From: a virus
Reading direction: 5' to 3' (one strand)
Length of the DNA stretch: 37,662 nt
Virus record (IMG/VR): IMGVR_UViG_3300009095_000035
Span: 1-37,662 of that record
Shown: piece after piece, positions 1 to 37,662 of the stretch
Position numbering within the stretch: position 1 is the first letter of the stretch
Layout: each line of letters opens with the position of its first letter
Program-made: the position numbers and the translations under genes
The notes under the pieces: generated by a model
Told to the model about the DNA's origin: nothing
Databases searched by the model: none
What the model saw: the letters and a program-made list of their open reading frames with translations, nothing else

Positions 1-123
1 CAGTCGGCGGCTTCGGATCAGCGTCCGGCTTTTCGTTTTCAGCAGCAGGGGGATTAAGGGGGTTCTTATTCTGTTCTGTATCTGTTCTGTTCTGTTCTGG
101 GGCGTTACTGGAACGTTTCTGTA
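1..123. repeat. Terminal direct repeat, left copy (circular closure overlap)
   Basis: CAGTCGGCGGCTTCGGATCAGCG...GGAACGTTTCTGTA is identical to 37540-37662. The O-like reading frame continues in phase across the join. Confidence 0.95.
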
Positions 124-466
124 ACGTTTCACCCTGTTGCGCTTGCTGCTTCTTCTTGTCTCGCCAGGCCTTAACCCTTGCTGTGCTTGAGTCCGACTCG
201 TATTGGCGGGTGCTCCAGTTACGCAAGGTCCAGTCGTCATTGATGAAACCTTTGGCCAAAAACACGACTTTTGTCTCTGCCAAAACTTCATCTGAAACAC
301 GCAAAGCGAACGCGATGGATGTTGCACGTTCCGTTACATGAAACGTTTCAATACCGTTACTGCATTCCAGGCAAAAAAGCATGACAAGGCGGCGCTGCAT
401 GGCCTCGCTCATCATCTGCACTTTGGGGTCGGTGGCGAACTCGCCATACATCCGGAACCAATCCAT
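1..466 (-). CDS. Replication initiator / replisome organiser (lambda O analogue), 5' part; continues across the circular junction into 37247-37539
   Basis: ATG at 466-464 overlaps the cII stop (ATGA). My translation is MDWFRMYGEFATDPKVQMMSEAMQRRLVMLFCL..., which resembles the phage replisome-organiser N-terminal domain. The joined ORF is 759 nt (252 aa) and in frame. It is missing from the ORF track because it has no stop inside this end of the window. Confidence 0.8.
   Translation of the reverse strand, partial: MDWFRMYGEFATDPKVQMMSEAMQRRLVMLFCLECSNGIETFHVTERATSIAFALRVSDEVLAETKVVFLAKGFINDDWTLRNWSTRQYESDSSTARVKAWRDKKKQQAQQGETLQKRSSNAPEQNRTDTEQNKNPLNPPAAENEKPDADPKPPT
63..130. promoter_or_regulatory. 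Candidate replication origin repeats inside the O-like gene
   Basis: The pentamer TCTGT occurs six times at 70-100, with a single-A interruption and the last unit reading TCTGG. AACGTTTC follows at 112-119 and 123-130. A third AACGTTTC sits inside the 10-bp palindrome GAAACGTTTC at 340-349. CGTTAC/GTAACG occurs four times (103-108, 121-126, 332-337, 355-360). An AT-richer stretch lies at about 240-300. The repeats fall in the linker between the N- and C-terminal parts of the O-like protein, as lambda ori does. Confidence 0.45.
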
Positions 467-774
467 CACTCACGCTCCAGCTGGTCAGTGTCCTGAATCA
501 GCTCCATGTAGCGCTTGGCCTGGTGCAACAGGGTCGCAATGTCCCGCTTGTCGAAGCACTGCATGGCCTTGGGCACGACCTTCAAGTCGAGCACCGCCAG
601 AATCTGGCAGAACTGCTCAAACTTCTCCGGCTTCATGCGGCTGATAGTTGCTTCATCGACGCCGACTGCAAGCGCCACGGGTGCATTGCCGACAGATGCA
701 AGCGCCTGCATGAGAACCACGTAGTTCCTGCGGGCCCTTGCAGTCTGCTCAGGGCTTAATGGGCTCGTTGGCAT
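466..774 (-). CDS. cII: CII-like transcriptional activator
   Basis: 102-aa ORF directly after cro. ...VALAVGVDEATISRMKPEKFEQFCQILAVL... parallels lambda CII ...TAEAVGVDKSQISRWKRDWIPKFSMLLAVL.... Its stop overlaps the start of the O-like gene. Confidence 0.65.
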   Translation of the reverse strand: MPTSPLSPEQTARARRNYVVLMQALASVGNAPVALAVGVDEATISRMKPEKFEQFCQILAVLDLKVVPKAMQCFDKRDIATLLHQAKRYMELIQDTDQLERE

Positions 775-775
775 G

Positions 776-964
776 CTAGGCCACCGACTGAGACCGGCTT
801 TCTTGGCCGGCCTTCAGTGCTCCATCAGTGAGCTTTTCCAGCTGGTACTGGCGCAACTCGGGGACTTCATCCCCCCACTGCCGCACTGCCTCATAAGTGA
901 TTTTGAGTGCCCGTGCGAGCTTGGGGATGGAGCCGTAATAATCAATCGCTGTTTGGCGTTTCAT
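776..964 (-). CDS. cro: Cro-like HTH repressor
   Basis: Start taken at the internal ATG at 964 (MKRQTAIDYYGSIPKLARALKITYEAVRQW...), which is preceded by GGAGGTG. It is divergent from the cI-like gene across the operator cluster. The track start at 1000 would lie inside an operator. Confidence 0.75.
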   Translation of the reverse strand: MKRQTAIDYYGSIPKLARALKITYEAVRQWGDEVPELRQYQLEKLTDGALKAGQESRSQSVA

Positions 965-993
965 AGGCACCTCCAATGCTCTTACGCCAAATT

Positions 994-1041
994 CAAGCAT
1001 GCTTGTATTTAATAAGCAAGCATGCTTGACAAGCCAACTTG
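994..1041. promoter_or_regulatory. Right operator region: three CAAG-N4-CTTG palindromes between cro and cI
   Basis: CAAGCATGCTTG at 994-1005 and 1017-1028, and CAAGCCAACTTG at 1030-1041. The same palindrome family recurs at 2147-2201. Confidence 0.75.
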
Positions 1042-1053
1042 TAGATTGGGCAA

Positions 1054-1770
1054 ATGAACATCACTGATCGAATGACGAAACTTGTACTGGCACGGAAGCC
1101 TGAAACCGGCGTGCGTGGCGTAAAGCGGCTGATATCCACTACCTGTGGTGTCAGTTACGAGGCTGTACGCCAGTGGTTCGCCGGGGACACCGGTAATATC
1201 AAGAATGACAACCTGCTGGCGCTGGCCCGTGGACTGGATACGACAGTCGATTGGCTGTTGGATGGTGCCGGCGAACCACCGAGGCGGCGTGCCATGGATA
1301 ACGTAGTGATAGGCGACTTCTCCCGACAGCAGCGGGACGACGAAATTGATATCCCGCAATATGACGTAGTTGGATCAATGGGGCCCGGCCAGGTTCTTCC
1401 AAAGGAATACATCGAGACCGTCCGCAACATCACCGTTCGCACCGAATACCTGCGGGAACAGGGCATTACCTACACCCACGGCGACAACCTGTCGGTGATC
1501 ACTGGGTTTGGCGAAAGCATGGGTGCCACCTTTTCCAGTGGTGACCCGCTGATCGTTGACCAGGGCATCAATGAAGTGGTGGTGGACGGGGTTTACGTCT
1601 TTACACTTGATGGAATGCTGTACATCAAGCGTCTGCAGCGCCTGCCCAAAATGCTGCGCATGATCTCGGATAATGAGACCTTTCCGCCCTACGACATCAA
1701 GGGTGCTGAGCTGGAAGGCATGATTATTCACGCCCGCGTGTTGCTGGCCTGGAACGCAAGGAAGCTTTGA
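1054..1770 (+). CDS. cI: CI-like repressor: N-terminal HTH plus C-terminal S24 (LexA-type) autopeptidase
   Basis: 238 aa. Candidate Ala-Gly cleavage site in LLDGAGEPP. Ser motif GFGESMGATFSSGDPLIVD and Lys motif MLYIKRL. Divergent from cro. Confidence 0.9.
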   Translation: MNITDRMTKLVLARKPETGVRGVKRLISTTCGVSYEAVRQWFAGDTGNIKNDNLLALARGLDTTVDWLLDGAGEPPRRRAMDNVVIGDFSRQQRDDEIDIPQYDVVGSMGPGQVLPKEYIETVRNITVRTEYLREQGITYTHGDNLSVITGFGESMGATFSSGDPLIVDQGINEVVVDGVYVFTLDGMLYIKRLQRLPKMLRMISDNETFPPYDIKGAELEGMIIHARVLLAWNARKL

Positions 1771-1771
1771 G

Positions 1772-2086
1772 ATGGGGGCTCAAGACGAAAGTCCAGAGGA
1801 TTACGCTGCGCGGGCCAGGGATGCGGATGAAATCACGGAGGCCAGGAAAGGCAAAAAGCCGGACTACAACGATGGCAACCAGGCCATTTTTGTTGGGCTT
1901 GTCGCCGGGACATCTTCACTGATTGCTCTCGCAATTGCCGGCGATATCGGTGAGCGCGCCGACTGGGCCGTAATCATCGTTTCGCTGGGCGCCGCCGCAG
2001 TGAACTACGTCTACCGCCAGTGGCACGCGAAAAAATGGCATGAGGCATGGCGCAAGCGAATGCAGGAAACACAGCCAAAAGCCTAA
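1772..2086 (+). CDS. Small membrane protein co-transcribed with the repressor (rex/sie position)
   Basis: Its ATG lies 1 nt after the cI stop. 104 aa with two hydrophobic helices (IFVGLVAGTSSLIALAIAG, WAVIIVSLGAAAVNYVY). A terminator follows. Confidence 0.7.
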   Translation: MGAQDESPEDYAARARDADEITEARKGKKPDYNDGNQAIFVGLVAGTSSLIALAIAGDIGERADWAVIIVSLGAAAVNYVYRQWHAKKWHEAWRKRMQETQPKA

Positions 2087-2104
2087 AACCACCAGAAAAC
2101 AACG

Positions 2105-2128
2105 CCCACCACCGAGTGGGTTTTTTTT
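2105..2128 (+). terminator. Intrinsic terminator ending the cI operon
   Basis: CCCAC-CACCGA-GTGGG followed by T8, 19 nt after the stop of the 1772-2086 gene. Confidence 0.6.
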
Positions 2129-2146
2129 CGTCCCAAGGAAAATACA

Positions 2147-2201
2147 CAAGTGAACTTGCATATTAGATACAAGCATGCTTTTATAAGTGCAAGTCGGCTT
2201 G
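2147..2201. promoter_or_regulatory. Left operator region (three CAAG-N4-CTTG-type sites), presumed pL
   Basis: CAAGTGAACTTG at 2147-2158, CAAGCATGCTTT at 2170-2181 (11 of 12 positions) and CAAGTCGGCTTG at 2190-2201. They lie upstream of the long plus-strand early operon. Confidence 0.7.
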
Positions 2202-2215
2202 CATGTGCGACCAAC

Positions 2216-2228
2216 CGCTCTTTAACAA
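2216..2228 (+). promoter_or_regulatory. boxA-like antitermination signal (nutL-like position)
   Basis: CGCTCTTTAACAA matches 12 of 13 positions of the rrn boxA consensus TGCTCTTTAACAA. It contains the CGCTCTT of lambda boxA and lies just downstream of the left operators. Confidence 0.55.
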
Positions 2229-2396
2229 CCAGCCGCAACAAAGCGTCGACCGGGAAAGGCTTTGACGCATCGGGCGTGGGCGACTCCCACCCTGATGCGC
2301 CGTATAGACCTCGGTACGTCGGCGCGCAAGACAACGGAAATTTTCACTGATGCACCTGGCGACGGGTGCATTGGGAAAACAACCGGAGCAAAACCA

Positions 2397-2639
2397 ATGG
2401 TTACCCAAGAGACAGCAGAGCAAATGTGCAAAAAGCTGGTCGAGGCCTATATCAACGCCTGCAAGCCGCGCGATCTGGACGACGTACACAACGTCACGGT
2501 CAAGCTCATCAGCATGGCGGGCATGGCGCTTTCGGCCACCCACGGCAGCCAGGTCGCAGTAACAGCCATCAAGGCCGTGGCGACTTACGTTGGCGAGAAC
2601 GCCAACCGATCCCGCGCAGAAATCATCCGCAGACACTGA
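2397..2639 (+). CDS. Hypothetical early protein (80 aa)
   Basis: Internal ATG of the track ORF 2262-2639 with GGAG 8 nt upstream. First ORF of the leftward operon. The C-terminus is Arg-rich (NRSRAEIIRRH). Confidence 0.55.
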   Translation: MVTQETAEQMCKKLVEAYINACKPRDLDDVHNVTVKLISMAGMALSATHGSQVAVTAIKAVATYVGENANRSRAEIIRRH

Positions 2640-2704
2640 CCGCATCACCTCTGCCCATTCCACCGAGTGGGCAGACGGATGTAATCACCGCCCTGGAGGC
2701 GACC

Positions 2705-2992
2705 ATGGAACACGAAATAGTTGTTGAGGGGTTTGTCCTCCAGGTGGAGGTGACCCATTGCGTAAATGAGCCGCCCTGTCCCGGCAGCTGGAACAGCGAC
2801 TGGGACGCCCAGGGCTGCCGCGAGCTGGAATTCAAGCTGGTGTCGGGCATCTGCTACGACGAAGACGGCGTTCGCATGGACGTGCCGGACTACCAACTGC
2901 CGGTGCTGGCTCACCAGTACGGGCCGCAGATCACGCTGGCGCTGTGGGTTGAGATAGACGCCCTCAAGCGTCGGGAACGGTGGGCAGCATGA
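2705..2992 (+). CDS. Hypothetical early protein (95 aa)
   Basis: The ATG at 2705 is preceded by GGAGG. Translation begins MEHEIVVEGFVLQVEVTH.... Its stop overlaps the next start (ATGA). Confidence 0.6.
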   Translation: MEHEIVVEGFVLQVEVTHCVNEPPCPGSWNSDWDAQGCRELEFKLVSGICYDEDGVRMDVPDYQLPVLAHQYGPQITLALWVEIDALKRRERWAA

Positions 2993-3201
2993 GCAGCCAG
3001 CACGATTTAGCCGTTGGCATGCTTGAAGGGTATATCGCCCGGGTGATCGACCCCGAATGCAGTCCTGTCGCGGTCAAGGCCTCGGCCAACACCGCAATCT
3101 TAATCTTCCGAACCCTGGGCGTGATCGATGCGGCCGAGGATGTCCACTACACCGAACGCCTGCACCGTATCTACGAGCGCAGGCAAGGACGGGATGCATG
3201 A
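2989..3201 (+). CDS. Hypothetical early protein (70 aa)
   Basis: ATGA overlap with the upstream gene and ATGA overlap with the next. Confidence 0.55.
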   Translation: MSSQHDLAVGMLEGYIARVIDPECSPVAVKASANTAILIFRTLGVIDAAEDVHYTERLHRIYERRQGRDA

Positions 3202-3332
3202 CGATCATCTGCCGAACCGCCAAACAACTGACCAAGGCCCTGGAAAATCAGGGCTTTTTTATGGTCTCCGATCTACCCCGCCGGATCCGCATCGAAGTGC
3301 GGCGCGGCATGCTGATTGCGAGGGTGTCATGA
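3198..3332 (+). CDS. Hypothetical small protein (44 aa)
   Basis: ATGA-coupled at both ends. Translation MTIICRTAKQLTKALENQGFFMV.... Confidence 0.4.
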   Translation: MTIICRTAKQLTKALENQGFFMVSDLPRRIRIEVRRGMLIARVS

Positions 3333-3532
3333 CAATGATTTGCAGCAAGTGCAACAGGTTTGGCATCCACTGGGTAGGCCCCTACGGAAACCTGACCGGC
3401 ACCCGGTGCCCCCATTGCGGCGGCGAAAACTGCCAAGAAGATGTGCAACCCGTAGATCAATGCTCCGAATGCGGCAGCGAGGTCTGCAATGGCGAGTGCT
3501 TCGGTGACGACATGATGGGGGCGTCGGGATGA
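3329..3532 (+). CDS. Small Cys-rich (zinc-ribbon-like) protein (67 aa)
   Basis: CSKC...CPHCGG...CSECGSEVCNGEC. ATGA-coupled at both ends. Confidence 0.55.
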   Translation: MTMICSKCNRFGIHWVGPYGNLTGTRCPHCGGENCQEDVQPVDQCSECGSEVCNGECFGDDMMGASG

Positions 3533-3648
3533 CCACCCGCCAACGTGACCGGCGGCGCGCCATCCGCTGGACCTCGGCCATCGTTGGCCGGACCTTCCTC
3601 ACCATCGTTCTACTGGGCCCCGCAATCGGCGGCCTGATCACTCAATAG
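3529..3648 (+). CDS. Possible 39-aa membrane peptide
   Basis: ATGA-coupled to the upstream gene. MTTRQRDRRRAIRWTSAIVGRTFLTIVLLGPAIGGLITQ has a basic N-terminus and one hydrophobic helix. It is below the ORF-track size cutoff. Confidence 0.35.
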   Translation: MTTRQRDRRRAIRWTSAIVGRTFLTIVLLGPAIGGLITQ

Positions 3649-3656
3649 GTAGTGTT

Positions 3657-4028
3657 ATGTCCAGACACGCCAAGGACTTCGAAGCCCGCAAGGCTTCCGC
3701 AATGGAGACTGCGCGCTGGCTTCTGCCGGAGCTACACCGGGCAATCGATCAAGGGCTGGAAAAAGTCGAGCTTTCGGTACGCGACGTAAAAGAGGTCCTT
3801 GCCTACCTGGAAGCCAGCGCCCAGCGCGAAAAGGTCGAGTTCGCAGGCAAGCATTTGGGTTTCGCTGACCCAGAAATGATGCGCGACCTGATGACCCGCA
3901 ACCGCGCTTCGGCGCCGGTCCTGTTCAAGAAAACCCCGAAATACTGCCTTGAAGTGTTCTACGTCGAACTGCCGCCGAACACCAACCAGATCGAGAAGCG
4001 CCGAGAACAGCCGGCCGCTAACGCCTAA
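3657..4028 (+). CDS. Hypothetical early protein (123 aa)
   Basis: Track ORF that fits the gap exactly. No motif recognised. Confidence 0.6.
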   Translation: MSRHAKDFEARKASAMETARWLLPELHRAIDQGLEKVELSVRDVKEVLAYLEASAQREKVEFAGKHLGFADPEMMRDLMTRNRASAPVLFKKTPKYCLEVFYVELPPNTNQIEKRREQPAANA

Positions 4029-4080
4029 CCCACTCCCGTTCACCCCTCAATGCTGCGCACGTCGCGGCAAGGAAACTCTT

Positions 4081-4836
4081 GTGTCTGAATTAATCGTAAA
4101 ACCCAACCTCGGCTTGATGCCGGCCACGCTGACAGAGGCCATGGAGTTCGCCGGCTTCCTGTCCAAGTCCACCATCGTGCCGAAGGACTTCGCCAACAAC
4201 CCCGGCAACATCCTGGTGGCCATCCAGTGGGGCATGGAGCTGGGCCTGCAACCCATGCAGGCGATGCAGAACATCGCGGTCATCAACGGGCGCCCGTCAT
4301 TGTGGGGCGATGCAGTGATTGCCCTGGTGCGCGCTTCGCCACTCTGCGAGTACGTGAAGGAAACCGACGATGGCGAGACTGCGACCTGCCGGGTCAAGCG
4401 CCGCGGTGAGGACGAACACATTGCCACGTTCAGCATGGCTGACGCCAAGACGGCAGGCCTCGTCGGCAAGCAAGGCCCATGGTCGCAGTACCCGAAGCGC
4501 ATGCGCCAGATGCGGGCGCGGGGCTTTGCGCTGCGTGACATGTTCGCAGACGTGTTGCGCGGGATGCCGGTGGCCGAGGAACTGCAGGACATGCCTACAG
4601 AGCCGATTCGTGGGACTGCCCAGGCGGTTACACAGAAGATCGAAGCGCCCGACGCGCTTCCGGCCTATCCGGACGAAAAGCTTGCCGAGAACCTGCCGGA
4701 TTGGCGCAAAGCCGTCCAAGACGGTCGGTCGGTGCCTGACCGGTTGATCGCCATGGTCAGCAGCAAATTCACCCTCAATGCCGAGCAGATCGAAAAGATC
4801 AAGGCCCTGGCTGACATCGAAGGAGAGCAACAATGA
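4081..4836 (+). CDS. recT: RecT-family single-strand annealing protein
   Basis: GTG at 4081 preceded by AAGGAAA. ...ILVAIQWGMELGLQPMQAMQNIAVINGRPSLWGDAVIALV... and ...GPWSQYPKRMRQMRARGFALRDMF... parallel E. coli RecT blocks. ATGA-coupled to the exonuclease gene. Confidence 0.7.
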   Translation: MSELIVKPNLGLMPATLTEAMEFAGFLSKSTIVPKDFANNPGNILVAIQWGMELGLQPMQAMQNIAVINGRPSLWGDAVIALVRASPLCEYVKETDDGETATCRVKRRGEDEHIATFSMADAKTAGLVGKQGPWSQYPKRMRQMRARGFALRDMFADVLRGMPVAEELQDMPTEPIRGTAQAVTQKIEAPDALPAYPDEKLAENLPDWRKAVQDGRSVPDRLIAMVSSKFTLNAEQIEKIKALADIEGEQQ

Positions 4837-6518
4837 TCATCCATAACGTTGCCCAGGGTTCGCCAGAGTGGCACGCACTGCGTGCCCAGCACTTCACCGC
4901 TTCCGAAGCGCCGGCCATGATGGGCGCTTCGAAGTATCAGTCGCGCACTGACCTGCTCACACTCAAGAAAACCGGCATCGTTCCTGAGGTGACGCCACAA
5001 CAGCAGCGCAACTTCGACCGAGGCCACACCACCGAAGCGTTGGCCCGCCCGCTGGTTGAAGCCATGATCGGCGAAGAGCTTTATCCGGTCGTGGGCACCG
5101 AAGGCAACCTGCTGGCCTCCATGGACGGCCAGACGATGCTGGGCGAAACGCTGTTTGAGCATAAGTTGTGGAATGACAGCGTGGTTGCGCAGATCAAAGC
5201 CGGCCAGCTTGAACCCCACTACTACTGGCAGCTTGAGCAGCAACTGCTGGTGAGCGGCGCCGAACGCGTAATTTTCGTATGCTCAGATGGCACCGCCGAG
5301 AACTTCGCGCACATGGAGTACCGGCCTGTTGCGGGCCGCGCCCAGCAGATGATTGAAGGCTGGGCGCAGTTCGAAGCCGACCTTGGCAACTATGAGGTGA
5401 CGACCGAGGCCCCCTCAATTGTGGTCGGCAAGGCGCCTGACGAGCTGCCAGCGCTACGCATCGAAATGACGGGCATGGTCACCGCCAGCAACCTGCTGGT
5501 GTTTGAGCAGTCCGCCCTGGCCGTGATCGATGCTGTAAAGACCACCCTCACAACTGACCAAGACTTCGCCGACGCCAAGAAGGCAGTCAAGTGGTGCAGC
5601 GACGTTGAAACGGCGGTGAAGGAAGCGAAGAAACAGGCGCTTGCACAAACGGCGACCATTGCCGATCTGTTCTCGTCGCTCGATCGCGTCAGCGCCCATG
5701 CCCGCGAAACGCGCCTCAAGGTCGATAAATTGGTTCAGGCCCAAGAGCTGCTGGTGAAAAGCGGCATCAAGCAAAAGGGCGAGCAGGCCCTGGCCGAACA
5801 CATTGCCGGGATCAACAAGACGCTGGGCAAGGTCGTGCTCCCGCACATTGCCTCGGACTTCGCCGGCGCGATGAAGAACAAACGCACCATTGCCAGCTTG
5901 CAGGATGCCGTCGACACCGAGCTGGCCCGGGCGAAGATCGATGCAAGCCAGGCAGCCGACGACATTCGCCTCAACCTGAGCAGCCTTGCAGAACTGGCTG
6001 TTGACCACGTGTTCCTGTTCAACGACGTGCAACAGCTGGTGACAAAGGCCAACGACGACTTGGTTGTGTTGATCAAGCACCGCATTGCCGAGCACCAGAC
6101 GGCCGAAGAAGCCAAGGCAGAAGCCCTGCGCGTCCAAATCCGCAACGAAGAATTAAAGCGGATCGCCGACGATCAGGAAGCCGAACGCCTGGCAGCACTC
6201 AAGCCCGAGCCTGTTGCTGAGCCAGTTGTTGAGCAGCCTGTGAAGGCCGCGGAACAGGCGGCGCCGGTCACCGCCACGCCGATCAAGACGGCTGCAGCAG
6301 TTCAACAGCCCGTCGACGATGGCCGGCACTTCAAGCTGGGAGACCTGAGCGACCGCCTTGGCTTCGTTGTGTCTGCCAGCTTCATGAGTTCGCTGGGCTT
6401 CGAAGCGGCCGCCCGCGAGCGTGGTGCCACGCTGTACCGCGAAAGCGACTTCTCGCGCATCTGTACCGCCCTGGTCAACCACATCCAGGCAGTACAGGCC
6501 CAATTGGCCGCAGCCTGA
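4833..6518 (+). CDS. YqaJ-type (lambda Exo-like, PD-(D/E)XK) exonuclease with a roughly 370-aa coiled-coil-rich C-terminal extension
   Basis: The N-terminus GSPEWHALRAQHFTASEAPAMMG...YYWQLEQQLLVSGAERVIFV is typical of the YqaJ viral recombinase domain, which spans about 190 aa. The remaining residues are alanine-, glutamate- and lysine-rich helical sequence. Confidence 0.8.
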   Translation: MIIHNVAQGSPEWHALRAQHFTASEAPAMMGASKYQSRTDLLTLKKTGIVPEVTPQQQRNFDRGHTTEALARPLVEAMIGEELYPVVGTEGNLLASMDGQTMLGETLFEHKLWNDSVVAQIKAGQLEPHYYWQLEQQLLVSGAERVIFVCSDGTAENFAHMEYRPVAGRAQQMIEGWAQFEADLGNYEVTTEAPSIVVGKAPDELPALRIEMTGMVTASNLLVFEQSALAVIDAVKTTLTTDQDFADAKKAVKWCSDVETAVKEAKKQALAQTATIADLFSSLDRVSAHARETRLKVDKLVQAQELLVKSGIKQKGEQALAEHIAGINKTLGKVVLPHIASDFAGAMKNKRTIASLQDAVDTELARAKIDASQAADDIRLNLSSLAELAVDHVFLFNDVQQLVTKANDDLVVLIKHRIAEHQTAEEAKAEALRVQIRNEELKRIADDQEAERLAALKPEPVAEPVVEQPVKAAEQAAPVTATPIKTAAAVQQPVDDGRHFKLGDLSDRLGFVVSASFMSSLGFEAAARERGATLYRESDFSRICTALVNHIQAVQAQLAAA

Positions 6519-6718
6519 TGGCCGCCCAATCCATCCTCGACATCTACGACAGTGTCGAGGAGTTCGCCGGGATCCTGGCCTCCGCTGAGCTGCACGCCGG
6601 CGGGGAATGGGAACTGGAATTCGTCGAGAACATCCGCGCCAGCTTCAAGCGTTACGGCGCCCATACCAACCTGAGCCCAGCTCAACAATCGAAGCTTGAG
6701 CGCATCGCCAAGCACTGA
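6518..6718 (+). CDS. Hypothetical protein (66 aa)
   Basis: Its start overlaps the exo stop (TGATG). Track ORF. Confidence 0.55.
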   Translation: MAAQSILDIYDSVEEFAGILASAELHAGGEWELEFVENIRASFKRYGAHTNLSPAQQSKLERIAKH

Positions 6719-6727
6719 GGAATGCCC

Positions 6728-7723
6728 ATGAAAGCTGAACACAATGCAATTATCGAACGCGCAAAGCTGGGCGGATATGAGCCGTCCATGATTGCCCATG
6801 AGTTGTTGGTGCATGACCTGGTGTCCGCCGCGCTGTTTGAATTCCGCAATGTGCGTGCGCCGTTTCACAGCCTGAACGAAGGCCAGCAACAGGAAGTCAT
6901 CGACCGCGTGACGGAAGCGGCCGAGAAATCGGTCTACAACGCGATCAGCATCATCAGCTCCCGCAACGTCGACACCATCCCGGTGACCATCGTTGACGCG
7001 AAGTTCAAGGCCAAGGCGATCACGGTCACCGCGGCGATTGATGCCCAAGACCCAAACCGTCATGGCCTCATTGATGTGGCTGGGCGCCTGTGCCTGCTGG
7101 TGCTGGCACCGAACGATTACGCCGAGGGCCTGGACGGCATCAAGGCTGAACGCGACCAACCGGACTTGCCGCTGCACGTCAGCGACCTGACCGGGAGCCT
7201 GTTCCCCGCCGGTGGCGCTGGTGCTGATGAACCGGATGGCGAACACCCGCTGGGCAATGCTGCTGAACTGGCCGAGCGCACAGGTGGCGGTGCTCAAGAC
7301 CCGCTGTACAGCGATACGATTGAGCAGGTTATTGCTTACGGGAAGCTGGGGGCGGCAGCGATTGCCGGAGCATTCAAGATCAGCACTGAGCGGGCTACCA
7401 GAATGCTCGAGGCTATGGTGTCCGCGGGTCTCGCGACATCGGGCGATGGAAAGATCTTTGAAGTCGCTGGCCCGTCTGAAGAGCTGGATAAAGAGTTCGG
7501 CGAGTTCACCTATGACGACGCCAAGCAACTGATCGTGCTCAAGTCCAACAACAAAGCGTTCAAGGGTCACTGGGTCCAGAGCCGCCTGGCCATCGACAGC
7601 GACAAGACAGCCACCCTGCTGCTGCGCCTGCTCGATGACAAGGTGCTCGAGATCGAAACCGAGGGCGAATCAGCGTTTGACCACAGTTTCAAGGTCATCG
7701 CCACTCTGGAAGACGTCGTCTAA
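6728..7723 (+). CDS. Hypothetical protein with two C-terminal FtsK-gamma-like winged-helix segments
   Basis: ATG at 6728, 6 nt after GAGGA. DPLYSDTIEQVIAYGKLGAAAIAGAFKISTERATRMLEAMVSAGLA parallels FtsK gamma [46 protein letters not shown]. A second, weaker copy is HWVQSRLAIDSDKTATLLLRLLDDKVLE. Confidence 0.6.
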   Translation: MKAEHNAIIERAKLGGYEPSMIAHELLVHDLVSAALFEFRNVRAPFHSLNEGQQQEVIDRVTEAAEKSVYNAISIISSRNVDTIPVTIVDAKFKAKAITVTAAIDAQDPNRHGLIDVAGRLCLLVLAPNDYAEGLDGIKAERDQPDLPLHVSDLTGSLFPAGGAGADEPDGEHPLGNAAELAERTGGGAQDPLYSDTIEQVIAYGKLGAAAIAGAFKISTERATRMLEAMVSAGLATSGDGKIFEVAGPSEELDKEFGEFTYDDAKQLIVLKSNNKAFKGHWVQSRLAIDSDKTATLLLRLLDDKVLEIETEGESAFDHSFKVIATLEDVV

Positions 7724-7743
7724 ACCATTCCCGCAATACCACC

Positions 7744-7768
7744 AGGCGCCTAAGGGCGCCTTTCTCTT
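7744..7768 (+). terminator. Intrinsic terminator inside the leftward early operon
   Basis: AGGCGCC-TAAG-GGCGCCT followed by TTCTCTT, 21 nt after the stop at 7723. Confidence 0.6.
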
Positions 7769-7786
7769 GCCCAAAGGAAAGTGCCC

Positions 7787-8224
7787 ATGGCCAAGCCAAA
7801 GCAACCGCTCTACGTGCTGCCCCATGGAATCGAAGTGATTGGGGAGTACGCACCAAAAGGGAAGAACAAGTATTGGAGGGTCAGGATCCGCCCTCACCAA
7901 TTTTTCCCGCATGTCCCTGTTGTTTCAGATGGCTGTTACGTCCGGCGCAGCCGCGTAGTCCTTTCCGCCAAGATTGGCCGAGCATTGTTGATGACGGAGA
8001 TCGCGCACCACATAAACGAAAACAAGACGGATGACAGCCCAGACAATCTGGAGATAGAAACTCCTGCCTCGCACAACTCCCATCACAAAACCGGCGTTAC
8101 CCACACCGCCGAAGCCAAAGCAAAAACATCTCAATCACTCACCGACTGCTACGCCGCCGGCGCCCGACGTCGCACCCGCGTAATTAGCAGAAACGAAAAA
8201 GGACAAATCCTATGCACAATCTAA
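7787..8224 (+). CDS. HNH endonuclease
   Basis: AHHINENKTDDSPDNLEIETPASHNSHH is an HNH-type motif. The ATG at 7787 is preceded by AGGAAAG. The gene looks AT-richer than its neighbours. Confidence 0.75.
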   Translation: MAKPKQPLYVLPHGIEVIGEYAPKGKNKYWRVRIRPHQFFPHVPVVSDGCYVRRSRVVLSAKIGRALLMTEIAHHINENKTDDSPDNLEIETPASHNSHHKTGVTHTAEAKAKTSQSLTDCYAAGARRRTRVISRNEKGQILCTI

Positions 8225-8823
8225 TTTGCATGTTCGACACGGAGACCACGGGCCTGCCGCTGTTCCGCGACCCAAGCGACGATCCGCGCCAGCCGCACCT
8301 GGTGGACATCTGCATTCTGGCCTACGACGCCAACGGCGCCCTGGTCGATTCCTTCGAAGCAATGGTGCGCCCTGATGGCTGGGTGATCCCAGCCGAAGTG
8401 ACCGCTATCCACGGCATCACCAATGAAATGGCCATGGACTTGGGTATCCCTGAGTCGGAAGCGCTGGACGGCTTCATGGCCATTCACGACCGCGCCGGCA
8501 TGCGCATTGCTCACAACATCAACTTCGATGACCGGATCATGCGCATTGCCCTGTCGCGGTACCGGGGCAAGGAAGCGGCCGACGCCTTCAAGGCCACGCC
8601 TGGTTACTGCACCTGCCAGTCCAGCAAGAACCTGGTGCAGTGCCCCCCCACTGAAAAGATGATCCGTGCGGGCTTCGGCAAGCAGTTCAAACAGCCAACC
8701 GTGGCCGAGGCCCTGCTGCACTTCACCGGTGAAGAACTGGTCGGTGGCCACCGCGCGCTGCCCGACACCGAAGCATGCGCCCGCATCTACTTCGCCATGA
8801 ACCCGCCTGCTCAGGTGGCTTGA
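8212..8823 (+). CDS. DEDDh (DnaQ-like) 3'-5' exonuclease
   Basis: Exo I FDTETTGL, Exo II HNINFDDRIM and Exo III HRALPDTEAC. Confidence 0.8.
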   Translation: MHNLICMFDTETTGLPLFRDPSDDPRQPHLVDICILAYDANGALVDSFEAMVRPDGWVIPAEVTAIHGITNEMAMDLGIPESEALDGFMAIHDRAGMRIAHNINFDDRIMRIALSRYRGKEAADAFKATPGYCTCQSSKNLVQCPPTEKMIRAGFGKQFKQPTVAEALLHFTGEELVGGHRALPDTEACARIYFAMNPPAQVA

Positions 8824-8862
8824 TTCTGCTGGCGCCCGGCGTGGGCGCCCTTGAGGTGCCCC

Positions 8863-9171
8863 ATGAACCCACTTGCACAGCAGGCGCTTGACCGCGCCCG
8901 CAAGCCTGTCCCTGCGTCAAAGCTTATCCCGCCAGTCCTGGCCAACGAGCCTTTGCCCGATCTGGTCATCACCGGCCCGATCAACCGCGTCATGGAACTG
9001 GAGGCGAAGCGCTGGGCTCTCGACTTCGTGCAAGGCCTGGGCCCGTCCATTCGCCGCGAGCCCGTGCGGACCAAGGCCATTGCCGACCTAACCCGGTACG
9101 CCGTGCAGCAACCTGCCAGCGTGGCCAGCGGCGTGAAGATCGTTATCGACTTGTTGAAGGAGGCGGGATGA
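8863..9171 (+). CDS. Hypothetical protein (102 aa)
   Basis: ATG at 8863, 4 nt after GAGGTG. Internal start of track ORF 8851-9171. Confidence 0.55.
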   Translation: MNPLAQQALDRARKPVPASKLIPPVLANEPLPDLVITGPINRVMELEAKRWALDFVQGLGPSIRREPVRTKAIADLTRYAVQQPASVASGVKIVIDLLKEAG

Positions 9172-9581
9172 ACAAGCAGTCAATCGGCGAACGAGCAGTC
9201 GCCGCACTGATCCGTTACGAGTCAGCAGCTGCAGAGCTGACCAGGATCAAGAAAGCCATAGTGACCACGCTTGAGCAGTGCCCGATCACTATTGAGGCAT
9301 ACAAAGAGTTCGACGATAAGTCGCCTCTCTGGGACAAAAGTCGCGTCAATCACCATCTGCACAAGGCACTAAGTTCGCGCGGCAGTGATGGATATGGGCT
9401 CGACCAGGAGGAAATCACGGACCAGCTCACCGGCTGGGATGATGAATCCGAGGGTGCTTGCTCGCACTGCCTTGCTGCATGGGGTTTGATTCTCTCCAGG
9501 AAGGGTGCTCGCCAAGAGTTCGGTAACGCGAAACGCCTTGTACGGGCTCTCGGTAAACAGGCGTTGAAGGCGGCGCCATGA
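9168..9581 (+). CDS. Hypothetical protein (137 aa)
   Basis: ATGA-coupled at both ends. Confidence 0.6.
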   Translation: MNKQSIGERAVAALIRYESAAAELTRIKKAIVTTLEQCPITIEAYKEFDDKSPLWDKSRVNHHLHKALSSRGSDGYGLDQEEITDQLTGWDDESEGACSHCLAAWGLILSRKGARQEFGNAKRLVRALGKQALKAAP

Positions 9582-9730
9582 CCAGCACCGGCAAGCTGTC
9601 CGCCGGGGTCCTGGAGTTCCTGGCCAAGTGCGACAAGTGCAACAGGCCCCGCAACAGCGGGAACCACGACAAATGCAGCCGGGCGCGCCAGCAAGAGCAT
9701 GCGCGGCCGGTACAGGAGAAACAATCATGA
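9578..9730 (+). CDS. Possible 50-aa Cys-containing protein
   Basis: ATGA-coupled at both ends. Translation MTSTGKLSAGVLEFLAKCDKCNRPRNSGNHDKCSRARQQ.... Below the ORF-track cutoff. Confidence 0.4.
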   Translation: MTSTGKLSAGVLEFLAKCDKCNRPRNSGNHDKCSRARQQEHARPVQEKQS

Positions 9731-10248
9731 GCCGATTCTGTTTTTGTAACTGCCCCGCAGGCTTCTCAGCCGATCCTGAGCGCCACGCCCCCGACTGCCC
9801 TGGCCGATCCGGCGCGGGCAAAACACGGACTCCAGTGCCAGCCACTACGCCGGCGCTGACGGTGAGCGCCGCCGAAGAGCTGGACGCCGTGCTGCACTGG
9901 CGCGACAAGCACACCCAAGCGATCCGCGAGCGTGACGCCCTGCAACAGCGCCTGACCGCAGCGGATGAGCGGATCGACGTAATGACCATCGCGCTCACCC
10001 GGATTCACGACAGAGCTGAGGCGTTCATTGACGATGGGATGCACATGCCTACCCCGTCCATTGAGGTGATCCGCGATATCGCTGCCAGGGCCGCACTCAA
10101 GCCAGCAGAGGGTGGTGGCGATGAGTTCGCGCATGATCGCGCTTACCGCAACGGACTCATGCAGGGTTACAACTTGGCACTCAACGGCAGCGAGGAAGAA
10201 TACCAAGAAGCTGTATCTCGATACTCGGGTGGCAAAGATGCGGAATAA
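9727..10248 (+). CDS. Hypothetical protein (173 aa)
   Basis: Internal ATG of track ORF 9628-10248 chosen because of the ATGA overlap. The N-terminus is Cys-rich (MSRFCFCNCPAG...DCPG). Confidence 0.55.
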   Translation: MSRFCFCNCPAGFSADPERHAPDCPGRSGAGKTRTPVPATTPALTVSAAEELDAVLHWRDKHTQAIRERDALQQRLTAADERIDVMTIALTRIHDRAEAFIDDGMHMPTPSIEVIRDIAARAALKPAEGGGDEFAHDRAYRNGLMQGYNLALNGSEEEYQEAVSRYSGGKDAE

Positions 10249-10390
10249 GCATGCAGGAACCTGCTACCGCTGCAACCAGCGTGTGGAGGTCGGACAAGGC
10301 CACTTTGAGCGACATGCGGGCGGATGGCGAACCCAACACGCCGGCTGCGCCATAAAGTACAGAGAGGAAAAGCGATGCTCCAAGCCATGA
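10238..10390 (+). CDS. Small Cys/His-rich protein (50 aa)
   Basis: MRNKHAGTCYRCNQRVEVGQGHFERHAGGWRTQHAGCAIKY.... Overlaps the upstream gene by 11 nt. Confidence 0.45.
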   Translation: MRNKHAGTCYRCNQRVEVGQGHFERHAGGWRTQHAGCAIKYREEKRCSKP

Positions 10391-10456
10391 AAGCCCAACT
10401 CCCCGCCTACTGCTGGTGCCTGCTGGCACTGGCACAACTGATTTGCTGAGGTATTT

Positions 10457-10675
10457 ATGAGTGGAATGAATGTAAGTGGGATGATCATGGTGCAAGAGGC
10501 GCAGCGTGGAGGGTTTGAAGCGCATGTTTACCCTTCGCGGATTGCCGCCGCTATCCAGCTTCTGAGGGTTGAAATAAGAAGGGCGAGCGACACTGGGGGA
10601 GCGCTGTTCAATATTGAAACTCAGGTTTCTGAGCTGATCGCAAGTGAGCGCGCCGACCTGGAGAGTGACCAATGA
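10457..10675 (+). CDS. Hypothetical protein (72 aa)
   Basis: Track ORF in an AT-richer patch. ATGA-coupled to the next gene. Confidence 0.5.
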   Translation: MSGMNVSGMIMVQEAQRGGFEAHVYPSRIAAAIQLLRVEIRRASDTGGALFNIETQVSELIASERADLESDQ

Positions 10676-11058
10676 CCACCAACCAAACGATTGACGGCGT
10701 GCCGCGTGATCTGCTGGAGCGCATTGCAGAAGTTCTACTACGGGGCGGGAGCGCTAGCACACCATACCGGGAGCTGCGCGCCCTGCCGGATGAGCCTGCT
10801 ATCGAGGTGCTCGACAAGTGCGGTGTGCAGATGATCGACTGCCCTGAATGCAGCCATCAGTGGGACCATTTCTTTGAATGCGGGAACAAGTCAGCCGCCC
10901 AGCCCAAGGGCGCGCCGGTGCCGGTGGACGCGCTCAGCACCGGTTTCTACACGACTGAATCCGGCGGAGAAAAATACGCCATTAACATTGGGTTTCGCTC
11001 GATGGCCGACATGCAAACCGCCGACGCTCAGTTTCGCGAGTTACTCAAATCCCGATAG
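10672..11058 (+). CDS. Hypothetical protein (128 aa)
   Basis: Track ORF containing a CPEC...H...H...C segment. Confidence 0.6.
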   Translation: MTTNQTIDGVPRDLLERIAEVLLRGGSASTPYRELRALPDEPAIEVLDKCGVQMIDCPECSHQWDHFFECGNKSAAQPKGAPVPVDALSTGFYTTESGGEKYAINIGFRSMADMQTADAQFRELLKSR

Positions 11059-11137
11059 GAGTACATCCGTACTCCACGCTGTAAACTCCCACCCAACCCT
11101 ATGAACCCAGCCGGCAACGGCGTGGCGAGGTATTCCC

Positions 11138-11368
11138 ATGGAACGACAACACACCGCCCTGGTGGGCAACAACGAAGTGATCAAGATGCTGGGCATGCAA
11201 AGCGTGTCCGGCTTGAACAAGCTTCGTGTGCGCGACAAGACATTCCCGGCGCCGATCAAGAGCAGTGACGCGCGGGGCGCCCGCTGCCGCTTCGATCCGG
11301 TCGAGGTTGAACAGTGGATTGCCGACAAGAAGGCTGCTCGAAACCAGGCAGACGCCGACGACGAATAA
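11138..11368 (+). CDS. xis: AlpA/excisionase-family small DNA-binding protein
   Basis: 76 aa. VIKMLGMQSVSGLNKLRVRDKTFPAPIK...FDPVEVEQWI is AlpA/Xis-like. It lies immediately upstream of attP and int. Confidence 0.65.
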   Translation: MERQHTALVGNNEVIKMLGMQSVSGLNKLRVRDKTFPAPIKSSDARGARCRFDPVEVEQWIADKKAARNQADADDE

Positions 11369-11423
11369 ACAGTGAAGCTCAACCACCAAGGGACTGCGCA
11401 ATCCGCAGCAGTCCCGAGCTTCC

Positions 11424-11680
11424 TGTATGGAAACTTGTATGGTGAAACCTGAAAAAGCTCTACAGCCCACGTGCTACGTGAACAGTTACAAGCCCTCTAC
11501 CCGCTCCACTTATTTATTCCCCCGTTATCCCCTCCCTTCCCGCAACGCCCCCAACCCCTTGAAACCCTGATCCGCACGCCATCCAAGCTAATCCCTTCTA
11601 TTCCCAACTATGCCCCCATTGCCCTTGATTCCGTGTATGGCGGGTTGTATGGTGCCGTACTCTTCGAACCAAACCATACA
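11424..11680. promoter_or_regulatory. Candidate attP: arm-type TGTATGG repeats flanking a pyrimidine-rich core region
   Basis: TGTATGG at 11424-11430 and 11436-11442 (12-bp spacing), and at 11634-11640 and 11646-11652 (12-bp spacing). An inverted CCATACA lies at 11674-11680. The roughly 190 bp between the pairs is strongly C/T-rich on the plus strand. The whole region sits between xis and int. Confidence 0.55.
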
Positions 11681-11690
11681 AAAAATCACC

Positions 11691-12950
11691 ATGAAGCGAT
11701 CCGAAATAAAGCGCCGGCCATTGGCCGATACGGTGCTGGCTTCCCTGGAGCCAGCGGAAAAGGAATACCGCGAGAACTATGGAACTGACCGGCTCTATTT
11801 CGTGGTCAGCAGCACCGGCCGCAAGCGCTGGGAGCTGAGATTCAAGAAGCCCGATGGTAAGTGGGGCTGGCACGGCCTGGGGTCGTACCCCGATGTCACC
11901 GCCAAAAAGGCGAGGGATAAAGCCCAGGAAGCCCAGCGCCTGAACGCCGAGGGCGTTGACCCGATCGCACACAAAGCGAACATCAAGGCGTCCAGGGATG
12001 CAGTCGAGGCAAACACATTCAAGGCTGCCGCCGATCTGTGGCTTGAAAAGAAAATCAAAGATGGTCGGGCCGAAAAGACCTTAGCTGGAATCAACGGCGC
12101 GCTGACCAACGACATACTGCCCGCCCTTGGCAAAAAGCCGCTGAGCAAGATCACCCGGGCAGACTGCGCCAGCCTGCAAGCCAGCATTGAAGGCCGTGGC
12201 GCCCACAACACCGCCGAGAAGGTACGCGTGTGGGTCAACCAGATATTCGGGCTGGCCATCGCCAGGGGCATGACTGAGAACAACCCGGCAAGCAACTTGA
12301 TCGATATCGCGGAGAAAGCGCCAGCCGAAACGCAATACCCGCACCTGGTCGAGGCAGAGCTGCCGGAGTTCCTGCGCGCGCTTGAAAGGTCGAGTAGCGG
12401 CACCATCGTGCGCACGGCTGCCTGGCTTACGCTGCTGACGGCTTCACGCCCGGGCATGACCCGTTGGGCCGAATGGTCCGAGGTGGATATGGATGCGGCG
12501 CTGTGGACGGTCCCGGCGGCGAAGATGAAGATGCGCCGCGCCCACGTAGTGCCACTTCCTGCCCAGGCGGTGGAGATGATCAAGGATCTGCATCGACTCA
12601 CCGGACGCTCGCGCTACCTGTTTCCATCCAGCGGAGAAAAGGTGCCGGTGATATCTGACGCCTCGATCAACAAGTGCTTCGCGCTTATTGGCTACAAAGG
12701 CCGGATGACAGGCCATGGAAGCCGGCATACCTGCGAAACGCTGCTGTCCGAATTCGGATGGGATGAGAACTGGCGCGACATGCACCTAGCTCATAAAAAG
12801 GCGGGGATCAAAGGCGTCTACGACAAGGCGACGTACCTGCCTCAAAGGCGAAAGATGGTGCAATGGTATGCGGACTACCTCGACGCGCTGCGAGAAGGGA
12901 TGACCGACGAGCAGCGCGCGGCGTTCAAGGCCAAAGTGAACGCTGGATAG
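11691..12950 (+). CDS. int: P4-type tyrosine integrase
   Basis: Start at the internal ATG at 11691 (MKRSEIKRRPLADTVL...). The N-terminus has the DUF4102-like pattern ...YFVVSSTGRKRWELRFKKPDGKW.... Catalytic region: ...LLTASRPGM..., HGSRHTCETLL, ...HKKAGIKGVYDKATY.... Confidence 0.9.
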   Translation: MKRSEIKRRPLADTVLASLEPAEKEYRENYGTDRLYFVVSSTGRKRWELRFKKPDGKWGWHGLGSYPDVTAKKARDKAQEAQRLNAEGVDPIAHKANIKASRDAVEANTFKAAADLWLEKKIKDGRAEKTLAGINGALTNDILPALGKKPLSKITRADCASLQASIEGRGAHNTAEKVRVWVNQIFGLAIARGMTENNPASNLIDIAEKAPAETQYPHLVEAELPEFLRALERSSSGTIVRTAAWLTLLTASRPGMTRWAEWSEVDMDAALWTVPAAKMKMRRAHVVPLPAQAVEMIKDLHRLTGRSRYLFPSSGEKVPVISDASINKCFALIGYKGRMTGHGSRHTCETLLSEFGWDENWRDMHLAHKKAGIKGVYDKATYLPQRRKMVQWYADYLDALREGMTDEQRAAFKAKVNAG

Positions 12951-12955
12951 CATCA

Positions 12956-14119
12956 CTATTCTTCATCGCCAGCCCAGTACCTACGATATCCCCAGACCTC
13001 TGCGACATCGCCTTTATGCATGGTGCCGCTGAAGCCGCCCGAGTAAGGCTCGATGCCGATCGGGTATTGCTTCTTCGCTGCCGAAAGCATTACGGCCTGC
13101 GTTGGTGAAACCGCCTGGCCATCCACCGCAGCCTTAGAAACCCCAACGCTGAGCCCATAAAGTAGGGAACCGTAGGAAGACTTCTGCGACATTTCGGACA
13201 CCCCAGCCACCGGGATTCGCTGAAACGGGCCCAAGCCCGTTATGTCCTGCCAACTAGCAAACTGTTCGCTTCCGGTTATTTTCTGCATCAGCGAGGACTT
13301 CCAATGGTTCAGCGGTCCTGCCTGCACCCCGCCCATTGAGAAATGTTCGAGGTCACCGTACGCAGTGACCTTCGTGTAGACCTGGGTGGAAATACCTACA
13401 AACGAATACAGAACCTCAACCTGTGCCGCTCGATCGTCTGAGTTCGGCCTGAAGATGTCGTAGACCTCTTTCACATCGAGCCTATCTACCGGCTTGAATC
13501 CATCGTCGGAAAGGTTCAGCGGATCCACGGACAAAGAAACTCTGCGCACAGATGGGTAGATTTGAACAAGGCGTTGCGAGCTGGTCGATATCGGTGAGCC
13601 GCCCGATTCTGGCTTCAGGTAGCTGAAGGCCGAGATCTTGTAATCCCACGGCCTATCATCTTTTGGAGGGTTGGAAAGGAAGGTTGCTGACTCGCCAGCG
13701 ATGGCAGAAATCAAAGTGAAGGTAGCGCCTTCACCATCAACCCATCGACTCCCGATGTCGCTGCCGGACAGATTGTTTGTGGGAACTTGAACACCAAAAT
13801 TCGCACCATGGTTCGCACCGATATGTGTGCCGTTGAATTGAATAGGGGTTGCGTCGTCTTTCTCGTCTGAGACGACGTAACCCCGATCAAATGCAACATT
13901 ACCGACACTTGAAACTATTCTGGCCCCTGAGAAATTAACTACCTGATTCCTGCTCGTTGCCTTTTTTCCTAGGTCAATCTTGCGAATCAGATATCTGTTA
14001 GTACCGAAGTCGGATCTTACGTAAACGAAATCACCCGAAACAGAAACCTCTGTTCTTTCGCTCGCACACGCGAATGAAGAGAGCATCAATATTCCTATAG
14101 CTGTAAATGCCCGCTTCAT
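12956..14119 (-). CDS. Secreted protein of unknown function (moron; Sec signal peptide)
   Basis: Start taken at the ATG at 14119 (MKRAFTAIGILMLSSFACA|SE...). The track start at 14251 would overlap the tailspike gene. 387 aa with a beta-rich composition and no recognisable motif. The DNA is visibly AT-richer than the rest of the phage. Confidence 0.75.
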   Translation of the reverse strand: MKRAFTAIGILMLSSFACASERTEVSVSGDFVYVRSDFGTNRYLIRKIDLGKKATSRNQVVNFSGARIVSSVGNVAFDRGYVVSDEKDDATPIQFNGTHIGANHGANFGVQVPTNNLSGSDIGSRWVDGEGATFTLISAIAGESATFLSNPPKDDRPWDYKISAFSYLKPESGGSPISTSSQRLVQIYPSVRRVSLSVDPLNLSDDGFKPVDRLDVKEVYDIFRPNSDDRAAQVEVLYSFVGISTQVYTKVTAYGDLEHFSMGGVQAGPLNHWKSSLMQKITGSEQFASWQDITGLGPFQRIPVAGVSEMSQKSSYGSLLYGLSVGVSKAAVDGQAVSPTQAVMLSAAKKQYPIGIEPYSGGFSGTMHKGDVAEVWGYRRYWAGDEE

Positions 14120-14183
14120 ATGCCCCTGCATAGGTTCTAAACCGAATGTGAGGGGCAGTGTACTACGAGTCGAACAGCTTCGA

Positions 14184-16367
14184 TTATGGCCAGGTATACG
14201 ACTGACGATAAGGTACGCACGCATTAAGCTGGCACGTGGATGGCGCGGCACTAGATTCAGGGTTTGGGCGATAGACTAGGGAGCCCGATGACGTCACCGT
14301 CCAAAGCCCGAACTTGCCTGACACATCAGGGTTGGAGGCAAAGTTAACGCCTGTGATGGGCGGAAAGTCTGCCGGTGGCACGGTGGCAACCGTGATTTGG
14401 GCGGCAGGGACGGTCAGGGTATCCATATTCAACTCAACCGTGCCTTCACGAATTCGATACGCGCACATCTGCCCCGCGAGGTTTGACCGATTCTTCAAGC
14501 TGGTAGCGCTAATGTCCAAAACCTTCCACATTGGATCAGACAAGATCGCCTGTTTTTTTGAAGTGCATGACAGTCCCAGTCGTTGTGCCAACGTTTCCGC
14601 GACCAGTCGGTGGCCGACCTCTTCAGGGTGAACACCAGACGACAGGTTTCGGGCTACACGCTCAGCTTCGGTGTACTGAGCGCCGCTTACCGTCCACAGC
14701 TGTTCGACATCGATAAAGATTGCCCCTGGAATGGAGGCCGCCCCACGACGCAGCGAAGCTCTTAAGCCGTGGCTATAAGGTTGATTGAAAAGAAAATCAA
14801 TGAACACCACGCGCGTACGATTAGTAGCCGCTGCTGCGATGATCCAGTCGATACGCTGATCAAAGGCGACTTGAGCCGCGGCGTCGTAGCCGGATATGTC
14901 GTTCGTGCCGAGCGCCCAAATGAATGCGTAGCAGCCAGCGGTTGTCTTGTTGATGACATCTTGAGAGACATAGCGGCCGGATCGACCGTCGCGGCTAAAG
15001 TTGTGGACCCTGAGCGAATTTCCGGTGGCGTCATTCGTGAACTCAAGGCCACTCATTCGGATAACTCCAGACTTGCAACGCAGGGTGAAATTAACCACCC
15101 CTTGATTACCAGCAGTCGTTGCCGCTTGTGCGGTGGTCAAATCCACAGATGCGCTGCGATCACTGCCCGTACCGGTGCCGTTGGTTGCAATCGTCAGGAC
15201 GACAACCCCGCCGATCACTACTTCTATCTCGCCCGTAACCGTGCCGTCATACCAAACAGTCATAACACGCTGGCTCAGCGGGGCCTTAAGATTTTGCGTA
15301 CTGCCCACAACGGAAGATTGCAGCGCATAGCCGAAAGGTATGTGCGCAGCAGCGGCATCAACTACCGAGGTCCATGTACCGGTTTGACTGGCGGCGTTCT
15401 GAAAATACTGCAGATAGGTGCCATCGGCGTTTGAGGATTGAGCAATAACATTCAGCGCGCCGATATTGTCAGTGCCGAATTCGATGTTCAGCATCTTTTT
15501 CAGAATTCCCACATAACTGTCGCGCTCGATGTTCTGGCAGTTTGCGCCAAAGCTGATCGAGTCACCCAAAACGTTAAGGCAACGCACTGACCAAGGGTTT
15601 TGCGCGAGAAGGAAGCCGTTTACCGATGAGTGAGATTTAGTTGGCCCTATTTCAAGCTTACTAATGTCCGCCTCTATTTCTGTAACCCGACCTTCCGAGG
15701 CTTCAATGTCTTGAGCATCTTGAAGCAAGGCATCTCTAACAGTTCCTCCGTTGTGGCCAATGCCGGCCGATCCAAGCAGCGGATCTTCTTTTATGGCAAG
15801 GCTCTGCACGTTCCGGGCAACTCCATTTGGATAGACGTATACGACGTTTGCCGCGTTGTTAATTGGCCCCTGCCCCGTGGCAAGAATACTTTGCACGTAG
15901 TCCAGCACGTCCTGCCAGTTGGTGGCGGCGGCAGGATTTCCAGCGGCAGAGGCAAGATCAATCAGGCCGTTACCCTTCGCCCGATAGAAGCCAGCCCCAT
16001 CTATATCGTTCACGCCCAAAACGGGAGAGCGGCTGGTGGTGGTGAGCAATTGTTTGAGTGCCTGCCAGATTCGATCAAAGTCCCTGTTTACGGTCGAGGC
16101 AAGGAAATCACCGTTTTCCTGATAGTCCACCAGCCGCTGAAATGGGACTTCCAAAACAAGATAGAGATCGCCTGTAGGCGGGATGAAGAAAGTAATCGAA
16201 CTGGTTGGCAGACCAACACCTGCTTGGATGTAGCCGGAGGCTTGCAAAACACCATTGAGGTAGACCTTGAGGTCGCCGGCTTCGATCACCAGGAACGGCA
16301 CGGGATAGATGGTGGTGACGCCGTTCGCGGCATAGCGCTTTTCGGTTGGCCCTGGCTGGACAGACAT
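14184..16367 (-). CDS. Tailspike / tail fibre: T7 gp17-like N-terminal adaptor domain plus SGNH/GDSL esterase domain
   Basis: The N-terminus ...YAANGVTTIYPVPFLVIEAGDLKVYLNG...FQRLVDYQENGDFLASTVNRDFDRIWQALKQL follows the T7 tail-fibre N-terminal pattern. SGNH blocks: LNVLGDSISFG, WALGTNDI and SSGVHPEEVGHRLVA. Confidence 0.8.
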   Translation of the reverse strand: MSVQPGPTEKRYAANGVTTIYPVPFLVIEAGDLKVYLNGVLQASGYIQAGVGLPTSSITFFIPPTGDLYLVLEVPFQRLVDYQENGDFLASTVNRDFDRIWQALKQLLTTTSRSPVLGVNDIDGAGFYRAKGNGLIDLASAAGNPAAATNWQDVLDYVQSILATGQGPINNAANVVYVYPNGVARNVQSLAIKEDPLLGSAGIGHNGGTVRDALLQDAQDIEASEGRVTEIEADISKLEIGPTKSHSSVNGFLLAQNPWSVRCLNVLGDSISFGANCQNIERDSYVGILKKMLNIEFGTDNIGALNVIAQSSNADGTYLQYFQNAASQTGTWTSVVDAAAAHIPFGYALQSSVVGSTQNLKAPLSQRVMTVWYDGTVTGEIEVVIGGVVVLTIATNGTGTGSDRSASVDLTTAQAATTAGNQGVVNFTLRCKSGVIRMSGLEFTNDATGNSLRVHNFSRDGRSGRYVSQDVINKTTAGCYAFIWALGTNDISGYDAAAQVAFDQRIDWIIAAAATNRTRVVFIDFLFNQPYSHGLRASLRRGAASIPGAIFIDVEQLWTVSGAQYTEAERVARNLSSGVHPEEVGHRLVAETLAQRLGLSCTSKKQAILSDPMWKVLDISATSLKNRSNLAGQMCAYRIREGTVELNMDTLTVPAAQITVATVPPADFPPITGVNFASNPDVSGKFGLWTVTSSGSLVYRPNPESSAAPSTCQLNACVPYRQSYTWP

Positions 16368-16394
16368 GTGTAGACCCCTTGGTGGCGGCGGGCC

Positions 16395-18020
16395 CTAGTA
16401 TTCAACCTGCACGTCGTGCACGCCCGCATCTGGGCGCCAATCGTCACGCCGAGTCTCTGTCGGTTTCCCGACTATTCGGCCGATGCGAACAGGGGTAGAG
16501 CTGATTGCGCCGGCGCCGGAGTCGATGTAGTCATCGTCCTGATTGGTGAGCGCAGGGTTGAAGTCGCGCATCTGGTCCCAGATGGTGTGCAGCACGTCGA
16601 CGTGAGCCCACAGAAACCGCGCAGACAGGGGGGACTCGAAGGCGTCAAGAATGCGTTTCTGCTTGTTGGTGCTGGAGTGTTCTTCCCCTACCCCGCACCC
16701 TGTGCCCTTCAGCGCCTGCTTGAGGATTGAGGGAGCGAACCCGCCCGGCCCGTTGGTCTCAATGATCACGCGGGGGATCTGGAACTTGACCACCAGCTCA
16801 CGGATTTGATGCACCTGGCCACCGGTGATCCGATCCCGTTCATCGAACTCAGCAATTTCTCCCTCAAGGCCTGCCGCGACGTGCCAGTAGAGTTGTCCAC
16901 GCGCGTCAGTCAGCAGCAGCGAAAAGGCAGAGGCGTCCGATTTGATCTTGCCCAGCGAGCAGTCCCAGTAAGCGACGGCGCCGACGATCTGCGTGGCGCC
17001 CAAGAACATAGCGGCTGCGCCGTTGGCATAGCGCATGGTGGGTTGAACGTTATAGGGGATGATGCGCGCAGGGTCCAAACGAACCTCCGTGACGGGCTTT
17101 GAGTGGAGCTGGTACTGCGAATCCCATTCGTTGATGGTTTTGGTTTCTTTGCGGCGCTGGGCCAGCTCTTCCATGTTGAAGCGTTCAGGCCAGGCGCTGC
17201 CGGCGTAGCAGTCCACAAGCGTTCCAGGAGGGGCGAAGAACGCAATGCCGGTCTTTGTCAGCTGGTAGTCAGTTCCCAGCACCAGCACCCGCGCATGCTT
17301 GCCGATACCGGAAAACACCACGTCCGGCACGAAAGGCAGATCGTAAGCATTGAGCTTTGCCTCGGTAATCCGGTGTTCCTGGGCAAACATGCGGATGGTC
17401 AGGCAGTCGGCGCCAAGTGATTCAATCTCGTCGTAGAGGCTGTCATGGGTGTGCGGGGTACCAATGAACAGGCGGTATGCTCCGGGCACCATGATGTGGA
17501 TCTGCTCCCCCAGGCGGTAGCGCATCTTCTCCCGCGCTTCCGGGGTAGCGATGTTGCCGGGCACCTCAACATCATCGTTCTGGCATTCGTCCGCGCGCGC
17601 AGAGGTGACGTTGGAGAGGATGCCCCGCGCGTACATGCTGGCGTTCCGGCTGTCCACGGCGCCATATACCCACCACGATTCGGTACCGGACTGCGCTGTG
17701 GCCAGCAGATGCCGGGTAAGCGGGTGGTTGCGGATAACGTTCTGCGTGTCGCGACTGGTCTTGTACGCCGTTGGGTTAGATTCCGACTGGTGCAGGATTC
17801 GATAGGTGGGGTCTTTGTAGTAGCGCCAGGCGTTGTACACGGCCAGCAAAGTCGACTTACCAAACCCTCGAAAACAGCGCAGCACCGCGAGACGATCGCG
17901 GTGCTCCAGCCAATAAAGCGCACGGACGTGAATGTCCGGCACCTCCCACCGCATGCGCTTCGCCCAAATCAGGAAAAAGACCAGCAGCGATACTTTCGGT
18001 GACTCTTGGTCAGTGGACAT
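16395..18020 (-). CDS. terL: Terminase large subunit
   Basis: 541 aa with Walker A CFRGFGKST. T7 gp19-like position after TerS, with an 11-nt overlap with the TerS gene. Confidence 0.85.
   Translation of the reverse strand: MSTDQESPKVSLLVFFLIWAKRMRWEVPDIHVRALYWLEHRDRLAVLRCFRGFGKSTLLAVYNAWRYYKDPTYRILHQSESNPTAYKTSRDTQNVIRNHPLTRHLLATAQSGTESWWVYGAVDSRNASMYARGILSNVTSARADECQNDDVEVPGNIATPEAREKMRYRLGEQIHIMVPGAYRLFIGTPHTHDSLYDEIESLGADCLTIRMFAQEHRITEAKLNAYDLPFVPDVVFSGIGKHARVLVLGTDYQLTKTGIAFFAPPGTLVDCYAGSAWPERFNMEELAQRRKETKTINEWDSQYQLHSKPVTEVRLDPARIIPYNVQPTMRYANGAAAMFLGATQIVGAVAYWDCSLGKIKSDASAFSLLLTDARGQLYWHVAAGLEGEIAEFDERDRITGGQVHQIRELVVKFQIPRVIIETNGPGGFAPSILKQALKGTGCGVGEEHSSTNKQKRILDAFESPLSARFLWAHVDVLHTIWDQMRDFNPALTNQDDDYIDSGAGAISSTPVRIGRIVGKPTETRRDDWRPDAGVHDVQVEY
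16458..16477 (-). promoter_or_regulatory. Late element copy 5 (inside the 3' end of terL, about 90 nt upstream of the tailspike start)
   Basis: Plus strand TGTCGGTTTCCCGACTATTC. Sense strand GAATAGTCGG-GAAA-CCGACA. Confidence 0.6.
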
Positions 18021-18348
18021 TGGCGCCCTTGCTCGCCCGCTCCAGCAGCGCCATGGCCTGGGATTCGGCCTGCCTTACCTCGTCGTCCAGTTCTTTGGCT
18101 GGGTCGTCTGTGCCGCCGTCGGCGCCGTTGCGTGCCAGCATGCCGGTAATGCTCATCACCTTGACCAGCAACGTCATGGTGGCGGCTGCGTTCTTCTTCG
18201 ACCAATAACGGTTGCCCCGCTCTTCCTGGGTCAGTTCGGCGGCGGTCTTGCCAGCGCCTGGCCAAGTCGATGTATCAGCCTCGCTGATCACCACGTCGGC
18301 CAAGCCTTCGGACAGAACCTGCATTTTGGCTATCTGATCCAATCGCAT
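18010..18348 (-). CDS. Terminase small subunit (by position)
   Basis: 112 aa starting at the ATG at 18348, which is ATGA-coupled to the upstream ejection-protein gene. It overlaps the terL start. Same order as T7 gp18 then gp19. Confidence 0.55.
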   Translation of the reverse strand: MRLDQIAKMQVLSEGLADVVISEADTSTWPGAGKTAAELTQEERGNRYWSKKNAAATMTLLVKVMSITGMLARNGADGGTDDPAKELDDEVRQAESQAMALLERASKGANVH

Positions 18349-20888
18349 CACTTCACCCCCACGGCAGCGCCAAGATTTGGGGCGCGATCTGGCGTTGTGT
18401 CGCCCGGCTCCCACCAGTACGACTGTTTAAATTCCTTGCGGGCGCGTTGCTTCATGCGGCGCAGGTAGCCCGGTGAGAAGTAATCCTGCAGTTGGTTGAA
18501 GATCAGGTGATCGGTGGCGGCCTTGGTGTACCAGAGGTTCGCGCCGGGTAAATGGCTCTTGGCCAGGCGCACCAGCTTGCCGCCGGTTTGGTTGACCTCG
18601 CCGTCTGCGGCGTTGTCTTTCAATTTGAAGATCGATTCCACGTCGCCAGCGATGGGGCCACCCAGGGCCGCAAGCGGAGAGCTGCCGCCCTGCGATGTGT
18701 CGGAGAACAGGAAGTCGCCGTAGAGGCCCATGGCGCCACCCTTGAGGAAGGAGGCCAGCCCGAAGCGCAAGCCGGGAACGCCCCATTTCTTATCATCGGT
18801 GATGTCCTTCGGATCGCGCCCGGATGCAATCTCGCCAAGCTGGATTGCCATGCCCCCCAGCACGGTGGTGGACGCAACCAAGGCAGCCAGATAGCCAGCC
18901 TTGCCCCAGCCTTCCTGGGCCATGCCGCGCGCGCCGTGGCGCATGATCATGCCAATGGAGAAGCTTTTGAACTGCCAGAACGAGCGCACAAGCTCACCCT
19001 TGACGGTGCCGCGCTCAACGCCGCCATGCATCATTGCCTTCTCGCGGGAACCCGGTTCAATGATCGCCATGTTGGTCTCATCCAGCACGGTGCCCAGCAG
19101 CTTGGTGGCGGCCTGATCCTTGAGGCGCTGCGGGGTTGTCTTGAGTTGCTGAGCGAGTTGCACCAGGTCAGCGTTGGGGATCCGGTAGATGCTGTTCGCG
19201 GTCAACACGGTGTCGCCCACGCCGCGCCAGTCTTCCGGCTGGGCCATGCGCCAAACAGACCAGTCCGTCTCGGTTACGCCCTGCCCCATCAAACGCTTGC
19301 TGTCGGCCGGGTCCATGGCTGACAGGGAGTCATGCCGACGGGACATATCGCCGATGGTGTCCAGCATGGTGGCGCCGAACGCGCGCTGGGAACCTGCGGT
19401 CAAGGCGTTGAGGCCGGACGCCTGCATGACCTTGCTGGCAGCGGTCTGGGAGAACTTGGCGATACGGCCCGCGATTTGCTCATTCGTTCCCAAGCCATCG
19501 GCACCAAAGCGGTTCAGGCTGCCAATCAGTTGGTTCAGGCCCAGGCCCGCGCGCTGCGCCAAACGTCGATCAGCAGCGCTGGCTGGGTTAAGCATGCGTA
19601 TCTCGTTGGCAAACACCTTCATCACCGGCATACCGTTCATGGACGCGGTAAGGCCCAGCGTTCCCTGGTCGGTGACCGAAGTCAGGACGGCGGACCCCAG
19701 GCGGCTGGCAACGTTGAGCGCGCGGTACGTGTCGAAGCCGTTGGCCAGGGCGGCAGACACCGGCGGCTCACGCGTGCCGGCGACTTCCTCAAACAGATGC
19801 TCAACCTTGCGGCGCTGTTTGGCGGTCTTGACGGAATCGGTCGGCCGGGCCGTGTCGGTTGCCTTCTGCCCTGCATCCAGGAAGTAACGCATTTGGTTGC
19901 TGGGGTTGGGGCCCAGCGTTTCCACCAGAGCAATATCCCGCGATGCCCGGTCAATATGGCCGATCAGCAGTTCCAGCAAGTTGCGGTCGCCGTACGACTT
20001 CTGTGCCGCGATAAAACTTTCGGCGTCCTTGTAGTGGATCTGGCGTGACTCGCTCCCACGATTCGCACGCATGCCGTTGCCTGCGGCCTGGCCTGGCTCC
20101 AGCTTGTTGGTGCCACCGGTGGCCAACGTCGTCCAGGCATGCCCGAGAAAGTCGGTGAGCTCGGCGTCATTCATCGGCGTACCGTCTTCCTTGAGGTACT
20201 TGCTACGGTTCGCCCACTGCATATGGTCGGCCACCCACTTGGCCTGATCCCTGGCAACCTTCACTTGCGAGTGGTCGCGCGGCATAGACCAGTCATCCAG
20301 GAAGCCCACGTCGCCGCCGGCGCGGTTGAATCGCTGGCGCAGTTGCTCAGCAGTGTCCTTGAACTGTTTGGCGGCGGTCTTGGCGACCGCGTTGCCGGAG
20401 TCCTCTCCATGCAGCTCGCGCACCAGGGCCAAGTTGCCGGCCTCATCTTGAAACAGGCCCAGGAACTTGCCTTTGGTTTGGTCGATCACGTCAAGCATGC
20501 GGCTGACGGAGTCGTCGCGGATCGCGCGTGTAGCCGATTCAATGGACTGGATGCCGCTCTTGCCGTCGCTGGAGAACGCCAACAGTCGGTCGAGCCCCTC
20601 AAGTGGGCGATCCGGAAAGCGCTGCATGTAGCTGTCGATGCGGTCATGGGCAAGGATGGTCAGCGCCACGCGCTTTTTCTTGAGGTCAGCTTCGGCCACC
20701 AGATCCTTGGCGGACTTGGCAGCGGCTTCGTTCAGTCGGTCGGCGGCGGTCTTGGATTGCCAGGTGTTATCGGTCTGCGCCAGTTGCTTCATGTTGCGGC
20801 GCACGCGGTTCTCGATGCCCTGGATTTCCTGCTGGTTGAGGGAACGGCCGATGGCCTGGGTGACGGCTTGGATGCATTCGGGGCGCAT
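18348..20888 (-). CDS. Internal virion / DNA-ejection protein (gp16-like position, 846 aa)
   Basis: Large ORF in the ejectosome block. The C-terminal part has Gly-rich hydrophobic helices (GYLAALVASTTVLGGMAIQLGEI). Confidence 0.65.
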   Translation of the reverse strand: MRPECIQAVTQAIGRSLNQQEIQGIENRVRRNMKQLAQTDNTWQSKTAADRLNEAAAKSAKDLVAEADLKKKRVALTILAHDRIDSYMQRFPDRPLEGLDRLLAFSSDGKSGIQSIESATRAIRDDSVSRMLDVIDQTKGKFLGLFQDEAGNLALVRELHGEDSGNAVAKTAAKQFKDTAEQLRQRFNRAGGDVGFLDDWSMPRDHSQVKVARDQAKWVADHMQWANRSKYLKEDGTPMNDAELTDFLGHAWTTLATGGTNKLEPGQAAGNGMRANRGSESRQIHYKDAESFIAAQKSYGDRNLLELLIGHIDRASRDIALVETLGPNPSNQMRYFLDAGQKATDTARPTDSVKTAKQRRKVEHLFEEVAGTREPPVSAALANGFDTYRALNVASRLGSAVLTSVTDQGTLGLTASMNGMPVMKVFANEIRMLNPASAADRRLAQRAGLGLNQLIGSLNRFGADGLGTNEQIAGRIAKFSQTAASKVMQASGLNALTAGSQRAFGATMLDTIGDMSRRHDSLSAMDPADSKRLMGQGVTETDWSVWRMAQPEDWRGVGDTVLTANSIYRIPNADLVQLAQQLKTTPQRLKDQAATKLLGTVLDETNMAIIEPGSREKAMMHGGVERGTVKGELVRSFWQFKSFSIGMIMRHGARGMAQEGWGKAGYLAALVASTTVLGGMAIQLGEIASGRDPKDITDDKKWGVPGLRFGLASFLKGGAMGLYGDFLFSDTSQGGSSPLAALGGPIAGDVESIFKLKDNAADGEVNQTGGKLVRLAKSHLPGANLWYTKAATDHLIFNQLQDYFSPGYLRRMKQRARKEFKQSYWWEPGDTTPDRAPNLGAAVGVK

Positions 20889-20889
20889 G

Positions 20890-20919
20890 GGCTTGCTCCT
20901 GATTGGATGGGAGCAAGCC
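20890..20919 (-). promoter_or_regulatory. 10-bp hairpin sequestering the Shine-Dalgarno sequence of the 846-aa gene
   Basis: Sense strand GGCTTGCTCC-CATCCAATCA-GGAGCAAGCC-CATG. The GGAG of the ribosome-binding site forms the 3' arm of the stem. Confidence 0.55.
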
Positions 20920-20933
20920 TATGGTTCAGCGGT

Positions 20934-20953
20934 AGACGGTTTCCCGACTATTT
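20934..20953 (-). promoter_or_regulatory. Late element copy 4 (overlaps the stop of the 640-aa gene)
   Basis: Plus strand AGACGGTTTCCCGACTATTT. Sense strand AAATAGTCGG-GAAA-CCGTCT, with two substitutions in the distal stem arm. Confidence 0.55.
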
Positions 20954-22874
20954 AGAGACCGCGTTGCAGGAAGCAAGCGGCAGCAGCGGCGAAGCCTTTG
21001 GCGTCCTGCTGAGCCCTGACTATATCGGCGTCGGTACTGGCGAGCAGTTCCCGGGCTGACACGGTGATGGGGTTGCCGTCGGCGTCCATGGCGCCGGTGG
21101 AAATGCGCATGTCCTCGATGCGGGATAGGATTTCGTCAGCAACCTGCACAACCGGGTCGGCGGCGGAAGATTCGCCGGCAGACTGTGTTGCATCTTTTGG
21201 GGTGGATGTTGCATTTTCCGGCGCCGATGTAACGGTTTTGGCCTGTTGTGTCGCATTTTTTCCGGGCTTTGTTGCATCAGAGACCGCTTTTGTCGCATCG
21301 AGTGGCCGGCCGATATCCAGTGGTTTGGCCTGCAGCGTCGGATCGGCGCGCTCAATGTCGTCAAGGATGCGGGTGATTTCCTGGCGCGCGATCTGGGCGA
21401 TGGACAACTTGGTATTGGCCTCGGCTACACCGGCAGACAGGGGGTTCTTATCGAAGCCATTAACGATGCTGTCGGCGCGCTGGCTGATGCGGTCTTGAAA
21501 GCGCTGCGGCACTTCACCACGGTCCATGGCATTCAAGTCTGCACGGGCTTGCTCGGCACTGCGATTACCGCCCAAGGCTTCGTTGAGTGATGCCTGCCGG
21601 TCGGACAGGTCCAAGCGCTCCGCCTCAATTGCCTGGCGTGCGGACGACTCGGCCTGTTTGCGGCCCTGCCCCTGCTGCTGGAATTCCTTGGCGCGAGCCT
21701 TGAACGTGTCGTCCAGCGCCGCAAGGTTTTGCGCCACGGTAGATAGTTCGGCCTTCACATCCTTGACGTTCGGCAAGATGCCGGCGGCTTCCTGCTCCAG
21801 TTCGACGCGCAACTTTGGCTCAAGGTCTTGGCGGGCGGTTGCTAAGGCCACATCGGGCGCAGGCTTCATTGTGGGAGCGGGATCAGCCTCGCGCAGGAAC
21901 TTTGCCGAATGGATGCTATCCGGCAGCACGATTGGCTCGCCGCGCTGCAGTTGATCGATAACCGTGCGGATAGCATCCTGGTGGGCCACGGCGGACTTTG
22001 GATCGATCGGCGCGCCTGGCGCGGTGTCGATATCGGCATGTTGATTGGTGCGCTCAGTGAGTGCCGCGTCGACCTGCCTTGTTGTCGGGCGACGGAAGTT
22101 GGCGCGGCCAAGACCGAAGAAAGCCAGGCCCATGATCGCGTCCGTGGCGAGCGCGGTGCCGTCCATGACTTTGTACTGTGCTGCCTGACTGTGATAGCCA
22201 TTGCTCTCCAGCAGCGCTGCGGTAGCGCCGCGACCAGCCATGCCCAGGCCGACGTTGGCACCGACAGCGGCGGCGGCATCGCCCAGGATCGGCTTGACGA
22301 TTCTGGCGGCGGGCAGAACAACCCCAAGGCCAACCGTTGCAGCATCAATCAGCCCCTTTTTGGTCGCGGTGGATTCGTCCAAGCCTTCGGCAACGCCCAC
22401 CTGCTTGCTGGAAAATCCAGCAGGGGCACCAGCAGCCAGTGCCGCACCGACCGGGCCGGCAGCAACCGCGCCAGCAACGGTGCGCGGCAAGACCGCCGCG
22501 GCTTCGCCCAGGATCTGCCCGACCAGGCCAACCTCTGTCGGGTCTGGTCGTAAGTCCATGACCGACTTGGCGGTTGCCTCGCCGATGTCGCGCGCCTGGG
22601 TCTCGCGGAACTGCTGCTGATCTGCCAGCTGCCCATCATCAGGGCCGTATGACGAACCAATGGCCAGGTCAGATTCAACCGCCAGGCTGCCGAGTTGTAG
22701 CGCCGTGGACTGAACGGTGCGCCCGCCCTCGATGGCGCCACGCAGCAGGTTAGGGCCAATGGTGCTAAGCGAGCCGGTAAACACGCCAGGCGCGAGCTTG
22801 TCGGCTGTTCGGTCAAGGCGCTGGTCCTGACTGCGCGCCTCATTGTCCTCGATCATCCCGTCTAGCCAGCTCAT
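20952..22874 (-). CDS. Internal virion / ejection protein (640 aa)
   Basis: The N-terminal third is Ala/Gly-rich with hydrophobic helices. A central coiled coil follows, and a degenerate (D/N)AT(K/Q/S) repeat lies near the C-terminus. Overlaps the upstream gene by 4 nt. Confidence 0.65.
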   Translation of the reverse strand: MSWLDGMIEDNEARSQDQRLDRTADKLAPGVFTGSLSTIGPNLLRGAIEGGRTVQSTALQLGSLAVESDLAIGSSYGPDDGQLADQQQFRETQARDIGEATAKSVMDLRPDPTEVGLVGQILGEAAAVLPRTVAGAVAAGPVGAALAAGAPAGFSSKQVGVAEGLDESTATKKGLIDAATVGLGVVLPAARIVKPILGDAAAAVGANVGLGMAGRGATAALLESNGYHSQAAQYKVMDGTALATDAIMGLAFFGLGRANFRRPTTRQVDAALTERTNQHADIDTAPGAPIDPKSAVAHQDAIRTVIDQLQRGEPIVLPDSIHSAKFLREADPAPTMKPAPDVALATARQDLEPKLRVELEQEAAGILPNVKDVKAELSTVAQNLAALDDTFKARAKEFQQQGQGRKQAESSARQAIEAERLDLSDRQASLNEALGGNRSAEQARADLNAMDRGEVPQRFQDRISQRADSIVNGFDKNPLSAGVAEANTKLSIAQIARQEITRILDDIERADPTLQAKPLDIGRPLDATKAVSDATKPGKNATQQAKTVTSAPENATSTPKDATQSAGESSAADPVVQVADEILSRIEDMRISTGAMDADGNPITVSARELLASTDADIVRAQQDAKGFAAAAACFLQRGL

Positions 22875-24889
22875 TTTACGATCACCATGATGGGTTTCTG
22901 GGTGTCCGGATCGATCTGCACCCGGCCGGCGTTCAGCAGATAATACGAACCTTCCTTGCCCGGTACTGGTGACAGTGGCATGTCCTCCAGCTGGCTCACC
23001 GGGATTTTGCTGGTCTTGGCCATGCCATCGATCTGCATGTCTACGGACTTGTTGAAGGCGTCGTCATCCATGCCGTACGGTTTGATCACCTTGGCGCCCG
23101 CGCGCTCGGCAACGCCGCCGGTGGCCATGTCGAACGCGGACTGGGATGTCTTGCTATCGAGGTCATCGCCGTCTTCATACTTCACGCCTTTCGATGCGGC
23201 GGAACCTGCATACAAGGACTTGAACGCCAGATAGGCCTGCTCGCGCTGGGGCGTGCCTGGCACCAGAGACGCGCCCGCGTGCTCGTCGAAGGCGTCACGG
23301 AAGAACTTGTCTTTTGGCAGCGGTACCGACTTATCAGCCAACACCTTGGCGCCGGCCAGCAGCGTACGGGGAACGTCCGTGCCATCGGCGCCCTTGAGGC
23401 TGCGGAACTGCGCCATGCCCGCCAGCGTAACGATGGGGTCATCAGCCACCAGCGGCTTGATGGCAGCTGCGTAGTCGGCACCGGACGGAGAGGAGCCAGC
23501 GATAGCGCCGAACAGCTGCAGCTTGGTGCTGTCGTCGGCCTGTTTGATAAGCGATGACAGCATGGCCTGTTCTTCGGGCTTCCATGGGTTGCGGGCAACC
23601 TCAGGGCCGTACGCCTTTCGCACCGAGTTGACCACGTCGAAGCGTTCGGCTATCTGCTCGCCCAACTTCTGCTGGCCCTCGGTGCTGGTGATGCCAGAAA
23701 CGTCCAACGGCGCCACATCGGCGCCGGTTCGCATTGCGTTGAAGCTGAGCGGGTTCTCTCGCATCATCTTCGTGTTGTTGTCCACGGCGGTCTGCAAACG
23801 GTTCAGGTTGGCTTGCTCGGCTACGCTGGCGCCGTTTGACTGCGCTTGCTGGCGCTGCCGGTCAATGAACTGCTGCGCAACCGCTGGCGGCTGCCGTAGG
23901 AGGCCCTGCACCTGATTCATTTCCTGCATGCGGGTATTGAACTCGCCGGCAGCCGAGGTGCCAGACAGCGCAGATTTCCAGCGCTGCTGGTCAGCTGGGG
24001 TTGGGGGCACGCCGGTGGAGGCTTGGCGATCCATCTGTGTCAGGATGCGCTCGGCCTTCATTTCGCGCATTTCGGCCTGGCGCTGCTGGTGTTCCTTCAC
24101 CTGGAAGATGCGGCCGCTCACAGTGTTGAGTAGCTGGTTACGCTTCTCTGGGTCCAGCTTTCTGGCGTAGAAACCGTCCTCGGCAGTGAGGTCATGCTCA
24201 AGCTTTTGCAGGCTACCCACGCTTTCTCGCGCCTCAATAACTCGCTGGGTTGCGTGCGTAGTCCAGTTGCCGTCCTTGAATTCCTGCTTCTTGTGGGCCC
24301 AGGTCTCACCAAATGCCAGGCGCCCAGCAACGTCGATATCCTCGGCGTCCATGCGCGCATTGATTTGATCAACGTTCGCGCCGGGCATTGCGGCGTCTTT
24401 GCCCAGCATGTCCATGCGCGAGGTCAAATCGCTCTGCGCCGACTGTATACGCCCCTTGGCGGCCGATGCACGGATGCTATCCAAGCCGCCCAGCTGGATG
24501 CGTTTGAGCGAATTACCTATCTCGCCCTGTTGGGCCTCATCAAGGCCGGGAGTCTGCAGAGGGTCAAGCTTCGATACTGCGCTGGTGAAGGCCTCCTCGG
24601 ACTTTTCGTAAGGCAGCTGCCCCGTGCGCATCTTCTCGTCCAGGTCCGTGGCGATGGTCTTGATTTGCGACTCGCGGTCGATAAGCGCGTTGCTGGCCTT
24701 CACCCTGGCCAACGCCTGATCTTCCTTGTTGATGTTGTCCAGCACGCCCAGCGCGGCGTTCTGAATGGTGCTGGCCGCCTGTTGAGCGGCCTGGGCCTGA
24801 CCACGATTGTCCACAGTGATGACGCGGCTCTGTGGTGCCTCGGGCAGCACGCGGGTTTGCGCGAAAGCGCCAAGCGGAATCTGTGCCAT
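22871..24889 (-). CDS. Internal virion protein (gp15-like position, 672 aa)
   Basis: Large helical ORF. TAATG-coupled to the upstream gene. Confidence 0.65.
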   Translation of the reverse strand: MAQIPLGAFAQTRVLPEAPQSRVITVDNRGQAQAAQQAASTIQNAALGVLDNINKEDQALARVKASNALIDRESQIKTIATDLDEKMRTGQLPYEKSEEAFTSAVSKLDPLQTPGLDEAQQGEIGNSLKRIQLGGLDSIRASAAKGRIQSAQSDLTSRMDMLGKDAAMPGANVDQINARMDAEDIDVAGRLAFGETWAHKKQEFKDGNWTTHATQRVIEARESVGSLQKLEHDLTAEDGFYARKLDPEKRNQLLNTVSGRIFQVKEHQQRQAEMREMKAERILTQMDRQASTGVPPTPADQQRWKSALSGTSAAGEFNTRMQEMNQVQGLLRQPPAVAQQFIDRQRQQAQSNGASVAEQANLNRLQTAVDNNTKMMRENPLSFNAMRTGADVAPLDVSGITSTEGQQKLGEQIAERFDVVNSVRKAYGPEVARNPWKPEEQAMLSSLIKQADDSTKLQLFGAIAGSSPSGADYAAAIKPLVADDPIVTLAGMAQFRSLKGADGTDVPRTLLAGAKVLADKSVPLPKDKFFRDAFDEHAGASLVPGTPQREQAYLAFKSLYAGSAASKGVKYEDGDDLDSKTSQSAFDMATGGVAERAGAKVIKPYGMDDDAFNKSVDMQIDGMAKTSKIPVSQLEDMPLSPVPGKEGSYYLLNAGRVQIDPDTQKPIMVIVK

Positions 24890-25416
24890 TAGCCATTACC
24901 CCCGACCTTGGTGACTGTTCCGTTCTTGCCAGCCGCTGATGCCTTCCAGGACATTGCCGCGCTTGCCCCTGCGTTAAGCACCGTGCCAATGGATTGTGAG
25001 TTGGCAGCGCTCCGCGCCTGGGTGCCGGCGAGGCTGTAGTTGCTGGCGTCGGCGTAGCCGCGGGCCTTCTGGTTTTGGCCGTTGAAGATGGTCAGCGCCG
25101 CGTCTTCCTCGGCATTACCGATGATTTCCTCGTTGATGTTGGTCGCGGTGCCGGCGCCGGTCTCAACGCCCGAAGCTGCCAGAGAGGCATTGGCTTCGCT
25201 GGCCTGGTTGCGCGCAAGCCTGCGGATGCGATCAGCCTGCACCACCGCGGCGCTGGCCGCCGTGTCGGCATCCGCCTGCGCCTGGTCGGACTGGGCGTTC
25301 GCATTGAGCTGGGCCTGCTTGCCTGACTGCTGGGTGCTGTACACCGAGTAGATGGTGGCTGCTGCCATTGCTGCATATGCGGCGTAACCGGCCGCGCCTA
25401 CTGCTCCTACTGCCAT
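24889..25416 (-). CDS. Internal virion protein (gp14-like position, 175 aa)
   Basis: N-terminal hydrophobic segment MAVGAVGAAGYAAYAAMAAATIY, then Ala/Gln-rich sequence. Confidence 0.6.
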   Translation of the reverse strand: MAVGAVGAAGYAAYAAMAAATIYSVYSTQQSGKQAQLNANAQSDQAQADADTAASAAVVQADRIRRLARNQASEANASLAASGVETGAGTATNINEEIIGNAEEDAALTIFNGQNQKARGYADASNYSLAGTQARSAANSQSIGTVLNAGASAAMSWKASAAGKNGTVTKVGGNG

Positions 25417-25418
25417 GA

Positions 25419-25862
25419 TCAGATCTCCATCATCAAAAGCGGGCCGATGCTGCGCAGGCCCTGTGACTCATACAGTCGGGTCGTGCCTTCGACGCTCACG
25501 CCGGTACCGATGCCCATATAGATTTGTTTCGCGCCCTTGAGCCTTGCCCATTCCTTGAACGTCTGGATCAAGCGGACGGCGATCACGCCATTACGCTTGG
25601 ATGGCTCAACAAACAGGGAGTAGTCATAGGCGATCAGGTCATTACTGAACCACTGATCAGTCACGGCACCCGCCATGCCGCCAACCACTTCGCCGCGCAC
25701 CTCGGCAACGAAGACAACGCCCTGCCCGTTGATCAGCTCATGCAGGAAGGCCGCCGACTTGACCGGGCAGAAGGCCATGGCCGAATAGCTGGTGGTGGAA
25801 TGCAGCAGCGTGCCCAGCTCAATCAGCCTGGGCACGTCGGAGTGTTTAGCGGGCCTGATCAT
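25419..25862 (-). CDS. GNAT-family N-acetyltransferase
   Basis: 147 aa. ...VVFVAEVRGEVVGGMAG... then ...LFVEPSKRNGVIAVRLIQTFKEWARLKGAK.... RNGVIA matches the R-x-x-G-x-A acetyl-CoA motif. GAGGTG lies 5 nt upstream of the start. Confidence 0.75.
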   Translation of the reverse strand: MIRPAKHSDVPRLIELGTLLHSTTSYSAMAFCPVKSAAFLHELINGQGVVFVAEVRGEVVGGMAGAVTDQWFSNDLIAYDYSLFVEPSKRNGVIAVRLIQTFKEWARLKGAKQIYMGIGTGVSVEGTTRLYESQGLRSIGPLLMMEI

Positions 25863-25871
25863 GGTGGCACC

Positions 25872-28022
25872 TCAGTCGTTGATCGTTATTTTCTTGATGA
25901 CGTTCAGCAGGTGGAACGGCAAGGGCTGGTCTTGCTCGATCACCAGCGTGGCTTGGCCCCGATCCCATCCAAGGTTCTCCAGGCGGTGCACGCCGGTGAA
26001 CAGTACGGGCGGCTTGTCGAGGATCTGCGTGCCCAGGTCGCGGAACGCGATGATCTGGCCATTGATCTTGCAGCCAATGGTGTCGAGGAATCGCAAAGAG
26101 ACCTCACCAATCCGCATGCTATTGCCCTGCGAACTGCCGGTGTTGCCCTGCGCCTCTGGGGTCAACGTCTTGATCCTGGTCTTGAAATTCAGACCGATCG
26201 ATGTCGCGAAGGCTTTGCGCGGGATGGTTACTTGGCCGCCTGTAACGAGCTGCTGTTGCATCACCACACCGTCCGCGACGATGTCCACCATCTTTCCCTC
26301 CAGGTGAGAGAGGCCGCCCCAAACAGCCGCACCTGGGCCGCTGGTAGCATTCACGCCAGAATCGACGCGCACTTCACTGGTGAACCGCTCGATGTAACGA
26401 ACGTTTGCCCCGTTGATGGTGCGGCGCACCACCGCCCACACCTGGTCACCGGTGCTGGTAGGGATGGCGGCTGCGGATTCAAAGGCTCCATCAGTGATCT
26501 GTCGGGCCCAGCCGATCACGTCCTGGTCGCGGTCCACAGTCATGGTCGCCATAACGCCGTCGGCCCGAACCATGAACAGAATGGATTCGGGCTCCTGCTG
26601 GTAGGCCATATCAACGATTCCGGACTTGGTTGCATGCTCAGCAAGCACGGACATATCAGGCGACCCGAATGTGTCGGAGTCGTACTTGTAGGCCATGGCG
26701 CGCAGCTTGCGGCCTGCACGCTGGACGAAATACAGTTCGTTGCCGATCCGCACCGGGCGCACGCGATTGCAGCCGTAGACCGATGGGTTCTTGGCGCGAA
26801 TGTTGGTCGGAGTGATGGCCTTCTCGACGCCGCCGCTCACCGTGAACTCGCCGCCGTAAGTCAGCGGAATCAGGGCATTGATCTGGCCGATGTGCAGGAT
26901 GGGGTTGATTTGGTCAGAGGACAGGTTGTACGAGATTGCATCGTCGTCCTTGGTACCCAGTTCGAAGTTCAGGTATTCCCCGGTGCGCGATTCCCAAATG
27001 GTTTGCGGGAAGTTCTGCGAGCCACCCAAGGCAAGGCGCTGCTCATACAGGGTGCCTGCACCCGGATAGCCATCAATATCGTTCCACACCGAAGCTTCAA
27101 GCGACCAGGCATTGGCCGGCGATGCAACAGCGGACGTGGGAGCGGAACGGATAATGCCAGACGCCACCGTGGCGCTGGTGTAAGTGCTCACCTCGAGCAA
27201 ACCGCCATTGATCTTGACGAACTTGCCCACGTCATTGCTGCGCCACCCAGTATCCCCAAGGGTCATGCTGACAGAGGCGCCTACGGGCGTGAACGCGCTC
27301 AAGGTGTTAGTGGTCTGCGGCGAACCCTTCAAAGACCAGGCAGAACGAGTGGCGGCACTGAATGCATTGACTACCTCGACGGTGGCCGAGGTGGGACTTG
27401 CCACTGCTGTGATCTTGGCTACGCCCCCGCCCGACCAGATTTCCCTGTCTACATCTGCAGCCAAAAACACAGCAGCGGCGGAGGTAGCTGTGCGCCCAGC
27501 GCCCACCGCTGGGCTACTGAGGGTGATCGAGGTTAAGAGGTCTATTCCCTTTTCATCGAATGGCTTGGTCACAAACGGAGCGGGGGCCAGACTCCACTCG
27601 GTGTTGGTGATACGACGAAGGCGGTACACGGGCACCGTGTTGCAGAAGATGAACATGGTGTCGGCGCCCTGAACATAGTCAAGGCGGTCGAGGATGGTGT
27701 GCGCATAAGGGCTGGCCAGCTCGATGCCGCTGTAAGACCCATCGGAAAAGAAGATCCTGACGTACAGATCCCCGAACTCAACCATGTAGGCCTGGGAGGC
27801 ATTGAACACATAGGGGATCAATCGGCACTTCTTGTCAGGGTATTTAGCTGACGCACACATCAACGTGCCGTCACGGCGCATGCATCCTCCATGGATGACC
27901 GGCCAGGCGTTTTCGATGATCTCTGCACCGTTCTGGTATCGGGCGATATCGACACGCCCCAGCATGCGCGGAGAAACCTCGCCGGCGGTGAAGTTGGTTT
28001 GATTCAGCGTCAGGCGAGGCAT
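25872..28022 (-). CDS. Tail tubular protein B / nozzle (gp12-like)
   Basis: 716 aa from the ATG at 28022, which is TAATG-coupled to the upstream gene. The N-terminus MPRLTLNQTNFTAGEVSPRMLGRVDIARYQNG is typical of podovirus nozzle proteins. Confidence 0.7.
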   Translation of the reverse strand: MPRLTLNQTNFTAGEVSPRMLGRVDIARYQNGAEIIENAWPVIHGGCMRRDGTLMCASAKYPDKKCRLIPYVFNASQAYMVEFGDLYVRIFFSDGSYSGIELASPYAHTILDRLDYVQGADTMFIFCNTVPVYRLRRITNTEWSLAPAPFVTKPFDEKGIDLLTSITLSSPAVGAGRTATSAAAVFLAADVDREIWSGGGVAKITAVASPTSATVEVVNAFSAATRSAWSLKGSPQTTNTLSAFTPVGASVSMTLGDTGWRSNDVGKFVKINGGLLEVSTYTSATVASGIIRSAPTSAVASPANAWSLEASVWNDIDGYPGAGTLYEQRLALGGSQNFPQTIWESRTGEYLNFELGTKDDDAISYNLSSDQINPILHIGQINALIPLTYGGEFTVSGGVEKAITPTNIRAKNPSVYGCNRVRPVRIGNELYFVQRAGRKLRAMAYKYDSDTFGSPDMSVLAEHATKSGIVDMAYQQEPESILFMVRADGVMATMTVDRDQDVIGWARQITDGAFESAAAIPTSTGDQVWAVVRRTINGANVRYIERFTSEVRVDSGVNATSGPGAAVWGGLSHLEGKMVDIVADGVVMQQQLVTGGQVTIPRKAFATSIGLNFKTRIKTLTPEAQGNTGSSQGNSMRIGEVSLRFLDTIGCKINGQIIAFRDLGTQILDKPPVLFTGVHRLENLGWDRGQATLVIEQDQPLPFHLLNVIKKITIND

Positions 28023-28609
28023 TACCAACCACCCCCGAACCGTGCGCGCAACAGGCGCTCATCACCCAGGGTCTGCGGAGGATCCTCCTGACCATCAACA
28101 GCGCGAGCTCGGCGCAGCATCAGTTCAAGCTTCTGCTCTTCGCCGGCCTGCTTGGCAGTCGATTGGGTGACTGGATAGGCCAGCGTTGCGCACATGGCCT
28201 GCGTGACAAGAGCTACCAGATGAGCATCCCAAGTGTTTTCAACCTCATTGCGGAACACGTAGCGCAGCTCCAAGACGGTGGTGTCAGCCTGGATGGTGCG
28301 GCCCTCAACGAGATAATCGATCTGCTGCCCGCCGGTGCCGACTTCCAGCACGCGCGAGAAGTCCGCCGGTAGCTCAAAGGAGTGGGAGTAACCGAACAGC
28401 GGCGCAACCGCATCAGGGGCCAGAATCGCCCGCTTGATGCAGCAGTTCCAAGGATGGGACCGCAACATGTCGTCGCGCACTGTCGGATAGAGGTTGGCGC
28501 AAAGCTTGGCTCGGTCCAGGTTCAGCTGGTCGGCAAAGTCGTTGATGGTCTGCGAGCCCAGCATCAGCAGCGCGTTGGAACAGATCGATACACCGGTGGC
28601 CATTGTCAT
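28022..28609 (-). CDS. Tail tubular protein A / adaptor (gp11-like)
   Basis: 195 aa from the ATG at 28609, 6 nt after GGAGG. T7 gp11 is 196 aa. First gene after the post-capsid terminator. Confidence 0.6.
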   Translation of the reverse strand: MTMATGVSICSNALLMLGSQTINDFADQLNLDRAKLCANLYPTVRDDMLRSHPWNCCIKRAILAPDAVAPLFGYSHSFELPADFSRVLEVGTGGQQIDYLVEGRTIQADTTVLELRYVFRNEVENTWDAHLVALVTQAMCATLAYPVTQSTAKQAGEEQKLELMLRRARAVDGQEDPPQTLGDERLLRARFGGGW

Positions 28610-28620
28610 TCCCAACCTCC

Positions 28621-28651
28621 AGATAAAAAGACCGGGGCACTGGGCCCCGGT
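28621..28651 (-). terminator. Intrinsic terminator after the capsid gene pair (T-phi-like position)
   Basis: Sense strand ACCGGGGC-CCAGT-GCCCCGGT followed by CTTTTTAT, 33 nt after the stop at 28684. Confidence 0.75.
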
Positions 28652-28683
28652 AAGTTATTTGCCATCCTTGGCGGCCCGTGAAA

Positions 28684-29208
28684 TCAGTTGCCGTCGATGT
28701 ATTGCAACTTCAGGCTGACAGTCCCGGCGCCAGTTGCGGCGGCGGTGAGGGTGACGGCCACGTCGTATTGCTTGCCTGGATCAGCAGCAAGACCTAGCGC
28801 CTGCCACAGAGGTTTCTCGATGTCTGCCAAACCGAAGCCTGCGCCAGCGTCTGCCGCGTCCGCTTCGTGGGTCACGTCCTGGTTGATGAGCGCAGAAGTG
28901 AGCGCTTGAGCAGAGGCGAAGAAGTCAACGTCAACCACTGCGCCAGCGTTAACGGCGAGCACGTCGTACAGACCGATATCGCCAACAGCGGTGGTGATCG
29001 CATCGCAAGACAGCAGCAGGCGGGAAACGCGATCCACCGAGTTGATGCGCATCAGGCGATACACAGAACCGATAGAGTCGGCGGCGCCGGCCTCGACAAA
29101 GCCGACACGCTCACGCAGGCGGCCACCGTCGATACGCTGCGGAGACAGGGTTTGTGGGAGGGCGTCGGAGTTGGTGACCGCCGTCGATTTGAGAGTTACT
29201 ACAGCCAT
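28684..29208 (-). CDS. Hypothetical structural protein following the capsid gene (decoration or minor capsid candidate)
   Basis: 174-aa ORF lying between the capsid gene and a terminator. No motif recognised. Confidence 0.55.
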   Translation of the reverse strand: MAVVTLKSTAVTNSDALPQTLSPQRIDGGRLRERVGFVEAGAADSIGSVYRLMRINSVDRVSRLLLSCDAITTAVGDIGLYDVLAVNAGAVVDVDFFASAQALTSALINQDVTHEADAADAGAGFGLADIEKPLWQALGLAADPGKQYDVAVTLTAAATGAGTVSLKLQYIDGN

Positions 29209-29249
29209 GATTGTTGCTCCTGATAAGATGGGAGAAGGCCAAAAGCCGC

Positions 29250-30116
29250 TTACGCGGCTTCGGTTACAGAGATTTCAACAACCTTCTCTTCTTCCACCCG
29301 CACGGAGCCGATGGACATTTTTCCGTAGATACGGACGTTGAAGCCTTTGCCTGGATCCTCGCCAACCTTGGTGACGATATCGGCACCCTTGCCGAGGGTT
29401 ACACCCGACTTGGCCCAGGCGTAGAGCCTGCGGGTAGAACCGTCATACGGGGTGCGCTCGGACGGAATCCAGGTGAAGCCCATCCACTTGCCTTCCACAT
29501 CGCCGCTCTCGAGGAACTTGCCAGCCATGTAGTCCGCACTGGTCAAGGTCGCATCGGCGAGGATGTCGGCAGCCGCCTGCGCGCTATAGGTGATGCACAG
29601 CTCTTCACCGTTGTGATTGTCCGCCTCGTTTTTGCGGAACAGCTTGCGGGCCTGAATGATCTTGGCCTTGGTCAAACCGGTGCCGCCCACGGCGATCTTC
29701 TGAACGGTTGGCAGGATGATGTTGCCGGTGGTGGAACGGGAGAACCCGCCCATGCTGGCAATGATCACGTCGTCTTTGGCGCGGTTCAGCGAACTGACCA
29801 TGGCTTTGACGTAGTCCGAAGTCGGATCAACCAACATGCGGATCTTGTCCTGGTCGTCGAGCATGTCGCCGTCTTCCCAGTCGAACAGATCCACAAAGCG
29901 CGTGCTGTGTGGCTGATCGTTGATCGGGGTGTCGCCATGGCGAGTGGTGCGGCGCTTGGCAGTACGTTGACCAAGACGGTTGATCGACTTGGACATACCA
30001 ACGATGTTTGGCTCGATGGTCACATGACCTTCAAGGCGGGAGGTCATTTGCTGCGCCAGGTGACGGAAGTTATCGCCGTACTGCTGGACAAAGGCTTCTG
30101 TGATTTGAAAGGACAT
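29250..30116 (-). CDS. Major capsid protein
   Basis: Start at the internal ATG at 30116 (MSFQITEAFVQQYGDNFRHLAQQM...) preceded by GGAG. 288 aa, directly after the scaffold gene. Confidence 0.7.
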   Translation of the reverse strand: MSFQITEAFVQQYGDNFRHLAQQMTSRLEGHVTIEPNIVGMSKSINRLGQRTAKRRTTRHGDTPINDQPHSTRFVDLFDWEDGDMLDDQDKIRMLVDPTSDYVKAMVSSLNRAKDDVIIASMGGFSRSTTGNIILPTVQKIAVGGTGLTKAKIIQARKLFRKNEADNHNGEELCITYSAQAAADILADATLTSADYMAGKFLESGDVEGKWMGFTWIPSERTPYDGSTRRLYAWAKSGVTLGKGADIVTKVGEDPGKGFNVRIYGKMSIGSVRVEEEKVVEISVTEAA

Positions 30117-30282
30117 TCGATGCACTCCAATGCAGATAAGGGATTGCCTTCCGGTTGTCCGCTTTGCGGGCCGGCATTCCTGGCGTGCATCGGCTTTGCT
30201 GCGCCTGGGGCGTTCCGGTTGTCTGCATGCCATCGCAGGCCGGCCCATTGCTGGGATGCCTGCGATGTTTGTGCATGGGGGG

Positions 30283-30302
30283 TGTCGGTTTCCCGACTAT
30301 TT
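30283..30302 (-). promoter_or_regulatory. Late element copy 3 (between the scaffold and capsid genes)
   Basis: Plus strand TGTCGGTTTCCCGACTATTT. Sense strand AAATAGTCGG-GAAA-CCGACA. Confidence 0.6.
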
Positions 30303-30312
30303 GACGCGGGGA

Positions 30313-31155
30313 TCAGCCAAGGCGGGGTTGCTTGTTGTACTTGCGGTCGTAGAGCGCATCCAGTTGAGCCTGAATGCCCGGGCGCTTAGCGTCATGTGCC
30401 GGCAAATCCTGCAGCTGCTGACGCAGTTCGGCCGTCTTCACAGCAAAATCGCCCTCGCTGGCCGGGCCGCCGCCGTTGATGGCGCTGTCTTCCTTGAGTT
30501 CCTTGCCGATGTTGGCGGTGAAGGCGATGAAGTCGGGATCCTTCCCGAACTTACGATTCAATGCCTCGTAACTGCCAAGCCCTTGTTCATTGGCGAAGGT
30601 AGACGACGCCAGATAGGAGGCGCGCACGTTCTGGCTCATTGCCTTGTCGTCGGTCCATACGGCTTTCAGCGCATCGGTGCAACCCTGCAAGTCGAGTGTT
30701 TCAGCACCACCAACCAAGGCAGGCGCCGCCTTCATGTATTCGCCGATGACGTACTGCACCTGGTCATTGGTCAGGCCTTTGGCGTGGGCGCCCTTCAGGA
30801 ACGATTGGGTGCCCTCGTCGACCTTGAACTCATCCCAGTTAAAGCCCTCGACGCCCTCCAGCTTGACCGCGTATTCCTCGGGAGTCTTGGGCGGAACATC
30901 GCCGGAACCAAAGCGGGTTTCGAGGTGCTTGTACGCTTCGGCAACCTTGCGGCTCGATGCTTCCTGGTCAAGGCTGCCGTCCTCTTTCATGACGCGGAGC
31001 TTTTCGGGAATGTAGTCGGTGCCGGTGTTGCCACTGTCCAGCACAGAGCTGGTGGGCGCAGGTGCAGCAGGTGCTGCCGGTGTGGATGGGTCGCCACCCT
31101 CGCCCGCTTCGGCCATAAAAAAATGGCCCATCCGGCCATGGATAAACATGTTCAT
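30313..31155 (-). CDS. Scaffolding protein (by position and composition)
   Basis: 280 aa, acidic and helical, between portal and capsid. GAGGAA lies 5 nt upstream of the start. Confidence 0.6.
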   Translation of the reverse strand: MNMFIHGRMGHFFMAEAGEGGDPSTPAAPAAPAPTSSVLDSGNTGTDYIPEKLRVMKEDGSLDQEASSRKVAEAYKHLETRFGSGDVPPKTPEEYAVKLEGVEGFNWDEFKVDEGTQSFLKGAHAKGLTNDQVQYVIGEYMKAAPALVGGAETLDLQGCTDALKAVWTDDKAMSQNVRASYLASSTFANEQGLGSYEALNRKFGKDPDFIAFTANIGKELKEDSAINGGGPASEGDFAVKTAELRQQLQDLPAHDAKRPGIQAQLDALYDRKYNKQPRLG

Positions 31156-31157
31156 CG

Positions 31158-31403
31158 TTATTCCTCTTGTTCGTTGGGATCGGCTTGGACGCCGTTGGCA
31201 CGGTTGATACGGTTAACAACGTGGTCGAGGACTTCACGGGCCCCGGCCTGTTTGTACGTGGTGAGGATTGCGTCGATACCGCCGACGGTGCAGGCGTTCT
31301 TGGCGAAGCGCTGCACCAGTAGGTCCAGACACATGGCGCCTTCGTGGTGCTCCTCGAATACGCGCTTGAACATCGCGTCGATCTGTTCCGGGGTCATGGT
31401 CAT
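31158..31403 (-). CDS. Hypothetical protein (81 aa)
   Basis: ATGA-coupled to the portal gene. Confidence 0.55.
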   Translation of the reverse strand: MTMTPEQIDAMFKRVFEEHHEGAMCLDLLVQRFAKNACTVGGIDAILTTYKQAGAREVLDHVVNRINRANGVQADPNEQEE

Positions 31404-32995
31404 GCGGCGGCTCCCTGCTGTTTCATTGCGGCTTCACCGGCCTGCTGCATCATTGCTTGCTGCTGTTCCTGCTCCATGGCGGCCTGTTGAGCCTGGGCAC
31501 GGTCGGCGCGGATCTTGTCCCGATCGGCAGAGCTGCGGATGACGGACCCAGGCACGCCCAAGGCTTCACCCTTGAAGCGCTGAGCCTCGTCCATGTCGAT
31601 GTTGTCCATGACGGTTGGATCGGTCGCAGCGATGATCAGAGCGCCCTGGATGAACGTATCAATGGCTGTCACCTCTTCCAGCTTCTGGGAGCGGGCCAGC
31701 GGCGAAAGGTAGCGTACGGTGAAGTTGCGACCGGCCAACGACTCAGGCGCAGCGCCCAGCACACCAGCGCGGTAAGCGATGCCGAAGCAACGCTCAATCA
31801 TCGGTTGCAGGTACTCGGTTTGCAGCCGGCCATACACCGGGCCCAGCAACTGACGAATCAGGTTCACGCGTACATGCACCTCGGTGGCGGTCATCGTCGG
31901 CCCGTCCTGGGCCTGGAGCTGATCGGCCATCAGGATCTTGCGGATGGAGCCTTGCAAACGAGCAATCTTCGTTTCCGCGTACTGGAAGTTTGAGCCGCTT
32001 TGCAGTGGCTTCATGCTGTCCACGGAGTTGGCCACGATGATCTTGCGCGGGCCAACCTTGACCGTGCGCGGGTTCAACACGCCGTCGTCCTCGGCAATCC
32101 ACATGCCAGCGATGGCCAGGTCGCCGGCTGCCAGGTCCATCCGGCACAGTTCGTTCAGTGTGCGCGCGTCCGGCAAGGCGTCGAACACAGGGCCAACCGC
32201 ATACACGCTGTCAGGGATCATCATCCAGCGCGGAACAACCACCGGCATTTCGTGGTAGCCCGACTCGCTCACCATCAGCTTGGCTTCCACCTCGACCTTG
32301 CACGAAGCCACAGGCATGTTCTTCGCCAGCTTGGCGTCAACCATGTGCGTGGTGCGTGGGTAGATCGCGTGGACGAAGCGAACCATTTCCTGTGGCTTGT
32401 CCTTCGCCAGCTTGCGGGTGTTGTCGCTGACATTCTGTTCGCCGAACTCGTTTACTGCCTGCTCGGCCGTCAGCTTGTACTCGCGATACACGGTGTCGAT
32501 CTTGCCACCGGCCTTGGACGCCGAGGCGTACACGCTCGCGATGGGCCACAGATCGAACGTGAAGCCGCCCTTCTCCATGTCCTGATCGATGTAGAGGGCA
32601 AACCATCCAGCACACACAACGTCAATCAGCCCCTCAAAGGCGGCCGCGTCGAAGTTGGATGCGTGGATGTTCTGCCAAAGGATGTCGGCCGAGTCATCCA
32701 GCCAGCGGCGCTCGTCCTCGGTTTCCTGCCCCACGTCCATGCCGAACCACAGTGAGTTGGCGGGGGTCAGTCCCGACATGATCCCGGACGACAGAATCCG
32801 TGCCGCGTCCGTGGTGGTGCCGTCGATCATCCTTGCTTTGCGCATCTGCGCTTCGATGGCGGTGATTTGCTCAGTGCAAAAGCCACTACCCCGAATCGGG
32901 TAGCTGTGGTCGAAGCAATCGCGCCAGACCGTCTCATGCGGCGAGCGGAGAGACTTCAAGGTGCTCAGCGTTTTGGCGATCTGGGATGCGTTCAT
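31400..32995 (-). CDS. Portal (head-to-tail connector, podovirus type)
   Basis: 531 aa (T7 gp8 is 536 aa). The N-terminus is ...LKSLRSPHETVWRDCFDHSYPIRG.... Its position is upstream of the scaffold and capsid genes. Confidence 0.8.
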   Translation of the reverse strand: MNASQIAKTLSTLKSLRSPHETVWRDCFDHSYPIRGSGFCTEQITAIEAQMRKARMIDGTTTDAARILSSGIMSGLTPANSLWFGMDVGQETEDERRWLDDSADILWQNIHASNFDAAAFEGLIDVVCAGWFALYIDQDMEKGGFTFDLWPIASVYASASKAGGKIDTVYREYKLTAEQAVNEFGEQNVSDNTRKLAKDKPQEMVRFVHAIYPRTTHMVDAKLAKNMPVASCKVEVEAKLMVSESGYHEMPVVVPRWMMIPDSVYAVGPVFDALPDARTLNELCRMDLAAGDLAIAGMWIAEDDGVLNPRTVKVGPRKIIVANSVDSMKPLQSGSNFQYAETKIARLQGSIRKILMADQLQAQDGPTMTATEVHVRVNLIRQLLGPVYGRLQTEYLQPMIERCFGIAYRAGVLGAAPESLAGRNFTVRYLSPLARSQKLEEVTAIDTFIQGALIIAATDPTVMDNIDMDEAQRFKGEALGVPGSVIRSSADRDKIRADRAQAQQAAMEQEQQQAMMQQAGEAAMKQQGAAA

Positions 32996-33195
32996 GATCC
33001 GAGGGTTCTCTTTCCTTGATCGAGGACGCTGCCCGCTGCACCGCCAGTCGAAAGCAAACTGCTTTCAGCCTTGCGCTTCTTGCGAGTGGCGGTTTCTTCG
33101 TTGGCCTTTTGGGCTGCCAGGTCGGCGGCCTTCTGCGCTTCGACCTGCGGGTCTGGCGCGGCAACGGTCTTGGGCTTGCTTGGCTTGCTTCCCAT
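32992..33195 (-). CDS. Small basic virion protein, T7 gp6.7-like (tentative)
   Basis: 67 aa. MGSKPSKPKTVAAPDP...SSLLSTGGAAG resembles T7 gp6.7 in its N-terminus (MCFSPKIKTPK...) and in position. ATGA-coupled to the portal gene. Confidence 0.5.
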   Translation of the reverse strand: MGSKPSKPKTVAAPDPQVEAQKAADLAAQKANEETATRKKRKAESSLLSTGGAAGSVLDQGKRTLGS

Positions 33196-33199
33196 GTCG

Positions 33200-33643
33200 T
33201 TACCCCTTGGCTACTGGCTCAGGGCACAGCCAGCCGTCAGGTGTCATGACTGCTTGCTTGAGCGTGGTGGCGTCGATGTCGCCGGTGTTGGCCTTGGCCT
33301 GTGGCGCCGGCTCGTTGATTCGCTGCGGGTCAAGTACCAGGGGCTCGCCACCAGTGTTCAGACGGTCAGCTTCGGCCAGGGCTTCATCCTTGGTGCCGGT
33401 GAAGTCGCCAACCTTCACGGCCTTACCCTCCAGCAGCGCGGCGTTTTCGTCGATGACGATCCAGCGCGGGCCGCCGTTGTGCTTGGCAACGAACAGCGCA
33501 GGCTTGGGCGCCTGGGCGTTAGCCGTGTCTAACTCGCTGGCGTTGGGATTGCCGGTGTTGGCGTCAGTGATGGCACTGGCAAGCGGCGTGATGGTGGCGA
33601 GCGGTTCGCCTGGTGTCTGCGGGGTAAGGTCTGGAGCTGGCAT
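33200..33643 (-). CDS. Hypothetical protein (147 aa)
   Basis: ATG at 33643, 8 nt after GAGG, is preferred over the TTG at 33673. Confidence 0.5.
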   Translation of the reverse strand: MPAPDLTPQTPGEPLATITPLASAITDANTGNPNASELDTANAQAPKPALFVAKHNGGPRWIVIDENAALLEGKAVKVGDFTGTKDEALAEADRLNTGGEPLVLDPQRINEPAPQAKANTGDIDATTLKQAVMTPDGWLCPEPVAKG

Positions 33644-33699
33644 TGGGCTGGCCTCGGGTTGGTTGTTGATCAACGAGGGCCAGAATCAATGGGGTGGGC

Positions 33700-33719
33700 T
33701 GTCGGGTTCCCGACTATTT
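33700..33719 (-). promoter_or_regulatory. Late element copy 2 (overlaps the Rz stop codon)
   Basis: Plus strand TGTCGGGTTCCCGACTATTT. Sense strand AAATAGTCGG-GAAC-CCGACA. Confidence 0.6.
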
Positions 33720-34163
33720 GCGAGGGAGGCAGGTGGCGTTGACCCAATCAATCAGGCTGTTCAAGGCGATGATTGCTTCGTCTCCGTCATTGGCGATGGC
33801 GACAATTCGTTGACCAGCCGCTGGGTCAAGTTCTGCGCGCGCTTCTGCATCATCCACGCGGCCGGGGCTTGCGCTGGCTCGCACGACGGGGCACTTGGCT
33901 GGGACTGACAGCCGCTGAGTGCCAGTGCCAACACGAGCAAGAAGGGCTTTGTTCTGGGCTTGAGCATCGGTGAGTACCTTGGTGTTGTCGGTGTCGAGCT
34001 GGGTCAGCAGCTTCTGGGTGGTCTTGCGTGATGCGTTGGCAGCCTCCAGCACGCCTACACGCTCCGTTGCGGTGTCCAGGCCTGTGCTGATGTGGTCAAG
34101 ACGCCAGAGCGACAGCAGCAGGCCAATGGCGAGCGCAGCGCAGATGCCGAGAAGGATCTTCAC
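33714..34163 (-). CDS. Rz-like i-spanin
   Basis: GTG at 34163 overlaps the endolysin stop (GTGA) and is preceded by GAGG. N-terminal TM helix KILLGICAALAIGLLLSLW followed by a coiled coil. The track start at 34178 is also possible. Confidence 0.75.
   Translation of the reverse strand: MKILLGICAALAIGLLLSLWRLDHISTGLDTATERVGVLEAANASRKTTQKLLTQLDTDNTKVLTDAQAQNKALLARVGTGTQRLSVPAKCPVVRASASPGRVDDAEARAELDPAAGQRIVAIANDGDEAIIALNSLIDWVNATCLPRK
33761..33967 (-). CDS. Rz1-like o-spanin lipoprotein, embedded in Rz in another frame
   Basis: MLKPRTKPFLLVLALALSGC carries a lipobox (LSGC). The mature part is Pro-rich. The ORF lies entirely inside the Rz-like gene. Confidence 0.7.
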   Translation of the reverse strand: MLKPRTKPFLLVLALALSGCQSQPSAPSCEPAQAPAAWMMQKRAQNLTQRLVNELSPSPMTETKQSSP

Positions 34164-34630
34164 AACCCCACCTCGCACAACTCACGCTCAGCAGCGCGGC
34201 GATTGACCAGGCCTTGCAGCTTCTGGCCCTGGGCGTACACCCAGCGGCTCAGCTCAGCACAGGCGCCGCGTGTGTCACCGGTATTGAGCTTGCGCAACAG
34301 GGTGGATGCCTTGAACTGGGACTCGCCGACGTTGTAGACGAACGATGCCAGGGCGGCGCGGCGGGTCTCGGGCTGCGGTCGAGTGACGTTGCGGTCAACG
34401 CCGGTCATGGCGATGGTGAGTTCTTGCTGCAACAGCGCATCACACTGCGCCGGGGTCTTGCTCTGGCCCAGGCGCACACCACGGGTAACGCCTTCGCAGA
34501 TGGTGGGAATGCCAACGGGGTCGAGGTAGGCCACCAGTGACCGGCCTTCGAAGTGGGTGACCAGCACACCGGCCATGCTGGCGGCGCCGGCGAGTGAGAC
34601 GGCGAGGATTCGTTGCTTGAGGGGGCTCAC
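34160..34630 (-). CDS. SAR endolysin (GH24 T4-lysozyme family)
   Basis: FEGRSLVAYLDPVGIPT gives the E-x8-D-x5-T catalytic triad. The N-terminal Gly/Ala-rich signal-arrest-release helix is ILAVSLAGAASMAGVLV. Confidence 0.85.
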   Translation of the reverse strand: MSPLKQRILAVSLAGAASMAGVLVTHFEGRSLVAYLDPVGIPTICEGVTRGVRLGQSKTPAQCDALLQQELTIAMTGVDRNVTRPQPETRRAALASFVYNVGESQFKASTLLRKLNTGDTRGACAELSRWVYAQGQKLQGLVNRRAAERELCEVGL

Positions 34631-34905
34631 GATCTGGCACGCTCACGCAGCGCTTCAATGCGTGCGGCGCTCTCGACTGACTCGCGATGATCCTTGCGCC
34701 ACTGGAAATACACGTTGATCACCAGGCCCAAGACTGCGACCGCTACACCGGTGATCCCTATCCAGTTGACCTGGGACAGCCAACCCACCAAACCAACAGC
34801 GCCGCCCGTGAGCATTCCTTTGCTCGCGACTGATGCGCCGACTACCTCAACGATGCTCTCCGGCGCAGGGTTGGCCATGCTGTTACTCCTGACTGGATGC
34901 TTCAT
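34627..34905 (-). CDS. Holin (two TM helices, pinholin-like)
   Basis: 92 aa with possible dual starts (M1 and M10). TM helices GMLTGGAVGLVGWLSQV and WIGITGVAVAVLGLVINVYF, with a charged C-terminus. Its stop overlaps the endolysin GTG. Confidence 0.7.
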   Translation of the reverse strand: MKHPVRSNSMANPAPESIVEVVGASVASKGMLTGGAVGLVGWLSQVNWIGITGVAVAVLGLVINVYFQWRKDHRESVESAARIEALRERARS

Positions 34906-34920
34906 GTCGCCTCCAGGGTC

Positions 34921-34951
34921 AAAAAAAAGCCCAGCGCGAGTTGGCTGGGCT
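34921..34951 (-). terminator. Strong intrinsic terminator 16 nt upstream of the holin start (tR'-like)
   Basis: Sense strand AGCCCAGC-CAACTCGC-GCTGGGCT followed by a T run (eight A on the plus strand at 34921-34928). It lies between late element copy 1 and the holin ribosome-binding site. Confidence 0.8.
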
Positions 34952-34981
34952 GCGATGACCGTAAGAGTCGTCGGGGTCAGG

Positions 34982-35001
34982 TGTCGGAATCCCGACTATT
35001 T
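34982..35001 (-). promoter_or_regulatory. Late element copy 1 (abuts the stop of the HTH gene, upstream of the lysis cassette)
   Basis: Plus strand TGTCGGAATCCCGACTATTT. Sense strand AAATAGTCGG-GATT-CCGACA. Confidence 0.6.
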
Positions 35002-35261
35002 CAAACCTTGGAGTGATAAGCCCACCAGTCACCGACGGCGACCATGGGCAGCTTTGAACGATCCCAGCCAGTGGTCTGGGACCAAAACAGCACAAGGCGC
35101 TCCCCCTCGGTGTAGCGAGGTTCGGCGCCCTGCTTCCAACCCAGCAACGTGGTACGCGCCACCCCAATCGCGTCAGCAACCGACTGCGGGGAGTAGCCGG
35201 CACGCGAAAGCCCGGTGATCACCGTGAACCAATCAACCCGCTGTTCGACCAGGGCGAGCAT
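35001..35261 (-). CDS. Small HTH protein at the lambda Q position (candidate late regulator)
   Basis: 86 aa from the ATG at 35261. The HTH is SPQSVADAIGVARTTLLGWKQG. It is the last gene before the late region. Confidence 0.6.
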   Translation of the reverse strand: MLALVEQRVDWFTVITGLSRAGYSPQSVADAIGVARTTLLGWKQGAEPRYTEGERLVLFWSQTTGWDRSKLPMVAVGDWWAYHSKV

Positions 35262-35263
35262 GG

Positions 35264-35452
35264 CTAGGCGCTCGCTGCACGCGACACAGCATCGGCAAGG
35301 GTGCTGCGAGGAAAACACGACAACTTCCCCCGGCAACGGCTGTCGCCACACGCACAAAATCGGATGTCAAACCAGCTATCCCGACCATCGGGCGGAGTGA
35401 GTAACTCCCAGAAGTTGTACATCCTGGCGGCCAATTCGCTGTATCCGCTCAT
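35264..35452 (-). CDS. Possible 62-aa Cys-rich protein
   Basis: The ATG at 35452 is ATGA-coupled to the upstream gene. It fills an otherwise empty gap. Translation MSGYSELAARMYNFWELLTPPDGRDSWFDIRFCACGDSRC.... Confidence 0.45.
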   Translation of the reverse strand: MSGYSELAARMYNFWELLTPPDGRDSWFDIRFCACGDSRCRGKLSCFPRSTLADAVSRAASA

Positions 35453-35721
35453 GCAGCACCCCCAAACGCGCACGCGCGCGAGGCAGAGTGAGTTGGCGCG
35501 CCCACCCCACACCCCTTCCGTATCTGGTTATCCATTTCGGATATAACCGCCGCAAACGCTATAACCGGATAATTGGCCTCATCAAATTGGAACGGATGAA
35601 CCGCCCTGCGCAGCCCCAACAGGCACTCAGGCTCGTCAGGCCCTGACAGATCCACATCGACGCCGATCATCACCCAGCCATCGTTCAGCTCGCGGCATGC
35701 CCACTTGAGCAATGGTTTCAT
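35449..35721 (-). CDS. Hypothetical protein (90 aa)
   Basis: ATGA-coupled to rusA. Confidence 0.55.
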   Translation of the reverse strand: MKPLLKWACRELNDGWVMIGVDVDLSGPDEPECLLGLRRAVHPFQFDEANYPVIAFAAVISEMDNQIRKGCGVGAPTHSASRACAFGGAA

Positions 35722-36191
35722 GAGCTCTCCCCCACCAGTGGTACGACGCGCACGGTTACGCCTGGTGTTTCGCCAAAGCGTTTGCTCTTGCTGACGTTGA
35801 CCACCTGGACGTCATCGACCCAGACCACACCGTTCATGGCATCGAACAGGGCCTTTTCCACGTTATCTATATCGGGTTTCTTGGTCGGGAACACTTCGCC
35901 AGCCAGTGCTGCAGCGCGCTTTTTCTTCGACCAGGACGCCGCTACGGTCACCACAATTTTCATCTCAACCATTACGGGGCCGGTGATGACATCGCGACCA
36001 CGCATCGCCATGGCACCTGCGGCAGCAACGGTCTTTTCGTAGTTCTCGGTTTTGATGGGCGTGATGTGTGCGGTGTAGCCGACCAATTGACCGCTGGACT
36101 TGTCGCGGCGTTTACGGCCAACGGCGCGTGGTCGGCCCTTGCCTACCGGCTCACCTGGCACGAAGAACGACACGGGCTTGAGGTCGGTCAT
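35718..36191 (-). CDS. rusA: RusA-family Holliday junction resolvase
   Basis: Start at the internal ATG at 36191. VPGEPVGKGRPR...KKPDIDNVEKALFDAMNGVVWVDDVQV is the RusA signature. Confidence 0.8.
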   Translation of the reverse strand: MTDLKPVSFFVPGEPVGKGRPRAVGRKRRDKSSGQLVGYTAHITPIKTENYEKTVAAAGAMAMRGRDVITGPVMVEMKIVVTVAASWSKKKRAAALAGEVFPTKKPDIDNVEKALFDAMNGVVWVDDVQVVNVSKSKRFGETPGVTVRVVPLVGESS

Positions 36192-36538
36192 GGCTGCTCT
36201 CCCTTGCTCATTGCATCGATAGCGTTGTCCACGTCCTGAGCGCGAAAGCGTACGCCCGTGAACCACAGCGGCACGCTCAGGTAGAACTGATGCACGGCAT
36301 CGCTCTTGTCCCTGAGCCATTGATACCGATCAGAATCCTTACGCAGCGCCTCGTTCTCTTCGCGCAACCGCTCTATCAACCGCTTGGAATGACGTGCCAA
36401 TCGGAATGGGCAATTCAGCTCCTCGGTAAGGCGCTTGTTCTCGGCGATCAGCTCTAGGATCAGGTCAGGCGCAAGAGGTATGTCGTCAAGGCCGACTAAT
36501 GCCTCCGCACGTCGCTGCAACTCGCTGTAATCACGCAT
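36188..36538 (-). CDS. Hypothetical coiled-coil protein with an RYQWLR motif (Ead/Ea22-like)
   Basis: 116 aa from the ATG at 36538, overlapping the P-like gene end by 8 nt. ...DSDRYQWLRDKSD... is common in a family of lambdoid early proteins. Confidence 0.55.
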   Translation of the reverse strand: MRDYSELQRRAEALVGLDDIPLAPDLILELIAENKRLTEELNCPFRLARHSKRLIERLREENEALRKDSDRYQWLRDKSDAVHQFYLSVPLWFTGVRFRAQDVDNAIDAMSKGEQP

Positions 36539-37250
36539 GCTTGTCTCTCCGAATGCCGAGGGTTGCCAGCAGCTGGGCGCGGCAGGCCTTAGGGTCCTTG
36601 GGGATGTCGAGAACGTCGACGATGCGGTCAGCCTCCTGGCGGGAGTACTCGAGCTGGACCTGCTCACGCGGTCGCATGCTGTCGTGGCTCAGGCCCTTGG
36701 CGATTCGCCCTTCCAGCGGCTGGCCGGTCTGTGCGCGGCGCATGACGATGGCGTAGTTGCGTTCGAAGCGCTGCTTGAGGGCCTTGTCGCCGTCCGGCGC
36801 TGCGTGCAGATCGAAGGTGCTCGTGGCTTCTGCAGCAATGCGCACGGCCGGGTGGCTGTACTTGCCTGCGCGTGCTTCGTCCCAGGCTTGTGCCTCGCAC
36901 GGCAGGCCCATGCACTCCGGTGTCGCATTGCACCAGGCAACGAACTGGCCGACGTTTGGCAGGAATGGGTTGGTGGACTTGCGGGCGTTCTGGAAGCCGA
37001 ACGCGAGCTGGTGGTCGGACATGATCCCGCCTTGGATAAACCCTGCGATCCACTCGCGCTTGGCGTTTTTCAGCGCCGTGTCGTCGATCCACGCTTGTCG
37101 CCATGCTGGGAAAATGCCCTGGAGCTTGTCGAACACGATGTTGACGATTTCCGCTGTGCGCTGGTCGACCTTGATCGGCTGTGCGAGCGGGATCTGTGCC
37201 AGTGCCTGCTGCGGGTCGAGGCCACTGGTGATATCAGAAACGCGTTTCAT
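36531..37250 (-). CDS. Lambda P-like replication protein (helicase loader)
   Basis: ARKSTNPFLPNVGQFVAWC parallels lambda P ARRQNRPFLPSPGQFVAWC. The start at 37250 is ATGA-coupled to the O-like gene and preceded by AAGGAG. The track start at 37271 is also possible. Confidence 0.8.
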   Translation of the reverse strand: MKRVSDITSGLDPQQALAQIPLAQPIKVDQRTAEIVNIVFDKLQGIFPAWRQAWIDDTALKNAKREWIAGFIQGGIMSDHQLAFGFQNARKSTNPFLPNVGQFVAWCNATPECMGLPCEAQAWDEARAGKYSHPAVRIAAEATSTFDLHAAPDGDKALKQRFERNYAIVMRRAQTGQPLEGRIAKGLSHDSMRPREQVQLEYSRQEADRIVDVLDIPKDPKACRAQLLATLGIRRDKHA

Positions 37251-37662
37251 AGAATCGGCTCCTTTGCCCATTCGGTGCTTTTCATGTCAAGCGGTTGATT
37301 GCCAGTGCGTTGCGGTGAGATCAGGCGATGGTTGGCGTCGTCCTGGGCTTTGAGAAACCAAGTACGCCAAGTGGCCGACCAGTCGAGTTTCGTTCCGCCG
37401 CTTCCGCGCCAGTAGTTCACGAACTTCTCGGTTTCGTTTGCCAGGTTCACGGCTGGGGTGCGTTCAACCGCCCACTTGCGCATGTCGCCGGTGAGGTTGA
37501 ATGGTTCGGGCAGGCGAGATTTGCGCTTGGGTTTCGGGTCAGTCGGCGGCTTCGGATCAGCGTCCGGCTTTTCGTTTTCAGCAGCAGGGGGATTAAGGGG
37601 GTTCTTATTCTGTTCTGTATCTGTTCTGTTCTGTTCTGGGGCGTTACTGGAACGTTTCTGTA
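37247..37662 (-). CDS. Replication initiator / replisome organiser, 3' part (the last 123 nt duplicate bases 1-123)
   Basis: Open frame from the window end to the TGA at 37249-37247. The C-terminal sequence is ...FNLTGDMRKWAVERTPAVNLANETEKFVNYWRGSGGTKLDWSATWRTWFLKAQ. It sits immediately upstream of the P-like gene. Confidence 0.8.
   Translation of the reverse strand, partial: QKRSSNAPEQNRTDTEQNKNPLNPPAAENEKPDADPKPPTDPKPKRKSRLPEPFNLTGDMRKWAVERTPAVNLANETEKFVNYWRGSGGTKLDWSATWRTWFLKAQDDANHRLISPQRTGNQPLDMKSTEWAKEPIL
37540..37662. repeat. Terminal direct repeat, right copy (circular closure overlap)
   Basis: Identical to 1-123. Confidence 0.95.

Follow-up and report, generated by a model that had tools for sequence, protein, structure and literature searches.

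The five co-oriented copies of a 20-nt element that stand ahead of the late-gene blocks of this phage are probably the upstream halves of activator-dependent late promoters, which would be read by host RNA polymerase together with a phage factor. The window, i.e., the whole stretch of 37,662 nucleotides that was analysed, comes from a temperate podovirus with lambda-like regulatory genes. Because these promoters show neither a -35 consensus nor a TG extension, the host holoenzyme alone should be unable to use them; a phage protein would bind the 20-mer and recruit or position the polymerase, and the likely binder would be a dimer of an 86-aa XRE-type HTH protein. Since the gene for this protein ends the early operon, late genes would be switched on once the protein accumulates, the five promoters driving the lysis genes, the portal-scaffold block, the capsid genes, the virion-protein/terminase block and the tailspike gene, respectively. 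A preliminary description of the window had left three options for the element: a late promoter for host RNA polymerase aided by a phage factor, an RNA processing or stability hairpin, and a loading site for an antiterminator. The first is supported by a -10-like hexamer at a fixed distance, the lack of a -35, the presence of a copy before each of the late blocks, always in the same orientation, and the joint occurrence of motif and HTH gene. The hairpin did not survive comparison with related phages, and an antiterminator site in RNA is unsupported.

Five copies of the element precede the late-gene blocks

A search of the window with GTCGGNNNCCCGACTATT, allowing up to two mismatches, returns exactly five plus-strand matches, at 16459, 20935, 30284, 33701 and 34983, for a chance expectation of 0.05, and none of 100 shuffled sequences reaches five. 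The other strand and the early half of the genome contain no copy at the same threshold, and looser half-pattern scans of the window reveal no additional, degenerate copies. The number, coordinates, common orientation and late-region confinement of the copies are thus as first described, and so are their sequences, with GAAA in three copies and GAAC or GAUU in the others as the presumed loop, and a single stem mismatch in copy 4.

Of the copies, numbered P1 to P5 (Table 1), three (copies 1, 2 and 4), and not two as had been counted, overlap the stop codon of the preceding gene. At copy 1 this is the TGA that ends the 86-aa gene, copy 2 contains the TAG of Rz, and at copy 4 it is the TAA that ends the 640-aa gene. 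Copy 5 does lie within terL, where it encodes GRIVGKPTE. As for the distance from motif to start codon, given earlier as 30-170 nt, about 45 to 170 nt are measured to the likely starts; the likely start codon of the capsid gene, for instance, is near 30113, which gives P3 a leader of about 145 nt.

Table 1. Coordinates of the putative late promoters and associated features in the window.
Feature	Positions	Strand	Remarks
86-aa XRE-type HTH protein gene	35001..35261	-	last gene of the early rightward operon, in the lambda Q position
P1 upstream element (AAATAGTCGGGATTCCGACA)	34982..35001	-	found by pattern search; same place conserved in relatives; shares bases with the stop of the 86-aa HTH gene and precedes the lysis genes
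P1 -10-like hexamer GACTCT	34964..34969	-	predicted start near 34956-34957 (CA)
Intrinsic terminator	34920..34951	-	8-bp stem followed by T8; upstream of the holin gene
P2 upstream element	33700..33719	-	contains the Rz stop; precedes the block that starts with the 157-aa gene and extends over portal to scaffold
P2 -10-like hexamer GATTCT	33682..33687	-	predicted start near 33674
P3 upstream element	30283..30302	-	ahead of the major capsid gene
P3 -10-like hexamer AAACAT	30265..30270	-	predicted start near 30257
Second late-strand intrinsic terminator	28622..28651	-	after the capsid and 174-aa genes
P4 upstream element	20934..20953	-	3' half with one mismatch; shares bases with the stop of the 640-aa gene and precedes the genes for the 846-aa virion protein, TerS and TerL
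P4 -10-like hexamer TAGGCT	20916..20921	-	predicted start near 20908
P5 upstream element	16458..16477	-	within the 3'-terminal part of terL; precedes the tailspike gene
P5 -10-like hexamer GACGAT	16440..16445	-	predicted start near 16432

A -10-like hexamer stands at a fixed distance downstream

Exactly 12 nt downstream of all five window copies lies a hexamer of the form nAnnnT, which had been overlooked. The preliminary description was correct in seeing no -35-like hexamer upstream of the copies, but did not notice that the -35 position is taken by the motif, with a -10 downstream of it. On the sense (minus) strand, the layout reads AAATAGTCGGGA(A/T)NCCGACA, N12, nAnnnT, with a predicted start about 7-8 nt further on, often at CA. 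Judged by its sequence, the hexamer matches the -10 element of a sigma-70-type promoter, its key A and T corresponding to -11 and -7, and the 20-mer is predicted to span about -44 to -25 and to replace the -35 element. The centre of the GTCGG-N4-CCGAC dyad would fall at about -32.5 relative to the predicted start, the usual place of a -35 hexamer, and the -35 position reads GGA(A/T)NC. What the analysis shows directly is the motif, its conservation, the hexamer at a fixed distance, the lack of selection for pairing and the co-occurrence with the HTH gene; promoter activity, the start sites, the sigma factor used and the role of the 86-aa protein as activator are inferred.

The hexamer is strongly conserved in related phages, and it was outside the search pattern used to collect their sites. 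Its second-position A is kept in 170 of 173 plus 116 of 117 distinct sites (286/290 in all), and its sixth-position T in 169/173 plus 116/117 (285/290), although many of the aligned sites are orthologous and these counts therefore overstate the number of independent events. The spacer between element and hexamer is 12 nt long (11 nt at a few sites) and variable in sequence; the flanks vary as well, and the sequence upstream of the motif is not conserved. Neither a -35 consensus nor a TG extension (-15/-14) was present when sought in the aligned sites. Matches to ordinary sigma-70-like promoters are scarce in the late region, with one versus 5.8 in shuffled sequence. In Pseudomonas phages the hexamer mostly starts with G instead of T, a weak match to the sigma-70 consensus, and a sigma factor other than sigma-70 may be used.

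Motif and hexamer are conserved in related phages

Megablast of the late region against GenBank phages found no close DNA relatives, and relatives were therefore collected through protein searches. In 87 loci encoding a homolog of the 86-aa protein, 199 motif matches (up to three mismatches) were found, all co-oriented with the gene, with none on the opposite strand; 80 loci anchored on TerL gave 142 co-oriented matches and none in the opposite orientation, i.e., 341/341 co-oriented overall. In the homolog loci, sites follow the regulator gene, follow the lysis genes and precede the capsid gene, while P4 and P5, including the copy inside terL, are conserved in the TerL-anchored loci. A scan of IMG/VR with the exact pattern returned mostly the same contigs; single matches in unrelated contigs, about what chance would give for 15 specified bases, were left out of the analysis. 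A literature search for the motif string gave no match.

A distant relative is Yersinia phage YeP4, whose portal protein is 60% identical to that of the window and whose replication genes are entirely different. YeP4 carries six copies of TAGTCGGGAAACCGAA, each followed by N12 and a hexamer (TAAAAT, CACACT, TAGCCT, TAATTT, GACCAT and GACCAT). Two of them stand before the capsid gene and one each before the lysis genes, the portal block, terS and the tail fibre gene, and the placement of P5 recurs among them. Sequence variants of the motif change in concert within a genome: AAAGG replaces AATAG at every site in loci L067-L077, and YeP4 uses CCGAA. Such concerted change is what would be expected if all sites of a genome had one shared trans-acting reader.

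The 86-aa XRE-type protein is a likely candidate for the activator

The gene of the 86-aa protein lies after RusA, in the "Q slot", and its product is the only regulator common to the window and YeP4, which otherwise share structural genes, lysis genes and the integrase. The predicted structure (pLDDT 86) is an XRE/Cro-C1 fold, and the best structural matches are small dimeric regulators, including restriction-modification controller proteins; structure searches otherwise return the generic XRE fold only. A sequence search of the family against PDB gave marginal HTH matches only (E of 0.03 or worse). The protein has no Pfam match above cut-off and no NCBIfam match, and falls in a generic "repressor" family in PHROGs; by the same three collections, it belongs to none of the Mor/C, Ogr/Delta, Lpa or RinA/ArpU activator families. 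All 80 of 80 close homologs are annotated as hypothetical and lack a Pfam domain, and the family, for which neither Pfam nor NCBIfam has a model, comprises 1052 representative clusters.

Several observations tie the motif to this family. In distant members, from hosts of 45% and 70% GC, the motif and its -10 directly follow the gene. Phages Piluca and TPWB-05 encode a member with a different recognition helix, and their upstream element is different too, although its spacing to an nAnnnT hexamer is unchanged; this distant branch is the only one to differ in both helix and motif. Among the motif-bearing phages, the helix varies too little for a comparison of recognition helix with motif variant to be informative. 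The link is also imperfect. In four loci (L056, L063, L064 and L065), which have a non-podovirus context, close homologs share the recognition helix but no motif is found within 10 kb, and three loci of 37-38% GC (L080, L291 and L292) contain family members and no clear motif. On balance, the 86-aa protein is a likely candidate for the late activator.

A conserved terminator and the case for antitermination

An intrinsic terminator is found about 6 to 38 nt past the predicted P1 start; it is conserved in relatives, with compensatory changes at 2 of 7 pairs. How the lysis genes would be transcribed through it is a puzzle that a plain activator model leaves unexplained. Another terminator comes after the capsid and 174-aa genes, and the tail genes beyond it have no motif copy in between. 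One answer would be that a factor loaded at the 20-mer, be it the 86-aa protein or another, acts like lambda Q and makes the polymerase terminator-resistant, possibly also activating initiation, with the five copies serving as repeated loading sites. The antiterminator option of the preliminary description is kept in this DNA-level, Q-like form by the conserved terminator after copy 1, while an RNA loading site is unsupported.

Several features resemble those of lambda. The 86-aa gene is in the position of Q, last in the early right operon, after RusA/nin-type genes and before the lysis genes; the order of P1, a strong and conserved terminator with compensatory changes, and the holin gene mirrors lambda pR'-tR'-S; and no other promoter for the lysis genes was found. 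We nonetheless consider antitermination of this kind unlikely. Domain scans find no Q gene in the window, and the 86-aa protein has an XRE fold and no Q-family domain. Promoters that depend on Q are of the strong, constitutive sigma-70 type and have a -35 of their own, which is missing here; the nearby terminator before the lysis genes is shared with lambdoid Q systems. Lambda has one such site where the window has five copies, and its terminator lies about 194 nt from the start, compared with about 6-38 nt here. No conserved -10-like pause element was seen, by inspection only, in the first 25 transcribed nt of P1 sites. Moreover, terminator resistance acquired at P1 would leave the four further promoters largely redundant. 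Finally, the terminator is absent from relatives whose portal block directly follows the first promoter, which ties the terminator to the lysis genes and not to the switch.

It also seems doubtful that the 86-aa protein, as a new and minimal type of regulator loaded at promoters, both stands in for -35 recognition and drives read-through of both terminators. If it did, a protein of unrelated fold and less than half as large as any Q would have a Q-like function, and the dual-role regulator would be widespread (more than 1000 clusters at 50% identity); an action of the family on termination, if real, would be the more surprising result.

Alternative sigma factors, RNA hairpins and phage polymerases

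In another reading, an alternative sigma factor, either ECF-like or other from the host or an unrecognised one from the phage, would read the element, with GGGAAAC as -35 and GAYnCT as -10 and no role for the 86-aa protein. The central GGAAAC, 17 nt from the hexamer, indeed resembles the ECF arrangement GGAAC-N16/17-CGT, and the hexamer often begins with G rather than T. This reading is nevertheless quite improbable: the AAC positions (A/T, then A/C/T), invariant in ECF promoters, are the least conserved part of the core, while hardly any variation is seen in the half-sites on either side or in the AAATA leader, and the hexamers of YeP4 look like ordinary sigma-70 -10 elements. In addition, the motif is common to phages of Yersinia, of Pseudomonas and of hosts with 45-70% GC, and it changes in concert within phage genomes, which together indicate a phage-encoded reader. 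No sigma-like ORF was found. More generally, scans of the window ORFs with Pfam, PHROGs and NCBIfam, along the lines proposed in the preliminary description, detected no RNA polymerase, sigma or antiterminator domain, in agreement with its remark that no RNA polymerase or sigma gene is recognisable; the large ORFs match virion, tail and internal-protein families. The ECF promoter class was rejected on these grounds, and FliA, RpoN, RpoH and RpoS promoters were rejected by inspection against their consensus sequences.

The element was originally presented as a hairpin, and its consensus can form a 5-bp stem closing a GAAA loop, with every copy in or at the edge of a leader region. A GNRA-like RNA hairpin acting in processing, stability or boxB/nut-like antitermination is, however, very improbable. 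The proposed check of stem covariation in relatives was negative: 43 distinct core variants contain no compensatory stem change, pairing is broken in 23 of 215 stem cells, and covariation scores no higher than in shuffled alignments, the two values being equal. Conversely, the G and A of the "loop" are invariant in 290 sites, whereas stem positions vary. Genuine hairpins of the same loci, namely the P1 terminator and a hairpin at P3, do show compensatory changes. Furthermore, with a predicted start about 25 nt downstream, the element would lie outside the transcripts that it heads, and no Rfam family matched at gathering thresholds. The hairpin description is therefore not borne out, and boxB/nut sites, RNase III/E sites and stabilising stem-loops were all rejected, as pairing is not maintained.

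That the copies are promoters for a divergent single-subunit RNA polymerase, of the T7 type or the N4 DNA-hairpin type, hidden among the large virion proteins, is barely credible. The structural module does resemble that of T7, whose class III promoters occupy the same places as the copies, but T7-type promoters are a continuous conserved block of about 23 bp including the start site. Here a variable 12-nt spacer and a sigma-type -10 come after the conserved block, an arrangement ill suited to a single-subunit enzyme. The N4 virion RNA polymerase recognises a small DNA hairpin whose stem is kept via pairing-preserving changes (PMC4496689), and pairing is not preserved here. No ORF contains a polymerase domain, and the phage, which also lacks a DNA polymerase of its own, looks fully host-dependent. 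Both promoter types were rejected.

Relation to known phage activators

Replacement of a -35 by the site of a phage activator has several precedents. Late promoters of phage P1 have a -10 hexamer, no -35 and, instead, a conserved dyad-symmetric element, a 9-bp inverted repeat centred near -22, and Lpa is described as binding RNA polymerase and requiring host SspA. As in P1, the window has several late operons, and each promoter would depend on one phage-encoded early protein (for Lpa and Lpa-controlled late operons, see PMC8198154). The window element differs in being a 20-mer centred near -32.5 to -35, and the window protein in being an XRE-type HTH protein without detectable similarity to any named family.

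Lambda cII is likewise a small phage HTH protein that activates promoters without a usable -35 (pRE, pI and paQ). The two half-sites of its TTGC-N6-TTGC site straddle the -35 position, a geometry comparable to that of GTCGG-N4-CCGAC centred at about -32.5. The half-sites of cII are, however, repeated directly, and the promoters under its control serve lysogeny and not the late genes; a separate cII-like gene is present in the window at 466-774, and the 86-aa protein did not match the cII family in PHROGs or Pfam. In Mu (Mor/C) and P2 (Ogr), one small phage activator serves about four late promoters with poor -35 elements, from sites at about -30 to -55 for Mu C and near -55 for Ogr. Mor/C and the zinc-finger Ogr are families distinct from the XRE fold found here, for which there were no Pfam matches. 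T4 middle promoters also keep a sigma-70 -10 (TAnnnT) and replace the -35 by a phage-specific box, but T4 remodels sigma region 4, and the proteins involved, MotA and AsiA, are unrelated and have no homologs found here.

By fold, the closest comparison is with the controller (C) proteins of restriction-modification systems, small dimeric XRE regulators that activate from palindromic sites at the -35 region. C.BclI, C.EcoT38IS, C.AhdI, C.Esp1396I and C.Kpn2I are among the best structural matches of the 86-aa protein, with weak Foldseek E-values (0.05-0.3) that indicate fold resemblance only. In contrast to C-protein sites, which are autoregulatory and upstream of their gene, those of the window lie downstream of it and ahead of late operons, and the window has no restriction-modification genes.

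Significance

Taken together, the element most likely represents a familiar type of phage control carried out by a new and widespread regulator family. Temperate podoviruses that have a T7-like virion module and no RNA polymerase are common prophages in Pseudomonas and other Proteobacteria, and a literature search on their late activators found nothing specific to the group of the window. The present analysis offers a testable answer for these phages, in the form of a two-part promoter, five copies mapped to the base and a candidate activator from an unannotated family. If confirmed, late promoters and their regulator could be annotated automatically in hundreds of prophages, and the pair would provide a compact, orthogonal activator-promoter system for Pseudomonas engineering.

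Motif Copies and the Downstream Hexamer

The repeated 20-nt motif of the window (the 20-mer, read in its sense orientation on the minus strand) is real and strongly selected. A search for GTCGGNNNCCCGACTATT with up to two mismatches returned five matches, at 16459, 20935, 30284, 33701, and 34983, all on the plus strand, confirming the five co-oriented copies and the sequences given for them in the preliminary description; 0.05 matches are expected by chance, no shuffle reached five, and relaxed searches with each motif half on its own revealed no further copy in the window. On the sense strand, the copies read (A/G)AATAGTCGGGA(A/T)(A/C/T)CCG(A/T)C(A/T). That description gave the 20-mer correctly but overlooked a conserved hexamer lying 12 nt downstream of every copy: positions 13-18 past the motif are GACTCT, GATTCT, AAACAT, TAGGCT, and GACGAT, with A as second and T as sixth base in all five (nAnnnT), the most important positions of the -10 hexamer recognized by sigma factors of the sigma-70 family.

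Relatives were collected with the 86-aa protein, an XRE-type helix-turn-helix gene product (seven Pseudomonas prophage loci and 80 IMG/VR loci), and with TerL, which brought in the opposite part of the late region (80 further loci). Searching them with the motif core alone (up to three mismatches) gave 199 and 142 matches, respectively, all co-oriented with the late genes and none on the opposite strand. Removal of duplicates left sets of 173 and 117 different extended sites; here hexamer position 2 is A (170/173 and 116/117) and position 6 is T (169/173 and 116/117); the 12-nt spacer, the sequence upstream of the motif, and that past the hexamer are variable. Since the hexamer was not part of the search pattern, its conservation is an independent signal. 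CA or CAT, a typical transcription start context, is common about 7-8 nt past the hexamer.

No GenBank phage is closely related to the window at the DNA level; judged by the portal protein, the Yersinia phages YeP4-6 are the nearest sequenced ones (60% identity). The early region of YeP4 is entirely unlike that of the window and encodes a DNA polymerase, a primase, and a helicase of its own. Even so, the YeP4 genome contains six copies of (T/A)TAGTC(G/A)GGAAACCGAA at the same set of positions (Table). The hexamers 12 nt past them are TAAAAT, CACACT, TAGCCT, TAATTT, GACCAT, and GACCAT, several of which are plainly ordinary -10 hexamers, in a genome AT-richer than the window. The P5 copy, inside terL, encodes G(R/K)(I/L)VGKP(T/N)E, as does its YeP4 counterpart.

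Geometry of the Probable Promoters

If the hexamer is set at -12 to -7, the 20-mer occupies -44 to -25 and its GTCGG-N4-CCGAC dyad is centered at about -32.5, which is the center of a canonical -35 hexamer. The sequences found at the -35 position (GGAAAC, GGAACC, and GGATTC) are unlike TTGACA, and no TG precedes the -10 hexamer. An AAATA that is likewise conserved, and asymmetric, lies at about -44 to -40 and presumably occupies the proximal UP-element position, going by general promoter knowledge. The motif copies are best explained as five activator-dependent late promoters (P1-P5, numbered from 34983 downward). A late promoter read by host RNA polymerase and a phage factor was among the options listed initially, and is favored by the conserved -10 hexamer at a fixed distance without a -35. 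Judging from the sequence, P1-P5 should be silent unless a factor occupies the 20-mer.

The proposal that the 20-mer forms an RNA hairpin was rejected. When its five pairs were scored over 43 distinct core variants, no compensatory change was found at any of them, 23 of the 215 stem cells were unpaired, and the covariation score equaled the shuffled mean. Pairs are broken by G-to-A changes in the 5' arm, facing an invariant C, and by A-to-C/T or C-to-A changes in the 3' arm, facing an invariant T or G, and the G and A of the supposed loop are invariant (290/290 sites). In contrast, within the same loci, the terminator past copy 1 stays paired where C-G or G-C has been replaced by A-U, and the hairpin at P3 has double changes at four pairs. 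As the predicted start lies about 25 nt downstream, the 20-mer would also be outside the RNA that it heads; with pairing not maintained, a site acting as DNA is the best reading of the dyad.

Gene Content and the Candidate Factor

PHROGs and Pfam scans identify the window as a temperate phage with lambda-like control genes (Table). The minus-strand gene order appears to run on from window start to window end, as in a circular permutation. At the window end, the minus strand carries, in order, a replication initiator fragment, a P-like helicase loader, RusA, a 90-aa ORF, and the 86-aa helix-turn-helix gene, followed by holin, endolysin, and Rz, and then by a T7-like/HTVC010P-type set of podovirus structural genes (portal, scaffold, capsid, tail tubular proteins A and B, internal virion proteins, TerS, TerL, and tailspike). 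The 90-aa ORF keeps its position in Pseudomonas relatives, is absent from YeP4, and has no family match. The longest capsid ORF begins at 30248, with a family match only from residue 45, and a GGAG-ATG occurs near 30113; the true start is probably there, which would put about 145 nt of leader behind P3. In Pfam, PHROGs, and NCBIfam, none of the window ORFs resembles an RNA polymerase, sigma factor, or Q-type antiterminator, so that the reported lack of polymerase and sigma genes holds, and a DNA polymerase gene is absent too; the phage looks to rely on its host for replication and transcription.

Features of the window and of related loci
Feature	Position	Strand	Remarks
cI-type repressor	1054-1770	plus	PHROGs/Pfam
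RecT, RecE, exonuclease	after cI-type repressor	plus	PHROGs/Pfam
Integrase	11610-12950	plus	PHROGs/Pfam
cro-like gene	1000-776	minus	PHROGs/Pfam
cII-like gene	774-466	minus	PHROGs/Pfam
90-aa ORF	35449-35721	minus	between RusA and 86-aa gene
86-aa protein gene	35261-35001	minus	candidate late activator
P5 copy	16458-16477		in terL
P1 terminator	34951-34920	minus	strong, intrinsic; 8-bp GC-rich stem and T8, between predicted P1 start and holin gene
Second late-strand terminator	28622-28651; 28651-28631 by a narrower delimitation	minus	palindrome and T-run, past capsid and 174-aa genes
Inverted repeat at P4	20890-20919	minus	
Inverted repeat at P3	30231-30267	minus	
Inverted repeat at P2	33650-33681	minus	
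YeP4 copy			ahead of lysis genes
YeP4 copy			ahead of portal block
YeP4 copies (two)			ahead of capsid gene
YeP4 copy			ahead of terS
YeP4 copy	34935-34955 (L001)		inside terL 3' end, ahead of tail fibre gene
Piluca element regions	about 1-65, 4800-4915, 19440-19524, 24180-24260 (L092)		also L080, about 10895

The late-promoter factor is likely the 86-aa protein. Neither Pfam nor NCBIfam has a model for its family, its close homologs are annotated as "hypothetical" in 80/80 cases, and a profile search (E ≤0.001) yielded 1052 representative clusters. The confident AlphaFold model (pLDDT 86) matches XRE/Cro-C1 helix-turn-helix proteins, the top matches being small dimeric regulators, including HipB, SinR, P22 c2, and restriction-modification controller proteins, at weak E-values (0.05-0.3). 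Besides structural and lysis genes and the integrase, the 86-aa protein is what the window and YeP4 have in common in an all-ORF comparison (46% identity), and the YeP4 gene is directly upstream of the portal-block promoter. The 3' end of the window gene lies within copy 1; in many relatives the first copy ranges from overlapping the stop codon to at most 30 nt past it, and in others the gap reaches about 1 kb, or 1.6 kb in one locus. In family members whose hosts have 45% and 70% GC, motif and hexamer still come straight after the gene, and within any one genome motif variants change in step. In Alcaligenes phage Piluca and Acinetobacter phage TPWB-05, a family member with a different recognition helix follows RusA, and the upstream element also differs (CACCCAACAAACCCCAAC, 11 nt from an nAnnnT hexamer). 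There are exceptions: four loci outside a podovirus context encode close homologs but lack the motif within 10 kb, and no clear motif is present in three low-GC loci having family members. For this reason, the promoter reading is firmer than the factor assignment.

Close homologs in a non-podovirus context, at L056, L063, L064 (about 10240-10320), and L065 (about 9100-9150), are followed by GTCAC repeats, 8-11 bp apart, in place of the 20-mer (four in L056, three in each of the others). In Piluca, the recurring element CACCCAACAAA(C)CCCAAC, with nAnnnT after 11 nt, is nested in terminator-like hairpins with T-runs directly ahead of terS, holin, orf35, and the tail knob gene; since the -10 is within the hairpin loop, the terminator would halt upstream transcripts while the nested promoter restarts transcription.

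Terminators and Hairpins Near the Predicted Promoters

The P1 terminator is found in 39 distinct P1 sites preceding a holin gene, its pairing being kept by compensatory changes. Transcripts from the predicted P1 start include the entire hairpin, and there is no other promoter for the lysis genes; a terminator placed right behind the promoter is not usual where an activator simply acts alone. Somewhat the better fit is that the terminator may act as an attenuator, a small deliberate read-through fraction limiting lysis-gene expression, which agrees with its absence from relatives whose first promoter feeds the portal block directly. Alternatively, polymerase that initiates at P1 may be resistant to terminators, as happens in the lambda Q/pR'/tR' system, which has the same gene order.

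As no motif copy lies between the second terminator and the tail genes, the latter must be expressed by read-through; T7 similarly has a terminator after its capsid gene, gene 10. At P4, P3, and P2, the 5' arm of an inverted repeat covers the -10/discriminator and ends at the predicted start, so that the hairpin would form only in read-through RNA from upstream and not in RNA begun there. The ribosome-binding site lies in the 3' arm at P4 (GGAG) and at P2 (GAGG), so that translation of the first gene in the block may vary with the promoter from which the RNA originated.

Comparison With Known Systems

In mechanism, the nearest counterparts are late promoters of phages in which the -35 is missing and a single early protein of the phage is required. 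Among them are the Lpa-dependent promoters of bacteriophage P1 and those activated by Mu C/Mor and P2 Ogr. The lambda cII promoters are similar in site geometry, and the MotA-dependent middle promoters of T4 carry a box that replaces the -35. The 86-aa protein is a member of none of the families of Lpa (PMC8198154), Mu C/Mor, Ogr, cII, or MotA. Nor did the system prove to belong with Q, T7-type or N4-type polymerase promoters (the latter as defined in PMC4496689), ECF promoters, or restriction-modification controller proteins. The regulatory kind is well known, and the candidate regulator family is new and widespread; if antitermination by the 86-aa protein were behind the terminator puzzle, the interest of the system would be raised.

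Follow-up and report, generated by a model that had tools for sequence, protein, structure and literature searches.

R-M systems have controller C proteins, dimers of a small HTH protein (about 80 aa) whose targets are short palindromes at or beside the -35; contact with sigma70 allows them to activate transcription. The late promoters that depend on the C protein of phage Mu have a -10 but no -35, and their dyad overlaps the -35 region, with its centre at -43.5 (PMC2582627). Lambda Q and AlpA, for their part, bind within a complete promoter, at a site flanked by the -35 and the -10 (PMC7969949). AlpA is an eight-helix protein whose N-terminal part is a ring and whose HTH is C-terminal, at residues ~128-142 (PMC9371919); its binding element, GGGACG, is found between the -35 and the -10 (PMC7969949, PMC9371919), and it needs a CACGAT pause element at -1 to +5 (PMC9371919).

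The region described here (34906-35261) is the early-to-late junction of a temperate podophage. A preliminary description had likened it to lambda Q/pR'/tR', and this likeness stands in part: the gene order agrees, and it is kept in 33 of the 34 related loci that have the lysis cassette at this place, whereas a Q-type mechanism is disfavoured by the fold of the protein, the position of the putative binding site, the lack of a pause element and the presence of five promoters.

Regarding the genome, the window, i.e. the whole stretch of 37,662 nucleotides that was analysed, has bases 1-123 identical to bases 37540-37662 and is therefore a complete phage genome, of ~37.5 kb and 59.6% G+C. The phage is a temperate Pseudomonas podophage, with lambdoid early genes and a T7-like virion module. 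A gene for a CI-like repressor (1054-1770, plus strand) has inverted operator-like repeats on both sides; the rightward operon encodes RecT, RecE, an HNH protein, an exonuclease and an integrase. The leftward, minus-strand unit begins at a sigma70-like promoter near 1030, comprises a cro-like gene, crosses the window ends, and continues with a lambda-P-like gene, RusA, two small ORFs and, as its last member, the 86-aa HTH gene. After the latter, on the same strand, come the holin, lysozyme and Rz/Rz1 genes, followed by the virion module in T7 order. PHROG matches were obtained for the portal, scaffold, capsid, tail tube B, the 846-aa virion protein, the terminase large subunit and a tail protein, and the remaining genes of the module were assigned by position; the module resembles T7 in its portal, scaffold, capsid, tail tube and internal virion proteins. 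No phage RNA polymerase gene was found by PHROG and Pfam scans of 40 ORFs, a set that included all coding-strand ORFs of 430 aa or more. Finally, megablast against phage records returned no close annotated relative, and the distant matches given by blastn against phage records were limited to the lysis genes, RusA and one hypothetical gene.

The order reported by the preliminary description for the minus strand, namely HTH gene, first copy of a late element, terminator and holin gene, was found again, with each of the four in its reported place. The HTH gene (35001-35261) ends with a TGA stop codon at 35003-35001, and the first copy of the element, at 35002-34978, overlaps it. Next in the lysis cassette is a putative class II holin of 92 aa (34627-34905, minus strand), with a second in-frame start at 34878; this assignment is tentative, as the match to Pfam Phage_holin_2_4 (1.8e-6, 28.2 bits) is under the cut-off of 30, and it is accompanied by a DNA match to an annotated holin. 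Its ATG, at 34905, is preceded by a GGAGG ribosome-binding site, as had been noticed earlier, and the distance from the T run of the terminator is 15 nt. The gene that follows encodes a lysozyme-type endolysin (34160-34630, minus strand; Pfam Phage_lysozyme, 4e-40), and the phage genes that match it are annotated as SAR-endolysin or endolysin. The cassette is completed by the Rz spanin (33714-34178, minus strand; Pfam Phage_lysis, 8.5e-13) and by an ORF for an Rz1-like lipoprotein with an LSGC lipobox, embedded in Rz (33761-33967, minus strand).

The late element was studied in 80 viral contigs encoding homologues of the HTH protein plus Yersinia phage YeP5, and 119 unique copies served to work out the promoter architecture. 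The unit kept among them reads AAATA-GTCGGGAWNCCGAC-N13-gAynCT, in which N13 is unconserved. The hexamer placed 13 bp after the palindrome has an A at position 2 in 119/119 copies and a T at position 6 in 118/119, and these two positions are the most important ones in the sigma70 -10 hexamer. Upstream of AAATA no conservation was seen across the 119 copies, and the element promoters have no -35 box or TTGACA-like hexamer; the palindrome, at about -39 to -26, occupies the stretch in which such a box would be expected. The invariant A and T at fixed spacing, together with a palindrome over the -35 position, argue that the element is an activator-dependent late promoter with a sigma70-type -10, as predicted from sequence, in agreement with the earlier idea that it could be a promoter. 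Among the copies compared, the arms of the palindrome had 22 one-sided changes and no double change; variation that is never compensated points to a protein site and not to an RNA stem.

The window has exactly five copies of the element, all on the minus strand, which is the strand of the late genes. In a weight-matrix scan they scored 22-54 bits, compared with a best score of -5.7 in 20 shuffles; every copy is 30-90 nt before a gene start, and four of the five overlap or adjoin the upstream stop codon. In the predicted promoter P1 (34964-35001), AAATA at 35001-34997 is followed by the palindrome GTCGGGATTCCGAC at 34996-34983, the 13-bp spacer and the -10-like GACTCT at 34969-34964, with a matrix score of 52.1; its start is predicted at ~34956 from this spacing and from a recurrent C-A-T-C motif, found 7-8 bases after the hexamer, that suggests a start site. 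The putative promoter P2 (33682-33719; palindrome 33714-33701, -10 GATTCT at 33687-33682, score 53.7) lies ahead of a 147-aa gene, the portal and the scaffold, while P3 (30265-30302; palindrome 30297-30284, -10 AAACAT at 30270-30265, score 53.6) precedes the major capsid gene and is kept in nearly all related loci. P4 (20916-20953; palindrome 20948-20935, -10 TAGGCT at 20921-20916) had the lowest score, 21.9, and is located ahead of the gene for the 846-aa virion protein. Finally, P5 (16440-16477; palindrome 16472-16459, -10 GACGAT at 16445-16440, score 33.0) sits within the 3' end of the ORF of the terminase large subunit and ahead of the tail-fibre gene.

A side observation concerns P4: its predicted start falls in the loop of a hairpin of -20 kcal/mol, which would hide the ribosome-binding site only in read-through RNA.

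Outside the window, YeP5, the one YeP phage examined, has the same promoter design before its structural, capsid and lysis genes. In a genome-wide pattern scan the element occurred in multiple copies only in such proteobacterial prophages; single matches elsewhere were about as many as the estimated chance number, and none of those genomes encoded the HTH protein or a related virion protein. The occurrence of the same element in Pseudomonas and Yersinia phages argues for a reader encoded by the phage.

Other ways to read the element were considered and set aside. A promoter for a phage RNA polymerase, suggested by five conserved 20-mers in a T7-like genome, was rejected because the ORFs scanned included no polymerase gene and because of the sigma70 -10 signature. 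Likewise, an RNA hairpin or processing site was rejected for the palindrome, given the uncompensated arm changes and the empty Rfam search. As for AATAGT being the true -10, with gAynCT as a sigma-dependent pause element, it is less likely, as no -35 or TG extension is conserved upstream of it.

The intrinsic terminator of P1 spans 34921-34951 on the minus strand. Its hairpin, AGCCCAGC/GCTGGGCT (34951-34928), has a stem of 8 bp, six of which are G-C, and a loop of 8 nt, and is followed by a T8 run that reaches 34921; the folding energy is -15.4 kcal/mol, with z = -3.45. By strict criteria the genome has three terminators, versus a mean of 0.07 in 100 shuffles. The hairpin comes 26-31 nt after the first copy of the element and at about +6 of the predicted P1 transcript, so that the terminated RNA would be ~35 nt long, counted from a start at ~34956, and not the 60-70 nt proposed before. 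The location of the terminator, between P1 and the holin, does bear out the earlier view that transcripts of the lysis genes must pass it. A start of P1 inside the 5' arm of the terminator, by which local transcripts would avoid termination, was rejected: with a stem beginning at +6 to +13, the transcripts contain the hairpin in full.

Comparison among relatives gave a consistent picture of this terminator. It follows 33 of the 119 unique copies of the element, its stem always starting 13-19 nt past the hexamer (+6 to +13), and the copy that it follows is always the first promoter after the early region; among the five promoters of the window, P1 is the only one with a terminator after it. Next, 59 unique loci were scored for a lysis cassette between the HTH gene and the portal and for a terminator after the first element: 33 had both, 24 had neither, and the two exceptions were a locus with unidentified genes in the interval and another with a 5-bp stem missed by the finder. 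In the 24 loci devoid of the cassette, the HTH gene is directly followed by a P2-type promoter and the structural genes, with no terminator. In an alignment of 26 P1 leaders, 7 pairs formed the consensus, two of them with compensatory double changes, and one cell out of 182 was broken; the compensatory changes indicate that the hairpin is under selection. No conserved nAnnnT, i.e. a -10-like pause element, was seen between start and hairpin in 36 P1 variants. It should be noted that the terminator variants look related by descent, hence the conserved order may reflect a single origin.

The second intrinsic terminator of interest (28622-28651, minus strand) is after the capsid gene and a 174-aa gene, with the ribosome-binding site of tail tubular protein A a few bases further on; this position agrees with that of Tphi in T7. 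Its stem, at 28651-28631, has a folding energy of -16.3 kcal/mol with z = -4.1, and it is kept in 45 of 49 unique loci, including that of Yersinia phage YeP5. The weight-matrix scan detected no element between this terminator and P4 (20953), so that ~7.6 kb of tail and internal virion genes would depend on read-through. A conserved terminator before essential tail genes that have no promoter of their own suggests that late transcription is built on terminators that are partly read through, like Tphi of T7.

As for the HTH protein, it matched phrog_16553 (E = 8e-19), which has the label "transcriptional repressor" in PHROG. Pfam gave weak HTH matches, with HTH_3 at 0.078 being under its cut-off, and neither Pfam nor NCBIfam provided a family assignment or a match to a Q family; the AlpA family (Phage_AlpA, PF05930) had no match in Pfam at E <= 0.1, nor had Mor/C in Pfam or PHROG. 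The AlphaFold2 model (pLDDT 85) has an XRE/Cro-C1 fold, of the lambda-repressor type, and is predicted to have no ring-forming N-terminal segment. The best Foldseek matches in PDB and BFVD were HipB, the R-M controller C proteins, SinR, P22 c2 and HTH_XRE proteins, with a probability of 0.9-1.0 but weak E-values; neither the Q21 nor the AlpA complex was among the PDB matches. The preliminary description was thus justified in not recognising a Q in this protein, and its idea of another kind of late regulator agrees with the XRE fold.

The protein has 80 close homologues in Pseudomonas prophages, none of which has a name, and a profile search with the family gave 1081 representative clusters at E <= 1e-3; in the search for annotated relatives by tblastn it was found only in the Yersinia phages YeP4-6, as a 46%-identical homologue annotated as hypothetical. 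Among the homologues, hardly any variation is seen in the predicted recognition helix or in the C-terminal tail, DWWAYHSKA; the DNA core of the element varies as little. In related loci the T7-like portal is almost always 0.5-3 kb after the HTH gene, whose stop codon often overlaps the first element. This linkage of HTH gene, element and T7-like portal holds across 46-98% protein identity, with Pseudomonas, Stenotrophomonas, Massilia and Yersinia phage YeP5 among its carriers. On the grounds of co-occurrence and position, the HTH protein is the best candidate for the late regulator, most likely an activator of late genes of the Mu C type, which would bind the palindrome and activate transcription. 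A Cys-rich ORF located next to the gene (35264-35512), considered as a zinc-finger partner or antiterminator, was rejected as a partner of the HTH protein because it is not conserved in relatives.

Taken together, the preferred explanation, with a probability of roughly 55%, is that the HTH protein activates late promoters devoid of a -35 box, and that the terminators work as passively leaky insulators or attenuators. According to it, the protein would be made last from the CI-controlled leftward early operon and be the late-gene activator of this lineage; as a dimer, it would bind GTCGG-N4-CCGAC at about -39 to -26 in the five sigma70-type late promoters, with AAATA at -44 to -40 possibly acting as a UP-like element, and would recruit or position the host RNA polymerase, as Mu C, lambda CII or the R-M controller C proteins do. 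P1 would then fire at ~34956 and its transcript would meet the strong terminator at +6. The latter would mainly be an insulator, keeping transcription of the early operon out of the holin and endolysin genes, and its presence only where the cassette abuts the early operon would be due to this shielding. In addition, it would serve as an attenuator passed by only a fraction of the P1 transcripts, which would make the expression of the lysis genes late and low. Similarly, the second terminator would have the role of Tphi, giving high capsid and lower tail output through a read-through that is taken to be passive.

Some features do not fit easily with this explanation. A dyad centre of ~-32.5 is unusual for an activator (that of Mu C is at -43.5, PMC2582627), and the link between protein and element comes from co-occurrence and position. 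If the terminator had to insulate only, it would serve better upstream of P1; however, in every related locus with the module it is downstream of the P1 start, within the tight range of +6 to +13, which is the geometry expected of a promoter-loaded antitermination device. As for passive leakage, the hairpin and U8 look strong, and what passes them may be too little for the ~1.2 kb of lysis genes, which have no other promoter.

A different reading, judged rather unlikely, is that the region is a switch like those of Q or AlpA: the HTH protein, alone or with a partner, would be loaded on RNA polymerase at the element and make it resist both terminators, perhaps acting as activator and antiterminator at once, and without it P1 would give only the ~35-nt RNA. 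The series of regulator, promoter, terminator and holin/endolysin/Rz genes, with RusA upstream, is indeed the lambdoid Q-pR'-tR' order, and the unvarying place of the terminator after the P1 start is as in lambda pR'-tR' and AlpA (PMC7969949); however, the site is over the -35 position of a promoter that lacks a -35, and not between -35 and -10, and with the hairpin already at +6 no conserved nAnnnT pause element precedes it. Antiterminators loaded at promoters have precedents for lysis and particle genes, namely AlpA (PMC7969949, PMC9371919) and GafYZ, in which activation and antitermination are combined (PMC11150451), and the near-invariant DWWAYHSKA tail has no assigned role; on the other hand, this 86-aa XRE fold has no ring-forming segment and does not match Q21 or AlpA in structure, the sequence was recognised by neither Phage_AlpA nor a Q family of Pfam, and the Cys-rich neighbour, being unconserved, does not supply a partner. 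The case for such a switch is helped by two strong terminators standing directly before essential genes without a promoter, and it is weakened by the other four promoters, which have no terminator after them, and by the cassette-less relatives, which have none at this place; moreover, a late polymerase blind to terminators would leave the Tphi-like one, for all its conservation in 45/49 loci, with no late function. A little less probable again is the specific proposal that the 86-aa XRE protein is a new, minimal promoter-loaded regulator that both creates the -35-less late promoters and renders the polymerase resistant to the P1 and Tphi-like terminators.

Doubtful to a further degree is escape close to the promoter with no dedicated factor, in which the terminator would stop the polymerases coming from the early operon, sigma-free and NusA-bound, and be inefficient for those started at P1, only 6 nt upstream, which would reach the U-tract at ~+35 with sigma70 and without NusA; in addition, a hairpin near the 5' end of the lysis mRNA might stabilise it. 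Such a mechanism would account for the constant nearness of the terminator to the start, at +6 to +13 in every variant, and for its presence only where the early operon abuts the lysis genes, and the position of the P4 start would likewise separate local from read-through transcripts. However, it derives from general knowledge of the exchange between sigma70 and NusA in early elongation, and is not known for any terminator at +35; the P1 RNA holds the full hairpin and U8, so ordinary termination is expected, and the single-stranded 5' segment of ~5 nt is longer than usual for protective 5' hairpins.

Lastly, it is very improbable that the element is not a promoter served by the HTH protein, being instead a signal for RNA processing or stability, the binding site of a different factor (e.g. 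a host sigma), or a target repressed by the HTH protein: the palindrome would be able to form a stem of 5 bp capped by a GNRA-like loop, AATAGT is -10-like in itself, four of the five copies touch a stop codon and the PHROG label says "repressor", but the stem changes are uncompensated, Rfam has no match, the A and T that stay unchanged at a set distance agree with a sigma70 -10 hexamer, AATAGT has no conserved -35 or TG extension upstream, the sharing between Pseudomonas and Yersinia phages argues for a phage-encoded reader, and there is no obvious reason for the early operon to end with a gene that represses late promoters.

Regarding novelty, a literature search found no description of the motif, of the HTH protein family or of late regulation in this type of phage; Pseudomonas phage vB_PaeM-G11 was considered as a described phage of this kind and rejected, because it has its own RNA polymerase. 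A late activator acting with -35-less late promoters is a known design; the protein family, the promoter and the promoter-proximal terminator are a new form of it. A late regulon is defined from sequence alone, by means of a candidate regulator family (the 1081 unnamed clusters) and a 38-bp promoter model, for a widespread lineage of temperate podophages of Pseudomonas, Stenotrophomonas, Massilia and Yersinia that have T7-type virion genes and use the host RNA polymerase. With this model, late promoters of such prophages can be annotated, and the activator and promoter are a candidate compact pair for synthetic biology in Pseudomonas. A strong terminator ~6 nt past a predicted late start and before lysis genes offers a test case for promoter-proximal terminators, possible antitermination by small XRE proteins and the timing of lysis. 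If the XRE protein were indeed a promoter-loaded regulator, it would take over the function of Q or AlpA while having an unrelated fold of about half the size, and this would possibly be how a lineage of T7-like podophages replaced its own RNA polymerase.

Among the known systems, that of GafY and GafZ, regulators of the gene transfer agent of Caulobacter, resembles this one in its two-tier control of structural genes in a phage-like cluster, with promoters activated through a small DNA-binding protein and bypass of internal terminators (PMC11150451). It differs in using two proteins, IHF and Nus factors, and in having the GafZ element between -10 and -35 (PMC11150451); no homology to GafY/GafZ was detected here, nor was a conserved partner gene found next to the HTH gene in related loci. 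T7, with its class III promoters and Tphi, has in common the order of the virion genes, a multi-copy promoter ahead of capsid and tail genes, and a terminator after the capsid that is partly read through; in contrast, the phage described here has no RNA polymerase of its own, its predicted promoters combine a sigma70-type -10 with a putative activator site, and its terminators are ordinary bacterial intrinsic ones.

The alpB promoter of P. aeruginosa, with AlpA and the terminator tB, offers the same succession of regulator gene, promoter with a binding element, intrinsic terminator and lysis genes (PMC7969949, PMC9371919), and AlpA has no sequence similarity to Q, either; here, instead, the fold is predicted to be XRE, the palindromic site takes the -35 position, and a pause element of this sort was not seen. 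The same holds for lambda Q with pR'-tR', Q21 and Q82, which share rusA and nin-like genes, then regulator, promoter, terminator, holin, endolysin and Rz/Rz1, and in which late and lysis transcripts must pass a terminator just past the promoter. However, the lambdoid Q proteins exceed the HTH protein in size, and their ring-forming N-terminal part and C-terminal HTH have no counterpart here; their binding element lies inside a constitutive promoter, between its -35 and its -10, they depend on a -10-like pause element, and a single promoter serves the whole late operon instead of five.

The R-M controller C proteins (C.AhdI, C.Esp1396I and C.BclI) are among the closest structural matches of the HTH protein, with 10-17% identity and weak Foldseek E-values (0.07-0.3), but they autoregulate R-M operons and not a phage late regulon with many promoters. 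Finally, Mu C is a small dimeric HTH activator made just before the late genes, its gene adjoins the lysis promoter, and the several late promoters that it serves have a -10 that can be recognised, lack a -35, carry the dyad across the -35 region and are transcribed by the host sigma70 RNA polymerase, all of which is mirrored by the arrangement predicted here. The differences are the Mor/C fold of the 140-aa C protein, unrelated in sequence and structure to the predicted XRE fold of the 86-aa protein, the centre of the dyad (-43.5 versus ~-32.5), and the strong terminator at +6 of the first late promoter. In conclusion, the best-supported description of this locus is a set of putative activator-dependent, -35-less late promoters of the Mor/C-type design, presumably operated by an unrelated protein.

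Regarding the ends of the window, positions 1-123 are identical to 37540-37662 over all 123 bases; therefore, the window represents a complete genome of ~37.5 kb, which is either terminally redundant or circularly closed, and its ends are crossed by the leftward early operon. A 26-nt inverted repeat (995-1020 and 2155-2180) carrying AAGCATGCTT palindromes brackets the genes for a CI-like repressor and a 104-aa protein, and its two copies are likely the operators for the divergent pair of early promoters; on the minus strand, a cro-like gene begins at 963. The plus strand has a single strong terminator, at 7744-7761, located 3' of a 333-aa gene in the rightward early operon.

As for the late promoters, the palindromes at 34983-34996 (P1, ahead of the lysis genes) and 30284-30297 (P3, ahead of the major capsid gene) were compared, together with that at ~1945 in Yersinia phage YeP5. 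The centre is ATT or ATC (GTCGGGATTCCGAC, GTCAGGATTCCGAC) in the lysis-gene promoters of the Pseudomonas phages and of YeP5, whereas it is AAA or AAC in the capsid and structural promoters, a difference that may tune affinity or timing. The HTH protein, the proposed late-gene activator, ends with DWWAYHSK(A/V) (residues 78-86, 35001-35027, minus strand); this C-terminal tail, which is not part of the HTH core, is near-invariant throughout the protein family and is a candidate site of contact with RNA polymerase or sigma.

Downstream of P1, the holin gene has two in-frame ATGs on the minus strand (34905 and 34878), nine codons apart and each with its own Shine-Dalgarno sequence, which may constitute a holin/antiholin dual start. 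The leader that follows P3 (30234-30264, minus strand; CGCAGGCATCCCAGCAATGGGCCGGCCTGCG) can fold into nested stems with a GCAA loop, and it is near-invariant among the relatives, at the same position in most of the loci compared (L001-L065). The start called for the capsid ORF (30248) is within this leader; since the PHROG match does not begin until residue 45, that call may be wrong.

P4 is associated with a 10-bp minus-strand hairpin at 20886-20921 (arms 20919-20910 and 20899-20890; -20.2 kcal/mol, z = -5.7), predicted to mask the ribosome-binding site of the gene for the 846-aa virion protein. The 5' arm shares bases with the P4 -10, and P4 transcripts are predicted to start within the loop, at 20908; the hairpin would form in read-through RNA only. 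A weaker copy of its sequence occurs at 29214-29240, 5' of the 174-aa gene. P5 (16440-16477, minus strand) is embedded in the terminase large-subunit ORF (16395-18020), within its final 27 codons and 70-110 nt upstream of the tail-fibre gene.

Finally, a strong minus-strand terminator at 28622-28651 lies 3' of the capsid and 174-aa genes and immediately 5' of the tail tubular protein A ribosome-binding site; downstream of it, no late promoter was found before 20953. This terminator is kept in 45 of the 49 related loci, including that of YeP5, and it occupies the same position as Tphi, the T7 terminator after the capsid gene.
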